NCBI GenBank assembly: GCA_964016885.1
Contig: OZ024743.1
Span: forward strand, 178,188,001-178,252,000
Direction: 5' to 3'
Origin: Eledone cirrhosa
Lineage: Eukaryota
DNA length: 64,000 nt
Shown here: piece by piece, positions 1 to 64,000 of the stretch
Numbering within the stretch: position 1 is the stretch's first letter
Layout of the letters: each line of letters opens with the position of its first letter
Made by a program: the position numbers and the translations under genes
The notes under the pieces: generated by a model
The model's database searches: none
Seen by the model: the letters and a program-made list of their open reading frames with translations, nothing else
What the model was told of the DNA's origin: nothing

Positions 1-17
1 CTGAAAGTATATACTTT

Positions 18-1862
18 CATCATCATCATCATCATCATCATTTAACGTCCATGTTCCACGCTTTGCATGGGTTTGGACGGGAATTTTCCCACTTGAGGCA
101 AGAGTGGTTGTCTTGCTCGCATAGGACTGTCTGGCGTGTTTTCTACAGCTGGATGCCCTTCCTAACACCAACCACATTTACAGTGTGGGACTGGGAGGTT
201 TTTACCGTGTTGCCTACACGGCCACATTACAGCGTGGACTGTCTGTTTTTTTTATCGTGACACCTACACGATCTCATTTGTTTCGGCCTGGATGTTGTGG
301 CACCAACATAACTTTACATTGAAAGGGGCGGCGTGGATGGGGTGGGGGTAGTGGGACGGGGGTGTATTTTGTTAGAGATGCCTACTGACTGTAGTAGGTT
401 TTACTTTGTATTTAGGTAAGGCGGGTCTTCTCTATTACTGAGTACCGCCAAAGATCTCGGTCCAGTGACATTGTCTTGGAGAGGTGTAAAAGTGTGAGGT
501 CGGAATTTATCAGGTCGTCCCAGGTTCTTCTGGGTCTGCCTACTCCGTGGCTACCGTCTATCTTTATTGCCCTGCACTTTTTTATACAGCTGTCGTCTTT
601 CATGCGCATCACGTGACCATACCAACGTAGCCTTCTCTCGAGTAAACAACATCTGATCCCTCTTATTTCTAATTTTTCCCTTAGTTCGTTTATGCTTTGC
701 TGTTCACGTATATTACTATTACACAACCAGCGGAGCATGCAAGCTTCGTTCCTCTCTAGTCTGCGTATATCCTCTGCACACAATGCCCAGGTCTCACTGC
801 CATGCAACATTGCTGTTCGTATGCAGGCATCATACAGCCTGCCTTTCATTTTTAGGGAGAACCCTTTAGCGGCTAATAGTGGTATAAGCTCTCTGAACTT
901 TTTCCTTCCCGTTCTGACTCTAGCTACTGTACTTTCCGAGCACCCTCCCCCACTGCTGATTTTGTCACCCAGGTAACGGAAGCTGTCCACTATTTCTATA
1001 GAACCCTCTGCGCAATTGAAAGAGCTAGTATTTTGTTGGCACTTGCTGCTACTTATTGCACCAGAGCACTGGCCACATGTAAAATCTATGTTCTTAGTTA
1101 GCTTAACTGTGATCCCACTACATCTTTTATGCACCCATACTTTGCATTTGGGACATAAAATGGAGTTTCTACCTACGCCTTTCCTAAACACTGAGCAAGG
1201 CCATTTCCCGGAAGGAACCGGCGCCTTATTTTCTTTCCTACAAACTAGAACTTTAGTCTTAGCCAGGTTAATTTTAAGGCCTTTTGATTCTAGGCCGTGC
1301 TTCCATGTTTGGAATTTCTTCTCTAGCTCGGCCATTGATTCAGCTATGAGCGTTAGGTCATCTGGACAGCCGGTCTTGAACTCCATTGTTATAGCCTGAA
1401 GGGCAATAATAAATAGTAGGGGGCTAAGAACAGAGCCCTGATGAACACCAACTTTTACGCTAAACTCTTCACTATATTCATTGTTAATTCTAACCTTGCT
1501 GACTGTTTCTTTATACATGGCTTGTATAGCTCTCACAAGCCATTCATCAACACCTAGTTTTCTAAGAGCCCACCAGATAATGGAACGGGGGACTCTGTCG
1601 AAGGCCTTGTCCAAGTCGACAAAAGCTAAGTATAGGGGTTTACTTTTAGCTAGGTACTTCTCCTGTAGTTGTCGTACAATGAAAAGAGCGTCTGTGGTAC
1701 TTTTGCCTGACACAAACCCGAACTGCATTTCATCTAGATCAATTCTCTCTCTGATTAGTTGCGCTATTACTTTTTCCGTGACCTTCATGACCTGGTGGAT
1801 TAATTTAATGCCTCTATAGTTATTCCTATCTAGGGCGTCTCCTTTATCCTTGTAGCAGTTTA
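18..1862 (-). mobile_element. 5'-truncated RTE-clade LINE (RT region, 3' UTR, (GAT)n tail); catalytic Y(A/T)DD motif damaged by a small deletion
   Basis: ORF 412..1965 has NYRGIKL, QFGF, AFVDLDKAFD, GVHQGSVLSPLLF and RLRWYGHV. It reads GCP-DDL where other copies read GCPWELLY(T/A)DDL. (CAT)n at 18-40 is the tail. The first ~34 aa of the ORF are flanking non-LINE sequence. Confidence 0.93.
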
Positions 1863-1980
1863 TGCATATTAACAGCTTATGCATATTAACGGCTGAGCAG
1901 CCTAATTTCAATTCCAGTACTGCCAATACTGGAATTGAACTATCAAGACAGTTGAGGTATGTCATACATCAATTCATGTA

Positions 1981-2030
1981 TTTTATCTGATGAGGACGTA
2001 CTGAAAAAACAGTACAGTACCTTCGAAATA
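1981..2030 (+). ncRNA. Hammerhead-ribozyme-like core, interrupted by a Helitron-like insertion (mirror ~37081-37130, minus)
   Basis: CTGATGA (1987-1993), stem GGAcGTACTG / CAGTACcTTC, GAAA (2025-2028). The 3' part is replaced by TCTATATATATAAAACTG. Confidence 0.4.
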
Positions 2031-2690
2031 TCTATATATATAAAACTGAGGATGTCTGTCTGTGTGTGTGTGAGTTCGAATCCCTAAAACTCGAGAACCA
2101 CCCAATCGACTGTTTTCAAACTTTACACATGTAATATTTATGTTTCAGGGAGTGTTCTGAACAAAACAAATTTCAAATTTTCAATGCCTTAGGGACCGCA
2201 TCAGGCGATTTAGCAATCTCGCTCTATAATTCTGTGTTTCTCTTTTTAGGTAGATACATACATATAACGTCGCACCCTTATAATATCTGTCTGTATGTCT
2301 GACTGTCTGCATTACGTCAGCAATACTAAGCTTACCTAAGGCGGTTATATATTTCACGCAACACTAAAAATGAAAGCCGGTAACTATATATTAGTCAGTC
2401 TCTTCTTCATACCGTGAGGAAAGAAAATCCAACTTTTAGTGGAGCGAGTGAAACAAAGTCGACCCTGCTGCGATTCAAAAATCAGGTTTGCAGGTTATAT
2501 ACTTCACACAACACTAAAAATTAAAGCCGGTAAAGAAAATCATCGCTATAATAGCTTCAGTTTTTGTTTACTTACGTGCCTTTACGAGAACAAAAGTTAC
2601 TATTTTACCGTTTAGTATTGTAGAGAAGCACCAAACCGACTGTTTGCAAACTTTACACATGTAATACTTATGTTTCACGGAGTGTTCTGA
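2031..2690 (+). mobile_element. Non-autonomous Helitron-like element, 5' part (mirror ~36421-37080, minus)
   Basis: Begins A|TCTATATATATAAAACTGAGGATGTCTGTCTG and shares CCCTAAAACTCGAGAACCAC and CAAACTTTACACATGTAAT with the complete copy at 8653-9390. No CTAG end was found. Confidence 0.65.
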
Positions 2691-5617
2691 TAACAATAAT
2701 AGCAACACACACGACTATGATGATAGATATAATGACAACCCCTTAGAGAAACTATTTTTCAACCCAGCTGACAAAAGATATAAGATGGGTAATATCTACC
2801 CTACGAGGTTATCCTTTAATAAAAGAGTTTGCATGCCACAACAAATAGATGACGAGACAGAGGCACAGTTCACCATAGCTACAAATAAGATTAGACAAAT
2901 AGTAGACCGGTATACTAAGAGACTGAGCAGACCAGAGGCCCAACAACTTGGGAGGAAACCTGTAGAAGGCTGGGTTAGCCTCAGCAGGGCACAAGGGATG
3001 GTGAGTTAGTATGTCTACCCACGGATAAGTCCGGTAGGATTTCAATAGATAGCATGCCGAACTATATCAAGGCTATGCAGCCCCACATCACCAACACGAG
3101 CGAAATTGCACAACAAACACATGATGGGAGAGAGAAAATCCTCAACGCTCACATCATGATGTGGACTGACATCCTAAAGCCAAGCAGACGCACTGCCAAC
3201 AACTTCCAGGCGTCCAACAATGGCATACCACCCTTGTATGGGCTCCGCAAAGACCACAAGGCAGTTGACGACCCGACAACAGGACCACCAACAAGACCCG
3301 TGTGCGGAGCTAATATAGCTAACAACTACAGGATCTCCTACTTCCTCTCAATGGTTATACGCCCCATAATCAAGATGTCCCCGGATGTATGTGACAGTAC
3401 AGAGGACCTCCTCAGCAGAATCAGTGAGTGCAACAAAAACAAGAACCTATCCAACTGCATAATAGGCAGCATGGATGTGGTGTCACTGAACCCATCCATT
3501 AACATTGATTTTGCTGTGAAAAAATGTGTGGAGATGATCATTGAGAGTGAGGTGGAGTTCTGCGACGTCGACACAGGCGAACTGGGCCTCCTACTTAGAC
3601 TTACCTACGACACTGACTACCTAGATAGCCATGACCTTAGACGTTTCTGCCCTAGTAGACCCATAAGAGGTAGACCCCCCACCATAACCTCAATGGCAAA
3701 AAAGACTCACATGGGAAGGTGGATTGGGTGGACCAAAGCCATACGGACCCCCCAAAACAATGACCAGGTAAGAAAAATGGTCGCACATGCAATAGGGGCT
3801 AGTATCAAAACTACCCTAAAGGGCCACATATTTAAGTTCAACGAGATCTACACCCAAAATGAGGGAGCAGCCATTGGCGTCAGCATAGCTGGTGATGTTG
3901 CCAACCTTTTCATGGTATGGTGGGAAAGGAGACTTAAAGATCTCCTTAATGAGAGCTCCATAGACCTCATCATGTACTCTCGTTATGTAGACGATATCAA
4001 TATAGTTATAAGAACATCCCCACTAGAGAGCACTAACAAGTTTGATTTAGAACGTAGCACAATCGAAAGCATCCAGCAGATAGCTAATTCCATACACCAG
4101 AGTATAACTGTAACTATCGACTTCCCTTCCAAACACCCTAACAATAGACTACCTGTATTAGACACGGAACTCTGGATTAACACTATAGACGAGAGAGCCC
4201 AAATTCTCCACTCACACTATGCTAAACCCATGGCCTCCAAATACCTGATACTCAAAAACTCAGCAATGTCCAGTAGCGCTAAGTTTAGTATTCTGATCGC
4301 AGATTTGGTACGAGTGATGAAGAATGTGTCCCGCATGTGCGACCCAACAGAAATGGAAAGACACATCCAACACTTCATCAACCGCATGCAGTTCTCTGGC
4401 TACAACCAAAGAGACAGAGTCAGAGTATACGAAGGAGCCATGGAGAAGTATAAGACCCTCATAGAACTGGACATGAAAGGAATTTGCCCATTATACAGGA
4501 GCAAATCATGGAATAGCTTAGATAGGGCTAGACATAAGATAGGGAAAGCCACCTCATGGTACGACAACCAGAGATACCAGAGTGTCATGTTTGTGGACGC
4601 TACCCCTGAAGGGAAATTAGCTAACCAGTGTAGAAAGGCCCTGAGAAAGACCCACTTAAAGATTAAGGTGGTAGAAAAGCCAGGAACCACCATAAAATCC
4701 CTGATCAGCAAAACCTACTGTTTTAAGAAAACCCACTGTACTAATAGGAAATGTATCATATGTAAGGTAAACCCCCGGATAAACTGTAAAACTAGAAACG
4801 TAGTCTATAGCATAAGATGTACAGAGGGTACTTGCAGAAACATGACAACAACATACAGAGGTGAGACAGCTCGTAGCATAGGTGAAAGGATAGACCAACA
4901 CTGGGGGGAACTAAAAGGACGATAAAACGGGTCAGTACTATACGAACATGCCAGACAACAACACGACGGTAACATAGACAACATAGAAATTAGAATAATA
5001 TCTAAACATAGAAATGACCCAGCAGATAGGCAAATCAGAGAGGCCAGTGAAATAGAACTTAGAAGGCCAAGACTAAACAGAAAGAATGAATGGAATAACA
5101 ACAACACCAAAACAAACAACACTGACCTAAGAGAAGTATAAATAAATAAATAAATAGATAAATAAATAAATAAATACATACACAAGCACAATAACAACAA
5201 ACATATAAACACACACTAGTCACCCAATCACGAACAGACATCAAACAAAACACAATACACACACGTAAACGCATGCGCAAAGAAGACAAAATAAAATAAA
5301 CGAACAAGCAAATAAATAAATAAATATATAGACAGACTAAATAAAAATGGCGTAGACATACAATGCAACGGGAGGAAACAATAGCACCACTGACGATGTT
5401 GCAGATGTGCAACGAAAGATTTATGATAAACTATATATATGTGTTTGTGTCTATATTATATCTGTATTATTTTTGACCGTCGGTCAGTCAATGGCAACAT
5501 CGAGGACCGAATAAATTAGATTACCGATATAAAAGACACAGAAGCGAAAACCAACCAAACAGTGAGTGTGTTCTGTTATTAATTCTGGCAATATTACACA
5601 AATATGACCCTCCCCAA

Positions 5618-5618
<1 letters not shown>
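2691..5618 (+). mobile_element. Penelope-like retroelement (RT + GIY-YIG), 5'-truncated pseudogene
   Basis: TDKSG motif lies just upstream of ORF 3054, with a frameshift near 3000. ORF motifs: LYGLRKDHK, RPV, SMDVVSL, GAAIG, RYVDD, LPVLD, a Cys-rich linker and NVVY...YRGETARSIGERIDQH. After a premature TAA (4923-4925) the frame continues ...RQIREASEI...PRLNRKNEW to TAA 5139-5141. Confidence 0.92.
5386..5427 (+). ncRNA. Minimal type I hammerhead ribozyme motif in the 3' region of the Penelope-like element (mirror 33684-33725, minus)
   Basis: ACCA-CTGACGA-T-GTTGCA-gatg-TGCAAC-GAAA-GATT-TA-TGAT: conserved core, perfect 6-bp stem II, near-palindromic short stem III, one mismatch in stem I. Confidence 0.7.

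Positions 5619-5711
<93 letters not shown>
5619..5711. repeat. (TA)n microsatellite (about half as long in the mirror copy, ~33441-33492)
   Basis: Read directly. Confidence 0.95.
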
Positions 5712-5712
<1 letters not shown>

Positions 5713-5941
5713 CCCATTCAGTTTATTTGATACTTTAATATATCTAAAACGATAGTTTGCTATCGTCAACTCTAGAAAGAAAAATTACTTATTTTTACCT
5801 GTTGATAGGTAAAACTAAATAAATTCATGCACCATCTCACTACTACAGCCACTGTTTCTGTCACTGGATAGAATGAATAAAATCAATAGCAATATTTCTC
5901 TGTATCCACATAGATTTATAACGGTTGTCGTGGTTGTCGTC

Positions 5942-8636
5942 GTTATTCCTTATCCTTCCCAATGCCAGGTTATTCCTTATCCTTTCTTAGGCCAGGTTAT
6001 TCCTTATCCTTCCCAATGCCAGGTTATTTCTTATCCGTCCCTAGGCCAGGTTATTCCTTATCCTTCCCTAGACCAGGTTATTCCTTATCCTTCCCAATGT
6101 CAGGTTATTCCTTATCCTTCCCAATGCCAGGTTATTTCTCATCCGTCCCTAGGCCAGGTTATTCCTTACCCTACCCAATGCCAGGTTATTCCTTATCCTT
6201 CCCAATGCCAGGTTATTTCTTATCCGTCCCTAGGCCAGTTTATTTCTTATCCGTCCCCAGGTCAAGTTATTCCTTATCCTTCCCTAGACCAGTTATTCCT
6301 TATCCTTCCCAATGCCAAGATATTCCTTATCCTTCCCAATGCCAGGTTATTTATTATCCGTCCCTAGGCCAAATTATTCATTAGCCTGCCCTAGGCCAGG
6401 TTATTCTGTATCCTTCCCAATGCCAGGTTACTTTTTATTCTTCCCAATGCCAGGTTATTTCTTATCCGTCCCTAGACCAGGTTATTCCTTATCTTTGCCA
6501 ATGCCAGGTTATTCCTTATTCTTCCCAATGCCAGGTTATTTCTTAGCCGTCCCTAGGCCGGGTTATTCCTTATCCTTCCCAATGCCAGGATATTCCTTAT
6601 CCTCCCTTAGGCCAGGTTATTCCTTATCCTTCCCAATGCCAGGTTATTCCTTATCCTTCCCAAAGCCAGGTTATTTCTTATCCGTCCCTAGGCCAGGTTA
6701 TTCCTTATCCTTCCCAATGCCAGGTTATTCCTTATCCTTCCCCCCAATGCCAGGTTATTTCTTATCCGTCCCTAGGCCAGGTTATTCCTTATCCTTCCCA
6801 ACGCCAGATTATTTCTTATCCTTCCCTAGACCAGGTTATTCCTTATCCTTCCCAATGCCAGGTTATTCCTTATCCTTCCCAAAGCCAGGTTATTCCTTAT
6901 CCTTCCCAATGCCAGGTTATTCCTTATCCTTCCCACTGATAGGTTATTTCTTATCCGTCCCTCGGCCAGGTTATTCCGTATCCTTCCCAATGCCAGGTTA
7001 TTCCTTATCCTTCCCAATGCCAGGTTATTTCTTATCCGTCCCTAGGCCAGGTTATTCCTTATCCTTCCCAACGCCAGATTATTTCTTATCCTTCCCTATA
7101 CCAGGTTATTCCTTATCCTTCTCAATGCCAGGTTATTTATTATCCTTCCCTAGGCCAGGTTATTCCTTATCCTTCCCAATTCCAGGTTATTCCTTATCCT
7201 TTCACTGCTAGGTTATTTCTTATCCGTCCTTCGGCCAGGTTATTCCGTATCGTTCCCAATGCCAGTTTACTATTTATTCTTCCCAATGCCAGGTTATTTC
7301 TTATCCGTCCCTAGACCAGGTTATTCCTTATCCATCCCAATGCCAGGTTATTCCTTATTCTTCCCAATGCCAGGTTATTTCTTAGCCGTCCCTAGGTCAG
7401 GTTATTCTTTATCCTTCCCAATGCCAGGATATTCCTTATCCTCCCTTAGGCCAGGTTATTCCTTATCCTTCCCAATGCCAGGTTATTCCTTATCCTTCCC
7501 AATGCCAGGTTATTTCTTACCCGTCCCTAGGCCAGGTTATTCCTTATACTTCCCAATGCCAGGATATTCCTTATACTTTCTTAGGCCAGGTTATTCCTTA
7601 TCCTTCCCAATGCCAGGTTATTTCTTATCCGTCCCTAGGCTAGGTTATTCCTTATCCTTCCCAATGCCAAGTTATTTATTATCCTTCCCAATGCCAGGTT
7701 ATTTATTATCCTTCCCTAGGCCAGGTTATTCCTTATCCTTCCCAATGCCAGGTTATTCCTTATCCTTCCCAATGCCAGGTTATTTCTTATCCGTCCCTAG
7801 GCCAGGTTATTCCTTATCCTTCCCAACGCCAGATTATTTCTTATCCTTCCCTAGACCAGGTTATTCCTCATCCTTCCCAATGCCAGGTTATTTCTTATCC
7901 TTCCCTAGACCAGGTTATTCCTTATCCTTCCCAATGCCAGGTTATTTATTATCCTTCCCTAGGCCAGTTATTCCTTATCCTTCCCAATGCCAGGTCATTT
8001 CTTATCCTTCCCAATGCCAGGTTATTTCTTATCCGTCTCTAGTTCAAGTTATTCATTATCCTTCCCTAGACCAGGTTATTCCTTATCCTTCCCAATGCCA
8101 GGTTATTTCTTATCCTTCCTTAGGCCAGGTTATTCCTTATCCTTCCCAATGCCAGGTTATTTCTTATCCTTCCTTAGGCCAGGTTATTCCTTATCCTTCC
8201 CAATGCCAGGTTATTCCTTATCCTTCCCAATGCCAGGTTATTTCTTATCCGTCTCTAGTTCAAGTTATTCATTATCCTTCCCTAGACCAGGTTATTCCTT
8301 ATCCTTCCCAATGCCAGGTTATTTCTTATCCTTCCTTAGGCCAGGTTATTCCTTATCCTTCCCAATGCCAGGTTATTCCTTATCCTTCCCAATGCCAGGT
8401 TATTTATTATCCGTCCCTAGGTCAAGTTATTCCTTATCCTTCCCAATACCAGGTTATTCCTTATCCTTCCCAACGCCAGGTTATTTCTTATCCGTCCCTA
8501 GGCCAGGTTATTCCTTATCCTTCCCAATGCCAGGTTATTCCTTATTCTTCCCAATGCCAGGTTATTTCTTATTCTTCCTTAGGCCAGGTTATTCCTTATC
8601 ATTCCCAATGCCAGGTTATTTCCTATCCTTCCCTAG
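5942..8636. repeat. 27-bp tandem satellite, consensus CCAGGTTATTCCTTATCCTTCCCAATG, ~100 units with CCCAATG and CCCTAGG variants
   Basis: Direct periodicity. It produces the MPGYSLSFP and QVIPYPSQC repeat ORFs. Confidence 0.97.
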
Positions 8637-8652
8637 TAACTATATCTATATA

Positions 8653-9390
8653 CTAGCAGAATGGCCTGGCGTTGCTCGGGATTCTAATAATAGATTGGCA
8701 TGTTTATCCCTCCTTTCTGAAACGGTACAGAGAAGTACTGGATACCTCGGCCTGGGGATGGTGTCTACATTTTGTGCTTATGAAAAACATTTGTCGTAAA
8801 TTACCAGGGGTTTAACTTAATTGGGTGCCTGAGAGTAAAATGTAAGGAATAAACTCGTCAGTGATGCATATGATTTCCGAACCGTTGACTATGTAATCGC
8901 TGGCCTTGTTTGTTTATATTTTGTTTTTGTGTATGCAAAAATACCTGTACACGAATATATATATTAAAATAAGAGATTAAAGTTTAATCAAAGAATCGCT
9001 GCTTTCACCCTTAACGGCACCTTCTGAAACTAAAAAAAAATCAATCTGTGAACGCAGAAGTAAATATTTCTAAAAAACCTTACACACTATAGATATATAT
9101 ATACACACACACACTATATATATACATATACACACACACACACACATACAGAGATAGTGTCATAAAGTCGTAATGCAAACAGCCAGACATACAGACAGAT
9201 TATAGAGAGATCGCTAAACGGCGCCTAATGCGGTCCCCAGGGCATTGAAAATTTGGAATATTATTTGCTCAAAACACTCACATGACCATAAGTATTACAT
9301 GTGTAAAGTTTGAAAACAATCGGTTTGGTGGTTCTCGAGTTTTAGGGAGTCAGACAGACAGTCAGACATTCTCTGTTTTAGATATATAGA
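8653..9390 (-). mobile_element. Complete non-autonomous Helitron-like element, 738 bp
   Basis: 5' end A|TC. 3' end CCCGAGCAACGCCAGG (imperfect subterminal hairpin)-CCATTCTG-CTAG|T. Inserted between A and T with no TSD. Confidence 0.8.
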
Positions 9391-9446
9391 TAATATTGTG
9401 TGTGTGTGTTTAAGCGGAATTTTAGTAATAGGTATATGTATATATA

Positions 9447-9575
9447 TATATTATAAAGAGTCAGGACGCCGACAGCTGAGCTCTTGCCGTTTCAACAGCT
9501 GGTTCCAGTCTGCCTGGAACTAGCTGTTGAAACGGCAAGAGCTCAGCCATCGGGGTCCCAACTCTTTATAATATA
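9447..9575. repeat. ~130-bp fold-back palindrome, MITE-like (mirror ~27781-27909)
   Basis: Inner stem GCTGAGCTCTTGCCGTTTCAACAGCTGGTTCCAG-tctgc-CTGGAACTAGCTGTTGAAACGGCAAGAGCTCAGC, with outer pair TATATTATAAAGAGT / ACTCTTTATAATATA. Confidence 0.85.
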
Positions 9576-10257
9576 ACCATACTCTACTACCCCAAGTATC
9601 GAGTACTCTGTTGAGTAATGTCAAACCAGTTTCAAACTGAGTCCATCCTGATTTATATATATATACTATAATTGTTTCAACACACTGACGCGCATGTGTG
9701 TATGTAGATTGTACCCACAAGTGTAGTGAATGTTAGATTATCATCACCCAGTCTTTCATCAGTCACATAAACACATAGATGCTAATGAGCAAGCCCAATC
9801 TACCATTTATTTCTGGGATAAATAACATCAGTTTAATAACACCTCCAAAATTGTTTTCGCATACATTTTTGATAATGAATGGAAATTTTCGCAGTTTTAG
9901 ACTATGATTAAGATGATGAAATTTTAAAGAAAAATGTTTTTGTCATTAGCAGATTCATATCTAATTTATATAGGATGAAATTAGAGAAGCCTTTTCTCAG
10001 ACAATCTCATATATTGATGTATTAACATCATAAAAAGGTGGCGAAATGACAGAGTTGAGTTGTTTGAACGTCAGATAGAAGGCTTTGTGGTATTCATTCC
10101 GACTCTGTTTGCGTTCAAATTCGGTCGAGCTCAACTTTGTGCCTTTCATCATTTTGAGGTTGATAAAAAAAGTATAACTCTAATAATGGAGTCAATTCTT
10201 CCTCTTTATCTCTTTCTAACTCTCAATCTCTCTGGAAGAAATCTTCTGTACACATAT

Positions 10258-10500
10258 CCAGGGCCTAATTTAAGGCAGAGGAAATTGCACCAAGAGTCTT
10301 ATAGTGGGGGCCCCCACAAACGACAGCCGTAGCAATTTATTTGAGCCCTCAGATGGGCCTTTTAGTTTTAGGATGGTTAGAATTTTTTTTATTTAATATC
10401 TGTATGTATAACTTTTCAATTACTTGCGCCTAGCTAATTTTGATATGTAAATTGGGGGGTTTGCTGTGTATTCTAATTTTTTGTGTATAAGGGTCCCTAC
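10258..10500 (+). mobile_element. Degenerate DNA-transposon/MITE fragment with a CAGGGCC-type end (hAT-like); relative at ~50900-51137 in opposite orientation
   Basis: Shared GTAGCAATT.ATTTG.GCCCTCAG.TGGGC.TTTTAGTTTT.GGATGGTTAGAATTTTT block. Confidence 0.5.
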
Positions 10501-11187
10501 AAGTCACTTGGGATAAAAAAAAATCAGGTAAATGTGTTGTCATTATTAGTAAAAACTTGGAAAGGTTACTATCCAAGTAAAGTCATTGTCAAATATGGAT
10601 ATAGAGAATAGGAATAGGATGGACAAGTTCAGGGAGCTAATAATAAAGGAATTTTCTTTCCTGGAATAGTAGTAGATTGTATCATCATCACCATTTAGCG
10701 TCCATTTTTTCATGCTTGCATGGGTTAGACAGGTTGTCCACGCCGGGAAGAAAGTCTAGCCACAGATGGCCATGTCACACCTTGCTCTGACGAGGACTAT
10801 ATATATATATATATATATAATTTGCTCCGGACGTAGCACCCGTGTCTGAAAGAACCCGCAGAAGTAGAATCAGCCAGATCCATACAAGGACCATGACTCG
10901 AGCTACATGCCGGCGAAACATTTGTAACACAAAATAAACTAAGTCCAGATGCATCACTGATTTTTCGTTTCCTTTATAATATCTACACTCTACTCTGATG
11001 AATATCGAGTGCTAATTTTGGCATACCGCCTATGGAAGCACCATAGCTACCACTATACACAACTATATATATATATACTCAGAAGAGTGACACAGTTGAA
11101 GTCATGTGGAAGCCATTTCTATATTAAACATGATGTTTACACTCTACTAATGTATTAAGTACCTTACTAACTGTGTGTATATTTATA

Positions 11188-12234
11188 TTCTGGTGCAATA
11201 AGTAGCAGCAAGTGCCCACAGAATACTAACTCATTCCATTGCACAGATGGTTCTATAGAAATAGTGGACAGCTTCCGTTACCTGGGTGATAAAATCAGCA
11301 GTGGGGGAGGGTGCTCTGAAAGTACAGTAGCTAGGGTCAGAACGGGATGGAAAAAGTTCAGAGAGCTTATACCACTATTGGCCGCTAAAGGATTCTCTCT
11401 AAAAATGAAAGGCAGGCTGTATGATGCCTGCATACGAACAGCAATGTTACATGGCAGTGAGACCTGGGCATTGTGTGCAGAGGATATACGCAGATTGGAG
11501 AGAAACGAAGCTTGCATGCTCCGCTGGATGTGTAATAGTAACATACGTGAACGGCAAAGCATAAACGTACTAAGGGAGAAATTAGAAATAAGAGGGATCA
11601 GAGGTTGTTTACTCGAAAGAAGACTACGTTGGTATGGTCACGTGATGCGGATAAAAGACGACAGCTGTATAAAAAAGTGCAGGGCAATAAAAATAGACGG
11701 TAGCCACGGAGTAGGCAGACCCAGAAAAACCTGGGACGACTTGATAAATTCCGACCTCACACACTTACACCTCTCCAAGACAATGTCACTGGACCGAGAG
11801 CTTTGCCGCTACACAGTAATAGAGAAGACCCGCCTTACCTAAGTACAAAGTGAAACCTACTACAGTCAGTAGGCACCTCTAACAAAATACACCCCGTCCC
11901 ACTACCCCCACCCCATCCACACCACCCCTTCATTGTAAAGTTATGTTGGTGTCACAACATCCAGGCCGAAACAAATGAGGTCGTGTAGGTGTCACGACAA
12001 AAAACACACAGTCCACGCTGTAATGTGGCCTTGTAGGCAACACGGTAAAACCTCCCAGTCCCACACTGTAAATGTGGTTGGTGTTAGGAAGGGCATCTAG
12101 CCGTAGAAAACCCGCCAGACAGTCCTATGCGAGCAAGACAACCACTCTTGCCTCAAGTGGGAAAACCCCCGTCCAAACCCATGCAAGCGTGGAATATGGA
12201 CGTTAAACGATGATGATGATGATGATGATGATGA
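11188..12234 (+). mobile_element. RTE LINE 3' fragment with (GAT)n tail
   Basis: ORF 11264..11842 matches the C-terminus of the other RTE copies. Shared 3' UTR. Confidence 0.93.
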
Positions 12235-12381
12235 TATATAATAATAATAATGAGTATAACTGAAGTTGCAGCTGCGAGTAGCAGGTTCACAATTGATTTT
12301 TGGAGACTCTCACAAAGCACTCAATGAGAGAGTAATCAATGAATTAATCCTCAGAGTAATCAACATAAGTTAGGTAATAAT

Positions 12382-12500
12382 TGTTTCTACTTTAGGCACA
12401 AGGCCAGCAATTACTCAGTACATTACTGGTACTTTATTTTATCAACCCCATAAGGATGAAAGGCAAAGTTAACCTCGGCGGGATTTGAACTCAGACTGTA
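12382..12500 (-). mobile_element. 5'-truncated tRNA-type SINE with 15-bp TSD (mirror ~24856-24974)
   Basis: Minus strand has a B-box-like GAGTTCAAATCC followed by CGCCGAGGTTAACTTTGCCTTTCATCC...GTAGAAACA. AAGTTAGGTAATAAT flanks both ends (12367-12381, 12501-12515). Confidence 0.85.
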
Positions 12501-12737
12501 AAGTTAGGTAATAATGACACAATGAAATATGTGGCCAAAGGTGTGTTGCCACCTTAATACTACAACAAAAAATACAGACAGGTTAAAGACGAACCTGGAC
12601 CTGATTGATAGATATTAGATATTAATCAATAAATATCTTCAATAGGCTTCTAGAAATCTGGAAGCTACACTCCAAGTTGTGTAATGCAAGTAAGTAATGT
12701 ATCCTAAGATGGAACGAGAATATATATATATATATAT

Positions 12738-13645
12738 ATAAATGAAAGGTATAGAAATTGTTTTAGCGAGAAGTTAACAGTATTCCATAACATATATGCG
12801 ACTATGTCGTCAAGATGGGAAAAATAGTTAACGTAAGATGTAGGAAAAATAGTTCAAACTCATCTCAAAAGAGCATCAGGATACAAATTTATCCACAGAA
12901 TTTAGTGAAATCAAGGGAAAAATCAATAGACCCTTAACTCATGATAAAATAAAGTTTAAAATACTTATCCTTCAATTTGGAAAAATATCAAATGCTCTGT
13001 ATAGTCTTAAAGACTATTTCATGAAAACTTTCAGTGGAGATGGTCACGGTTGGATTTCAATCGTCAGCAGAGCTCAACAGATAACCAGGGCTCCCACAGA
13101 ATTATAAGCCAAAAAGGGAATTCTAAAACTGGCTAGTTCACCATCATGCGTGATTATGAAAAACGCACATGAGGAAAAACACGGCTAGTGACGTCAGGAT
13201 GAAAATGAATGTTTGTTTACAAGAAACAACAGTCAAATACATTCCGAAAAAAAACTCTAAAAAAGGAGTTCAGCAAACAGCAATATTATCGCAGTTTTTA
13301 TTAAAAAAACCGGGATTAGTCACAGATAATTTAAGCACTGAAGGAAAAGAATCCGAGTATAAATATAAATGAAAGGTATAGAAATTGTTTTAGCAAGAAG
13401 CTAATAGTATTCCATAATATATATGCGACTATGTCGTCAAGATGGGGAAAATAGTTAACGTAAGATGTAGGAAAAATAATTCAAACTCATCTCAAGGGAG
13501 AATCAGGATATAAATTCATCCACAGAATTTAGTGAAATCCAGGGAAAAAATCAATAGACCCTTAACTCATGATAAAATAAAGTTTAAAATACTTATCCTT
13601 CAATTTGGAAAAACATCAAATGCTCTGTATAGTCTTAAAGACTAT
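12738..13645. repeat. ~280-bp direct repeat (12738-13017 / 13364-13645), partial head-to-tail duplication; possible Penelope pseudo-LTR remnant (mirror ~23711-24618)
   Basis: AAATGAAAGGTATAGAAATTG...GTCTTAAAGACTA occurs twice. The minus strand has a degenerate hammerhead-like TTGACGA-CATA...TATG-GAAT. Confidence 0.6.
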
Positions 13646-14570
13646 ATATATATAGTTATGTTCTTAATTGTAATACACTTTAGTATTGTATCTGAATAAT
13701 ATTTTGAATAAATAATGTTCTGCAAAATATAGATTTTAGTTTGTATAAACGATATTTGAGAGAAAGAATGTGTTTGTGTGTGCTGGTGGTAGTGAGGGTA
13801 CATGTATGTAGTGGGGAAGAGTCTCTATATGTGGGGAAATATGTGGTGGGAGAGAATATGTGTGGTGGGAAAGAGTGAAAGAAGAAAAAACCCCAGTACA
13901 GGACTGGTACGTCATATATTATTATAAACCATGAATAGATGAAAGGCAAAATTATTTTAGCAGGAATTGAGCTGCGACTGCAGATATCCTGAATGAATAC
14001 TAGTAGGCAACTTTCATGATCAAACAATTCTCTAAATACGTTGTCTTGGGAGTTATGTTAAAAGTTCAATTGTTAAAAATGAGTGTTTGAAAAAAAAAGA
14101 AAGATTTTTTAAACATATAAATACTAAAACATGACAGACATTTGTGTCTGTCTGTCATAGCTTATGAAACATTGATTTTTTTTTCAACACCATCTTATCA
14201 ATTTTAATTAATTGAGTAATTTTTTTTTTTTGTGTGGTGTGTTTTGATTTGTTTAGATTGGTTGAATGTTATTGTTGGGTAGCATTGTCATCATCATTAT
14301 CATCATCATATGTCCATTTTCCACTCTAGCATGGGTTAGAGAAGTTGTCTTTTCGGGACCAATGGTTTGATTTAAAAAATATATCTGAAGTCTTAGGGAA
14401 AGAATCGAAATTTAAGAAAAACATAAAACAATTAAGCTAATCATTTGGTCCAACAATTCCCTAGAAAATTAATAGAAACCCAAATAGTTAGAATCAGTAG
14501 TTGTACTAAATTTATAGCTTACTGTATTATTCATTCATACATATATATGCACACACACACACACACACAT

Positions 14571-16651
14571 ATGTGGGAGAAAGACAGTCTCCCCCATATC
14601 GACCCAATAGAGGGACCAGCAGTGTTAGTCGAGGGGAGTATAATAAGTAAGGCAATCAAGATATGAAGACGGGTAAGGCGGCTGGGCCTTCGGAAATAGT
14701 TGCTGAGATGCTGAAGGCATCTGGCACGGTGGGACACACCATGGTCACCCGCATAGTTAACCAAGTCGTACAGAATGGGGTTGTTCCGAAGGACTGGCAT
14801 AGCAGCATCATCGTTAACTGTTATAAGAGTAAAGGAGACGCCCTAGATAAGAGTAACTATAGAGGCATTAAATTAATCGACCAGGTCATGAAGGTCACGG
14901 AAAAAGTAATAGCGCAACTAATCAGAGAGAGAATTGACCTAGATGAAATGCAGTTCGGGTTTGTGTCAGGCAAAAGTACCACAGACGCTCTTTTCATAGT
15001 ACGACAACTACAGGAGAAGTACCTAGCTAAAGGTAAACCCGTCTACTTAGCTTTTGTTGACTCGGAGAAAGCCTTCGACAGAGTCCCCCGCTCCATTATC
15101 TGGTGGGCTCTTAGAAAACTAGGCGTTGACGAATGGCTTGTGAGGGCTATACAAGCCATGTATAAAGAAACAGTCAGCAAGGTTAGAATTAACAACGAAT
15201 ATAGTGAAGAGTTTAGCGTAAAAGTTGGCGTTCATCAGGGCTCTGTTCTCAGCCCCCTACTATTTATTATTGCCCTTCAGGCTATAACAGAGGAGTTCAA
15301 GACCGGCTGCCCATGGGAACTCCTATACACAGACGACCTGACACTCATAGCGGAATCAATGGCCGAGCTAGAGAAGAAATTCCAAACATGGAAGCACGGC
15401 CTAGAGTCAAAAGGACTTAAAATTAACCTGGCTAAGACTAAAGTTCTAGTTTGTAGGAAAGAAAACAAGGCGGCGGTCCCTTCTGGGAAATGGTCGTGCT
15501 CGGTGTGTAGGAAAGGCGTAGGTAGAAACTCCATTTTATGTCCTAAATGCAAAGTATGGGTGCATAAAAGATGTAGTGGGATCACAGGTAAGCTAACTAA
15601 GAACATAGATTTTACATGTGGCCGGTGTTCTGGTGCAATAAGTAGCAGCAAGTGCCCACAAAATACTAGCTCTTTCAATTGCGCAGAGGGTTCTATAGAA
15701 ATAGTGGACAGCTTCCGTTACCCGGGCGATAAAATCAGCAGTGGGGGAGGGTGCTCTGAAAGTACAGTAGCTAGAGTCAGAACTGGTTGGAAAAAGTTCA
15801 GAGAGCGTATACCACTATTAGCTGCTAAAGGGTTCTCCCTAAAAATGAAAGGCAGGTTGTACGATGCCTGCATACGAACAGCAATGTTGCATGGCAGTGA
15901 GACCTGGGCATTGTGTGCAGAGGATATACGCAGACTAGAGAGGAACGAAGATTGCATGCTCCGCTGGATGTGTAACAGTAATATACGTGAACGGCAAAGC
16001 ATAAACGAACTAAGGAAAAAATTAGAGATAAGAGGGATCAGATGTTGTTTACTCGAGAGAAGGCTACGTTGGTATGGACACCTGATGCGCATGAAAGTCG
16101 ATAGCTGTATAACAAAGTGCAGGGCAATAAAGATAGACGGTAGCCACGGAATAGGCAGACCTAGAAAAACCTGGGACGAGCTGATAAACTCCGACCTCAC
16201 ACACTTACACCTCTCCAAGACAATGTCACTGGACCAAGACCTTTGGTGGTACTCAGTAACAGAGAAGACCCGCCTTGCCAGTAGGCATCTCTAACAAAAT
16301 ACACCCCGTCCCACCCCCACCACCCCATCCACACCACCCCGTTCTATGTAAAGTTATGTTGGTGCCGCGCCATCCAGGCCGAAACAAATGAGATCGTGTA
16401 GGTGTCACGACAAAAAAAACACACAGTCCACGCTGTAATGTGGCCGTGTAGGCAACACGGTAAAAACCTCCCAGACCCACACTGTAAATGTGGTTGGTGT
16501 TAGGAAGGGCATCCAACTGTAGAAAACCTGCCAGACAGTCCTATGCGAGCAAGACAATCACTCTTGCCTCAAGTGGGACTACCCGCGTCCAAACCCATGC
16601 AAGCGTGGAACACGGACGTTAAACGTTGATGATGATGATGATGATGATGAT
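14571..16651 (+). mobile_element. Young 5'-truncated RTE LINE with open 543-aa RT frame (YTDD) and PHD-like zinc finger
   Basis: ORF 14663..16294 has a full set of RT motifs. No endonuclease domain. 3' UTR and (GAT)n tail. Confidence 0.95.
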
Positions 16652-16785
16652 ATATATATATATAAGTTTATATATACAAGCACACACACATACACAAGAA
16701 GACTGTCTCTTATTCATATTCCCAGTGCTTAGCCCCAAACACTACAAGCAATAAAACCTGACACATATATATGTATATAGATACA

Positions 16786-16817
<32 letters not shown>

Positions 16818-17396
16818 CTTACACATACACACATATTTCTGGGTTCAGTCATTTATTCTAAGTAAATAAAAAGATTTCTATAAGTGACTGCTGAGCAAAG
16901 AATTTTACTTGAGGGTGGTGGAATTTGCAACAATAGCCATGACATATATATATAAAATCAGCATATAGAGAGAAGTACACAGAGATATGTCTATAATCAT
17001 AGATTTAAAACCACCAGTGTGAAGAACATATTAACTATGGAAAGAATGGTAAATACAAATCAATTAAAAAAACATACTAAAGCGTACTAACTATAACATC
17101 CATGTATATTATTATAGTTTAGAATAACTTCAACAAAATCTTAATGTTTTTATGATGTAATTAACCCCCTAAGATATAAAAAAATTATTTTCTATATATA
17201 ATCATAAAGTCCTCATGCAAGAATAAAAGATTTTTAAAAAATTATTTAAGAATTTGTTTAATCAATTATATTCATTCATCTATAACAGATTTTCCCAAAC
17301 TGCGTGATATCTCCCACTGCCAAATGGGCAATGAGCAACTGAACAGAAAATTGTGGGCATTTGGAAATGTTGGTTGATGATATAGGATTTTGTGTA

Positions 17397-17423
17397 TTAA
17401 GAAGGTATTTCAACATGTGCTAC
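17397..17423 (-). CDS. Candidate terminal coding exon B of the 6-Cys TM gene (VAHVEIPS*); inverted copy at 19930-19956
   Basis: Strong acceptor ATATTTTCTTTTCAG|GTA. Phase 0 matches exon 4. AT-rich putative 3' UTR with AATAAA near 16855. Confidence 0.35.
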   Translation of the reverse strand, partial: VAHVEIPS

Positions 17424-18274
17424 CTGAAAAGAAAATATTCAAAGGAGATATTTAAAGAAGCTGTATAAAAAAGAAAACCAGGAGGCTAAATGGGAAAAAC
17501 GAATCTGTAACAAACATTTTTGGTATATTTTTCAATATTTACTGTACAGGTGGGTAGTGGAAAATATAAAGGTGGGCAATGATGCCAAAAAGAGGTTAGG
17601 AACCCTTGATCTATAATAAGAATTTAGATAAATAATGAATTTTATAATTATTACATGTGGGAGCAATTAGATATTTTTAAAGTAAAATTTAACATTCAAC
17701 ACTGATAATAGAGGAGTAAGGTTTTAACATTTTTTTAAATGTTTACAAAGACTTAAAATTTCAAATTTCAGAAGGAAATTTTCAAACAACTCAAACCAAC
17801 TAGAGAATTAATTTATAGAGAATTTTAAAAAATGTTAATTCCCTAAATGAGAAAAAGTGCATTATGTAGGATCATCAACCATTATAGAGAAAGAAAGAAA
17901 TCTGGGCAAGAAACAATAGTTTCCTGTTAAATGATTATCATCCATTCTTTAAAAAAAAGAATAAAGTAAAAGTGAAAATAAAAATAACAAATGAAATATA
18001 AAAATATGAAAATAGTGAGTCAGAATATTGTAGACACAAGGAGTATTTTAAGAATTTTTAATTGATTAATTAATCCAATAAATGAAAGAATTAGATAATT
18101 CAAAACTATTAAATCAGATCTAATTATTTCCAGAGCTTCCATAGATTCACAGCTTTGTAAGTACTGATAGCATTAATTATAAAACACTGTAAGCAATATT
18201 CAATATTGGAATTCTGTTAGTATTAACATATTCTTCCATTGGCTAATCTAAAGTTTCAATCTGGCTCTCTGCTT

Positions 18275-18347
18275 TCTTTGAAATCAAATCCTGCCAAGGT
18301 CAACTTTGCCTTTCCTCCATTCCAGGTTGATAAAAAGAAGTATCAGT
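18275..18347 (+). mobile_element. Degenerate SINE fragment spanning the inner end of the left arm
   Basis: TCAAATCCTGCCAAGGTCAACTTTGCCTTTCCTCC...GATAAAAAGAAGTATCAG. Confidence 0.7.
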
Positions 18348-18958
18348 TTAGATCGGGAGGGGTGAGGTGTTCAATTCTTCCTCACTTCCGTTCCTTCCTT
18401 GGCTGGACGAAATCTGGTGTAATCAGATCTGTAGAGGGATGGGCACTTTAGCCCTCAAACCATCCATATCCAGCCAGAATTCTCTCACCTTTTTTCTGTT
18501 CAAACCAGCCATAACTGGCAGCTCATACTAATGTTAAGGTATTGTTTTCAAAAGAAATAAGATCAAAATCTCATAGCTTTGATATTATCTAAGATAAAGC
18601 CTTTACCATAAAAGTACAATAGTATACATAACCTAAATGCTAAAGTGCTGGTGTCCAAGAAACACTGTATGCCACTATAATGCTCCTACAACTCCAAGAG
18701 TTACAGGACCATACCATACTAAATAGGCGTTGATTTCCATCAGATACATATTGATTTATCAGCTTAACCATGTAATCCTTCCTCTTTTCTTTATATTATT
18801 GTACATTCCAAGTTTTTGAGGAATAAGGTTTTAAAAGCAGTTTTCTTTTTAAATGTATTCTTTTTTTTTATCATTCTAATTAGATCTCAGAAGTTTGGAA
18901 ACAATGGATTATGTGGTAGATTTCTGCATCTTAAAACCAAATTTTGGGTATTATTTTC

Positions 18959-19004
18959 AATATCGGTAGAGGGTCGGACGCCATGCTTTCCAGCATAGTT
19001 ACGT
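18959..19004 (+). mobile_element. 5' half of the split SINE
   Basis: TATCGGTAGAGGGTCGGACGCCATGCTTTCCAGCATAGTTACGT matches the 5' region of the SINE at 38885-39070. Preceded by ATTATTTTC. Confidence 0.8.
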
Positions 19005-19037
19005 TGAAAGGGACGTAACTATGCTGGAAAGCATGGC
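18980..19037. repeat. Perfect 25-bp-stem, 8-nt-loop hairpin at the palindrome junction
   Basis: GCCATGCTTTCCAGCATAGTTACGT-tgaaaggg-ACGTAACTATGCTGGAAAGCATGGC. Confidence 0.95.
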
Positions 19038-20534
19038 TGGAAAGCAAAGTTGACCTTGGCAGGATTTGATTTCAAAGAAAGCAGAGAGCCAGATTGAAAC
19101 TTTAGATTAGCCAATGGAAGAATATGTTAATACTAACAGAATTCCAATATTGAATATTGCTTACAGTGTTTTATAATTAATGCTATCAGTACTTACAAAG
19201 CTGTGAATCTATGGAAGCTCTGGAAATAATTAGATCTGATTTAATAGTTTTGAATTATCTAATTCTTTCATTTATTGGATTAATTAATCAATTAAAAATT
19301 CTTAAAATACTCCTTGTGTCTACAATATTCTGACTCACTATTTTCATATTTTTATATTTCATTTGTTATTTTTATTTTCATTTTTACTTTATTCTTTTTT
19401 TTAAAGAATGGATGATAATCATTTAACAGGAAACTATTGTTTCTTGCCCAGATTTCTTTCTTTCTCTATAATGGTTGATGATCCTACATAATGCACTTTT
19501 TCTCATTTAGGGAATTAACATTTTTTAAAATTCTCTATAAATTAATTCTCTAGTTGGTTTGAGTTGTTTGAAAATTTCCTTCTGAAATTTGAAATTTTAA
19601 GTCTTTGTAAACATTTAAAAAAATGTTAAAACCTTACTCCTCTATTATCAGTGTTGAATGTTAAATTTTACTTTAAAAATATCTAATTGCTCCCACATGT
19701 AATAATTATAAAATTCATTATTTATCTAAATTCTTATTATAGATCAAGGGTTCCTAACCTCTTTTTGGCATCATTGCCCACCTTTATATTTTCCACTACC
19801 CACCTGTACAGTAAATATTGAAAAATATACCAAAAATGTTTGTTACAGATTCGTTTTTCCCATTTAGCCTCCTGGTTTTCTTTTTTATACAGCTTCTTTA
19901 AATATCTCCTTTGAATATTTTCTTTTCAGGTAGCACATGTTGAAATACCTTCTTAATACACAAAATCCTATATCATCAACCAACATTTCCAAATGCCCAC
20001 AATTTTCTGTTCAGTTGCTCATTGCCCATTTGGCAGTGGGAGATATCACCCAGTTTGGGAAAATCTGTTATAGATGAATGAATATAATTGATTAAACAAA
20101 TTCTTAAATAATTTTTTAAAAATCTTTTATTCTTGCATGAGGACTTTATGATTATATATAGAAAATAATTTTTTTATATCTTAGGGGGTTAATTACATCA
20201 TAAAAACATTAAGATTTTGTTGAAGTTATTCTAAACTATAATAATATACATGGATGTTATAGTTAGTACGCTTTAGTATGTTTTTTTAATTGATTTGTAT
20301 TTACCATTCTTTCCATAGTTAATATGTTCTTCACACTGGTGGTTTTAAATCTATGATTATAGACATATCTCTGTGTACTTCTCTCTATATGCTGATTTTA
20401 TATATATATGTCATGGCTATTGTTGCAAATTCCACCACCCTCAAGTAAAATTCTTTGCTCAGCAGTCACTTATAGAAATCTTTTTATTTACTTAGAATAA
20501 ATGACTGAACCCAGAAATATGTGTGTATGTGTAA

Positions 20535-20571
<37 letters not shown>

Positions 20572-20705
20572 TGTATCTATATACATATATATGTGTCAGG
20601 TTTTATTGCTTGTAGTGTTTGGGGCTAAGCACTGGGAATATGAATAAGAGACAGTCTTCTTGTGTATGTGTGTGTGCTTGTATATATAAACTTATATATA
20701 TATAT

Positions 20706-22786
20706 ATCATCATCATCATCATCATCATCAACGTTTAACGTCCGTGTTCCACGCTTGCATGGGTTTGGACGCGGGTAGTCCCACTTGAGGCAAGAGTGAT
20801 TGTCTTGCTCGCATAGGACTGTCTGGCAGGTTTTCTACAGTTGGATGCCCTTCCTAACACCAACCACATTTACAGTGTGGGTCTGGGAGGTTTTTACCGT
20901 GTTGCCTACACGGCCACATTACAGCGTGGACTGTGTGTTTTTTTTGTCGTGACACCTACACGATCTCATTTGTTTCGGCCTGGATGGCGCGGCACCAACA
21001 TAACTTTACATAGAACGGGGTGGTGTGGATGGGGTGGTGGGGGTGGGACGGGGTGTATTTTGTTAGAGATGCCTACTGGCAAGGCGGGTCTTCTCTGTTA
21101 CTGAGTACCACCAAAGGTCTTGGTCCAGTGACATTGTCTTGGAGAGGTGTAAGTGTGTGAGGTCGGAGTTTATCAGCTCGTCCCAGGTTTTTCTAGGTCT
21201 GCCTATTCCGTGGCTACCGTCTATCTTTATTGCCCTGCACTTTGTTATACAGCTATCGACTTTCATGCGCATCACGTGTCCATACCAACGTAGCCTTCTC
21301 TCGAGTAAACAACATCTGATCCCTCTTATCTCTAATTTTTTCCTTAGTTCGTTTATGCTTTGCCGTTCACGTATATTACTGTTACACATCCAGCGGAGCA
21401 TGCAATCTTCGTTCCTCTCTAGTCTGCGTATATCCTCTGCACACAATGCCCAGGTCTCACTGCCATGCAACATTGCTGTTCGTATGCAGGCATCGTACAA
21501 CCTGCCTTTCATTTTTAGGGAGAACCCTTTAGCAGCTAATAGTGGTATAAGCTCTCTGAACTTTTTCCAACCAGTTCTGACTCTAGCTACTGTACTTTCA
21601 GAGCACCCTCCCCCACTGCTGATTTTATCGCCCGGGTAACGGAAGCTGTCCACTATTTCTATAGAACCCTCTGCGCAATTGAAAGAGCTAGTATTTTGTG
21701 GGCACTTGCTGCTACTTATTGCACCAGAACACCGGCCACATGTAAAATCTATGTTCTTAGTTAGCTTACCTGTGATCCCACTACATCTTTTATGCACCCA
21801 TACTTTGCATTTAGGACATAAAATGGAGTTTCTACCTACGCTTTTCCTACACACCGAGCACGACCATTTCCCAGAAGGGACCGCCGCCTTGTTTTCTTTC
21901 CTACAAACTAGAACTTTAGTCTTAGCCAGGTTAATTTTAAGTCCTTTTGACTCTAGGCCGTGCTTCCATGTTTGGAATTTCTTCTCTAGCTCGGCCATTG
22001 ATTCCGCTATGAGTGTCAGGTCGTCTGTGTATAGGAGTTCCCATGGGCAGCCGGTCTTGAACTCCTCTCTTATAGCCTGAAGGGCAATAATAAATAGTAG
22101 GGGGCTGAGAACAGAGCCCTGATGAACGCCAACTTTTACGCTAAACTCTTCACTATATTCGTTGTTAATTCTAACCTTGCTGACTGTTTCTTTATACATG
22201 GCTTGTATAGCCCTCACAAGCCATTCGTCAACGCCTAGTTTTCTAAGAGCCCACCAGATAATGGAGCGGGGGACTCTGTCGAAGGCTTTCTCCAAGTCAA
22301 CAAAAGCTAAGTAGACGGGTTTACCTTTAGCTAGGTACTTCTCCTGTAGTTGTCGTACTATGAAAAGAGCGTCTGTGGTACTTTTGCCTGACACAAACCC
22401 GAACTGCATTTCATCTAGGTCAATTCTCTCTCTGATTAGTTGCGCTATTACTTTTTCCGTGACCTTCATGACCTGGTCGATTAATTTAATGCCTCTATAG
22501 TTACTCTTATCTAGGGCGTCTCCTTTACCCTTATAACAGTTAACGATGATGCTGCTATGCCAGTCCTTCGGAACAACCCCATTCTGTACGACTTGGTTAA
22601 CTATGCGGGTGACCATGGTATGTCCCACCGTGCCAGATGCCTTCAGCATCTCAGCAACTATTTCCGAAGGCCCAGCCGCCTTACCCGTCTTCATATCTTG
22701 ATTGCCTTACTTATTATACTCCCCTCGACTAACACTGCTGGTCCCTCTATTGGGTCGATATGGGGGAGACTGTCTTTCTCCCACAT
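20706..22786 (-). mobile_element. Mirror RTE LINE
   Basis: ORF 21063..22694 differs from the left copy at 6 amino acids. Confidence 0.95.
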
Positions 22787-25121
22787 ATGTGTGTGTGTGT
22801 GTGTGTGCATATATATGTATGAATGAATAATACAGTAAGCTATAAATTTAGTACAACTACTGATTCTAACTATTTGGGTTTCTATTAATTTTCTAGGGAA
22901 TTGTTGGACCAAATGATTAGCTTAATTGTTTTATGTTTTTCTTAAATTTCGATTCTTTCCCTAAGACTTCAGATATATTTTTTAAATCAAACCATTGGTC
23001 CCGAAAAGACAACTTCTCTAACCCATGCTAGAGTGGAAAATGGACATATGATGATGATAATGATGATGACAATGCTACCCAACAATAACATTCAACCAAT
23101 CTAAACAAATCAAAACACACCACACAAAAAAAAAAATTACTCAATTAATTAAAATTGATAAGATGGTGTTGAAAAAAAAATCAATGTTTCATAAGCTATG
23201 ACAGACAGACACAAATGTCTGTCATGTTTTAGTATTTATATGTTTAAAAAATCTTTCTTTTTTTTTCAAACACTCATTTTTAACAATTGAACTTTTAACA
23301 TAACTCCCAAGACAACGTATTTAGAGAATTGTTTGATCATGAAAGTTGCCTACTAGTATTCATTCAGGATATCTGCAGTCGCAGCTCAATTCCTGCTAAA
23401 ATAATTTTGCCTTTCATCTATTCATGGTTTATAATAATATATGACGTACCAGTCCTGTACTGGGGTTTTTTCTTCTTTCACTCTTTCCCACCACACATAT
23501 TCTCTCCCACCACATATTTCCCCACATATAGAGACTCTTCCCCACTACATACATGTACCCTCACTACCACCAGCACACACAAACACATTCTTTCTCTCAA
23601 ATATCGTTTATACAAACTAAAATCTATATTTTGCAGAACATTATTTATTCAAAATATTATTCAGATACAATACTAAAGTGTATTACAATTAAGAACATAA
23701 CTATATATATATAGTCTTTAAGACTATACAGAGCATTTGATGTTTTTCCAAATTGAAGGATAAGTATTTTAAACTTTATTTTATCATGAGTTAAGGGTCT
23801 ATTGATTTTTTCCCTGGATTTCACTAAATTCTGTGGATGAATTTATATCCTGATTCTCCCTTGAGATGAGTTTGAATTATTTTTCCTACATCTTACGTTA
23901 ACTATTTTCCCCATCTTGACGACATAGTCGCATATATGTTATGGAATACTATTAGCTTCTTGCTAAAACAATTTCTATACCTTTCATTTATATTTATACT
24001 CGGATTCTTTTCCTTCAGTGCTTAAATTATCTGTGACTAATCCCGGTTTTTTTAATAAAAACTGCGATAATATTGCTGTTTGCTGAACTCCTTTTTTAGA
24101 GTTTTTTTTCGGAATGTATTTGACTGTTGTTTCTTGTAAACAAACATTCATTTTCATCCTGACGTCACTAGCCGTGTTTTTCCTCATGTGCGTTTTTCAT
24201 AATCACGCATGATGGTGAACTAGCCAGTTTTAGAATTCCCTTTTTGGCTTATAATTCTGTGGGAGCCCTGGTTATCTGTTGAGCTCTGCTGACGATTGAA
24301 ATCCAACCGTGACCATCTCCACTGAAAGTTTTCATGAAATAGTCTTTAAGACTATACAGAGCATTTGATATTTTTCCAAATTGAAGGATAAGTATTTTAA
24401 ACTTTATTTTATCATGAGTTAAGGGTCTATTGATTTTTCCCTTGATTTCACTAAATTCTGTGGATAAATTTGTATCCTGATGCTCTTTTGAGATGAGTTT
24501 GAACTATTTTTCCTACATCTTACGTTAACTATTTTTCCCATCTTGACGACATAGTCGCATATATGTTATGGAATACTGTTAACTTCTCGCTAAAACAATT
24601 TCTATACCTTTCATTTATATATATATATATATATATTCTCGTTCCATCTTAGGATACATTACTTACTTGCATTACACAACTTGGAGTGTAGCTTCCAGAT
24701 TTCTAGAAGCCTATTGAAGATATTTATTGATTAATATCTAATATCTATCAATCAGGTCCAGGTTCGTCTTTAACCTGTCTGTATTTTTTGTTGTAGTATT
24801 AAGGTGGCAACACACCTTTGGCCACATATTTCATTGTGTCATTATTACCTAACTTTACAGTCTGAGTTCAAATCCCGCCGAGGTTAACTTTGCCTTTCAT
24901 CCTTATGGGGTTGATAAAATAAAGTACCAGTAATGTACTGAGTAATTGCTGGCCTTGTGCCTAAAGTAGAAACAATTATTACCTAACTTATGTTGATTAC
25001 TCTGAGGATTAATTCATTGATTACTCTCTCATTGAGTGCTTTGTGAGAGTCTCCAAAAATCAATTGTGAACCTGCTACTCGCAGCTGCAACTTCAGTTAT
25101 ACTCATTATTATTATTATATA

Positions 25122-26168
25122 TCATCATCATCATCATCATCATCATCGTTTAACGTCCATATTCCACGCTTGCATGGGTTTGGACGGGGGTTTTCCCACT
25201 TGAGGCAAGAGTGGTTGTCTTGCTCGCATAGGACTGTCTGGCGGGTTTTCTACGGCTAGATGCCCTTCCTAACACCAACCACATTTACAGTGTGGGACTG
25301 GGAGGTTTTACCGTGTTGCCTACAAGGCCACATTACAGCGTGGACTGTGTGTTTTTTGTCGTGACACCTACACGACCTCATTTGTTTCGGCCTGGATGTT
25401 GTGACACCAACATAACTTTACAATGAAGGGGTGGTTTGGATGGGGTGGGGGTAGTGGGACGGGGTGTATTTTGTTAGAGGTGCCTACTGACTGTAGTAGG
25501 TTTCACTTTGTACTTAGGTAAGGTGGGTCTTCTCTATTACTGTGTAGCGGCAAAGCTCTCGGTCCAGTGACATTGTCTTGGAGAGGTGTAAGTGTGTGAG
25601 GTCGGAATTTATCAAGTCGTCCCAGGTTTTTCTGGGTCTGCCTACTCCGTGGCTACCGTCTATTTTTATTGCCCTGCACTTTTTTATACAGCTGTCGTCT
25701 TTTATCCGCATCACGTGACCATACCAACGTAGTCTTCTTTCGAGTAAACAACCTCTGATCCCTCTTATTTCTAATTTCTCCCTTAGTACGTTTATGCTTT
25801 GCCGTTCACGTATGTTACTATTACACATCCAGCGGAGCATGCAAGCTTCGTTTCTCTCCAATCTGCGTATATCCTCTGCACACAATGCCCAGGTCTCACT
25901 GCCATGTAACATTGCTGTTCGTATGCAGGCATCATACAGCCTGCCTTTCATTTTTAGAGAGAATCCTTTAGCGGCCAATAGTGGTATAAGCTCTCTGAAC
26001 TTTTTCCATCCCGTTCTGACCCTAGCTACTGTACTTTCAGAGCACCCTCCCCCACTGCTGATTTTATCACCCAGGTAACGGAAGCTGTCCACTATTTCTA
26101 TAGAACCATCTGTGCAATGGAATGAGTTAGTATTCTGTGGGCACTTGCTGCTACTTATTGCACCAGAA
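25122..26168 (-). mobile_element. Mirror RTE LINE 3' fragment
   Basis: ORF 25514..26092. Confidence 0.93.
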
Positions 26169-27965
26169 TATAAATATACACACAGTTAGTAAGGTACTTA
26201 ATACATTAGTAGAGTGTAAACATCATGTTTAATATAGAAATGGCTTCCACATGACTTCAACTGTGTCACTCTTCTGAGTATATATATATATAGTTGTGTA
26301 TAGTGGTAGCTATGGTGCTTCCATAGGCGGTATGCCAAAATTAGCACTCGATATTCATCAGAGTAGAGTGTAGATATTATAAAGGAAACGAAAAATCAGT
26401 GATGCATCTGGACTTAGTTTATTTTGTGTTACAAATGTTTCGCCGGCATGTAGCTCGAGTCATGGTCCTTGTATGGATCTGGCTGATTCTACTTCTGCGG
26501 GTTCTTTCAGACACGGGTGCTACGTCCGGAGCAAATTATATATATATATATATATATAGTCCTCGTCAGAGCAAGGTGTGACATGGCCATCTGTGGCTAG
26601 ACTTTCTTCCCGGCGTGGACAACCTGTCTAACCCATGCAAGCATGAAAAAATGGACGCTAAATGGTGATGATGATACAATCTACTACTATTCCAGGAAAG
26701 AAAATTCCTTTATTATTAGCTCCCTGAACTTGTCCATCCTATTCCTATTCTCTATATCCATATTTGACAATGACTTTACTTGGATAGTAACCTTTCCAAG
26801 TTTTTACTAATAATGACAACACATTTACCTGATTTTTTTTTATCCCAAGTGACTTGTAGGGACCCTTATACACAAAAAATTAGAATACACAGCAAACCCC
26901 CCAATTTACATATCAAAATTAGCTAGGCGCAAGTAATTGAAAAGTTATACATACAGATATTAAATAAAAAAAATTCTAACCATCCTAAAACTAAAAGGCC
27001 CATCTGAGGGCTCAAATAAATTGCTACGGCTGTCGTTTGTGGGGGCCCCCACTATAAGACTCTTGGTGCAATTTCCTCTGCCTTAAATTAGGCCCTGGAT
27101 ATGTGTACAGAAGATTTCTTCCAGAGAGATTGAGAGTTAGAAAGAGATAAAGAGGAAGAATTGACTCCATTATTAGAGTGATACTTTTTTTTTCAACCTC
27201 AAAATGATGAAAGGCACAAAGTTGAGCTCGACCGAATTTGAACGCAAACAGAGTCGGAATGAATACCACAAAGCCTTCTATCTGACGTTCAAACAACTCA
27301 ACTCTGTCATTTCGCCACCTTTTTATGATGTTAATACATCAATATATGAGATTGTCTGAGAAAAGGCTTCTCTAATTTCATCCTATATAAATTAGATATG
27401 AATCTGCTAATGACAAAAACATTTTTCTTTAAAATTTCATCATCTTAATCATAGTCTAAAACTGCGAAAATTTCCATTCATTATCAAAAATGTATGCGAA
27501 AACAATTTTGGAGGTGTTATTAAACTGATGTTATTTATCCCAGAAATAAATGGTAGATTGGGCTTGCTCATTAGCATCTATGTGTTTATGTGACTGATGA
27601 AAGACTGGGTGATGATAATCTAACATTCACTACACTTGTGGGTACAATCTACATACACACATGCGCGTCAGTGTGTTGAAACAATTATAGTATATATATA
27701 TAAATCAGGATGGACTCAGTTTGAAACTGGTTTGACATTACTCAACAGAGTACTCGATACTTGGGGTAGTAGAGTATGGTTATATTATAAAGAGTTGGGA
27801 CCCCGATGGCTGAGCTCTTGCCGTTTCAACAGCTAGTTCCAGGCAGACTGGAACCAGCTGTTGAAACGGCAAGAGCTCAGCTGTCGGCGTCCTGACTCTT
27901 TATAATATATATATATACATATACCTATTACTAAAATTCCGCTTAAACACACACACACAATATTA

Positions 27966-28703
27966 TCTATATATCTAAAACAGAGAATGTCTGACTGTCT
28001 GTCTGACTCCCTAAAACTCGAGAACCACCAAACCGATTGTTTTCAAACTTTACACATGTAATACTTATGGTCATGTGAGTGTTTTGAGCAAATAATATTC
28101 CAAATTTTCAATGCCCTGGGGACCGCATTAGGCGCCGTTTAGCGATCTCTCTATAATCTGTCTGTATGTCTGGCTGTTTGCATTACGACTTTATGACACT
28201 ATCTCTGTATGTGTGTGTGTGTGTGTATATGTATATATATAGTGTGTGTGTGTATATATATATCTATAGTGTGTAAGGTTTTTTAGAAATATTTACTTCT
28301 GCGTTCACAGATTGATTTTTTTTTAGTTTCAGAAGGTGCCGTTAAGGGTGAAAGCAGCGATTCTTTGATTAAACTTTAATCTCTTATTTTAATATATATA
28401 TTCGTGTACAGGTATTTTTGCATACACAAAAACAAAATATAAACAAACAAGGCCAGCGATTACATAGTCAACGGTTCGGAAATCATATGCATCACTGACG
28501 AGTTTATTCCTTACATTTTACTCTCAGGCACCCAATTAAGTTAAACCCCTGGTAATTTACGACAAATGTTTTTCATAAGCACAAAATGTAGACACCATCC
28601 CCAGGCCGAGGTATCCAGTACTTCTCTGTACCGTTTCAGAAAGGAGGGATAAACATGCCAATCTATTATTAGAATCCCGAGCAACACCAGGCCATTCTGC
28701 TAG
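27966..28703 (+). mobile_element. Mirror Helitron-like element; its 3' 180 bp are repeated at 29323-29502
   Basis: TC start at 27966, CTAG ends at 28703 and 29502 (offset 799). Confidence 0.8.
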
Positions 28704-28719
28704 TATATAGATATAGTTA

Positions 28720-31700
28720 CTAGGGAAGGATAGGAAATAACCTGGCATTGGGAATGATAAGGAATAACCTGGCCTAAGGAAGAATAAGAAATAACCTGGC
28801 ATTGGGAAGAATAAGGAATAACCTGGCATTGGGAAGGATAAGGAATAACCTGGCCTAGGGACGGATAAGAAATAACCTGGCGTTGGGAAGGATAAGGAAT
28901 AACCTGGTATTGGGAAGGATAAGGAATAACTTGACCTAGGGACGGATAATAAATAACCTGGCATTTGGGAAGGATAAGGAATAACCTGGCATTGGGAAGG
29001 ATAAGGAATAACCTGGTCTAGGGAAGGATAATGAATAACTTGAACTAGAGACGGATAAGAAATAACCTGGCATTGGGAAGGATAAGGAATAACCTGGCAT
29101 TGGGAAGCATAAGGAATAACCTGGCCTAAGGAAGGATAAGGAATAACTGGCCTAGGGAAGGATAATAAATAACCTGGCATTGGGAAGGATAAGGAATAAC
29201 CTGGTCTAGGGAAGGATAAGAAATAACCTGGCATTGGGAAGGATGAGGAATAACCTGGTCTAGGGAAGGATAAGAAATAATCTGGCGTTGGGAAGGATAA
29301 AGAATAACCTGGCCTAGGGACGTCAGGCACCCAATTAAGTTAAACCCCTGGTAATTTACGACAAATGTTTTTCATAAGCACAAAATGTAGACACCATCCC
29401 CAGGCCGAGGTATCCAGTACTTCTCTGTACCGTTTCAGAAAGGAGGGATAAACATGCCAATCTATTATTAGAATCCCGAGCAACGCCAGGCCATTCTGCT
29501 AGTATATAGATATAGTTACTAGGGAAGGATAGGAAATAACCTGGCATTGGGAATGATAAGGAATAACCTGGCCTAAGGAAGAATAAGAAATAACCTGGCA
29601 TTGGGAAGAATAAGGAATAACCTGGCATTGGGAAGGATAAGGAATAACCTGGCCTAGGGACGGATAAGAAATAACCTGGCGTTGGGAAGGATAAGGAATA
29701 ACCTGGTATTGGGAAGGATAAGGAATAACTTGACCTAGGGACGGATAATAAATAACCTGGCATTGGGAAGGATAAGGAATAACCTGGCATTGGGAAGGAT
29801 AAGGAATAACCTGGCCTAAGGAAGGATAAGAAATAACCTGGCATTGGGAAGGATAAGGAATAACCTGGTCTAGGGAAGGATAATGAATAACTTGAACTAG
29901 AGACGGATAAGAAATAACCTGGCATTGGGAAGGATAAGAAATGACCTGGCATTGGGAAGGATAAGGAATAACTGGCCTAGGGAAGGATAATAAATAACCT
30001 GGCATTGGGAAGGATAAGGAATAACCTGGTCTAGGGAAGGATAAGAAATAACCTGGCATTGGGAAGGATGAGGAATAACCTGGTCTAGGGAAGGATAAGA
30101 AATAATCTGGCGTTGGGAAGGATAAGGAATAACCTGGCCTAGGGACGGATAAGAAATAACCTGGCATTGGGAAGGATAAGAAATAACCTGGCATTGGGAA
30201 GGATAAGGAATAACCTGGCCTAGGGAAGGATAATAAATAACCTGGCATTGGGAAGGATAAGGAATAACCTGGCCTAAGGAAGTATAAGGAATATCCTGGC
30301 ATTGGGAAGTATAAGGAATAACCTGGCCTAGGGACGGGTAAGAAATAACCTGGCATTGGGAAGGATAAGGAATAACCTGGCATTGGGAAGGATAAGGAAT
30401 AACCTGGCCTAAGGGAGGATAAGGAATATCCTGGCATTGGGAAGGATAAAGAATAACCTGACCTAGGGACGGCTAAGAAATAACCTGGCATTGGGAAGAA
30501 TAAGGAATAACCTGGCATTGGGATGGATAAGGAATAACCTGGTCTAGGGACGGATAAGAAATAACCTGGCATTGGGAAGAATAAATAGTAAACTGGCATT
30601 GGGAACGATACGGAATAACCTGGCCGAAGGACGGATAAGAAATAACCTAGCAGTGAAAGGATAAGGAATAACCTGGCATTGGGAAGGATAAGGAATAACC
30701 TGGCCTAGGGAAGGATAATAAATAACCTGGCATTGAGAAGGATAAGGAATAACCTGGTATAGGGAAGGATAAGAAATAATCTGGCGTTGGGAAGGATAAG
30801 GAATAACCTGGCCTAGGGACGGATAAGAAATAACCTGGCATTGGGAAGGATAAGGAATAACCTGGCATTGGGAAGGATACGGAATAACCTGGCCGAGGGA
30901 CGGATAAGAAATAACCTATCAGTGGGAAGGATAAGGAATAACCTGGCATTGGGAAGGATAAGGAATAACCTGGCTTTGGGAAGGATAAGGAATAACCTGG
31001 CATTGGGAAGGATAAGGAATAACCTGGCCTAAGGAAGGATAAGAAATAACCTGGCATTGGGAAGGATAAGGAATAACCTGGTCTAGGGAAGGATAATGAA
31101 TAACTTGAACTAGAGACGGATAAGAAATAACCTGGCATTGGGAAGGATAAGAAATGACCTGGCATTGGGAAGGATAAGGAATAACTGGCCTAGGGAAGGA
31201 TAATAAATAACCTGGCATTGGGAAGGATAAGGAATAACCTGGTCTAGGGAAGGATAAGAAATAACCTGGCATTGGGAAGGATGAGGAATAACCTGGTCTA
31301 GGGAAGGATAAGAAATAATCTGGCGTTGGGAAGGATAAGGAATAACCTGGCCTAGGGACGGATAAGAAATAACCTGGCATTGGGAAGGATAAGGAATAAC
31401 CTGGCATTGGGAAGGATAAGGAATAACCTGGCCTAGGGAAGGATAATAAATAACCTGGCATTGGGAAGGATAATAAATAACTTGGCATTGGGAAGGATAA
31501 GGAATAACCTGGCCTAGGGACGGATAAGAAATAACCTGGCATTGGGAAGGATAAGGAATAACCTGGCCTAAGGAAGTATAAGGAATATCCTGGCATTGGG
31601 AAGTATAAGGAATAACCTGGCCTAGGGACGGGTAAGAAATAACCTGGCATTGGGAAGGATAAGGAATAACCTGGCATTGGGAAGGATAAGGAATAACCTG

Positions 31701-33211
31701 GCCTAAGGGAGGATAAGGAATATCCTGGCATTGGGAAGGATAAAGAATAACCTGACCTAGGGACGGCTAAGAAATAACCTGGCATTGGGAAGAATAAGGA
31801 ATAACCTGGCATTGGGATGGATAAGGAATAACCTGGTCTAGGGACGGATAAGAAATAACCTGGCATTGGGAAGAATAAATAGTAAACTGGCATTGGGAAC
31901 GATACGGAATAACCTGGCCGAAGGACGGATAAGAAATAACCTAGCAGTGAAAGGATAAGGAATAACCTGGCATTGGGAAGGATAAGGAATAACCTGGCCT
32001 AGGGAAGGATAATAAATAACCTGGCATTGAGAAGGATAAGGAATAACCTGGTATAGGGAAGGATAAGAAATAATCTGGCGTTGGGAAGGATAAGGAATAA
32101 CCTGGCCTAGGGACGGATAAGAAATAACCTGGCATTGGGAAGGATAAGGAATAACCTGGCATTGGGAAGGATACGGAATAACCTGGCCGAGGGACGGATA
32201 AGAAATAACCTATCAGTGGGAAGGATAAGGAATAACCTGGCATTGGGAAGGATAAGGAATAACCTGGCTTTGGGAAGGATAAGGAATAACCTGGCATTGG
32301 GAAGGATAAGGAATAACCTGGTCTAGGGAAGGATAAGAAATAATCTGGCGTTGGGAAGGATAAGGAATAACCTGGCCTAGGGACGGATAAGAAATGACCT
32401 GGCATTGGGGGGAAGGATAAGGAATAACCTGGCATTGGGAAGGATAAGGAATAACCTGGCCTAGGGACGGATAAGAAATAACCTGGCTTTGGGAAGGATA
32501 AGGAATAACCTGGCATTGGGAAGGATAAGGAATAACCTGGCCTAAGGGAGGATAAGGAATATCCTGGCATTGGGAAGGATAAGGAATAACCCGGCCTAGG
32601 GACGGCTAAGAAATAACCTGGCATTGGGAAGAATAAGGAATAACCTGGCATTGGCAAAGATAAGGAATAACCTGGTCTAGGGACGGATAAGAAATAACCT
32701 GGCATTGGGAAGAATAAAAAGTAACCTGGCATTGGGAAGGATACAGAATAACCTGGCCTAGGGCAGGCTAATGAATAATTTGGCCTAGGGACGGATAATA
32801 AATAACCTGGCATTGGGAAGGATAAGGAATATCTTGGCATTGGGAAGGATAAGGAATAACCTGGTCTAGGGAAGGATAAGGAATAACTTGACCTAGGGAC
32901 GGATAAGAAATAAACTGGCCTAGGGACGGATAAGAAATAACCTGGCATTGGGAAGGATAAGGAATAACCTGGCATTGGGTAGGGTAAGGAATAACCTGGC
33001 CTAGGGACGGATGAGAAATAACCTGGCATTGGGAAGGATAAGGAATAACCTGACATTGGGAAGGATAAGGAATAACCTGGTCTAGGGAAGGATAAGGAAT
33101 AACCTGGCCTAGGGACGGATAAGAAATAACCTGGCATTGGGAAGGATAAGGAATAACCTGGCCTAAGAAAGGATAAGGAATAACCTGGCATTGGGAAGGA
33201 TAAGGAATAAC
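28720..33211. repeat. Mirror 27-bp satellite array, expanded to ~4.5 kb and interrupted at 29323-29518 by a duplicated Helitron 3' end
   Basis: Reverse-complement units. Diagnostic variants recur at an offset of 1294 bp (30647 vs 31941). Confidence 0.97.
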
Positions 33212-33440
33212 GACGACAACCACGACAACCGTTATAAATCTATCTGGATACAGAGAAATATTGCTATTGATTTTATTCATTCTATCCAGTGACAGAAACA
33301 GTGGCTGTAGTAGTGAGATGGTGCATGAATTTATTTAGTTTTACCTGTCAACAGGTAAAAATAAGTAATTTTTCTTTCTAGAGTTGACGATAGCAAACTA
33401 TCGTTTTAGATATATTAAAGTATCAAATAAACTGAATGGG

Positions 33441-33492
<52 letters not shown>

Positions 33493-33493
<1 letters not shown>

Positions 33494-36420
33494 TTGGGGA
33501 GGGTTATATTTGTGTAATATTGCCAGAATTAATAACAGAACACACTCACTGTTTGGTTGGTTTTCGCTTCTGTGTCTTTTATATCGGTAATCTAATTTAT
33601 TCGGTCCTCGATGTTGCCATTGACTGACCGACGGTCAAAAATAATACAGATATAATATAGACACAAACACATATATATAGTTTATCATAAATCTTTCGTT
33701 GCACATCTGCAACATCGTCAGTGGTGCTATTGTTTCCTCCCGTTGCATTGTATGTCTACGCCATTTTTATTTAGTCTGTCTATATATTTATTTATTTATT
33801 TGCTTGTTCGTTTATTTTATTTTGTCTTCTTTGCGCATGCGTTTACGTGTGTGTATTGTGTTTTGTTTGATGTCTGTTCGTGATTGGGTGACTAGTGTGT
33901 GTTTATATGTTTGTTGTTATTGTGCTTGTGTATGTATTTATTTATTTATTTATCTATTTATTTATTTATTTATACTTCTCTTAGGTCAGTGTTGTTTGTT
34001 TTGGTGTTGTTGTTATTCCATTCATTCTTTCTGTTTAGTCTTGGCCTTCTAAGTTCTATTTCACTGGCCTCTCTGATTTGCCTATCTGTTGGGTCATTTC
34101 TATGTTTAGATATTATTCTAATTTCTATGTTGTCTATGTTACCGTCGTGTTGTTGTCTGGCATGTTCGTATAGTACTGACCCGTTTTATCGTCCTTTTAG
34201 TTCCCCCCAGTGTTGGTCTATCCTTTCACCTATGCTACGAGCTGTCTCATCTCTGTATGTTGTTGTCATGTTTCTGCAAGTACCCTCTGTACATCTTATG
34301 CTATAGACTACGTTTCTAGTTTTACAGTTTATCCGGGGGTTTACCTTACATATGATACATTTCCTATTAGTACAGTGGGTTTTCTTAAAACAGTAGGTTT
34401 TGCTGATCAGGGATTTTATGGTGGTTCCTGGCTTTTCTACCACCTTAATCTTTAAGTGGGTCTTTCTCAGGGCCTTTCTACACTGGTTAGCTAATTTCCC
34501 TTCAGGGGTAGCGTCCACAAACATGACACTCTGGTATCTCTGGTTGTCGTACCATGAGGTGGCTTTCCCTATCTTATGTCTAGCCCTATCTAAGCTATTC
34601 CATGATTTGCTCCTGTATAATGGGCAAATTCCTTTCATGTCCAGTTCTATGAGGGTCTTATACTTCTCCATGGCTCCTTCGTATACTCTGACTCTGTCTC
34701 TTTGGTTGTAGCCAGAGAACTGCATGCGGTTGATGAAGTGTTGGATGTGTCTTTCCATTTCTGTTGGGTCGCACATGCGGGACACATTCTTCATCACTCG
34801 TACCAAATCTGCGATCAGAATACTAAACTTAGCGCTACTGGACATTGCTGAGTTTTTGAGTATCAGGTATTTGGAGGCCATGGGTTTAGCATAGTGTGAG
34901 TGGAGAATTTGGGCTCTCTCGTCTATAGTGTTAATCCAGAGTTCCGTGTCTAATACAGGTAGTCTATTGTTAGGGTGTTTGGAAGGGAAGTCGATAGTTA
35001 CAGTTATACTCTGGTGTATGGAATTAGCTATCTGCTGGATGCTTTCGATTGTGCTACGTTCTAAATCAAACTTGTTAGTGCTCTCTAGTGGGGATGTTCT
35101 TATAACTATATTGATATCGTCTACATAACGAGAGTACATGATGAGGTCTATGGAGCTCTCATTAAGGAGATCTTTAAGTCTCCTTTCCCACCATACCATG
35201 AAAAGGTTGGCAACATCACCAGCTATGCTGACGCCAATGGCTGCTCCCTCATTTTGGGTGTAGATCTCGTTGAACTTAAATATGTGGCCCTTTAGGGTAG
35301 TTTTGATACTAGCCCCTATTGCATGTGCGACCATTTTTCTTACCTGGTCATTGTTTTGGGGGGTCCGTATGGCTTTGGTCCACCCAATCCACCTTCCCAT
35401 GTGAGTCTTTTTTGCCATTGAGGTTATGGTGGGGGGTCTACCTCTTATGGGTCTACTAGGGCAGAAACGTCTAAGGTCATGGCTATCTAGGTAGTCAGTG
35501 TCGTAGGTAAGTCTAAGTAGGAGGCCCAGTTCGCCTGTGTCGACGTCGCAGAACTCCACCTCACTCTCAATGATCATCTCCACACATTTTTTCACAGCAA
35601 AATCAATGTTAATGGATGGGTTCAGTGACACCACATCCATGCTGCCTATTATGCAGTTGGATAGGTTCTTGTTTTTGTTGCACTCACTGATTCTGCTGAG
35701 GAGGTCCTCTGTACTGTCACATACATCCGGGGACATCTTGATTATGGGGCGTATAACCATTGAGAGGAAGTAGGAGATCCTGTAGTTGTTAGCTATATTA
35801 GCTCCGCACACGGGTCTTGTTGGTGGTCCTGTTGTCGGGTCGTCAACTGCCTTGTGGTCTTTGCGGAGCCCATACAAGGGTGGTATGCCATTGTTGGACG
35901 CCTGGAAGTTGTTGGCAGTGCGTCTGCTTGGCTTTAGGATGTCAGTCCACATCATGATGTGAGCGTTGAGGATTTTCTCTCTCCCATCATGTGTTTGTTG
36001 TGCAATTTCGCTCGTGTTGGTGATGTGGGGCTGCATAGCCTTGATATAGTTCGGCATGCTATCTATTGACATCCTACCGGACTTATCCGTGGGTAGACAT
36101 ACTACCTCACCATCCCTTGTGCGCTGCTGAGGCTAACCCAGCCTTCTACAGGTTTCCTCCCAAGTTGTTGGGCCTCTGGTCTGCTCTGTCTCTTAGTATA
36201 CCGGTCTACTATTTGTCTAATCTTATTTGTAGCTATGGTGAACTGTGCCTCTGTCTCGTCATCTATTTGTTGTGGCATGCAAACTCTTTTATTAAAGGAT
36301 AACCTCGTAGGGTAGATATTACCCATCTTATATCTTTTGTCAGCTGGGTTGAAAAATAGTTTCTCTAAGGGGTTGTCATTATATCTATCATCATAGTCGT
36401 GTGTGTTGCTATTATTGTTA
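33493..36420 (-). mobile_element. Mirror copy of the Penelope-like element
   Basis: ORF 34186..36072 has the same premature stop plus a G>D change in the GIY-YIG YxGET motif (YRDET). Confidence 0.92.
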
Positions 36421-37323
36421 TCAGAACACTTCGTGAAACATAAGTATTACATGTGTAAAGTTTGCAAACAGTCGGTTTGGGGCTTCTCTACAATACTAAA
36501 CGGTAAAATAGTAACTTTTGTTCTCGTAAAGGCACGTAAGTAAACAAAAACTGAAGCTATTATAGCGATGATTTTCTTTACCGGCTTTAATTTTTAGTGT
36601 TGTGTGAAGTATATAACCTGCAAACCTGATTTTTGAATCGCAGCAGGGTCGACTTTGTTTCACTCGCTCCACTAAAAGTTGGATTTTCTTTCCTCACGGT
36701 ATGAAGAAGAGACTGACTAATATATAGTTACCGGCTTTCATTTTTAGTGTTGCGTGAAATATATAACCGCCTTAGGTAAGCTTAGTATTGCTGACGTAAT
36801 GCAGACAGTCAGACATACAGACAGATATTATAAGGGTGCGACGTTATATGTATGTATCTACCTAAAAAGAGAAACACAGAATTATAGAGCGAGATTGCTA
36901 AATCGCCTGATGCGGTCCCTAAGGCATTGAAAATTTGAAATTTGTTTTGTTCAGAACACTCCCTGAAACATAAATATTACATGTGTAAAGTTTGAAAACA
37001 GTCGATTGGGTGGTTCTCGAGTTTTAGGGATTCGAACTCACACACACACAGACAGACATCCTCAGTTTTATATATATAGATATTTCGAAGGTACTGTACT
37101 GTTTTTTCAGTACGTCCTCATCAGATAAAATACATGAATTGATGTATGACATACCTCAACTGTCTTGATAGTTCAATTCCAGTATTGGCAGTACTGGAAT
37201 TGAAATTAGGCTGCTCAGCCGTTAATATGCATAAGCTGTTAATATGCATAAACTGCTACAAGGATAAAGGAGACGCCCTAGATAGGAATAACTATAGAGG
37301 CATTAAATTAATCCACCAGGTCA

Positions 37324-37435
37324 CGCCGAGGTTAACTTTGCCTTTCATCCTTACGGGGGGGGGGGGGGGGTCCGATAAAATAAAGTACCAGTAATGAACT
37401 GGGTAATTGCTGGCCTTGTGCCTAAAGTAGAAACA
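37324..37435 (+). mobile_element. 3' half of the split SINE
   Basis: CGCCGAGGTTAACTTTGCCTTTCATCC...GGCCTTGTGCCTAAAGTAGAAACA, followed by ATTATTTTC (37436-37444). Confidence 0.85.
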
Positions 37436-37835
37436 ATTATTTTCTATTTATTTAATCAATATAAATGTCTGAAGAGACATAGTAAGCCATGATAGAGTAG
37501 TACTTCTTGCAGTTGAGAAACAAAATAACAAGATATACTGAGAAGTCTTCTTCACCCACTTTTTCCTGAGAGGGTCATGGGGACAGTTGCTATTTCTCTG
37601 AATTGAGAGAACAAGGTATCATCATCATCATCATTTTATGTCCACTTTTCCCTGCTTGCAAGGGTGTATGTGAATATAAAACTATAAAATTGAATTTTTT
37701 TTAAATTAAATAAAATAGGGAAGGATAATACAAGGCAAAATAAGCATATAAAAACTGGGAAGCAAGAGAAGCTGTCATCAATAGAATTGTGTTTCTTTAT
37801 TGAGATAATGAGAACTATACCACCCCATTCTTCGT

Positions 37836-38033
37836 TTAACCCTTTAGCATATAAACCAGCCAGAATTATCTCACTTCTTTCTGTTCAAACCAGCCATAAC
37901 TTGCCACTCATACTGATGCTAAGGTATTGTTCTCAAAATAAATAGTATCAAAATTTCATAGCTTCAATATTATGTGAGATAAAGCCTTTACTACGGAAAT
38001 ACAACAGTATATATATAATGTAAATGCTAAAGG
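37836..38033. mobile_element. piggyBac-like MITE (decayed relative at ~18445-18648; end fragments at ~45143 and ~47795)
   Basis: TTAA-CCCTTTAGCAT ... ATGCTAAAGG terminal inverted repeats. Internal sequence is shared with the copy in the spacer. Confidence 0.7.
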
Positions 38034-38816
38034 AATTTATTTTTATTAAAAGTTTGAGATAAGTATTGAGTCTAACTATTGTATAATATACCAAAGTTAA
38101 TTTTTATATTATCACAATTTTTCAAGAGATACGTGACTGTATCTCTGCATGTTGTAAAAGGCAACTAAAAGGGATTGTGTCAAGAAAGGCACCTGGCTAT
38201 GCCAGCATGGAAAAGTGGATGTAAACAATGATATAATTCTCAACTAAGTATAGATACTATAAAAGCCTTGCTTGGGAGGTGGGGCAGTTCTTCTCTGAAG
38301 TCCTATTGTTGTCCAGACCTTTTGAGAGTTTCTTGCTACTTAATAAAAATACAATTAAACTCTCATTCACCAGAACAACCTGTTTAGCTGGTACCAGTTT
38401 AGTACTGGGTTGATTCTTACTCTATATCTCTCTCTCTCTCACTTCTCTCACTCTCTATCCTTCTCTGGAAGAAATCTTACAACCTTCCTGATTATTTTCA
38501 AAATAAGAAAAAAGTTAATATCCAATGTTTATAGTGGGATCTGGAAAATATTTTATAAAGAAGCGAATCAAAAGAACAGAAACAAATAAATGTGTATAAA
38601 TTATAAATTTTATTTTATAGAAAATATTTATTTTTGGTTTTGAATTCCTTTATTTTTTATACAAATAGATAATTTCCTTTTCTTTATTAAAAAATAACTA
38701 AGGATAGTTACAAACCAGATTTTTGGAATATATAATTCAACAACCCATTACATCATCAATATCAATAAATTAGAATATAATTTATATTCAAATGTTCATT
38801 GCAGTTCTTGTAAAAC

Positions 38817-38843
38817 TTAATTTTGAGTATATGATGACGCCAG
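38817..38843 (-). CDS. Candidate terminal coding exon A of the 6-Cys TM gene (LASSYTQN*)
   Basis: Acceptor CTTATGTATATTTCAG|CTG, phase 0, several AATAAA ~170-210 bp downstream. Confidence 0.35.
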   Translation of the reverse strand: MASSYTQN

Positions 38844-38884
38844 CTGAAATATACATAAGAAAATTATAGAAGATACAAATAATT

Positions 38885-39070
38885 GTTTCTACTTTTGGCA
38901 CAAGGCCAGCAATTACCCTGTGCATTACTGGTACTTTATTTTATCGACCTCGTAAGGATGAAAGGCAAAGTTAACTTTGGCGGGATTTGAATTCAGAATG
39001 GCAAGGGCCGTAACTATGCGTCAAAGCATAGCATCCGATCCTCTACCGATACTGCCAATCCACCGCCCTA
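38885..39070 (-). mobile_element. Near full-length tRNA-type SINE with TSD ATACAAATAAT
   Basis: Same family core, with a direct repeat on both flanks. Confidence 0.85.
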
Positions 39071-39092
39071 AGAGAATACAAATAATAGAGAG

Positions 39093-40236
39093 GTGTAATG
39101 ACATGTTTGTGTAGTACCCACCCCTTAACACAGTGTAATGGTATGTTTGTGTAGTACCCACCCCTTAATACAGTGTAATGGTATGTTTGTGTAGTACCCA
39201 CCCCTTAACACAGTGTAATGGTATGTTTGTGTAGTACCCACCCCTTAACACAGTGTAATGGTATGTTTGTGTAGTACCCACCCCTTAACACAGTGTAATG
39301 GTATGTTTGTGTAGTACCCACCCCTTAATACAGTGAAATGGTATGTTTGTGTAGTACCCACCCCTTAACAGTGTAATGGTGTGTTTGTGTAGTACCCACC
39401 CCTTAACACAGTGTAATGATATGCTTGTGTAGTGCCCACCCCTTAACAGTGTAATGGTATGTTTGTGTAGTACCCACCCCTTAACACAGCATAATGGTAT
39501 GTTTGCGTAGTGCCCACCCCTTAACAGTGAAATGGTATGTTTGTGTAATACCCACCCCTTAACACAGTGTAATGGTATGTTTGTGTAGTACCCACCCCTT
39601 AACACAGTGTAATGGTATGTTTGTGTAGTACCCACCCCTTAACACAGTGTAATGGTATGTTTGTGTAGTACCCACCCCTTAACACAGTGTAATGGTATGT
39701 TTGTGTAGTACCCACCCCTTAACAGTGTAATGGTATGTTTGTGTAGTACCCACCCCTTAACACAGTGTAATGGTATGTTTGTGTAGTACCCACCCCTTAA
39801 CACAGTGAAATGGTATGTTTGTGTAGTACCCACCCCTTAACAGTGTAATGGTATGTTTGTGTAGTACCCACCCCTTAACACAGTGTAATGATATGTTTGT
39901 GTAGTACCCACCCCTTAACACAGTGAAATGGTATGTTTGTGTAGTACCCACCCCTTAACACAGTGAAATGGTATGTTTGTGTAGTACCCACCCCTTAACA
40001 GTGTAATGGTATGCTTGTGTAGTACCCACCCCTTAATACAGTGTAATGGTATGTTTGTGTAGTACCCACCCCTTAATAGAGTGTAATGGTGTGTTTTTGT
40101 AGTACCCACCCCTTAACACAGTGTAATGGTATGTTTATGTAGTACCCACCCCTTAATACAGCGTAATGGTGTGTTTGTGTAGTACCCACCCCTTAACACA
40201 GTGTAATGGTATGGTTGTGTAGTACCTACCCCTTAA
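39093..40236. repeat. 40-bp minisatellite GTGTAATGGTATGTTTGTGTAGTACCCACCCCTTAACACA, ~29 units including 38-bp variants
   Basis: Direct periodicity. Confidence 0.97.
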
Positions 40237-40818
40237 ACACTCAACTATTCCATTACAAAATGCTGATAAATATGTATTGCCCCCGCTTATTAATTTTTCA
40301 GAATCCCCCCCCCCCTCCCCCACACACACACTTATTAAATTTTGCTAATCTGTCTCCAGTAGAATTTTATTGTAGGTGATTCATATTGATACAGCAGCAG
40401 GAGGTTCTAATAATTTCATTTTACATTAAAAAATCATTATTATACATGACAAAAGAAAAGGAATTTAAGCAAAAGTCCACCCACACCCTACTTATTCCAC
40501 CCCTGCCCTATTATTTGCGACTCGAAAGTAACTGATATCATATAAACCCCTAACATCCTTGCTGGTTGCATCGTTTTCTACCAACGTATAGCCTCCTTCA
40601 TTGGCTTGGTATAATCATGACATCACTCAATATGCTAGAAATAGTAGCCAAATGTCATTGTAGGCCTTAGTACCTAAAAAATTATGGGATGGTCATGACT
40701 GGAACACTTTTGATCATATATCAGGGATGAATTAGAATCAATATGTCCTATCACTAAAAAAAAAAATAAAAAAAAAAAAAATAAAAAAAAAAAAAACAGC
40801 TTAACCTGAAAATCTTAC

Positions 40819-41021
40819 CGTTTTATATGGAGAAGAAGTGGGAACACCACAACTACCAGATTGTTGGTAAGATGAGGTATTATTGACTACAAATGGTCTT
40901 TGTACGGTTTCTGGTCCCACATTCCTGTGAATAATAGTAACATTCCTATATCTTCTTTTCCAGCAGAAATAGGAACAAGAAGATATTGCAATAAATAACA
41001 TAACCCATATAAACCAAAACC
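40819..41021 (-). CDS. Coding exon 4 of WBP1/VOPP1/Shisa-like gene: TM helix and cytoplasmic tail
   Basis: tttacag|GG TTT TGG ... CCA TAT AAA ACG|gtaaga. Encodes (W)FWFIWVMLFIAISSCSYFCWKRRYR...SSPYKT. Phase 1 entry joins exon 3. Confidence 0.9.
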
Positions 41022-41350
41022 CTGTAAATATATAAGAATATATTATAATAGCAAATACAATATTCTGGAGTATTAATCTACTTCAATTTAAAATGAGAGA
41101 TTACTGTATATATTCAAATATACAGAAATATATTAAAAAAATGTAGTTTGCTTGAAGCATTGTATATAATATATAATGTGGAAAGTGATATTTGTAATAA
41201 GGCTAAACAATGCAAAATGGACAGTAAGATGAAGGCAAACATCAAACAATGCTTGAAAGCAGTTTATAGGTTTTTGAATTTAAATCTAATTTCAAAGAGA
41301 AGAGAACAGTACATTTTTATTTATTTATTTATTTGAGAGTTCTTTATACT

Positions 41351-41377
41351 CTGATGAGGGAACTTTAAGTCCCGAAA
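41351..41377 (+). ncRNA. Isolated hammerhead-like core, probably decayed
   Basis: CTGATGA-GGGA-actttaag-TCCC-GAAA. Stems I and III are not convincing. Confidence 0.3.
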
Positions 41378-42319
41378 TATTAGGACAAAAAAAAAAACAA
41401 CAAAAAAATCCCAAAGATTACCAAGTAATTAACTTTTCATTGGCTTCATCTTACCGTCCATTTTGCAATGTTTACATGAGGAAACATAGCAATAATCACT
41501 GAAGATGTCACAAAAATGTGCGATGAAAGAACTTTGAGAAATGATATTTATATTTTTAATTGTTGGTCAATCAAAGATAAACACTGATTGCCAGCTAAAT
41601 TATTTATAAAAATATAAAAATATACTGAAGTTTTAAACAAACCAAACAGTGTGTTTTACTATTTTTGGCAATATTAGGACAACATGATCCTCTCCAAATA
41701 TAACAATGTCTGTTTCAACTCACAATTTCATATCAAAAACCTTGCAAAACAAATACATCAGAGTCAGAATTATTACATTTGTAAGAAAAATGTAGAGACA
41801 TGTGAATGTACTGAAGTAGTTAATAATACCATAAATTTAACAGAATATTATCTAACTATATATGATGCAATACTGAGCAGGATATAAAATTACAATCAGA
41901 TAGCCAGGTGCAAATTCAAATACAGGTAAAATACATTGTAAACATTAACTGGTTGAGTGTAGTTCATTGTTTTATCTCCTTATACTTTACTCTGTTAAAA
42001 GAAATACTATGTATTTTGACCTTTAGCTTCCTTGGTTCAATAAAAACACAACCTCATTATCTAACTAATACTGATTAAACAAAACCAAATGAAATCAAAT
42101 CAAACAAGACAGGAAAGGACGGTGACACAGTACTTCATATCATTATCTTTAGACACAATGGTTCCACAGGAATGTGGCTTTTGTGATTCATTATTATCTG
42201 AATGTCAGAGAAATTACTAAATGACCTGAACAGTTGCCTGAGATAATCAAAGATAATTAAACAGAATAAGAACAAAAACAATTTTGTAATAGAGATAAAT
42301 GAATGATAATAATATATAG

Positions 42320-42738
42320 GGATTGGCAATAGGATTGGTAGAGCATCAGACAATGTGCTTTGTCTCATATAGTTACGTCCCTTTACAATCTGATTTTAAA
42401 TTCCGCCGAGGTTAGCTTCACCTTTCATTTTTACGCGAGTCAATAAAATAAAGTAGCAGTAATACACTGGCGTTGATTTAATCAACTTTCCCCTCCCCCA
42501 AAATTGTTGGTCTTGAGCCTAAATCGGAAATCATTACTATTCGTGGATCAGCAGTATCAGTAGAGTGTTGGGCCACATGCTTTGTGTTATATAGTTATGG
42601 CTTTTTATGTTCTGAATTCAAATCTCAAAGAGGTTAGTTTTGCCTTTCATCCTTACAGAGTCTATAAAATAAAGCACTAATAACACACTGGAGTTGATTT
42701 AATCAACTTTCTCATTGTGCCAAAAATAGAAACAATAA
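42320..42738 (+). mobile_element. Two older tandem copies of the tRNA-type SINE
   Basis: Two occurrences of GGTAGAG...ATAGTTA...AAAT...GAGGTTAG.TT..CCTTTCAT...AAAATAAAG...GAAA. Confidence 0.75.
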
Positions 42739-43754
42739 GCAGCCCATCTGAGGAAGGATCCCTGCGAGGTGGAGCGGCTGTTGCAACAGGTGTTACTGAC
42801 CATTGTTCGCAGAAATGCCTTTGCTATTTTGTCCGTGAGGAGCACCGAAACACAGCTCTGACCTAGGTGTAGAGTTTGTCATCCTCTCCCCTTCCTCCTT
42901 TCTTTATTCCTTTGTCTAATAGTCCTTGATCTTTCCCTCCTTTTCCTCTCATTTATGGCATTTATAGTGCTTTCCAATACTGCTTTCTTTTTCTGTATAT
43001 TTAACCAAATAATAAATTTTTATTTTAAAAAATTATTTGTTTATGTATCTATTAGAGAATTTTATTTTTCAAAGAAGTAAAAAGTTTTAACTTCTTTGTC
43101 AGAATAGTTTAGGATACCAAGGATCAACAACACATTTGATGGCTGGTTTTCCATGCTTGCATGGGTTGGATGGGTCTTCTCCAGAACATGATCTCACCCT
43201 CTGCTTCATTCCTTCATACTATAAAATCAACAGCTTAATATAAAACCCCGATGAAAAGGTTTTCACCTTAAGGTGTTGTCATTAAAAATAATTAATTATT
43301 ATAGATCTTTCATATTTTTCATGACATGGAAGCCCCCTCTAATATTTTAACGTATTCCTTAGCTCCCCATGTCGAATACTAGGTTTCCCTTAATATAAGA
43401 TAGGTCTTGTATTAATTTTCCCACAAAAAGAGGGCACTAGAGCTTATTTTCAGGGTAGGGCTTATATGTTTACACAAAAAATAACACAAGAATTTTGGTA
43501 AATACTGATGTCAAATTATATTATAGAGTTAAAAACTATAATTAAAAGAATTTATTAGTAATCAGCAACACTCTGGAAATGTGTGTTTTATATTAATTTT
43601 TATGTTAATTTTTGTTGCAAAAAAGGGCAATATAAAAATCATTGGAGTTTTATAATAGAGGAAATACAACAGATTGTTGCCACACAAATATTACACCACC
43701 ACCACTGTTTTCCTTTTCACACCTACGTATATTGCTACATTTTATAGATATATT

Positions 43755-44637
43755 ATCATCATCATCACCGCTTTACGTCCATTCTTCCATGCTTCCATGG
43801 GTTAGACGAGTTGTCTTGTGGGCAGTGCCAGGTCGGGTGACCTTGTCCTGCTCATCTGGGAACTGATTTGGCTTGATTTCTACAGTTGGATGCCCTTCCT
43901 AACACCAACCTCATTTACAGTGAGTGCTAGGTGCTTTTTTCCCATGACACCTACACGATGACTTTACAGTGTAGACTGCGTGATTTTTTTGTCATGACAC
44001 CTCCATGACCACTTTGCAGTGGGAGGGGTTGGGAGCATATTGTCTATATGCTTCAGCATCAGCTTGTTAGGGTGGAAAGTCGGGTCTTCTGTGTGATGCC
44101 AGATGTCACGGTCGTGTGTCATCGCCTTTGAGAGGTGCAATTGGGCAAGGTCAACTTTTATCACCTCATCCCAGGTCTTCTTAGGTCTCCCCACTCCATG
44201 GCTTCCATTGACTTTTAGTGCTCTGCACCTTTTTATACAGTTGTCATCTTTCATACACATCATATGTCCATACCAATGCAACCTCCTCTCCTGCACACAG
44301 CATTTGATTCCTCTAATGCTCAGTCTCTCCCTCAATTCGTTTATGCTTTGCCGTTCTCGTACATTACTATTACACATCCATCGGAGCATGCAAGCTTCGT
44401 TTCTTTCTAATCTGTGCAAGTCTTCTACACACAGTGCCCAGGTCTCACTACCGTGTAACTTTGCTGTTCGTATGCACGCATCATACAATCTGCCTTTCAT
44501 TTTGAGGAAAAAGCCTTTTGCAGCTAGCAGTGGCAGTAGCTCCCTGAACTTCTTCCATCCCGTTCTTGCCCTGGTTACTGTACTTTCAGAATACCTACCT
44601 CCACTGCTAATTCAGTCACCTACGTAGCAAAAGCTGT
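43755..44637 (-). mobile_element. RTE LINE 3' fragment, second subfamily
   Basis: ORF 43964..44500 (KGRLYDAC...RLHWYGH...GRPKKTW) and (CAT)n tail. Confidence 0.9.
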
Positions 44638-45224
44638 ATATAATATATATATATATATACACACACACACATATATATATATACATATACACATATACAC
44701 CACATATATATACACACATACATATATACACACGCACACAAACAAAATACTATTAAAGGGAACAAAGTAAGAAAAAATCGGAAAAGAAAAGAAAAAATAA
44801 TTAAACAACAAAAGAAAGAGAGAGAGGGAGGGACAAACCTTACACCCCAGTCTGAGCAGCATTCTAGCTGCACCCTGAGGACAAAATGGCAAAGGAATCA
44901 CTGTGGAGAATGGCCAAAGACACCTGCTAAACAGCCAACCCACTGCACAATGTCCCAAATTGATAGAATTCTATCTGTATATTACTGGAACTTTGTTTCT
45001 CCAACAAAAAAGGAATGAAAAGCAGTGAAACTCACCCATTTACTTTTTACCATATCACTTCTCTAACAGACATCCTAGACTACATCTAAAGGAAGGCTGT
45101 ACAAACACACACCAGCTTCTGGACCACGCACATGACTTGACTTTTAACCCTTTAGCATTTACATTACTCTCTATTTACTATATTTACAGCAGGTGTCTTT
45201 GGTCATTCCCCACAGAAGTACTAA

Positions 45225-45700
45225 CATCAAAACGAGTTTCCTATCATTTGAAGACTAAGATCTTCGATACTGACATCTTACCAGTTGTGTTATATGGTTT
45301 TGACTGTGTTAATTGGACGACAAGGTCACTTCAGAAGCTCTCGACATTCCATAACCACATCATGAGACTTATGACTGATAAGCGGCTCAGCAACCGTATC
45401 TGTATCAGTGAGCAGCTCAACATTACCAAACTTAGACCAATTACATCAATTGTCAAGTCAAGAGTACTCAAACTATACAGTCATATAAAAAGATTAACTC
45501 GTGGTGTGAGTAGGTTATGCCTGGAAGGAAGGTTGGCTGGTAAAAGAAGGAGAGGCCGGCAGCCAAAACGATGGCTTGATAATGTCAACTTATGGACTGG
45601 ACTTGATCTTTGCTCTAAACTCTGCTGTTGGTGATCGAACTTTGTGGAGAAAATTATCTCATGTTGATGCGCAGTCTGCAACTGACAGAGATAGAATAAG
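45225..45700 (+). mobile_element. Diverged LINE 3' fragment (RTE-like, a different family)
   Basis: ILPVVLYG.DC.W...LYSHI.R...LEGRLAGKRRRGRQPKRW in ORF 45137..45634. Confidence 0.75.
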
Positions 45701-45994
45701 GTAAGTTGAAAATTTGTCAATTTCCTTCTTTCGATGTTTATTTATATAGATAAATATATGTACTATTGTCTGTTTGTTTTTATATAACTGTTAATATATA
45801 TATATATGTGTTGTGTACATACGGAAAATTGGTCATATATAGAGTAGGCGTGTTTAAAATAACAAAGGCTAGGAAATTGCCATTTTCATCCCACCCACCC
45901 GTCCTATGCATGCTTGACGCTGTACGTTAAATACTCGTTCACATAGCACATTAAACCAAGTTCCGCTCATCACGGACACGGGGGGGACAGAGGT

Positions 45995-47125
45995 TCTGTA
46001 AGCCAAAGCGTAGGCAACCCGTCTAGGAGAGCTACCACTCAGAATAAATTGGTGCGGGGTAGAGAAGTCGTGTAAGTCCAGTAAGACAACTTCCCTAGTG
46101 CTGGTGGAACAAATAAAAGCACCCAGTCCATGCTGTAAAATGGAGGGGTGAGTAGGGCCCCTGAGTCCAGTAAGATGACCTCTCTAGTGCTGGTGGCACG
46201 AATAAAAGCACCCAGACCATGCTGTAAAATGGAGGCGTGAATAGCTCCCCCCCCACACACACACACACACACACACACAGTCCAGTAAGATGAATACTTG
46301 GAAAAATGGTGAGAGTAGGGAAGGATACACAGCTGCTAGGAGAGAAGCTAGACATCAGGTGTACTTAGCACGCAGGGAGGCTGAGAGTAGGAGGTTTACC
46401 AATGTTCTGCAATGGGAAGATCAGAGTTGTCCGGTGTTCCGCATTGCAAAGCAGTGTATCAGTGCAAATCAGGATGTTGTTGGAGATAAGTGTGTCCAGA
46501 ATGATGTCGGTGTACTTAGTGTCAAAATGATCAAAAAAGGAGGCCTGGAAATATCATTATGAGAGACTGATGAATGTGGAGAACAAATGGGAGAGAGTAA
46601 AATTACCCTCAGTAGATCCGACAGAGGGACCAGCTGTTGAGATTGACAAATATAGAGTCCAAGAGGCGATTAAGGAAAGGAAAAATGGTAAGGCTGCTGG
46701 ACCATTGGGGATAGTTGCTGAGATGCTGAAGGCATCAGGGGACGTAGGAACTAAAAGCACCCGGTCCACTCAGTAAGATGGTCGTGCTGGTGACAAGACA
46801 AACATACCCAGTTCACACTGCAAAGTGGTCAAGTTGGTGTCACAACCAAAAGAACACAGGCCACACTGTAAAGTGGCTGTGTTGGTGTCACAATAAAAAG
46901 CAACCAACTCACTGTAAAATGGTTATTTTGGTGGTATGATAAAAGTACTTAATCCACACTGTAAATGTGGTTGGCATTAGGAAGGGCATCCAGCCACAGA
47001 AACCAAGCCAGAAACAGTTCTGTATGAGCAAAACAGTCATTTGATCTGACTTATTTCACAATGAGACAACTCATCTAACCCATGCTAGCATGGAAAAATA
47101 GTCATTAAACAGTAATGATGCTGAT
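45995..47125 (+). mobile_element. Mosaic of decayed RTE fragments and RTE-type 3' UTR
   Basis: ARREAR.QVY.ARRE, VFRIAKQ, KNGKAAGP.GIVAEMLKASG. 3' UTR block TGTGGTTGGCATTAGGAAGGGCATCC...AACCCATGC.AGCATGG. Confidence 0.75.
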
Positions 47126-47326
47126 AATGTGGTAGCCATTTTATGTCCAACACCCCTTCCTAGAATGCTGGCCTTATGGAATTCCTTGTTTGTATGTTAT
47201 TCCTGTAGCCATCCATTGTCGATCTCACACTATATGAGAGGTCTGAAGGCCATGAGCACAAATCCTTCCTTCAGACCAAACCAATAAAATAAATGTTATT
47301 GAAATAAATAAATATATTTTACTTAC

Positions 47327-47395
47327 ACCACAGGTGATACACTGGAGTGAAGAAACAACACTGATCAAAAGATGCACCACAACAGTATGCATAAC
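47327..47395 (-). CDS. Coding exon 3 of WBP1/VOPP1/Shisa-like gene
   Basis: ttttcag|GT TAT GCA TAC TGT TGT GGT...CAC CTG TGG T|gtaagt. 69 bp, phase 1-1. Encodes (G)YAYCCGASFDQCCFFTPVYHLW(W). Confidence 0.9.
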
Positions 47396-47832
47396 CTGAA
47401 AATATATAGAAAATGTCAACATTAGAAAAACATTTGGATAGGAATTTTAATTTAACACCCTGTAATGATTTAGCAGCAAATCTAAAAACAGATTTGTTAA
47501 TTCAAATGTTTATAGCATCTTTACTAGCAGACAGAACATTGAGAAAATTTGCAGTAAACTAATGTAGAGACTGATTTTTAATGTGAAACAATCATAGTGA
47601 TGTTCTGTATATTTTAAGAATGTTTTGCTAAAGTTGTTTCATGTGTTACAGGGTGTTATAAATTAATATATACAAGCAGTTATTAGATATCAAGTTTTGA
47701 AAGAAGAGATAGCTTGCTCAGAAATTGAGACAACTCAACATAAATGATTCTATCAGCAACAGAAAAATAACACAAGTCGATGAAAACAGGACTTTTAACC
47801 ATTTAGCATTTACATTATATATATATATATAT

Positions 47833-48388
47833 AAAGTGCAGGGCAATAAAGATAGACGGTAGCCACGGAATAGGCAGACCTAGAAAAACCTGGGACGAGC
47901 TGATAAACTCCGACCTCACACACTTACACCTCTCCAAGACAATGTCACTGGACCGAGACCTTTGGCGGTACTCAGTAACAGAGAAGACCCGCCTTACCTA
48001 AATATATAGTAAAACCTACTCCAGCCAGTAGGCATCTCTAACAAAATACACCCCGTCCCACCACCACCACCCCCACCACACCACCCCGTTCTATGTAAAG
48101 TTATGTTGGTGCCGCGCCATCCAGGCCGAAACAAATGAGATCGTGTAGGTGTCACGACAAAAAAACACACAGTCCACGCTGTAATGTGGCCGTGTAGGCA
48201 ACACGGTAAAAACCTCCCAGACCCACACTGTAAATGTGGTTGGTGTTAGGAAGGGCATCCAACTGTAGAAAACCTGCCAGACAGTCCTATGCGAGCAAGA
48301 CAATCACTCTTGCCTCAAGTGGGACTACCCCCGTCCAAACCCATGCAAGCGTGGAACACGGACGTTAAATGATGATGATGATGATGAT
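47833..48388 (+). mobile_element. Short young RTE 3' fragment within (TA)n
   Basis: Nearly identical to 16114-16651. (GAT)n tail. Confidence 0.92.
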
Positions 48389-48395
48389 ATATATA

Positions 48396-48434
<39 letters not shown>

Positions 48435-48444
48435 GTATATATAT

Positions 48445-49557
48445 ACTGATGCCCTCTTCCTTGTGAGGCAATTACAGGAAAAGTACCTAGCTAAAAGTAA
48501 GCCACTCTACTTGGCATTTGTCGACCTTGAGAAAGCCTTTGACAGAGTTCCACGTGCTGTAATCTGGTGGGCTCTTAGAAAACTAGGAGTAGATGAATGG
48601 GTTGTGAAAGCGGTACAAGCCATGTATAGGGGAGCAGTCAGCAAAGTTAGGATTAGCAATGAGTATAGCGAGGAATTTAGCGTACAGGTTGGGGTCCACC
48701 AGGGCTCTGTTCTTAGCCCCCTCCTGTTCATCATAGTCCTGCATGCAATAACGGAGGAGTTTAAGACCGGATGCACATGGGAACTCCTGTATGCTGATGA
48801 CCTCGTACTCATAGCTGAATCTATGGTAGAACTAGAGAATAAATTCCAAACTTGGAAGCAGGGACTAGAAAGAAAGGGTCTCAAAGTCAACATGACAAAG
48901 ACTAAGGTCCTTGTAAGTAGACGAGAAAACAGAACCCAGATCGCCTCAGGGAAATGGCCTTGCTCAGTATGTAGGAAAGGTGTAGGTAGGAACTCCATTC
49001 TCTGCCCCAAATGCAAACAATGGGTACACAAGAGATGTAGCGGGATCTCAGGAAGCTTAATTAAGAATATAGGCTTCACATGCAGCAGCTGTGCTGAGAC
49101 AGCAAGCAGCAAACAGCCACAGGAAACAAGTACCACCAATCTCTGAGAGGGCTCTGTAGAAACAGTAGACTTACGTAGATTAGAGAGAAACGAAGCTTGC
49201 ATGCTCCGATGGATGTGTAACAGTAATATACGTGAACGACAAAGCATAAATGAATTGAGAGAGAGACTGAGCATAAGAGGAATCAAATGCTGTGTGCAGG
49301 AGAGGCGGTTGCGCTGGTATGGACATGTGATGCGTATGAAGGATGACAGCTGCATAAAAAGGTGCAGAGCACTAGAAGTTGATGGAAACCGCGGAGTGGG
49401 GAGACCCAAGATGACCTGAGGTGATAAAAGCCGACCTTACCCAATTACACCTCTCAAAGGCAATGACACACGACCGTGACCTCTGGCGCACGCAGTAATA
49501 CAGAGTACCCGACCTCCCATGGGTACAAGCTGAAGCATATAGACAATATGCCCCAAC
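48445..49557 (+). mobile_element. RTE LINE fragment (YADD, PHD-like finger) with an internal deletion and stops
   Basis: ORFs 48433..49146 and 49201..49419. Confidence 0.92.
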
Positions 49558-49559
49558 AC

Positions 49560-49593
<34 letters not shown>

Positions 49594-50523
49594 AAATAAA
49601 TGTTGACATCATATGTCTTCTTTGTTTTTTCTTCCATCTTTTTACGCTCTTTTCTACACTTAAATATATATAACTTCTTACTCTATTTACTTGTGCATTA
49701 AATTAATATTTAAATATATAATTCCTTTATATAATCTATAATTCTTTTATATTAACCTATAATTTTTAAGAGTAAACTTTTAATTTTTGGCATAGTTTGA
49801 CTACTCTTATTTAGTTTCTTCTACACACATATATATATATTTTCACATAAATATCTCTTCACACATTTTTCTCACATTTTTTCAATTACATTCTACTTAA
49901 ACAAACTATGACATTGTATTCTACGCTTATAAATCATTTAATTTTACTTTACTTTACTTTATTTTATCTTATCTTAATAATACATTTTCACACCTCTTAA
50001 CAAAATTTCTTTAGTATATAAACCCTTAATAAATAATATACCTAGTTTCTATATCTGTAATCATAAACCTCATCAATTTATTAAGTTATTAATTTTGTAG
50101 CAGTATAATTTTTTAAGCCGTTAGTTAGTCAGCTGTTTTTCAATTTTGACAGCGTTTCCCGTTTAAAATGCTCTCTCCGTTCTCTTTCCTCCTTAAATTT
50201 TTCCTCCGTTATCTTCTTTTTCCTTTTCCCTCCTTTTTCCAATCTTCTCTCTCCTTTTATATTTTTTTATCATATGTTGTCTGGTCAATTTCTTGTTCAC
50301 AAGTGCTTTTCGGCATCATATCATGTTACCTTATTTGATGAGAACGCAACTATCGTCCCAGGGTGATATTTGGTTTTGAAATGCGCATAATAAAATATAT
50401 GGAACTTTTTTAACCATCTTTTAATTTCTTCTTATATATACTCCAGTTCAATAAACTGTGGAGTGCTACTTACCCGATATTTGCATAGTTTTACTGTTTT
50501 ACAATAAAACTCACCTCCTACAT

Positions 50524-50554
<31 letters not shown>

Positions 50555-51178
50555 TATTTGGCAATATACGGTATGCTTAATTAAAAACATTTTGAAGACC
50601 TTGCACTATTATTTTAAAGTAGTGACTATGTCACTTCTTTTTTCAACAAACAAAGGGAGATAAGCTGACAGATCTGTTTCATACTGTTGGTAATCATCAG
50701 AGCTTAGCACTCGGCTTTGCCTGTTGAAAATTATAGATGTTGGATTCTTATAGAAATTCAGTAATAATCAGGTACTGATTATACAGAGCAATTGACGATC
50801 CAGCAAAAATTGAAAATTAGAATTGGTGCTCTGAAATAGCGATGTATACATGAATGTATATATAGTATATTTGGCAACATACTGTATGCTTAATTTAAAA
50901 AAATTAAAATTGACAGCACCCCCACCCTCCAATTTTACATATGAAAGTTAGCTTGGTGCAAGTAATCAGAATTGAAAAGTTATAGATACAAGTATAAAGT
51001 TCAAAAATTCTAACCATCCCAAAACTAAAAAGCCCAGCTGAGGGCACAAATGAATTGCTACAGCCATCACTAGTGGGGCCCTCCAATGCAGGAGGCTAGG
51101 AGCAATTCCCCACTTTGCCCCTCATTAAATCTGGCCTTGCACACACACACAAACAAAAAATATAATATAACAACCTAC

Positions 51179-51212
51179 CATAACATGTAAATATACCACA
51201 TTCAATGGAAGC
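51179..51212 (-). CDS. Coding exon 2 (34-bp micro-exon) of WBP1/VOPP1/Shisa-like gene
   Basis: ttcttcttccctacag|GCT TCC ATT GAA TGT GGT ATA TTT ACA TGT TAT G|gtaggt. Encodes ASIECGIFTCY(G). Phase 0-1. Confidence 0.88.
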
Positions 51213-51355
51213 CTGTAGGGAAGAAGAAAATGATATAATGTGAGAGGAATATCAAAAATCATATAAGCAGATATATATGTTGGTAAAAAGTGGAAGTTAC
51301 TGGGTGATAGGAATGTTAGGAATATAATTAGAATATGTTGATAAAGGATGAAATC

Positions 51356-54300
51356 ACTGGGTGATAGATGTGGTGGAAATATATATAAACTGGGTGATAG
51401 ATGTGGTGGAAGTATATATAGACTGGGTGACAGATGTGGTGGAAATATATATATAGACTGGCTAAAAGATGTGGTGGAAATATATGTAGACTGGGTGATA
51501 GATGTGGTGGAAATATATATATAGACTGGGTGATAGATGTGGTGGAAATATATATAGACTGTGTGATAGATGTGGTGGAATATATATAGACTGGGTGATA
51601 GATGTGGTGGAAATATATGTAGACTGGGTGACAGATGTGGTGGAAATATATATAGACTGGGTGATAGATGTAGTGGAATATATATAGACTGGGTGATAGA
51701 TGTGGTGGAAATATATGTAGACTGGGTGACAGATGTGGTGAAAATATATGTAGACTGGGTGACAGATGTGGTGGAAATATATGTAGAGTGATAGATGTGG
51801 TGGAAATATATGTAGACTGGGTGACAGATGTGGTGGAAATATATGTAGACTGGGTGATAGATGTGGGGGAAATATATGTAGACTGGGTGATAGATGTGGG
51901 GGAAATATATGTAGACTGGGTGATAGATGTGGTGGAAATATATATAGACTGGGTGACAGATATGGTGGAAATATATATAGACTGGGTGATATATGTGGTG
52001 GAAATATATATAGACTGGGTGATAGATGTGGTGGAATATATATAGACTGGGTGATAGATGTGGTGGAAATATATGTAGACTGGGTGACAGATGTGGTGAA
52101 AATATATGTAGACTGGGTGACAGATGTGGTGAAAATATATGTAGAGTGGGTGACAGATGTGGTGGAAATATATGTAGAGCGATAGATGTGGTGGAAATAT
52201 ATGTAGACTGGGTGACAGATGTGGTGGAAATATATGTAGAGTGATAGATGTGGTGGAAATATATGTAGACTGGGTGACAGATGTGGTGGAAATATATATA
52301 TAGACTGGATTACAAATGTGGTGGAAATATATGTAGACTGGGTGATAGATATGGTGGAAATATATGTAGACTGGGTGACAGATATGGTGGAAATATATAT
52401 AGACTGGGTGATAGATGTGGTGGAAATATATATAGACTGGGTGATTGATATGGCGGAAATATATATAGACTGGGTGATTGATATGGTGGAAATATATATA
52501 GACTGGGTGATTGATGTGGTGGAAATATATATAGACTGGGTGATAGGTGTGGTGGAAATATAGACTGGGTGATAGATATGGTGGAAATATATACGGACTG
52601 GGCGATAGATGTGGTGGAATATATATAGACTGGGTGATAGATGTGGTGGAAATATATATAGACTAGGTGATTGATGTGGTGGAATATATATGGACTGGGT
52701 GATAGATGTGGTGGAAATATATGTAGACTGGGTGACAGATGTGGTGGAATATATATAGACTGGGTGATTGATGTGGTGGAAATATATGTAGACTGGGTGA
52801 CAGATGTGGTGGAATATATATAGACTGGGTGATTGATGTGGTGGAAATATATGTAGACTGGGTGACAGATGTGGTGGAATATATATAGACTGGGTGATAG
52901 ATGTGGTGGAAATATATATAGACTGGGTGATTGATGTGGTGGAAATATATATATAGACTGGGTGATTGATGTGGTGGAAATATATGTAGACTGGGTGACA
53001 GATGTGGTGGAATATATATGTAGACTGGGTGACAGATGTGGTGGAATATATATAGACTGGGTGATAGATGTGGTGGAAATATATGTAGACTGGGTGACAG
53101 ATGTGGTGGAATATATATAGACTGGGTGATAGATGTGGTGGAAATATATGTAGACTGGGTGACAGGTGTGGTGGAAATATATATAGACTGTGTGATAGAT
53201 GTGGTAGAAATATATATATAGACTGGGTGATAGATGTGGTGGAAATATATATAGACTGGGTGATTGATGTGGTGGAAATATATATAGACTGGGTGATTGA
53301 TGTGGTGGAAATATATATAGACTGGGTGATAGGTGTGGTGGAAATATAGACTGGGTGATAGATATGGCGGAAATATATTTGGACTGGGCGATAGATGTGG
53401 TGGAATATATACAGACTAGGTGATAGATGTGGTGGAAATATATGTAGACTGGGTGACAGATGTAGTGGAAATATATATAGACTGTGTGATAGATGTGGTA
53501 GAAATATATATATAGACTGGGTGATAGATGTGGTGGAATATATATAGACTGGGTGATAGATGTGGTGAAAATATATGTAGACTGGGTGACAGATGTGGTG
53601 AAAATATATGTAGACTGGGTGACAGATGTGGTGAAAATATATGTAGAGTGGGTGACAGATGTGGTGGAAATATATGTAGAGCGATAGATGTGGTGGAAAT
53701 ATATGTAGACTGGGTGACAGATGTGGTGGAAATATATGTAGAGTGATAGATGTGGTGGAAATATATGTAGACTGGGTGACAGATGTGGTGGAAATATATA
53801 TATATATAGACTGGATTACAAATGTGGTGGAAATATATGTAGAGTGATAGATGTGGGGGAAATATATGGAGACTGGGTGACAGATGTGGTGGAAATATAT
53901 GTAGACTGGGTGATAGATGTGGTGGAAATATATGTAGACTGGGTGACAGATGTGGTGGAAATATATATATAGACTGGATTACAAATGTGGTGGAAATATA
54001 TGTAGACTGGGTGATTGATATGGCGGAAATATATATAGACTGGGTGATTGATATGGTGGAAATATATATAGACTGGGTGATTGATGTGGTGGAAATATAT
54101 ATAGACTGGGTGATAGGTGTGGTGGAAATATAGACTGGGTGATAGATATGGTGGAAATATATACGGACTGGGCGATAGATGTGGTGGAATATATATAGAC
54201 TGGGTGATAGATGTGGTGGAAATATATATAGACTGGGTGATTGATGTGGTGGAATATATATGGACTGGGTGATAGATGTGGTGGAAATATATGTAGACTG

Positions 54301-55878
54301 GGTGACAGATGTGGTGGAATATATATAGACTGGGTGATTGATGTGGTGGAAATATATGTAGACTGGGTGACAGATGTGGTGGAATATATATAGACTGGGT
54401 GATTGATGTGGTGGAAATATATGTAGACTGGGTGACAGATGTGGTGGAATATATATAGACTGGGTGATAGATGTGGTGGAAATATATATAGACTGGGTGA
54501 TTGATGTGGTGGAAATATATATATAGACTGGGTGATTGATGTGGTGGAAATATATGTAGACTGGGTGACAGATGTGGTGGAATATATATAGACTGGGTGA
54601 CAGATATGGTGGAAATATATATAGACTGTGTGATAGATGTGGTAGAAATATATATATAGACTGGGTGATAGATGTGGTGGAAATATATATAGACTGGGTG
54701 ATTGATGTGGTGGAATATATATGGACTGGGTGATAGATGTGGTGGAATATATATGTAGACTAGGTGACAGATGTGGTGGAATATATATAGACTGGGTGAT
54801 AGATGTGGTGGAAATATATGTAGACTGGGTGACAGATGTGGTGGAATATATATAGACTGGGTGATAGATGTGGTGGAAATATATGTAGACTGGGTGACAG
54901 GTGTGGTGGAAATATATATAGACTGTGTGATAGATGTGGTAGAAATATATATATAGACTGGGTGATAGATGTGGTGGAAATATATATAGACTGGGTGATT
55001 GATGTGGTGGAAATATATATAGACTGGGTGATTGATGTGGTGGAAATATATATAGACTGGGTGATAGGTGTGGTGGAAATATAGACTGGGTGATAGATAT
55101 GGCGGAAATATATTTGGACTGGGCGATAGATGTGGTGGAATATATACAGACTAGGTGATAGATGTGGTGGAAATATATGTAGACTGGGTGACAGATGTAG
55201 TGGAAATATATATAGACTGTGTGATAGATGTGGTAGAAATATATATATAGACTGGGTGATAGATGTGGTGGAAATATATATAGACTGGGTGATAGATATG
55301 GCTGAAATATATATAGACTGGGTGATTGATGTGGTGGAAATATACATAGACTGGGTGATAGGTGTGGTGGAAATATATTTGGACTGGGCGATAGATGTGG
55401 TGGAACTATATGTAGAATGGGTGACAGATATGGTGGAAATACATATATAGACTGGGTGATAGATGTGGTGGAAATATATATAGACTGGGTGATAGATGTG
55501 GTGGAAATATATATAAACTGGGTGATTGATGTGGTGGAATATATATGGACTGGGTGATTGATGTGGTGGAAATATATGTAGACTGGGTGACAGATGTGGT
55601 GGAATATATATAGACTGGGTGATAGATGTGGTGGAAATATATGTAGACTGGGTGATATATGTGGTGGAATATATATAGACTGGGTGATAGATGTGGTGGA
55701 AATATATGTAGACTGGGTGACAGATGTGGTGGAAATATATATAGACTGTGTGATAGATGTGGTAGAAATATATGTAGACTGGGTGACAGATGTGGTGGAA
55801 ATATATATAGACTGGGTGATAGATATGGCTGAAATATATATAGTCTGGGTGACAGATATGGTGGAAATATATATATAT
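51356..55878. repeat. ~33-bp intronic minisatellite GACTGGGTGATAGATGTGGTGGAAATATATATA, ~135 units
   Basis: Direct periodicity. Blocks of variants recur (53036 vs 54771; 52026 vs 53528). Confidence 0.97.
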
Positions 55879-57195
55879 GTAATAAAGGTTATTAATAGTG
55901 GTTGTTAGATGAAATAACAAGAATAGCTGATTTACTTTATATACGAAAAGGTTTACTTCACTACAGTCAAAAATAACAACAAACAAGTTACCACGAGTCG
56001 CAAAGGTTGACGATGTTATTTTGTTGTTGGTTCATGAGGCTGGTGTAGTCTGAGACCAGGAGGGAGAGAGTAATGGTCTGTGGTTGTCTGTAGACCTCAG
56101 TGGCCTGTAGGTAGTGGTGAATCTTTCACATAGCTATTCTCTAGCGTACTGCTCTGATCTCTGTGTGTTAGACGTGGAATGATACAGGCTTTTTATACCT
56201 GTTGCTTTCTGTCTCCCGCCTCGAGGGATCGCCCACGCATGAACTTGTTTACGTCGAAAAGGATGGTTACCTACAATTTGACTTTTAGGTGTCACCCAGG
56301 GTTCAAGGTGTGGACAGATCTCGTTACGTATATAGAAGGAAAAAGAGGAAGGAAGAGACCAAGAAAGACATAGCGAAATATGATGGAAGAGAGAGGAATG
56401 GAAACCAGAGAGGACTCAGACAGAGAGAGTAAAAGGGGAAACATGCCATGCACTCTACCCCAAAAAGTTAACATTGACATTAAAACAATTGTTTTGACAC
56501 TTGATACCCACCTCGACCGTTGTTTCAGCTTTCCCTGCTAGTAAGTCTTGGATAGGTCTACATAGACCAAGTCAATACTGAAGTGGTGCCATTTTTCTCC
56601 TGGACGGGCCAGGGAGATCAACAACCCTTCTTCAGTACTGACTTGATCTATGTAGACCCGTCCAACCCCTAATATTGTATTTAAAAAGGGTAAAGACCCT
56701 CTTCGGTCACAAATGACCATGGGATTTGCACCTGGAAAGTTCCCCTCCAAGGCACAAGTCCAGGCAAGGTTATTTGTGGAAGACCAGCAGTCAACCATGA
56801 ATACCATTATTGCGACCGCTAAAAGTCATGTATGCCGATAAATACAATGTTTTGGATTTTCATTTTAAGTATTGTATGTGTGTGTATACAAAAAAGAAGA
56901 AAAAATCAGTACATCGATATAAAATTAAGACATGTATGGAGGTTAAAAGTGAAGTGTATGTCCAGAGTGTTATTATTATGTACGTAGGATGGTCACAATA
57001 GTGTCACACGCACGAAATAGTGTGATTTATGTTCTCTCTGTATATATATATATATATTTGAAAAAAAAGGAAAAGAATGACTTCACTTGTAGTGCTAAAT
57101 AATTTGATTTAATTTTATAATATTATGACTGGGTAGATCTAGTAAATTCTTTATTAACTTGGGTTACCTAACTGTACCAAGGATCTCGCACATTT

Positions 57196-57231
<36 letters not shown>

Positions 57232-57493
57232 ATAAATGTGAAGAGTAAAATTCGAAGAGGGCTCGATAAGGATTATATATATAGGGGCGGTGGAAGCATT
57301 TCTGAATTGGGGAGGGGCCAAAATGGTCAATTTAGTTGTAGTTCTTAGTTAAGCGGTTATCAAATATCAACCAAGATATAAAAAAAACTTCGGTATGCGA
57401 TAAACATAACATGTACATATGTGTAGCATATATACAAATAGATGTGTGTTTTGGTAGTTTGGGGGGGAAATATAATTATTAGTTCCACCGACA

Positions 57494-57530
<37 letters not shown>

Positions 57531-57630
57531 GTTGTATTAATATTATGGTTATGATAATATTAACTGGAGTAGTTAAACACATTTACGTGGGGGTCACGCA
57601 GAGCTGTTATACATTAATTTCAGAAACACC

Positions 57631-57674
<44 letters not shown>

Positions 57675-57691
57675 ACACACGCATAACTTAC

Positions 57692-57763
57692 CTTTACGAA
57701 AGAAACAAAGTTTAGGAGAAGCAACGGATAAACCCCGCAGACGAGTTGAAGACTTCTAAACAT
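57692..57763 (-). CDS. Coding exon 1 (signal peptide) of WBP1/VOPP1/Shisa-like single-pass membrane protein
   Basis: ATG TTT AGA...TTC GTA AAG|gtaagt. Encodes MFRSLQLVCGVYPLLLLNFVSFVK. Phase 0 joins exon 2. Confidence 0.82.
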
Positions 57764-57930
57764 CTCTGGTAGAATTTTGATTAAAAGACAATAATATTCT
57801 TATAATTAAATGGTAATATAAACACCATATAATTGTATATACTTTACCGAAAGGAGGATGGGAGTGATATGGGAAACTATTTCCTATTGCGTTGTATATA
57901 TATATATATATAAATAAATAAATATATAAT

Positions 57931-57979
<49 letters not shown>

Positions 57980-57993
57980 CGTAAAATAAGAAA

Positions 57994-58065
<72 letters not shown>

Positions 58066-58198
58066 AAATAGACAACGTCGAAGTTGCAATAGATAAATAT
58101 TCTTTTACTCGCCATCGATTGGTTCATTTATTCACTTGTTATTTAATCTATCAGTGAATAAATGGACCAATCGATAGCGAAGAAAAAGAGCATTTGTA

Positions 58199-58713
58199 AT
58201 CCGCCACCCTCCTTCAAAAACGAAGGAGAGGCAGTTTTCCTTTGTGTGATAGCTATGGCGAAAGCGGTTGTATGGTGGACAACGTTAAAAGGGCTGAGGT
58301 CAGACACCTTTCTCTCCGGCCAACAACTGATTCTTTTTTTCAAATATCACTTTGGAAGAAGAATCAGGATGGAGAGAGAGGTGCTGTACCCCAGCAAGTT
58401 TTATGAAAGGTGGGTGAAAGTAGCGAGAATGGCCCGAGTGAAAGGGCCTTCTCTCTATATCAGCCTGTAGGTTGAGGAAAAAGAGGAAGAGAGGAAAGGG
58501 GTACAAACTCTTCGTACTCCTGGAGATGAGGGTTGCACATTTTTTTCGGGGGCCTGTGCTACCTATATGAACTGTCTCCCCCTAATGGGGAAAATCGATT
58601 AACTTTTAATTTGCATTTGTGATAATATTTTACACGTTTTTATTGTATGTAAACTCCCCCCTTTGTAATTGTCCCCTTCTTTTGTGCCCCTGTGGCTAAT
58701 AAAGAAACATATC
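58199..58713 (+). mobile_element. 3' fragment of the L1/Tx1-type LINE family
   Basis: PPPSFKNEGEAVFLCVIAMAK...FYERWVKVARMARV matches the C-terminus of ORF 62427..63974. Ends AATAAAGAAACATATCT. Confidence 0.9.
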
Positions 58714-61706
58714 TGTAACACAAACTTCAAAAGATGAGACAATCACTTGATCATTTATAGATCAGGGGAAAACGCCAGCCAGATAGATTATATCCTTACT
58801 AGAAGCCGTGACAGAGTGTCTGTTGTAAACACTAAATCCCTCCCTCGTGAAAAATGCACCTCCCAACATAGCCTCATAGTTAGCAACCTCATAGTCAGGA
58901 CTAGACGTACTCGACGACAGAGGCGGACTACCCTGAGGAGAAGAATAGGGAAAGTGAACGACCCCACAGCCAGTAATAAATTTAAAAGCATATTACTTGA
59001 TGCTTTTGACAGTAAGGAAGAGCAATTAGAGACATACAATACAGAGGAAAGTTAACCTGCTGAAGGTGACAGATGAAATCTGTGGCTGGAGCAGAGCTAT
59101 AAGCAGGAGGAGAGTAACTTGGTGGTGAAACAGTAAGGTGGAGGAGTCAATCAAGGCCAAAAAGCAGTCTTGGAAAGTATGGTGGGATGGGGGAAGTAGA
59201 GAACACTATCAAGTGGCCAGGAGAGAAGCTAGGAGACAAGTGTACTTTGCAAGAAGGGAAGCAGCAAAGGAAAGAAAGTTCATGCATGTTCTACAACGCG
59301 AGGACCAAAAACGTGAGGTGTTCAGGATTGCAAGACAATGTGTCAAGGAAAATCATGATATTGTCTGGGAGAAGTGTGTCCGTAATGATGATGGTGTACT
59401 TGCCCTCATTGATACTGATAAGAAGGTAGCTTGGAAGTGTCACTACGAGAGACTATTAAATGAGGAGAATAAAATCAATCCAATAGAGGGACCAGCGGTG
59501 CAAGTTAAGGGTAGTATAATAAGTAAGGCAATCAAAGATATGAAGACAAGCAAGCCAGCTGGGCCTTCGGAGATAGTTGCTGAGATGTTGAAAGCATCTG
59601 GAATGATGGGACATACTATGGGCACCCAGATAGTTAACCAAGTAATACAGAATGGGGTTATACCAAATGACTGGTGTAGCATCATCATCATTAACTGCCA
59701 CAATGGTAAAGGAGATGCACTAGATAGGGGTAACTATAGAGGCATTAAGTTAGTTGACGAGGTCATGAAGGTCACAGAAAGAGTTATAGCACAACTAATC
59801 AGTGATTGAATTGATCTAGATGAAATGCAGTTTGGGTTTGTATCAGGATAAAGTACCACAGATGCTCTGTTCCTTGTACGACAACTACAGAAGTACCTAG
59901 CTAAAAGTAAACCCATATACTTAGCTTTTGTTGACTTGGAGAAAGCCTTTGACAGAGTCCCCCACTCCATTATCTGGTGGGCTCTTAGAAAACTAGGGGT
60001 AGATGAATGGCTTGTGAGAGCTTTTCAAGCTATGTTAAAGAAACAGTCAGCAAGGTTTGAATTAACAATGAATATAGTGATAATAATAATAATAATATTA
60101 TTTATAGCTATGTATACACAGGAAAGGTCAGTAATTCGTTACTACCTTATTACCAGTAAGAAAAATAGCTCAATGTAAATACATCAGATGTTTTACAGAG
60201 CAGGAATATAAAGTGAATATAGTGAAGAGTTTAGCGTAAAAGTTGGTGTTCATCAACGCTCTGTCCTTAGCACCCTCCTATTTATTATTGCCCTTCAGGC
60301 TATAACAGAGGAGTTTAAAACCGGCTTCCCATCGGAACTTCTATACGCAGATGATATAACTCTCATAGCTGAATCTATGGCTGAACTAGAGAAGAAATTC
60401 CAAACATACAAGCATGACCTAGAATCAAAAGGCCTTAAAGTTAACTTGTCTAAGACTAAAGTTCTAGTATGTAGAAAAGAAAATAGAGCACAGATGCCCT
60501 CTGGGAAATGGCCATGCTCAGTGTGTAGGAATGGAGTAGGTAGAAATTCCATTCTATGTCCCAAATGCAAACTATGGGTACATAAAAGATGTAGTGGGAT
60601 CACAGGTAAGCTATCTAAGAACGTAAATTTTATACGTGGCCGATGCTCAGGTGCAATAAGTAACAAGTGCTCACAGGATACTAGCTCCTTCTATTGCCCA
60701 GATGGTTCTATAGAAATAGTGGCCCCTTTCCGCTACCTGGGTGAAAAAATCAGCAGTGATGGAGGGTGCTCTGAAAGTACAGTAGCCAGAGTCAGAACGG
60801 GAGGGAAAAAGTTCAGAGAGCTTATACCACTATTAGCCGCTAAAGGGTTCTCCCTAAAAATGAAAGGCAGGTTATATGATGCCTGCATACGAACAGCAAT
60901 GTTGCATGGCAGTGAGACCTGGGCATTGTGTGCAGATGATATACGCAGACTAGAGAGGAACGAAGCTTGCATGCTCCGCTGGATGTGTAATAGTAATATA
61001 CGTGAACGGCAAAGCATACATGAACTAAGGGAGAAATTAGGAATAAGAGGGATCAGATGTTGTATACTCGAGAGAAGGCTACGTTGGTATGGTCACGTGA
61101 TGCGCATGAAAGACGACAGCTGTCTAACAAAGTGCAGGGCAATAAAGATAGACGGTAGCCACGGAGTAGGCAGACCCAGAAAAACCTGGGACGATTTGAT
61201 AAATTCCGACCTTACTCACTTGCACCTCTCTAAGACAATGTCACTGGACCGAGATCTTTGGCGCTATGCAGTAATATAGAAGATCCGTCTTGCCTATGTA
61301 CAAAGTGGAACCTATTGTCAGTAGACACCTCTTAACCAAATATACACCCCAACCCACTACTCCTACTCCATCCTCCCACTCCCATCAACACCACCCTTTC
61401 TCTGTAAAGTTATGTTGGTACCACAACATCCAGTCCAAACTAATGAGGTCGTGTAGGTGTCTCGACAAAGAAACACACAGTCCACGCTGTAATGTGGTTG
61501 TGTAGGTAACACGGTAAAAAGCTCCCAGTCCACACTGTAAATGTGGTTGGTGTTAGGAAGGGCATCCAACCATAGAAAACCTGCCAGATAGTCCTATACA
61601 AGCGAGACACGGTCACCCGACCAATCTTGCCTCAAGTGGGACAATGCCCGTCTAATCCATGCTAGCGTGGAAGATAGACGTTAAACGACGATGTGGATGA
61701 TGATGA

Positions 61707-61710
<4 letters not shown>
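58714..61710 (+). mobile_element. Decayed longer RTE LINE (end of AP endonuclease, RT, PHD-like finger, 3' UTR, (GAT)n tail)
   Basis: SQIDYIL...SQHSLIV, KTSKPAGPSEIVAEMLKASG, LYADD and RLRWYGHV across broken frames. Confidence 0.92.
60081..60213 (-). mobile_element. 133-bp retroposed insert inside the RTE, with a (TTA)n tail and 12-bp TSD
   Basis: TGAATATAGTGA at 60069-60080 and 60214-60225. (TAA)n at the left end. Confidence 0.8.
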
Positions 61711-61752
<42 letters not shown>

Positions 61753-62124
61753 AAAGTTTGTCCTTCATCAGTGATCTTCCAACCATCATAGGCATTTCAT
61801 CGCTTTAAAGACCATATACCTCCGGTTTGTGCGAGCAACGGCTAAAAAAAGTTGTTGGGACACGTAAATAAAGGGGACGCGGGGGTAAACAAACAAAATG
61901 GTGAAGCAACAGAAAGTGAGGAAGAAAGAGACAAGTCTCAGATTTCTATGAATTTAAATTCGGTGAAATCGTGAACGAGAGAATAAAGACCATCAAACCT
62001 GGTTGAAATGTGAGCAAGGAAGGAATTTCGCCCAGGTCTAACGGGAGGAAGAAGGGGTCTGGTCTGCGAATTCGGTAAACATAAGTTCTGTGAAATCGTA
62101 GACGAGAGAGAGAAAAAATTCATA

Positions 62125-62159
<35 letters not shown>

Positions 62160-62161
<2 letters not shown>

Positions 62162-64000
62162 ATGTTTCTTTTATTTGCCACTAGGGCATCAAAAGTGGGA
62201 CAAGTACAAAGGGGGGAGTTTACACAAAAAGGCGTCCTCAATAAGGAGGAGGCAATAACAAAATATAAAAATAAAATAAGATATAACAAAAAATAAAATT
62301 TATAACAAAATCCTCAATAGAGAGGAGGCGCCTTGGGGGGTCGCACACACCCCCGAAAAAAGTGTGCAACCCTTCTCCTCAGGAGCACAGAGAAGGGGTG
62401 CTCCCTTGGTCTTTCATCTTCCTCACCTATAGTCTGATGTAGAGTGAAGGCCCATTCACACGGGCCATTCTCGCCACTTTCACCCATCTTTCATAGAAAC
62501 GGCTGGGGTGCAGCACCTCTCTCTCCATCCTGATCCTTCTTCCGAAATGATATCGGAAGAAACGGACCAGTTGTTGGCCAGAGAGAAAGGTGCCTGACCT
62601 CAGTCCTTTCAGACGCGTCCACCATACAACCTCTTTCGCCATGGCTATTACGCACAGAAACACCGCCTCTGCTTCATCTTTGAAGGGGGGAGGCGGCTTG
62701 ATCATTACAATAGACTCGGTGGTCAACCGGATCGGTCCCACCCTTGACAGCAGTTGTTCGACATAGCCCCACAGATCGGCTACGCCCGAGCAGTGTACCA
62801 ATGCGTGTGCAACGGTTTCCTCGTCGCACACGCATCTGGGACAGATCTTTTTGGCGGGGTCCCTACCCGGGCGCCCGTGTCTGTAGAGCCTTTCTCGAAC
62901 GGGTAAAGCCCCTCGGTAGCACTGCCAGGCCAGGGACTTCTGGAAGTTGTCCATAGGTCCCGGGCTGAATGTCCTACCGAACAGGCTGGCCAGTTCGTCC
63001 TCCTCCATGTCTAGGGCTTCTCCGAGGGCGTCGTCGCACCTGCTGCGTACCAGCCCTCTATAGAATGTTGCGGTGGAGTCTCCACTAATAACCGGATCCG
63101 CCTGCCAGAGGGCGGTGAGCGCCTGGGCACACTCAGTGTGCCAGGCGCCCAGTTTTCTCGGTCTTTGCTTGACCCAGGATTGCAGCTCGGTGAGTGAGAC
63201 GAGTCTGGGAAAGGTTCGTCTCACAAACGAGGCCCACACCGGTTGTCCGGTGAGGAATACGTAGAGGTGCCGTAGCCTTAATGCGTGTTTACGCATCATT
63301 AGCCACGGCATCCCCAGCCCACCTTTCGAAGGGTGTTGACAGCAGATGGATCTCCTCACCATAGGAGCCCGCCTCTTCCAAAGGAATTGGAAGAGCGCGC
63401 GCTCCATCTTGGTGAGGGTTTCCCTTGGGCAGGGCACTACGGTCAGGCGGTAGTAGAGGACGGACGCTATGTAGGTGTTCGCCACCTCCGCCCGACCTTT
63501 CAGGGATATTTTGCAACTGGCCCACTTCTGGGTCAGTGCAAACACCCTGTTCGTAACCTCCGCCCAGTTTTTCTCCACCTGGAGGTCCGGTCCGAACCAG
63601 ACCCCGAGCAACTTCACCAGGCCCTCCGTCCAGCGTCCGACGACGCCATCGGAGGGCATCGGTCTGCCCCTCCACGTGCCGAGTTGCAAACCGATCGACT
63701 TGTCCCGGTTCAGCTTAGCCCCTGTGAACTTTTCGTACTCCTCCAGTAAGGTGCCGACCGCCTCGATTTCGGAGGCCGTCGACACCATTACTGTCACGTC
63801 ATCGGCGTAGGCCGACACCGCTTTCCGCAATCCCGGTTCCAAAGGGATGCCCTGCAACAACTCCAACTTCCGCAGTAGTGGCTCGAGAGTCAACACATAC
63901 AGAAGGGAGGAGAGAGGGCACCCTTGTCGGATGGACCGCGCGATTTTGAACGGCTCCGAGAGGTAGCCGTTCACCTTGACCCTAGAGCAGATGCGGCTGC
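62160..64000 (-). mobile_element. L1/Tx1-type LINE ORF2 3' half (RT + C-terminal CCHC finger), running off the window
   Basis: ORF 62427..63974 has RQGCPLS.LLY, AYADD, LLGVW, GGLG and CPRC...ETVAHALVHC. GC-rich, open frame, 3' end abuts (TATC)n. Confidence 0.92.

Follow-up and report, generated by a model that had tools for sequence, protein, structure and literature searches.

Introduction

Inverted duplications with sub-kilobase to kilobase spacers are an ordinary class of rearrangement, known from the human germline, cancer and yeast. In cancer genomes, 472 instances of the local 2-jump that pairs a loss with an inverted duplication were described in 2020 (PMC7025897); in the cases set out there, two inverted junctions are phased on one chromosome, copy gain is local, the nearby loss is small and the origin is of a copy-and-paste kind. 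The fold-back inverted duplications of Hermetz et al. 2014 (PMC3907307) have single-copy (disomic) spacers of 766-70,466 bp at the sequenced junctions given there, with one table entry of 724 bp, and short inverted microhomology at the spacer-inversion junction. On a smaller scale, the four-point template switch of type 3-1-2-4 (Loytynoja and Goldman 2017, PMC5453318) leaves an inverted repeat with an inverted spacer, and at breaks, short inverted tracts copied from a template, 5-34 bp long and joined at their far end through 0-5 bp of microhomology, have been reported (PMC11724301). The primate X/Y palindromes treated by Jackson et al. 2021 (PMC8327919) have arms of more than 8 kb that are more than 99% identical, spacers of 77 bp-358 kb and rearrangement concentrated at the centre.

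Here we analyse a palindrome in a window of 64,000 nucleotides from Eledone cirrhosa, the window being the whole stretch of DNA studied. To our knowledge, repair mechanisms are unstudied in this animal, and our search of the literature found no paper on octopus palindromes, a weak test of absence. The locus belongs to a known class, being an inverted duplication with a single-copy spacer and a local 2-jump. It departs from the local 2-jumps described for cancer (PMC7025897) in lying in an invertebrate genome, in being apparently inherited (its arms have diverged), in a loss of only ~17 nt and in the extra micro-switches at one junction. On balance, we consider it probable that the chromosome truly carries an inverted duplication here, with the layout A B C B-inverted D: B, 16.5 kb long, was copied into a SINE 0.7 kb downstream, likely in one event of serial template switching, and the result likely has no function. 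Its value is that of a clean, well-preserved case of a known rearrangement: since the SINE that received the copy is young and high in copy number, one can rebuild the lost target site and read each switch at base resolution.

Results and discussion

Structure of the palindrome

Self-BLAST resolved two inverted blocks, 8034-18315 against 29322-19039 (99.2%) and 1788-8633 against 37323-30520 (98.1%), a match far beyond chance. Together with the exact limits, they agree with the original prediction of a palindrome of about 35.5 kb with arms of 16.5 and 18.3 kb and a 734-bp spacer. The parts, which add up to 35,536 bp, are as follows.

1788..18309, plus strand: left arm, read as the original (donor) segment B, 16,522 bp
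18310..19043, no strand: spacer, 734 bp, of which 695 bp are original single-copy sequence and 39 bp were made at the junction
19044..37323, minus strand: right arm, read as the inserted inverted copy, 18,280 bp
5942..8633, plus strand: 27-bp minisatellite of the left arm, 99.7 units
28723..33211, minus strand: 27-bp minisatellite of the right arm, 1,797 bp longer than the left

Outside the 27-bp array the arms are 99.8% identical, and they are separated there by three indels, every one in simple repeats (42 bp of TA, 1 T and 4 bp of AT). Three blocks (566, 431 and 799 bp) and a single base make up the excess of the right array; the 799-bp block is a tandem duplication that includes ~200 bp of flank, and the two arrays differ by 6 substitutions. 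The (TA)n and 27-bp arrays had already been noted to differ in length between the arms. The arms consist of transposon-rich DNA.

Read depth and the reality of the duplication

An artefact of assembly, amplification or haplotype would have joined two alleles, or the two parts of a fold-back chimera, head to head, and palindromic chimeras of this sort are reported from amplified long-read libraries (PMC6218980). The reads used here come from two public whole-sample runs, X1 and X2, of one sample, S1, which is possibly the assembly's own individual. The spacer formed one contig per run, with a depth of 12.3 in X1 and 9.97 in X2, and four unique arm contigs per run had depths of 22.7-26.7 (X1) and 18.8-20.8 (X2). 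The resulting arm:spacer ratio of 1.85-2.17, found in eight of eight contigs, compares arm with spacer contigs, and long reads through the palindrome centre may be under-represented; 3 of the 8 listed contigs per run, which lie in the RT repeat and carry 3-4 other letters, were left out, and summed bin depths were not taken as copy number. Alleles predict a ratio of 1:1, so that the depth over the arms speaks against an allele artefact; it represents the local copy gain of a local 2-jump and the single-copy spacer, at half the arm depth, of a fold-back.

The new inner junction is crossed by contigs of both runs (19010-19959 in X1 and 19010-19958 in X2), with at least 34 bases on the short side. 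At 20050 and 23125, X1 carries the left-arm alleles and X2 those of the right arm. No contig of X1 or X2 bridges 18982-19010, because the SINE breaks the graph there, and no listed piece spans the whole stretch. The outer junction, 37323/37324, is placed by the assembly and backed by SINE continuity; on that placement the two inverted junctions of a local 2-jump would lie in cis. Two RAD runs, X21 and X22, from other samples under the same species label, have tags that start at the SphI site 21398-21402, with a unique arm and spacer bin depth of ~0-1.

The arm divergence of 0.19% is of the same order as the one difference in ~460 bp between the spacer and the run contigs, as would be expected of alleles. 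The arms had been called a real duplication rather than a read fold-back on account of their differences. This argument holds against a fold-back, which would give identical arms where we count 26 substitutions, with indels in simple repeats only; it does not reach a haplotype mis-join, as mis-joined alleles also carry derived changes on both sides. It is the depth and the split SINE described below that exclude a haplotype artefact, private mutations alone being insufficient. A chimera, moreover, would continue into A-inverted and not into the matching half of the same SINE. An artefact of any of these kinds is therefore highly improbable, and the reality of the duplication is supported by the depth of about 2:1, by the inner junction in both runs and by the split SINE.

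A split SINE marks the inserted arm

The right arm interrupts one SINE-like repeat, with the following features.

18953..19004, plus strand: target SINE-like repeat, 5' half, 82% to the intact copy 39059-39009
37324..37446, plus strand: target SINE-like repeat, 3' half, 83-84% over 119-123 columns to the copies 12480-12371 and 38982-38877
37355..37370, plus strand: G16 run, a candidate fork-stalling site named post hoc, 31 bp from the outer junction

Both halves match consecutive parts of intact copies in the alignment and of the family in reads. Family reads that run past 19004 continue with the next 25 nt of the family and then with the bases that open position 37324 (19 and 18 contigs, ~19,600 reads per RAD run). 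By chance, segment D would open no more than 25 nt from the right position with a probability of ~0.002-0.004, given 3-7 copies in 45.7 kb. Judged against four intact or partial copies and the family continuation in reads, ~17 nt of the SINE were lost, the ancestral insertion site being a reconstruction from the SINE family; this is the small nearby loss of a local 2-jump. There is no target-site duplication at the insertion site. The G16 run is the sole G run of at least 8 in the window and is missing from the four other aligned SINE copies.

The left arm, by comparison, is continuous with its surroundings: the RT ORF 412-1968 (minus strand) runs across its end at 1788, and the degenerate SINE 18279-18347 runs across its end at 18309. 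Because these older elements are unbroken across both ends of the left arm, while the right arm splits one SINE, the sequence identifies the left arm as the original and the right arm as the inserted copy.

Two other causes were considered and rejected. Homologous recombination between SINEs yields no inversion when the copies lie in the same orientation, as do 18279-18347 and the target. A transposon or retroposition origin, including the inverted pseudo-LTR forms of Penelope, is contradicted by the missing target-site duplication and by arm ends that cut an RT ORF and a SINE; the Penelope-like ORF sits 1.2 kb inside the arm, away from the arm end.

The inner junction and the order of events

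The centre of the palindrome contains two small structures.

18980..19037, no strand: perfect hairpin with a 25-bp stem (18980-19004 / 19013-19037) and an 8-nt loop (19005-19012), the loop inverted
19036..19045, plus strand: 10-bp re-copy of 19023-19032 (a 13-nt slip-back), its first two bases common to the stem and its last two to the arm

The hairpin has a DNA fold of -32.6 kcal/mol (z -8.8, 0 of 200 shuffles) and is the sole non-simple stem of at least 15 bp with a loop of at most 20 nt in the window. Of the 8 loop bases, at least 6 are SINE-native sequence that, by alignment to intact copies, is absent in forward orientation; two loop bases differ from the family consensus, and the first switch thus used 1-3 bp of microhomology, depending on the lost sequence of the target copy. 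The end of the 10-bp re-copy matches the reverse complement of 18309-18316 at 7 of 8 positions with one bulge, so that the spacer-inversion junction has inverted microhomology of 2 bp when counted exactly and of 7/8 with the bulge. The outer join has 0-2 bp.

Read base by base, the inner junction bears a template-switching signature of stem, inverted loop, slip-back and 2-bp microhomologies. An inverted loop needs a template other than the nascent strand, as in the type 3-1-2-4 switch, of which the 25-bp stem with its reversed SINE-native loop is an example; the switches described in that report (PMC5453318) span tens of bases and involve a single pair, whereas here there are at least 4 switches and the return comes after two more hops and 16.5 kb.

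Serial template switching would account for these observations in a single event, in which a stalled or broken replication or repair polymerase changed templates several times. Synthesis would have halted at 19004 in the SINE, where the family sequence has 3-bp inverted repeats on either side of a 6-nt loop. From there, the 3' end would have moved to the opposite strand 6-9 nt ahead and copied back 33 nt, producing the 25-bp stem and the inverted loop, after which the polymerase may have slipped back 13 nt and copied 8 nt. A jump of ~670 nt on 2 bp of microhomology (7/8 imperfect) would have led to 18309, followed by the copying of 16.5 kb from 18309 to 1788 and, on 0-2 bp of microhomology, by a return to the SINE ~25 nt beyond the point where synthesis had halted. 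The steps are given as a top-strand reading, to which the bottom-strand mirror is equivalent; structure, copy arm, split SINE, hairpin, slip-back, microhomologies and 2:1 depth are observed directly, and from them we infer the order of the steps.

The same hairpin may instead be what survives of a larger structure. In a two-step origin, the first switch, or a fold-back at a break, would have left two 17.2-kb arms (1788-19004) in an almost perfect palindrome around an 8-nt loop. This unstable form would then have lost ~670 bp from the right arm only, the gap being sealed by end joining that added a short templated insertion. The SINE break lies at the centre of the stem, which has no mismatch, as expected of a surviving tip, and the slip-back repeat with 2 bp of microhomology at the 670-bp skip resembles polymerase theta-type end joining. 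Yet microhomology-mediated replication restart would also be expected to give short, low-processivity tracts first and one long tract after them. Mammalian long inverted repeats, in the work reported, were stabilised only once a deletion had made the centre asymmetric (PMC1803023). A two-step course, however, requires an unstable intermediate to survive at least one division and a second event besides; that no alternative centre appears in the two runs of S1 says little. We regard this course as a serious but somewhat unlikely alternative. One-step and two-step origins yield the same sequence at the 670-bp asymmetry.

Taken further, the 25-bp hairpin would be the last trace of the centre of a palindrome that was once perfect, with arms of 17.2 kb. 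That palindrome would have arisen in a SINE beside the G16 run, been stabilised by the loss of 670 bp on one side, reached both homologues and then drifted, with no conversion between its arms. This history is speculative and rather doubtful. If true, the locus would preserve, base by base and in gene-free DNA, how a palindrome was born and revised in the germline of a wild animal, and the revision model could be tested directly in a natural population if carriers differed in their centres.

Break-fusion-break would start from a break in the SINE; fold-back or sister fusion would give a long palindromic chromosome, which would break again on one side, at 1788, and be joined to the distal fragment D, still retained. 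The inverted arm would then be replicated sister DNA and no newly primed 16.5-kb tract. This route explains human inverted duplications with single-copy spacers and 2-8 bp of inverted microhomology (PMC3907307, PMC10622511), some of the junctions of Hermetz et al. carry insertions as here, and the 0-2 bp of the outer join would suit it. The human cases presented in those reports nevertheless end in terminal deletion, telomere capture or translocation, those of Hermetz et al. having lost megabases at the end and carrying a telomere, ring or translocation there. Here the far end comes back into the SINE at 37324, no more than ~25 nt from the first break, and D would have had to stay unrepaired until then. 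A simple fold-back of the top strand also keeps the loop native, and the loop here is inverted. We therefore think break-fusion-break quite unlikely, although by sequence alone it is not separable from template switching.

Divergence of the arms

Outside the 27-bp array, the 26 substitutions (13 transitions and 13 transversions) in 13,830 bp amount to 0.188% (Poisson 95% range 0.12-0.28%). Nineteen of them could be polarised, 10 as left-derived and 9 as right-derived; at 14737 the polarity conflicts, being left-derived by a distant window copy and right-derived by family reads, and at 17972 it is based on a weak low-complexity match. With some 10 polarised changes each, both arms do carry private mutations, as had been claimed. 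An initial asymmetry, with none left-derived in the outer 11 kb, disappeared when 30 homologues were used to polarise the changes in the Penelope-like ORF (3 left, 1 right).

The description of such repeats as unstable and prone to arm-to-arm conversion is not demonstrated here. The substitutions are spaced in a way that fits a uniform distribution (KS p=0.48; P=0.57 for the largest gap, 1,820 bp), and inner and outer parts do not differ significantly (Fisher p=0.20), both at low power; the spacing of 26 changes shows no sign of conversion tracts between the arms, again at low power. The 734-bp spacer lies inside published ranges, and its length probably keeps hairpins or cruciforms from forming routinely, which would explain the persistence of the palindrome. 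The arms have probably drifted neutrally and independently after the duplication, with simple repeats altering in length. The duplication is likely recent, as predicted; a divergence of 0.19% is no proof of this, since the conversion-maintained primate X palindromes described (PMC8327919) show less than 0.2% at an age of at least 25 My.

Part of the 0.19% could also be allelic diversity present at birth, if the homologous chromosome served as template or if a non-duplicated allele recombined with the duplication later, in which case the duplication would be younger than its divergence suggests. The spacer differs from the run contigs at the allelic level, and four substitutions, three of them left-derived, cluster in 118 bp (2924-3041). 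The changes elsewhere are evenly spread, however, and the templates of the first three switches all lie within 700 bp of the break, pointing to copying in cis; we judge this account very unlikely.

Gene content and passenger elements

No Pfam family was found in any of 75 non-TE frames of at least 48 aa (79 were listed, 4 TA-repeat frames being left out), although short or unfamiliar exons may escape such a search. The arms have no Rfam match to a structured RNA and no exon candidates by a crude scan. The inverted duplication is likely without function. Among the primate palindromes treated in the cited report (PMC8327919), by contrast, 21 of 26 carry protein genes and many have been kept by conversion and selection for at least 25 My; the present arms share their size and identity, with no host gene detected and no evident conversion tract. 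With no gene to select on, the locus can serve as a neutral control on whether geometry alone drives conversion in long palindromes, and with ~10 polarised changes per arm no tract is visible. If transcribed, the arms would yield long double-stranded RNA against two retroelement families.

These families are represented by two passenger ORFs.

14651..16294, plus strand: non-LTR RT ORF fragment with a PHD finger, mirrored at 21063-22706
2979..4925, plus strand: Penelope-like RT / GIY-YIG ORF fragment, mirrored at 34186-36132

The first has Pfam matches to RVT_1 (E=4.9e-31) and PHD (E=2.5e-6); "RTE" was the label of the original prediction and is not a clade assignment from our analysis. Its two copies differ by exactly 7 substitutions, as estimated, and all six amino-acid polarities agree with the other window copies (left-derived at 14828, 15063, 15807 and 16082; right-derived at 15288 and 15515). 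The length had been put at 1632 bp and measures 1,644 bp from stop to stop. The Penelope-like ORF has a weak Pfam match to RVT_1 (E=0.003), falls with atlas clusters bearing RVT_1, HTH_animal and GIY-YIG at 0.92-0.95, and has a best homologue, 68% identical, named Octopus vulgaris.

Structure of the palindrome and divergence of its arms

Self-BLAST of the window recovered the two inverted blocks of the original prediction, arranged around a short spacer as follows.

1788-18309: left arm, 16,522 bp
18310-19043: spacer, 734 bp
19044-37323: right arm, inverted, 18,280 bp

With a 27-bp array set aside, the arm alignment covers 13,830 bp and contains 26 substitutions (13 transitions and 13 transversions), a divergence of 0.188% (Poisson range 0.12-0.28%). 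There are also three indels, every one within simple repeats. Within the array there are 6 substitutions, and the right-arm copy is longer by 1,797 bp, made up of three blocks (566, 431 and 799 bp) and a single extra base. The 799-bp block (28686-29484, right arm) is a tandem duplication of the minisatellite edge together with about 200 bp of unique flank, and represents a second rearrangement, during or after the main one.

Nineteen of the 26 substitutions could be polarised: 15 by paralogous copies within the window (7 left-derived, 8 right-derived) and 4 by comparing the Penelope-like ORF at 2979-4925, mirrored at 34186-36132, with 30 homologous proteins (3 left-derived, 1 right-derived). 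The polarity of 14737 turns right-derived under family-wide reads (place 22620), and that of 17972 is weak. In the reverse transcriptase (RT) ORF at 14651-16294 (mirror 21063-22706), where about seven substitutions had been predicted, seven were counted, and all six amino-acid polarities proposed there stand. Four arm differences, all transversions and three of them left-derived, cluster within 118 bp (2924-3041) where the Penelope-like ORF begins, possibly through a multi-nucleotide event or a short conversion from another copy.

Evidence that the duplication is real

The read comparison covered 18316-24300 and used assembled contigs from two public runs of one sample (X1 and X2), perhaps the assembly's own source, and two RAD runs of other samples, which leave the unique sequence of this region uncovered. 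Sampled words were present at 0.74-0.75 in three runs of this sample, X1 and X2 among them. The spacer is represented by one contig per run, at a depth of 12.3 in X1 and 9.97 in X2, and four unique arm contigs per run lie at 22.7-26.7 and 18.8-20.8, respectively. The arm:spacer ratio is thus 1.85-2.17 in 8/8 contigs of this one sample, at similar GC (0.27-0.34), where 1.0 is expected for an allele mis-join and 1.5 for a heterozygous insertion. The inner right junction is supported by a contig in each of X1 and X2 that starts at 19010, after a gap at 18982-19010, and reads through stem and slip-back on into the arm; the outer junction is seen in the assembly. At 20050 and 23125 the two runs show different alleles, that of the left arm in X1 and that of the right arm in X2. 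The base at 18795 in the contigs of both runs is not that of the window; this points to a second spacer allele, or may reflect an assembly error; together with the 2:1 depth, a second allele would place the duplication on both homologues. On balance, the palindrome is judged to be real.

The right arm is the inserted copy

The outer end of the left arm is spanned by an unbroken RT ORF (412-1968), whose codons there match another copy, and its inner end by a degenerate SINE-like repeat (18279-18347). Because both elements cross the left-arm ends, the upstream DNA, left arm and spacer stand in their old order. Another SINE-like repeat, the target, is split by the right arm.

18953-19004: 5' half of the target SINE-like repeat, end of the spacer
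37324-37446: 3' half of the target SINE-like repeat, directly past the right arm

These halves are consecutive in intact copies at 39059-38877, 42320-42536 and 42552-42736, and 19 and 18 contigs (X1/X2) as well as about 19,600 reads per RAD run lead from 19004 through 25 family bases to the bases that open at 37324. By chance, the downstream DNA would begin this close to the matching position (within 25 nt) with a probability of about 0.002-0.004. Given the old order and the SINE halves on either side, the right arm is, as read from the sequence, an inverted copy of the left arm inserted into the SINE-like repeat, with about 17 nt of the SINE lost and no target-site duplication.

An intact inverted SINE copy, 82-83% identical, lies 1,431 bp past the target copy (38877-39059), and the two formed an inverted pair before the duplication. 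The inner arm end at 18309 falls inside the 18279-18347 SINE copy, about 15 nt from the position where the downstream DNA resumes (37324-37350); both have the same orientation, so a simple homology cause does not apply and the coincidence may be chance. A pair of 178-bp direct repeats (84%; 18470-18645 and 37856-38032), dispersed according to read depth, lies on both sides of the insertion site.

Junction anatomy and origin

The forward SINE ends at 19004, at the inner junction of the right arm, and 19005-19037 is the reverse complement of 18980-19004 followed by 8 more bases, at least 6 of which are SINE-native sequence whose forward-orientation version is gone. Together they form a hairpin of 25 perfectly paired bp whose loop is inverted (z -8.8); no other stem of this kind occurs in the window. 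In reads, the family sequence that continues past 19004 has inverted repeats of 3 bp separated by a 6-nt loop. PMC5453318 assigns inverted repeats whose spacer is also inverted to inter-strand template switching, as its 3-1-2-4 outcome. Next, 19036-19045 repeats 19023-19032, a 13-nt slip-back whose end meets the arm on 2 bp of microhomology (7/8 if one bulge is allowed) and passes over 670 bp of the spacer. The outer join has microhomology of 0, or of 2 bp after a 9-nt slip over a 6-bp repeat that belongs to the RT element.

The mechanism is readable from the sequence, and we somewhat favor one event of serial template switching. Synthesis would have stopped within the SINE, switched strands at the mini inverted repeat, copied 33 nt back, slipped 13 nt, hopped 670 nt, copied 16.5 kb processively and rejoined the SINE. 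In yeast, PMC11724301 documents breaks that carry short templated tracts in inverted orientation and whose far end was caught through little microhomology. The main rival, a two-step origin that we consider rather unlikely, would share the first step but yield a perfect palindrome, from which a later, stabilising deletion removed 670 bp on one side; deletions that make the centre asymmetric are reported to stabilise long inverted repeats in mammals (PMC1803023). One-event and two-step origins are inseparable by sequence alone. Both fit better than break-fusion-rejoin, which is improbable, copying from the homologue, which is still more so, and an artefact, the least credible.

A G16 run (37355-37370) lies within the SINE 3' half, 31 bp past the outer junction; it is the only G run of at least 8 in the window and is missing from 4 other aligned SINE copies. 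Post hoc, it may be a stalling trigger, possibly as a G-quadruplex, or a later expansion.

The palindrome belongs to a known class of rearrangement. Fold-back inverted duplications, as portrayed in PMC3907307, likewise have a single-copy spacer and microhomology, but they carry a terminal deletion that the E. cirrhosa palindrome lacks. Primate sex-chromosome palindromes share its geometry, whereas they contain genes and none was detected here. One loose literature search turned up no publication describing a palindrome like this in octopus, which is weak evidence of absence.

Stability, conversion and age

Substitution spacing is compatible with uniformity (KS p=0.48; largest gap 1,820 bp, P=0.57), as are inner and outer counts (15/9,676 versus 11/4,154, p=0.20), both at low power. 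With this spacing and balanced derived changes, no long recent conversion tract between the arms is evident, within the same low power. The instability originally claimed is overstated for a 734-bp spacer: in wild-type yeast, two 6-kb Ty arms around a 280-bp spacer are described as stable (PMC7999016), and palindromes of the human X have spacers as short as 77 bp (PMC8327919). Since the latter source shows that arm divergence below 0.2% can last for 25 My under conversion, divergence alone gives no date for the duplication. The target SINE matches many family copies in the reads at 95% or more and is thus itself young; the insertion must be younger still, which limits its age independently of arm divergence.

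Sequence content

The window is repeat-rich animal DNA with a GC content of 39%. The arms contain the Penelope-like ORF, two fragments of a non-LTR RT element with RVT_1 and PHD domains, labelled RTE in the original prediction, several SINE-like fragments, microsatellites and a minisatellite. The best homologue of the Penelope-like ORF, named Octopus vulgaris, is 68% identical and makes an octopod source likely. Six of the seven arm differences in the non-LTR RT ORF alter an amino acid, as expected of a dead copy. No host gene was detected in the arms: none of 75 non-TE frames of at least 48 aa (79 listed, with 4 TA-repeat frames omitted) had a Pfam family, there was no Rfam match, and a crude exon scan gave no candidates; short or unfamiliar exons are possible.

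In the non-LTR RT ORF (14651-16294; other copies 412-1968 and 59129-61279), a PHD finger directly follows the RT domain (Pfam E=2.5e-6). A 288-bp direct repeat (12731-13017 and 13358-13645, 95%) is carried by both arms and thus predates the palindrome. The GC-rich stretch at 62300-64000 appears by eye to encode on its minus strand a different reverse transcriptase, of LINE type and frameshifted; neither of the two frames scanned had a Pfam match. Two further minisatellites lie past the arms.

39093-40236: 40-bp minisatellite, 28.9 units, adjoining the inverted SINE copy
51356-55875: 33-bp minisatellite, 138 units, with the strands strongly skewed in composition (GC skew about 0.77)

Follow-up and report, generated by a model that had tools for sequence, protein, structure and literature searches.

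An inverted duplication inside a single SINE insertion, probably formed by repeated template switching

The window analysed here, a stretch of DNA of 64,000 nucleotides, contains a long inverted duplication whose right arm very probably interrupts one SINE insertion, with the left arm being the original. We judge it probable, reading from one allele, that the right arm arose in one event from a nascent strand that changed templates at least four times during replication. The resulting palindrome, 35.5 kb long with 734 bp of spacer, would be passive and not a mobile or composite element, as the insert ends inside a LINE reading frame and inside the SINE, and 19 nt were lost while none were duplicated. 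The locus is best regarded as a further case of an ordinary, known type of mutation, namely an inverted duplication by template switching that is accompanied by a small deletion. In most palindromes the original arm and the start of the event cannot be told; here a target-site duplication (TSD) marks the empty site and two cut repeats give the direction. Additionally, 39 letters record an inter-strand switch together with slips, which connects a duplication of kilobase scale in an apparent marine invertebrate with the short four-point events known from ape genomes. Only a single locus is concerned and its cargo contains no recognised host gene; we therefore offer it as a worked case, valuable because the event can be read so fully, and as a starting point for a search across the genome rather than as new biology.

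Two SINE halves bracketed by one target-site duplication

The 9-mer ATTATTTTC occurs on the plus strand at 18950-18958 and again at 37436-37444, and the match between both copies extends on neither side of these 9 bp. SINE similarity begins directly after the first copy (18958/9) and stops directly before the second, which bears out the initial annotation, where a single TSD had been placed outside both halves of one element. The SINE 5' part (18959-19004, plus strand) matches the SINE copy at 38.9 kb at 39/46 positions and is truncated at its 5' end by about 17 nt relative to the family head. The 3' part (37324-37435, plus strand) matches the copies at 38.9 kb and 12.4 kb at 93/99 and 95/99 positions, respectively; two older SINE copies at 42 kb reach only 56/67 and 78/93 in the same comparison. 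It was correctly noted at the outset that the 5' half stops at 19004 and that the 3' half resumes at 37324, which is the first base after the arm since arm pairing ends with 37323 opposite 1788. When subfamily and overlap were compared, as had been proposed, the halves were found to lie on the same strand, to be complementary parts with no forward overlap and to share one young subfamily as the nearest relative. Neither inner end has a TSD of its own, in that no repeat of the right flank precedes 37324 and none follows 19004 for the 5' part.

Taken alone, the TSD is evidence of modest strength for one split SINE. Other family copies have TSDs that begin with ATTATT, as had been observed before; for example, the copy at 12.4 kb has an exact 15-bp TSD (12367-12381/12501-12515) and the copy at ~38.9 kb an 11-bp TSD (about 38873-38883/39076-39086). 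Because family TSDs start with these six letters anyway, only the last 3 letters of the 9-mer are informative. The 9-mer has 5 occurrences in the window with both strands counted, and TTC follows ATTATT at 5/102 window sites, the two TSD sites included, so that a chance match has a likelihood of ~3-5%. The argument therefore rests on the TSD together with the complementary halves and the position of both breaks at the arm ends. One could suppose instead that two separate SINE copies were each cut by rearrangement and that their flanks match by chance, considering that the TSD is only 9 bp long, that chance could supply the few letters beyond the family preference and that the family is very abundant (family reads over 18959-19004 are ~36,000 deep per RAD run). 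This supposition is exceedingly improbable given that the halves are complementary, belong to one subfamily, lack repeats at their inner ends and each stop at the arm boundary, which are the same properties that give the TSD its weight.

The halves are separated by 18,319 bp, consisting of a 39-nt complex junction and the inverted copy at 19044-37323. The right arm thus lies inside one SINE as initially annotated, except that the arm proper begins at 19044 behind the junction and not right after 19004. The family continuation behind 19004 was read from loose ends (41 contigs in run X1, 61 in run X2 and ~22,000 reads per RAD run, with 22,401 in X4; these runs are described below) that agree at 0.92-0.94, and the ancestral letters are those of the resulting family consensus. 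In forward orientation 25 nt of SINE family sequence are missing, including the B-box-like stretch; 6 of these are kept inverted at 19007-19012 and 19 are lost. These counts replace an earlier estimate of ~15-20 nt for the gap. They also modify the ancestral allele that had been proposed, in which 19004 was joined to 37324: the site is the right one, but the ancestral allele would have had 25 more nt in between.

An ARAGORN tRNA scan and an Rfam scan each gave 0 matches. The SINE has TSDs and a high copy number, and its head carries putative A- and B-box-like stretches as judged by eye against the box consensus; it is probably of tRNA type and may resemble the octopus SINE families OK and OR. 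A G16 run at 37355-37370 is found in the 3' part where other copies have ~4 G. This run is the sole G/C run of at least 12 in the window and is located 31 nt outside the outer junction. Stalling at a G-quadruplex formed by the run was considered as a trigger and rejected, as the run is retained and lies outside the junction. In the known pattern of events triggered by G-quadruplexes the G tract itself is deleted.

The SINE parts differ from the family majority letters at ~2/146 sites plus the G run, which, set against the arm divergence of 0.19%, weakly suggests that the SINE predates the duplication. This hint bears on the proposal that the structure was made during the SINE's own insertion by a reverse transcriptase that switched to flanking DNA and back. 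Such an origin would explain why one TSD brackets the whole, and there are RT genes in the cargo. However, the 5' part is present in both orientations, suggesting that the element was already double-stranded DNA at the time, and with the hint of an older SINE added we set the probability of an insertion-time origin at practically nil.

Arm structure and direction of copying

Self-comparison of the window pairs 1788-8633 with 37323-30493 and 8063-18315 with 29320-19039, and base-level checks fix the arm limits at 1788-18309 and 19044-37323. The left arm (plus strand, 16,522 bp) is continuous with both flanks, and the right arm, its inverted copy (minus strand, 18,280 bp), is longer through minisatellite changes. 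The spacer between the long arms (18310-19043) is single-copy from 18310 to 18979. Two repeats are uncut on the left and cut on the right. In the left arm, 141/141 nt spanning 1787/1788 align to another LINE copy with the reading frame open, whereas across 37323/37324 only the first 71/141 nt align to the LINE and are followed by SINE and stop codons. Similarly, an old SINE fragment at the inner arm end (18263-18347, plus strand, 79% to the young copy), which is the landing site in the model given below, aligns through 18309 in the left arm, whereas in the right arm its alignment ends where the arm begins. The left arm is therefore taken to be the original and the right arm the inserted copy, in agreement with the initial annotation.

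Outside the arrays the arms are 99.81% identical, with 26 of 13,787 aligned bases being different (0.19%) and 3 indels. The 26 differences, which are located outside the 27-bp minisatellite, comprise 13 transitions and 13 transversions, and the ones nearest to the joins are 337 and 842 bp away. Fourteen could be polarised, as 10/26 are without an outgroup and two more (5606 and 17972) were dropped for poor outgroup matches; among these the derived letter is on the left arm in 6 cases and on the right in 8 (p 0.79). This split is as expected of age or of an allelic template and not of read errors on one arm. An excess of new point mutations on the copied tract is a feature of FoSTeS/MMBIR, and error-prone copying of the right arm was ruled out by the 6 versus 8 split.

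The presence of differences on both arms (6 and 8) would also follow if a DSB in the SINE had been repaired from the homologue, the right-hand end having used the homologue as an inverted template before end-joining. The 0.19% arm difference and the minisatellite change would then represent old allelic differences, and the event itself could be very recent. Minisatellite and microsatellite lengths do differ between the arms, as is often the case between alleles; the small deletion and 2 untemplated letters would fit end-joining, and the mirror order of events is possible as well. However, equal divergence on both arms is also given by age, and the identical 25-bp stem described below fits a template on the same molecule, although it is too short to decide the matter. 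Overall, we find repair from the homologue distinctly unlikely.

Junction anatomy and a template-switching model

The inner junction opens with a hairpin. Its loop (19005-19012, plus strand) consists of 2 unexplained letters (19005-19006), which the family consensus does not predict, and of 6 nt (19007-19012) that correspond, in reverse complement, to the first 6 nt with which the family continues behind 19004. Its stem (19013-19037, minus strand) is a perfect 25-bp inverted copy of 18980-19004 and is the only stem of at least 18 bp with a loop of at most 20 in the window outside simple repeats. At 19036-19046 (plus strand) there is an 11-nt re-copy of 19023-19033 that reflects a slip on 2 bp of microhomology. 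The last 3 letters of the re-copy are common to the old SINE at 18307-18309 and constitute the microhomology at the arm entry, and the letters before them match the old SINE at 8/9 with a gap. The outer join at 37323/37324 is either blunt with respect to the consensus or a slip sharing 2 letters, the latter reading making use of a direct repeat of 6 bp that the donor has at a distance of 9 nt. Shared letters at the joins of the insert thus amount to 2 bp at the slip, 3 bp at 19044 and 0 or 2 bp at 37324. A fifth junction, found in the right-arm minisatellite only (29322-29323, minus strand), leads from the counterpart of 8832 to ~7790 with no shared letters and duplicates ~0.8 kb.

In the event that we propose, the nascent strand would halt at 19004 and re-prime 6-8 nt further along on the opposite parental strand, using a micro inverted repeat of 3-4 bp in the SINE, from which 31-33 nt would be copied backwards. 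The strand would then slip back 13 nt, re-copy 9 nt and jump ~670 bp to the look-alike stretch in the older SINE (3 bp exact, 8/9 with gap), where the copying of ~16.5 kb would start. Its return to the SINE, 25 nt past the leaving point, may have occurred bluntly or via a 9-nt slip and 2-bp microhomology. The mirror order, with a fork moving in the other direction, would yield the identical product. The family consensus contains a self-complementary word of 4 letters immediately ahead of the 6 nt, and 3 of these letters recur immediately behind them, so that a stalled end could prime the opposite strand; this word, which is read from the consensus, would not explain the 2 extra letters.

PMC5453318 states that spacer inversion is impossible in intra-strand switches and that the order 3-1-2-4 leads to an inverted repeat with an inverted spacer. 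When placed beside the four-point switches 3-1-2-4 and 1-3-4-2 described there, the present locus has point 2 ahead of point 1 with the spacer inverted, and return point 4 is ahead of points 1 and 2 here too, as the SINE resumes 25 nt beyond 19004. The order 3-1-2-4 and the inverted spacer therefore speak against an intra-strand switch or a simple hairpin fold-back. The four-point model covers short events and by the paper's own statement excludes long or repeated switches. While its events are short clusters with two switches, the present locus involves at least four switches, a 16.5-kb tract and extra joins at 19037/8 and 19044, and thus is no simple member of the class. PMC6902434 attributes junctions that combine several join-points, microhomology, microhomeology and short templated insertions to iterative template switching. 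Since the junction matches both the order 3-1-2-4 and iterative switching, one replication-based event is taken as most likely.

A history in two steps was also considered, in which an inter-strand switch makes a near-perfect 17-kb palindrome centred at 19008 and a later breakage at the centre deletes ~670 bp of the right arm, leaving the 25-bp stem and the 734-bp spacer. Secondary deletion is how palindromic junctions erode according to an argument in PMC10766186, and the right-arm minisatellite has further private rearrangements. However, such a history needs two events, the second of which must spare a perfect 25-bp stem at the exact centre, and the 11-nt re-copy at the join would fit a polymerase that restarts repeatedly. 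We view two steps as unlikely but as the main rival, ahead of repair from the homologue, and a single replicative event as the preferred reading.

The micro inverted repeat of the SINE before the B box might conceivably act as a recurrent seed of inter-strand switches that spawns multi-kilobase palindromes genome-wide. We hold this extension to be very doubtful. If true, TSD-dated and polarised palindromes would provide a genome-wide assay of long-palindrome birth in an invertebrate.

Relation to described rearrangements

The FoSTeS/MMBIR rearrangements of the DUP-NML-INV/DUP type at PLP1 (PMC6902434) resemble the present locus in their multi-join junctions, 2-3 bp of microhomology, microhomeology, short templated insertions and a copy-neutral stretch between duplicated parts. 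Those cases concern human disease and are far larger, and oppositely oriented Alu or LINE pairs form chimeric elements in them; here, in contrast, the two SINEs have the same orientation and only a few letters in common at the join. The fold-back inverted duplications in PMC3907307 also have a single-copy spacer, of 766-70,466 bp there and 734 bp here, and 3 bp of microhomology at the join of spacer and arm. Unlike these, the present locus lacks a terminal deletion, as the distal chromosome is intact and continues 25 nt past the switch, and its loop is inverted, an outcome not produced by hairpin fold-back. PMC10766186 lists inverted duplications with a copy pattern of 1-2-1-0-1, which is close to the present locus, and the ODIRA-derived DUP/INV-NML-DEL events reported there combine an inverted duplication, a neutral spacer and a deletion, as is the case here. 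Differences from these ODIRA events are that no triplicated segment survives at the present locus and that the deletion is only 19 nt. A search of mainly open-access literature found no report on such a combination.

Read and contig support

Three runs of one sample, possibly the source of the assembly, contain 84-87% of the sampled window words; X1 and X2 are from this sample. Of six runs, X1, X2, X4 and X5 were used, and contigs were examined over 18310-20500. An X1 contig (19010-19959, 1 other letter) crosses the re-copied stretch and extends to the left of the arm start by 34 letters and of the slip by 28, and an X2 contig has its first base precisely at 19044, the position at which the sequence should branch. 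Contig depth, which is a rough measure here, with an arm stretch more AT-rich than the spacer, is 25.3 and 26.7 on the arm versus 12.3 on the spacer in X1 and 12.4 and 13.1 versus 6.69 in X2, the spacer having about half the depth of the arm. Pooled, the arm to spacer ratio is 2.02 +/- 0.26 for an assumed read length of 150 nt, based on 2 arm contigs per run with three contigs of 61-76 nt (27.2, 27.7 and 15) left out; a ratio of 1 corresponds to no duplication and 1.5 to a heterozygote.

These data bear on whether two haplotypes or a chimeric fold-back read were joined head to head during assembly. At 2/2 arm-differing sites (19381 and 20050) the contigs show the left-arm letter only, which leaves the right-arm variants putative and is in keeping with an artefact, and the runs may come from the source sample. 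Additionally, no piece among those listed from 18310-20500 bridges 19004/19005 or 37323/37324. On the other side, one contig crosses the novel joins at 19037-19046 and another breaks exactly at the arm start, the depth ratio of ~2:1 is 5 standard errors from 1:1 at the assumed read length, and an artefact would require two separate chimeric joins 25 nt apart within one SINE. Because contigs cross part of the inner junction and the arm to spacer depth is ~2:1, an assembly artefact is unlikely, and indeed we rate it as very improbable; the duplication is real with high probability.

The RAD runs X4 and X5, from two other samples, cover repeats only and have almost no depth on unique DNA. Opposite-strand joints in the RAD reads are best explained by family reads matching either the hairpin of the reference or the old SINE, and not by further fold-backs. 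Two metagenome scans, one using the left flank and one a family motif, gave 0 matches, and no empty allele was seen in these RAD and metagenome data. At 18795, in the single-copy spacer, contigs of sample S1 differ from the window letter, which indicates a heterozygous site, another individual or an error in the window.

Cargo and neighbouring repeats

The cargo consists of a minisatellite together with pieces of Penelope-like elements, LINEs and SINEs. The LINE reading frame at its outer end (412-1968, minus strand; RVT_1 and a weak PHD match) is open across 1788, and its right-arm copy is cut at 37323. Named relatives of this RT+PHD LINE have 49-56% identity and occur in a hydrozoan, a clam and amphioxus, which points to an element of marine invertebrate type. 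The Penelope-like RT frame (2979-4925, plus strand, 648 aa; copy at 34186-36132, minus strand) has an Atlas value of 0.95 to clusters with HTH_animal/RVT_1, some of them with GIY-YIG, and a weak RVT_1 match (E 0.003). Its two copies differ by 4 substitutions, all of which change an amino acid; one of these lies in a putative GIY-YIG-like motif of the right copy. The 27-bp minisatellite (5942-8633, plus strand, ~100 units) has its right-arm copy at 28723-33211. The right-arm array is rearranged over 28524-33211 with an internal duplication of ~1.3 kb and a second duplication, of ~0.8 kb, in which 200 bp of sequence flanking the array are included, and the left arm is without either. A Pfam scan of 27/48 frames of at least 70 aa found no family of a host gene, transposase or integrase at cut-off; 2 more frames were scanned separately, the remaining frames overlap known elements or the minisatellite, and short exons or regulatory DNA would escape such a scan.

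The window is rich in other repeats. Copies of the RT+PHD non-LTR family are located at 8-1968, 11171-12240, 14651-16656, 47833-49557 and 59474-61737; they are 77-94% alike and several have long open frames. A second, GC-rich LINE type with RVT_1 and zf-RVT is found at 62427-63998 (minus strand), with an inverted older fragment at 58198-58714. Inside the arm there is a 288-bp direct repeat of 95% identity (12731-13018 and near 13358-13645), mirrored at 23711-23998/24339-24625. Imperfect self-inverted stretches at 9447-9575 (129 bp, 88%) and 56548-56665 (118 bp, 76%) are possibly MITE-like. A 40-bp minisatellite of 29 units (39093-40236) starts at a distance of 7 bp from the 5' TSD belonging to the full-length SINE copy at 38.9 kb, and a 33-bp minisatellite of 138 units (51356-55875) has an extreme GC skew (~0.77) with several of its frames being free of stops.

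Follow-up and report, generated by a model that had tools for sequence, protein, structure and literature searches.

A hairpin within a split SINE as the probable tip of a 16.5-kb inverted duplication in Eledone cirrhosa, with a candidate two-step origin

Inverted duplications usually lose their original turning point, so that FoSTeS/MMBIR and ODIRA followed by erosion are hard to separate, according to the part of the ODIRA literature that treats this question (PMC10766186). In yeast inverted amplicons, deletions of one arm that start from the inversion junction and run from a junction repeat to a distal repeat are offered as an alternative to FoSTeS in a section of PMC4689423, which also gives 17 bp as the smallest stable loop, and one-arm deletions are recorded at 3 of 92 junctions in the corresponding portion of PMC10766183. 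Short-loop hairpins are preferentially removed by Mre11-Sae2, with loops below 15 nt suppressed (PMC7467729, in part), and the stabilisation of palindromes by asymmetric deletion is covered in a section of the review PMC8701086. Three further descriptions, each taken from portions of the source, bear on single junctions: in the four-point template switch, an intra-strand switch requires point 2 to lie before point 1 (PMC7954356); loop-out SD-MMEJ is defined by a primer repeat, an insert forming a new direct repeat and a new microhomology (PMC5728401); and fold-back inserts at breaks measure 5–34 bp (PMC11724301).

The locus lies in a 64,000-nt stretch of Eledone cirrhosa DNA (the window), in which positions 18980-19004 are the exact reverse complement of 19013-19037, forming a perfect 25-bp stem around an 8-nt loop (19005-19012, TGAAAGGG; reverse complement CCCTTTCA). 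The predicted DNA fold of this hairpin has an energy of -32.6 kcal/mol (z-score -9.66; 0 of 200 shuffles equally stable), and with (TA)n arrays excluded the window holds just one other perfect stem of at least 15 bp, at 9475-9547, together with its mirror. This second hairpin (mirror at 27809-27881; 26-bp stem, 21-nt loop with imperfect self-pairing) is older than the big duplication and could be a further fold-back scar or else a small MITE.

The hairpin at 18980 forms the inner tip of an inverted repeat that pairs 1788-18307 (plus strand, 16.5 kb) with 19047-37323 (minus strand, 18.3 kb), the right arm being longer through satellite gain and a 799-nt duplication. The jump into the inverted arm skips about 670 nt, which corresponds to a single-copy spacer, U, at 18316-18979 (plus strand, 664-672 nt) that is absent from the right arm. 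The inverted arm is present in the window in two copies with a single hairpin junction, without triplication. Since an RT-coding LINE runs intact through 1788, where a minus-strand ORF of 518 aa (412-1968) crosses the arm boundary, the left arm is taken to be the original arrangement.

The first hairpin arm falls within the 5' half of a SINE (18958-19004, plus strand), which is 5'-truncated by about 14 nt, with loose ends before 18961, and a 3' half of the same family lies at the far end of the right arm (37324-37435, plus strand). The loose ends of SINE reads place 25 family nucleotides between 19004 and the CGCC at which the SINE resumes at 37324, on the same strand. A 9-nt target-site duplication, ATTATTTTC, flanks the pair on the plus strand, its left copy (18950-18958) ending at the first base of the truncated SINE and its right copy (37436-37444) beginning directly after the SINE end GAAACA. 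Two other SINE copies that were tested carry target-site duplications of 14 and 11 nt in the same register as the 9-nt ATTATTTTC, while six mismatched flank pairs share just 6-7 nt; the first 6 nt (ATTATT) are common to all three copies, leaving the specificity in 3 nt and the register, and in principle the left 9-mer might instead be what remains of a SINE head that has decayed. With about six plus-strand family copies per 64 kb, a chance 25-nt fit is well under 1% by our own arithmetic. Because of this fit and the target-site duplication in register, the two halves are very likely one SINE copy, in which case the strand left and re-entered the same element, and the hairpin would be the tip of a 16.5-kb inverted duplication set inside that copy.

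From the single split copy and the LINE intact at 1788, the ancestral order was probably flank-L-U-X-Y-(17-19 nt)-Z, which would have become flank-L-U-X followed by rc(Y) rc(X), the insert, rc(L) and Z. The SINE family is of high copy number, with an A+T tail and target-site duplications, and may be of the octopus OK/OR type; Rfam gave 0 matches, and its motif had 0 matches in papers. Copies at 12378-12500, 24850-24980, 37324-37435 and 38880-39062 share an internal deletion relative to a longer copy at 42320-42535 and end in GAAACA followed by target-site duplications beginning ATTATT. The G run of the 3' half (37354-37371), 30 nt from the exit join, is about 16 nt long against 3-4 nt in other copies.

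At the first join, an inverted 33-nt copy of the SINE follows 19004, as the original prediction from the DNA letters had proposed, and the reverse complement of the loop does resemble the normal continuation of the SINE, matching the family at 6 of 8 nt (CCCTTT), where SINE reads run on as CCCTTTACG. Switch point 1 lies at 19004, at the end of the first hairpin arm (18980-19004); the loop (19005-19012, minus strand) reads as an inverted copy of the bases that once followed 19004, which puts point 2 ahead of point 1, and the second arm (19013-19037, minus strand), an exact inverted copy of the first, would be the remnant of the palindrome tip. The loop is thus inverted relative to the intact flank, and the points are ordered 3-1-2-4. 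Because point 2 lies ahead of point 1, a switch within one strand is impossible, and an inter-strand fork switch fits; the return also lies near the departure, 25 nt on and on the same strand. The layout corresponds to that of the four-point template switch in the parts of its description that we cite (L-1, 2-3 reversed, 4-R, order 3-1-2-4, 2 ahead of 1 being inter-strand; Loytynoja and Goldman; Walker et al., PMC7954356), although the reverse tract is about 17 kb here rather than tens of bases and contains an internal skip and an insert. The SINE family carries an interrupted inverted repeat, ACGT-CCCTTT-ACG (3 nt), with ACGT found in at least 2 records. Because the observed loop has 2 nt (TG) more than this repeat predicts, the ancestral bases of this copy being lost, the microhomology of the first switch is bounded at 0-4 nt.

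The orientation of the loop bears on fold-back formation. A one-step snap-back of a strand on itself predicts a sense-oriented loop and was rejected, the observed loop having the opposite orientation. A broader route would begin with a break in the SINE, after which intra-strand fold-back or the fusion of sisters would produce a palindromic chromatid that breaks a second time at the mirror of 1788, is rescued by the distal end and loses part of one arm during repair. Human inverted duplications are described as arising by such a route, in which short inverted repeats and spacers occur together with local templated inserts (PMC3907307, in part); either arm can break after replication, which would allow the loop orientation seen here, and a blunt exit suits end joining. 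The locus likewise resembles the fold-back inverted duplications characterised in sections of Hermetz et al. (PMC3907307) and Li et al. (PMC7467729) in its single-copy spacer and local templated inserts, and its 33-nt tract falls within the 5-34 bp range of short fold-back inserts (PMC11724301, in part). It differs from them in being interstitial, without terminal deletion, and in having a loop inverted relative to the intact flank. A second break and a retained distal fragment would also be needed where such events normally end in terminal deletion or translocation, and just 17-19 nt were lost, so we regard this origin as unlikely.

At the inner join, CTGGAAAGCA occurs exactly twice, at 19024-19033 and 19037-19046, after which the sequence runs on as the complementary strand read down from 18306 (18301-18315, reverse-complemented, being GGAAAGGCAAAGTTG). 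The repetition and its link into a SINE fragment at about 18300-18315, both proposed from the letters alone, are exact, and the repeat is best described as a templated insert: the second CTGGAAAGCA (19037-19046, plus strand) appears to add 9 new nt, templated by 19024-19033 once the end had slipped back 13 nt, and supplies the microhomology for a landing at 18307. In this reconstruction the ATGGC primer end re-anneals at ATGC 13 nt back (2 nt exact, the primer GC, or 4 with a bulge), copying adds 9 nt, and the extended end then anneals to GGAAAG(G)CA on the minus strand of an older SINE core fragment (18279-18347, plus strand; last paired base 18307), the missing G in the product following the primer and not the template. 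The proposal that the inner landing used microhomology is borne out, with 8 nt and one bulge found at 2 of 17,192 upstream sites for this primer; the primer was defined after the fact, which makes the 47 of 17,192 sites (0.27%) for any of 24 primer ends the fair figure. No match for the duplicated primer lies nearer than the landing site, which ranks fourth in nearness once any primer end is admitted (18619, 18572 and 18505 being nearer). Extended homeology of the inverted stem with the landing region is unremarkable, 1,038 of 17,156 windows scoring equally; only the 3'-terminal match is rare.

The inner join thus shows the features of loop-out SD-MMEJ, having a direct repeat (19024-19033 = 19037-19046), a GC primer and the landing GGAAAG(G)CA, and parallels the loop-out SD-MMEJ or polymerase theta end joining described in portions of PMC5728401, in which a deletion with an insert forms a new nearby direct repeat that supplies the joining microhomology. 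Unlike a full account of the locus, that process explains the inner join only. A deletion of 670 nt is long for typical products of loop-out SD-MMEJ or polymerase theta. The same join, read on the minus strand, also looks like a simple deletion allele, and the inverted arm could have been copied from a homologue that already carried an older 670-nt deletion with a templated insert, the differences between the arms then being allelic, to which their symmetric substitutions would be suited. This is most improbable, since chance would have to place the end of an independent deletion no more than 33 nt from the switch point, which we estimate at about 1 in 1,000 at plausible deletion densities. 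A homeologous rearrangement between SINEs (Alu-Alu-like) was considered and rejected: the inner-landing microhomologies lie at non-homologous positions, one in the SINE head and the other in the older copy's core, making the join head-to-core, and the exit joins a LINE to the same SINE copy.

The exit join (37323/37324) reads ATCCACCAGGTCA up to the join and CGCCGAGGTTAAC after it. The original prediction held that SINE microhomology guided this step, and ATCCACCAGGTCA does resemble ATCCCGCCGAGGTTA, yet both blocks are kept in tandem and not merged, exact microhomology is 0 nt (against an intact proxy copy), and the resemblance, which is out of register with the real join, is equalled at 565 of 13,331 non-SINE arm positions (4.2%) and at 641 of 13,756 overall, so that it stands at chance level. 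A return to the same SINE copy, suggested by the 25-nt gap and the 9-nt target-site duplication, is the better reading of the exit. In the vicinity, a very high-copy repeat is found both in the spacer (18455-18645) and 500 nt past the exit (37856-38032), 84% alike and on the same strand; further on lie a 40-nt minisatellite (39093-40236) and a strongly G-skewed 33/65-nt satellite of 4.5 kb (51356-55875).

We tentatively favour an origin in two steps, which falls somewhat short of an even chance in our judgement: an inter-strand fork switch from which the strand came back to the same SINE, followed by trimming of one arm by synthesis-dependent microhomology end joining. In the switch, whose topology is observed and whose cause is conjectural, the strand would have left after 19004 and continued on the opposite template 6-8 nt ahead, the likely primer being the SINE's own ACGT-CCCTTT-ACG interrupted inverted repeat. 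The long arm need not be new synthesis, as nascent lagging strand may have been joined to leading strand in the manner of ODIRA's closed fork. The arm then ends at the mirror of 1788 and appears to rejoin the same SINE at its 3' half, without exact microhomology and with a loss of 17-19 nt. The resulting palindrome of about 17 kb with an 8-nt loop would have been unstable; the anatomy of its trimming is preserved, and its timing is conjectural. A break 25 bp from the tip, in the new arm, would have been followed by a 13-nt slip-back copying TGGAAAGCA and by annealing of the end to GGAAAG(G)CA 670 nt away, with deletion of one spacer copy, after which the arms would have diverged neutrally (0.17%). 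By our reasoning, exactly the retained tip would be left if a 25-bp cruciform were nicked at its base. The two 25-nt stems are identical, and with about 0.04 differences expected this identity does not date the trimming.

With ODIRA followed by secondary deletion of one arm, as set out in portions of the work of Brewer/Dunham (PMC4689423, PMC10766183, PMC10766186), the locus shares a short-spacer inversion junction compatible with a leading-to-lagging switch, a deletion of one arm that runs from a short junction repeat to a distal repeat, and a chromosome that is intact on both sides. The locus nevertheless stands outside ODIRA proper because there is no triplication: it is a duplication, with no second palindromic junction or third copy. 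Its loop is also 8 nt long, against a preferred repeat spacing of 40-80 bp in yeast, and its deletion join carries a templated insert.

A single replicative run of the FoSTeS/MMBIR type, which is the original prediction in corrected form, would produce the same sequence from one event: 33 nt copied, a 13-nt slip-back, a 670-nt microhomology jump, 16.5 kb of processive copying and the return to the SINE. We consider it quite possible while doubting it. The jump follows the first switch by just 33 nt, the tip has been kept and a second structural change lies on the same arm; MM-BIR synthesis is moreover short and then processive, with inter-strand switches, in the account given in part of PMC13065848. 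The locus shares with FoSTeS/MMBIR as treated there (PMC13065848) clustered breakpoints, a short templated segment and microhomology at the inner landing, but differs in having no exit microhomology and no excess mutation on the copied arm, and its origin in a single event is only putative. What survives of the predicted FoSTeS/MMBIR event is the opposite-strand switch, the templated insert and the inner microhomology, whereas guidance by the SINE at the exit does not, the resemblance there being at chance level without an exact match. One run would also require 16.5 kb of backward strand-displacing synthesis, and the inner join is equally an end-joining signature. Because a later one-arm deletion by loop-out SD-MMEJ yields an identical sequence, later erosion of a palindrome and the same synthesis run cannot be told apart from the sequence alone. 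The second non-homologous duplication and the extra satellite on the right arm speak weakly against two steps and for an error-prone copying run. Centre-directed cleavage of a palindrome would often remove the tip, and the retained tip therefore also counts against two steps.

Comparison of the arms, from which the satellite (46 events in left-arm positions 5900-8700) and unalignable ends were dropped, gave 24 substitutions in 13,827 bp, a divergence of 0.17%. Polarised against paralogous repeats within the window, 16 of the 24 could be assigned, 8 as right-derived and 8 as left-derived (8 versus 6 without the weak calls at 5806 and 17972), a split consistent with arms that diverged neutrally once the event was over, or with allelic difference. 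No excess of new mutations was found on the copied (right) arm in this 8 versus 8 comparison, which has low power. The tandem duplication of 799 nt (28524-29322), confined to the right arm, takes in about 200 nt of unique sequence and the start of the 27-nt satellite and is joined without microhomology; its join to the sequence from 29323 onward has about 2 extra nt, and its first 440 nt differ from the left arm by 1 base and 1 indel. In the 27-nt satellite itself (5942-8633 and 29519-33211), the arms differ by block duplications, the right being about 1 kb longer, and most 150-nt tiles are 98.7-100% identical between arms.

The DNA of the locus was followed in short-read contigs from two runs of one sample, possibly the source of the window (X1 and X2), and in two of three RAD-seq runs (X4 and X5), four of six runs in all. 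Three public runs of the one sample, X1 and X2 among them, contain 0.83-0.87 of the sampled words of 18321-20530. The X1 contig matches the window over 19010-19958 with 0 differences (depth 20.8), and the X2 contig matches over 19010-19959 with 1 difference (depth 25.3); both run from three loop bases through the whole second stem and the 10-nt repeat into the arm. Of the segment 19005-19043, for which a consensus error had been named as a way in which the prediction might fail, 19010-19043 is therefore real, 19005-19009 lying outside those contigs. At 20050, X2 has C>G, which is the left-arm allele, and both X1 and X2 differ from the window at 18795. Two inverted copies and their inner join are confirmed as real in the DNA of this one sample.

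Contig depth serves as a rough measure of copy number, and the background contigs are a non-random sample. On this measure, spacer contigs (18524-18986 and 18524-18982) have depths of 9.97 and 12.3 and arm contigs 20.1-27.2, a spacer-to-arm ratio of 0.48-0.49, while contigs of other loci in the same tables lie mostly at 2.7-11.2, one high-copy row (150.7/104.6) being left out. The arm is at about twice ordinary depth. An assembly artefact, in which two haplotypes, one with the deletion, were joined head to head or a read chimera folded back, is very hard to credit. The loop joint 19004/19005 is spanned by none of the 16 contig pieces listed (gap 18987-19009), beyond which 31,814 more exist, and the contigs examined do not reach the exit joint 37323/37324, which such an artefact would suit, and a heterozygous deletion would likewise give a spacer-to-arm depth of 1:2. 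A fold-back chimera, however, copies one molecule and cannot yield 24 substitutions and a deletion in one arm, two precise non-homologous joins into one SINE would be required, and the arm depth of 20-27 is about twice that of the highest unrelated single contigs (up to 11.2).

The hairpin might also have been an ordinary part of the SINE family. In each of the four runs, the loose ends behind 19004 read on into ordinary SINE (95, 79, 23,762 and 23,237 records; agreement 0.86-0.94), and ordinary SINE reads never show the hairpin, so this second way in which the prediction could have failed was set aside. In the RAD-seq runs, X4 and X5, depth is 0 at 19135-19356, and their opposite-strand joints at about 18978-19069, considered as evidence for the junction, were discarded, because they come from ordinary SINE reads compatible with the stem as well as with the arm's SINE fragment.

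Transposons and satellite were the only content found in the arm. No host gene was detected there among the 9 ORFs scanned, 3 of which match RVT_1 and 6 nothing, a scan limited to open reading frames; because no host gene was found, the biological consequence looks small. Reverse transcriptases of LINE type occur at 412-1968 (minus), 14651-16294 (plus) and 60212-61279 (plus), each with a PHD-finger-like match just after the RT domain. A 648-aa frame is duplicated and open in both arms (2979-4925, plus; 34186-36132, minus); it has no Pfam match and resembles Penelope-type RT and GIY-YIG clusters in Atlas (score 0.95). In this Penelope-like ORF, all 4 inter-arm substitutions change the amino acid.

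A non-exhaustive literature search found no published report of such an octopus locus. Every step fits a described class and one locus cannot settle the debate; its value lies in the clarity of the record. The 8-nt loop survives, an unusually well-kept original turning point, and the ancestral allele can be rebuilt to about 19 nt from the split SINE and its target-site duplication, making the points of departure and return known without an outgroup. Split high-copy SINEs could serve in this way as built-in rulers, at genome-wide scale, for loop orientations and patterns of erosion. It is conceivable, although we think it rather improbable, that the locus is a germ-line fossil of both a short-loop fork switch and one-arm erosion, and that the SINE head, with its ACGT-N6-ACG(T) repeat and TGC(C)TTTC micro-repeat, is a recurrent genome-wide seed for inverted duplications. 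If that were true, the locus would keep the two-step history that the ODIRA model proposes but calls normally hidden.
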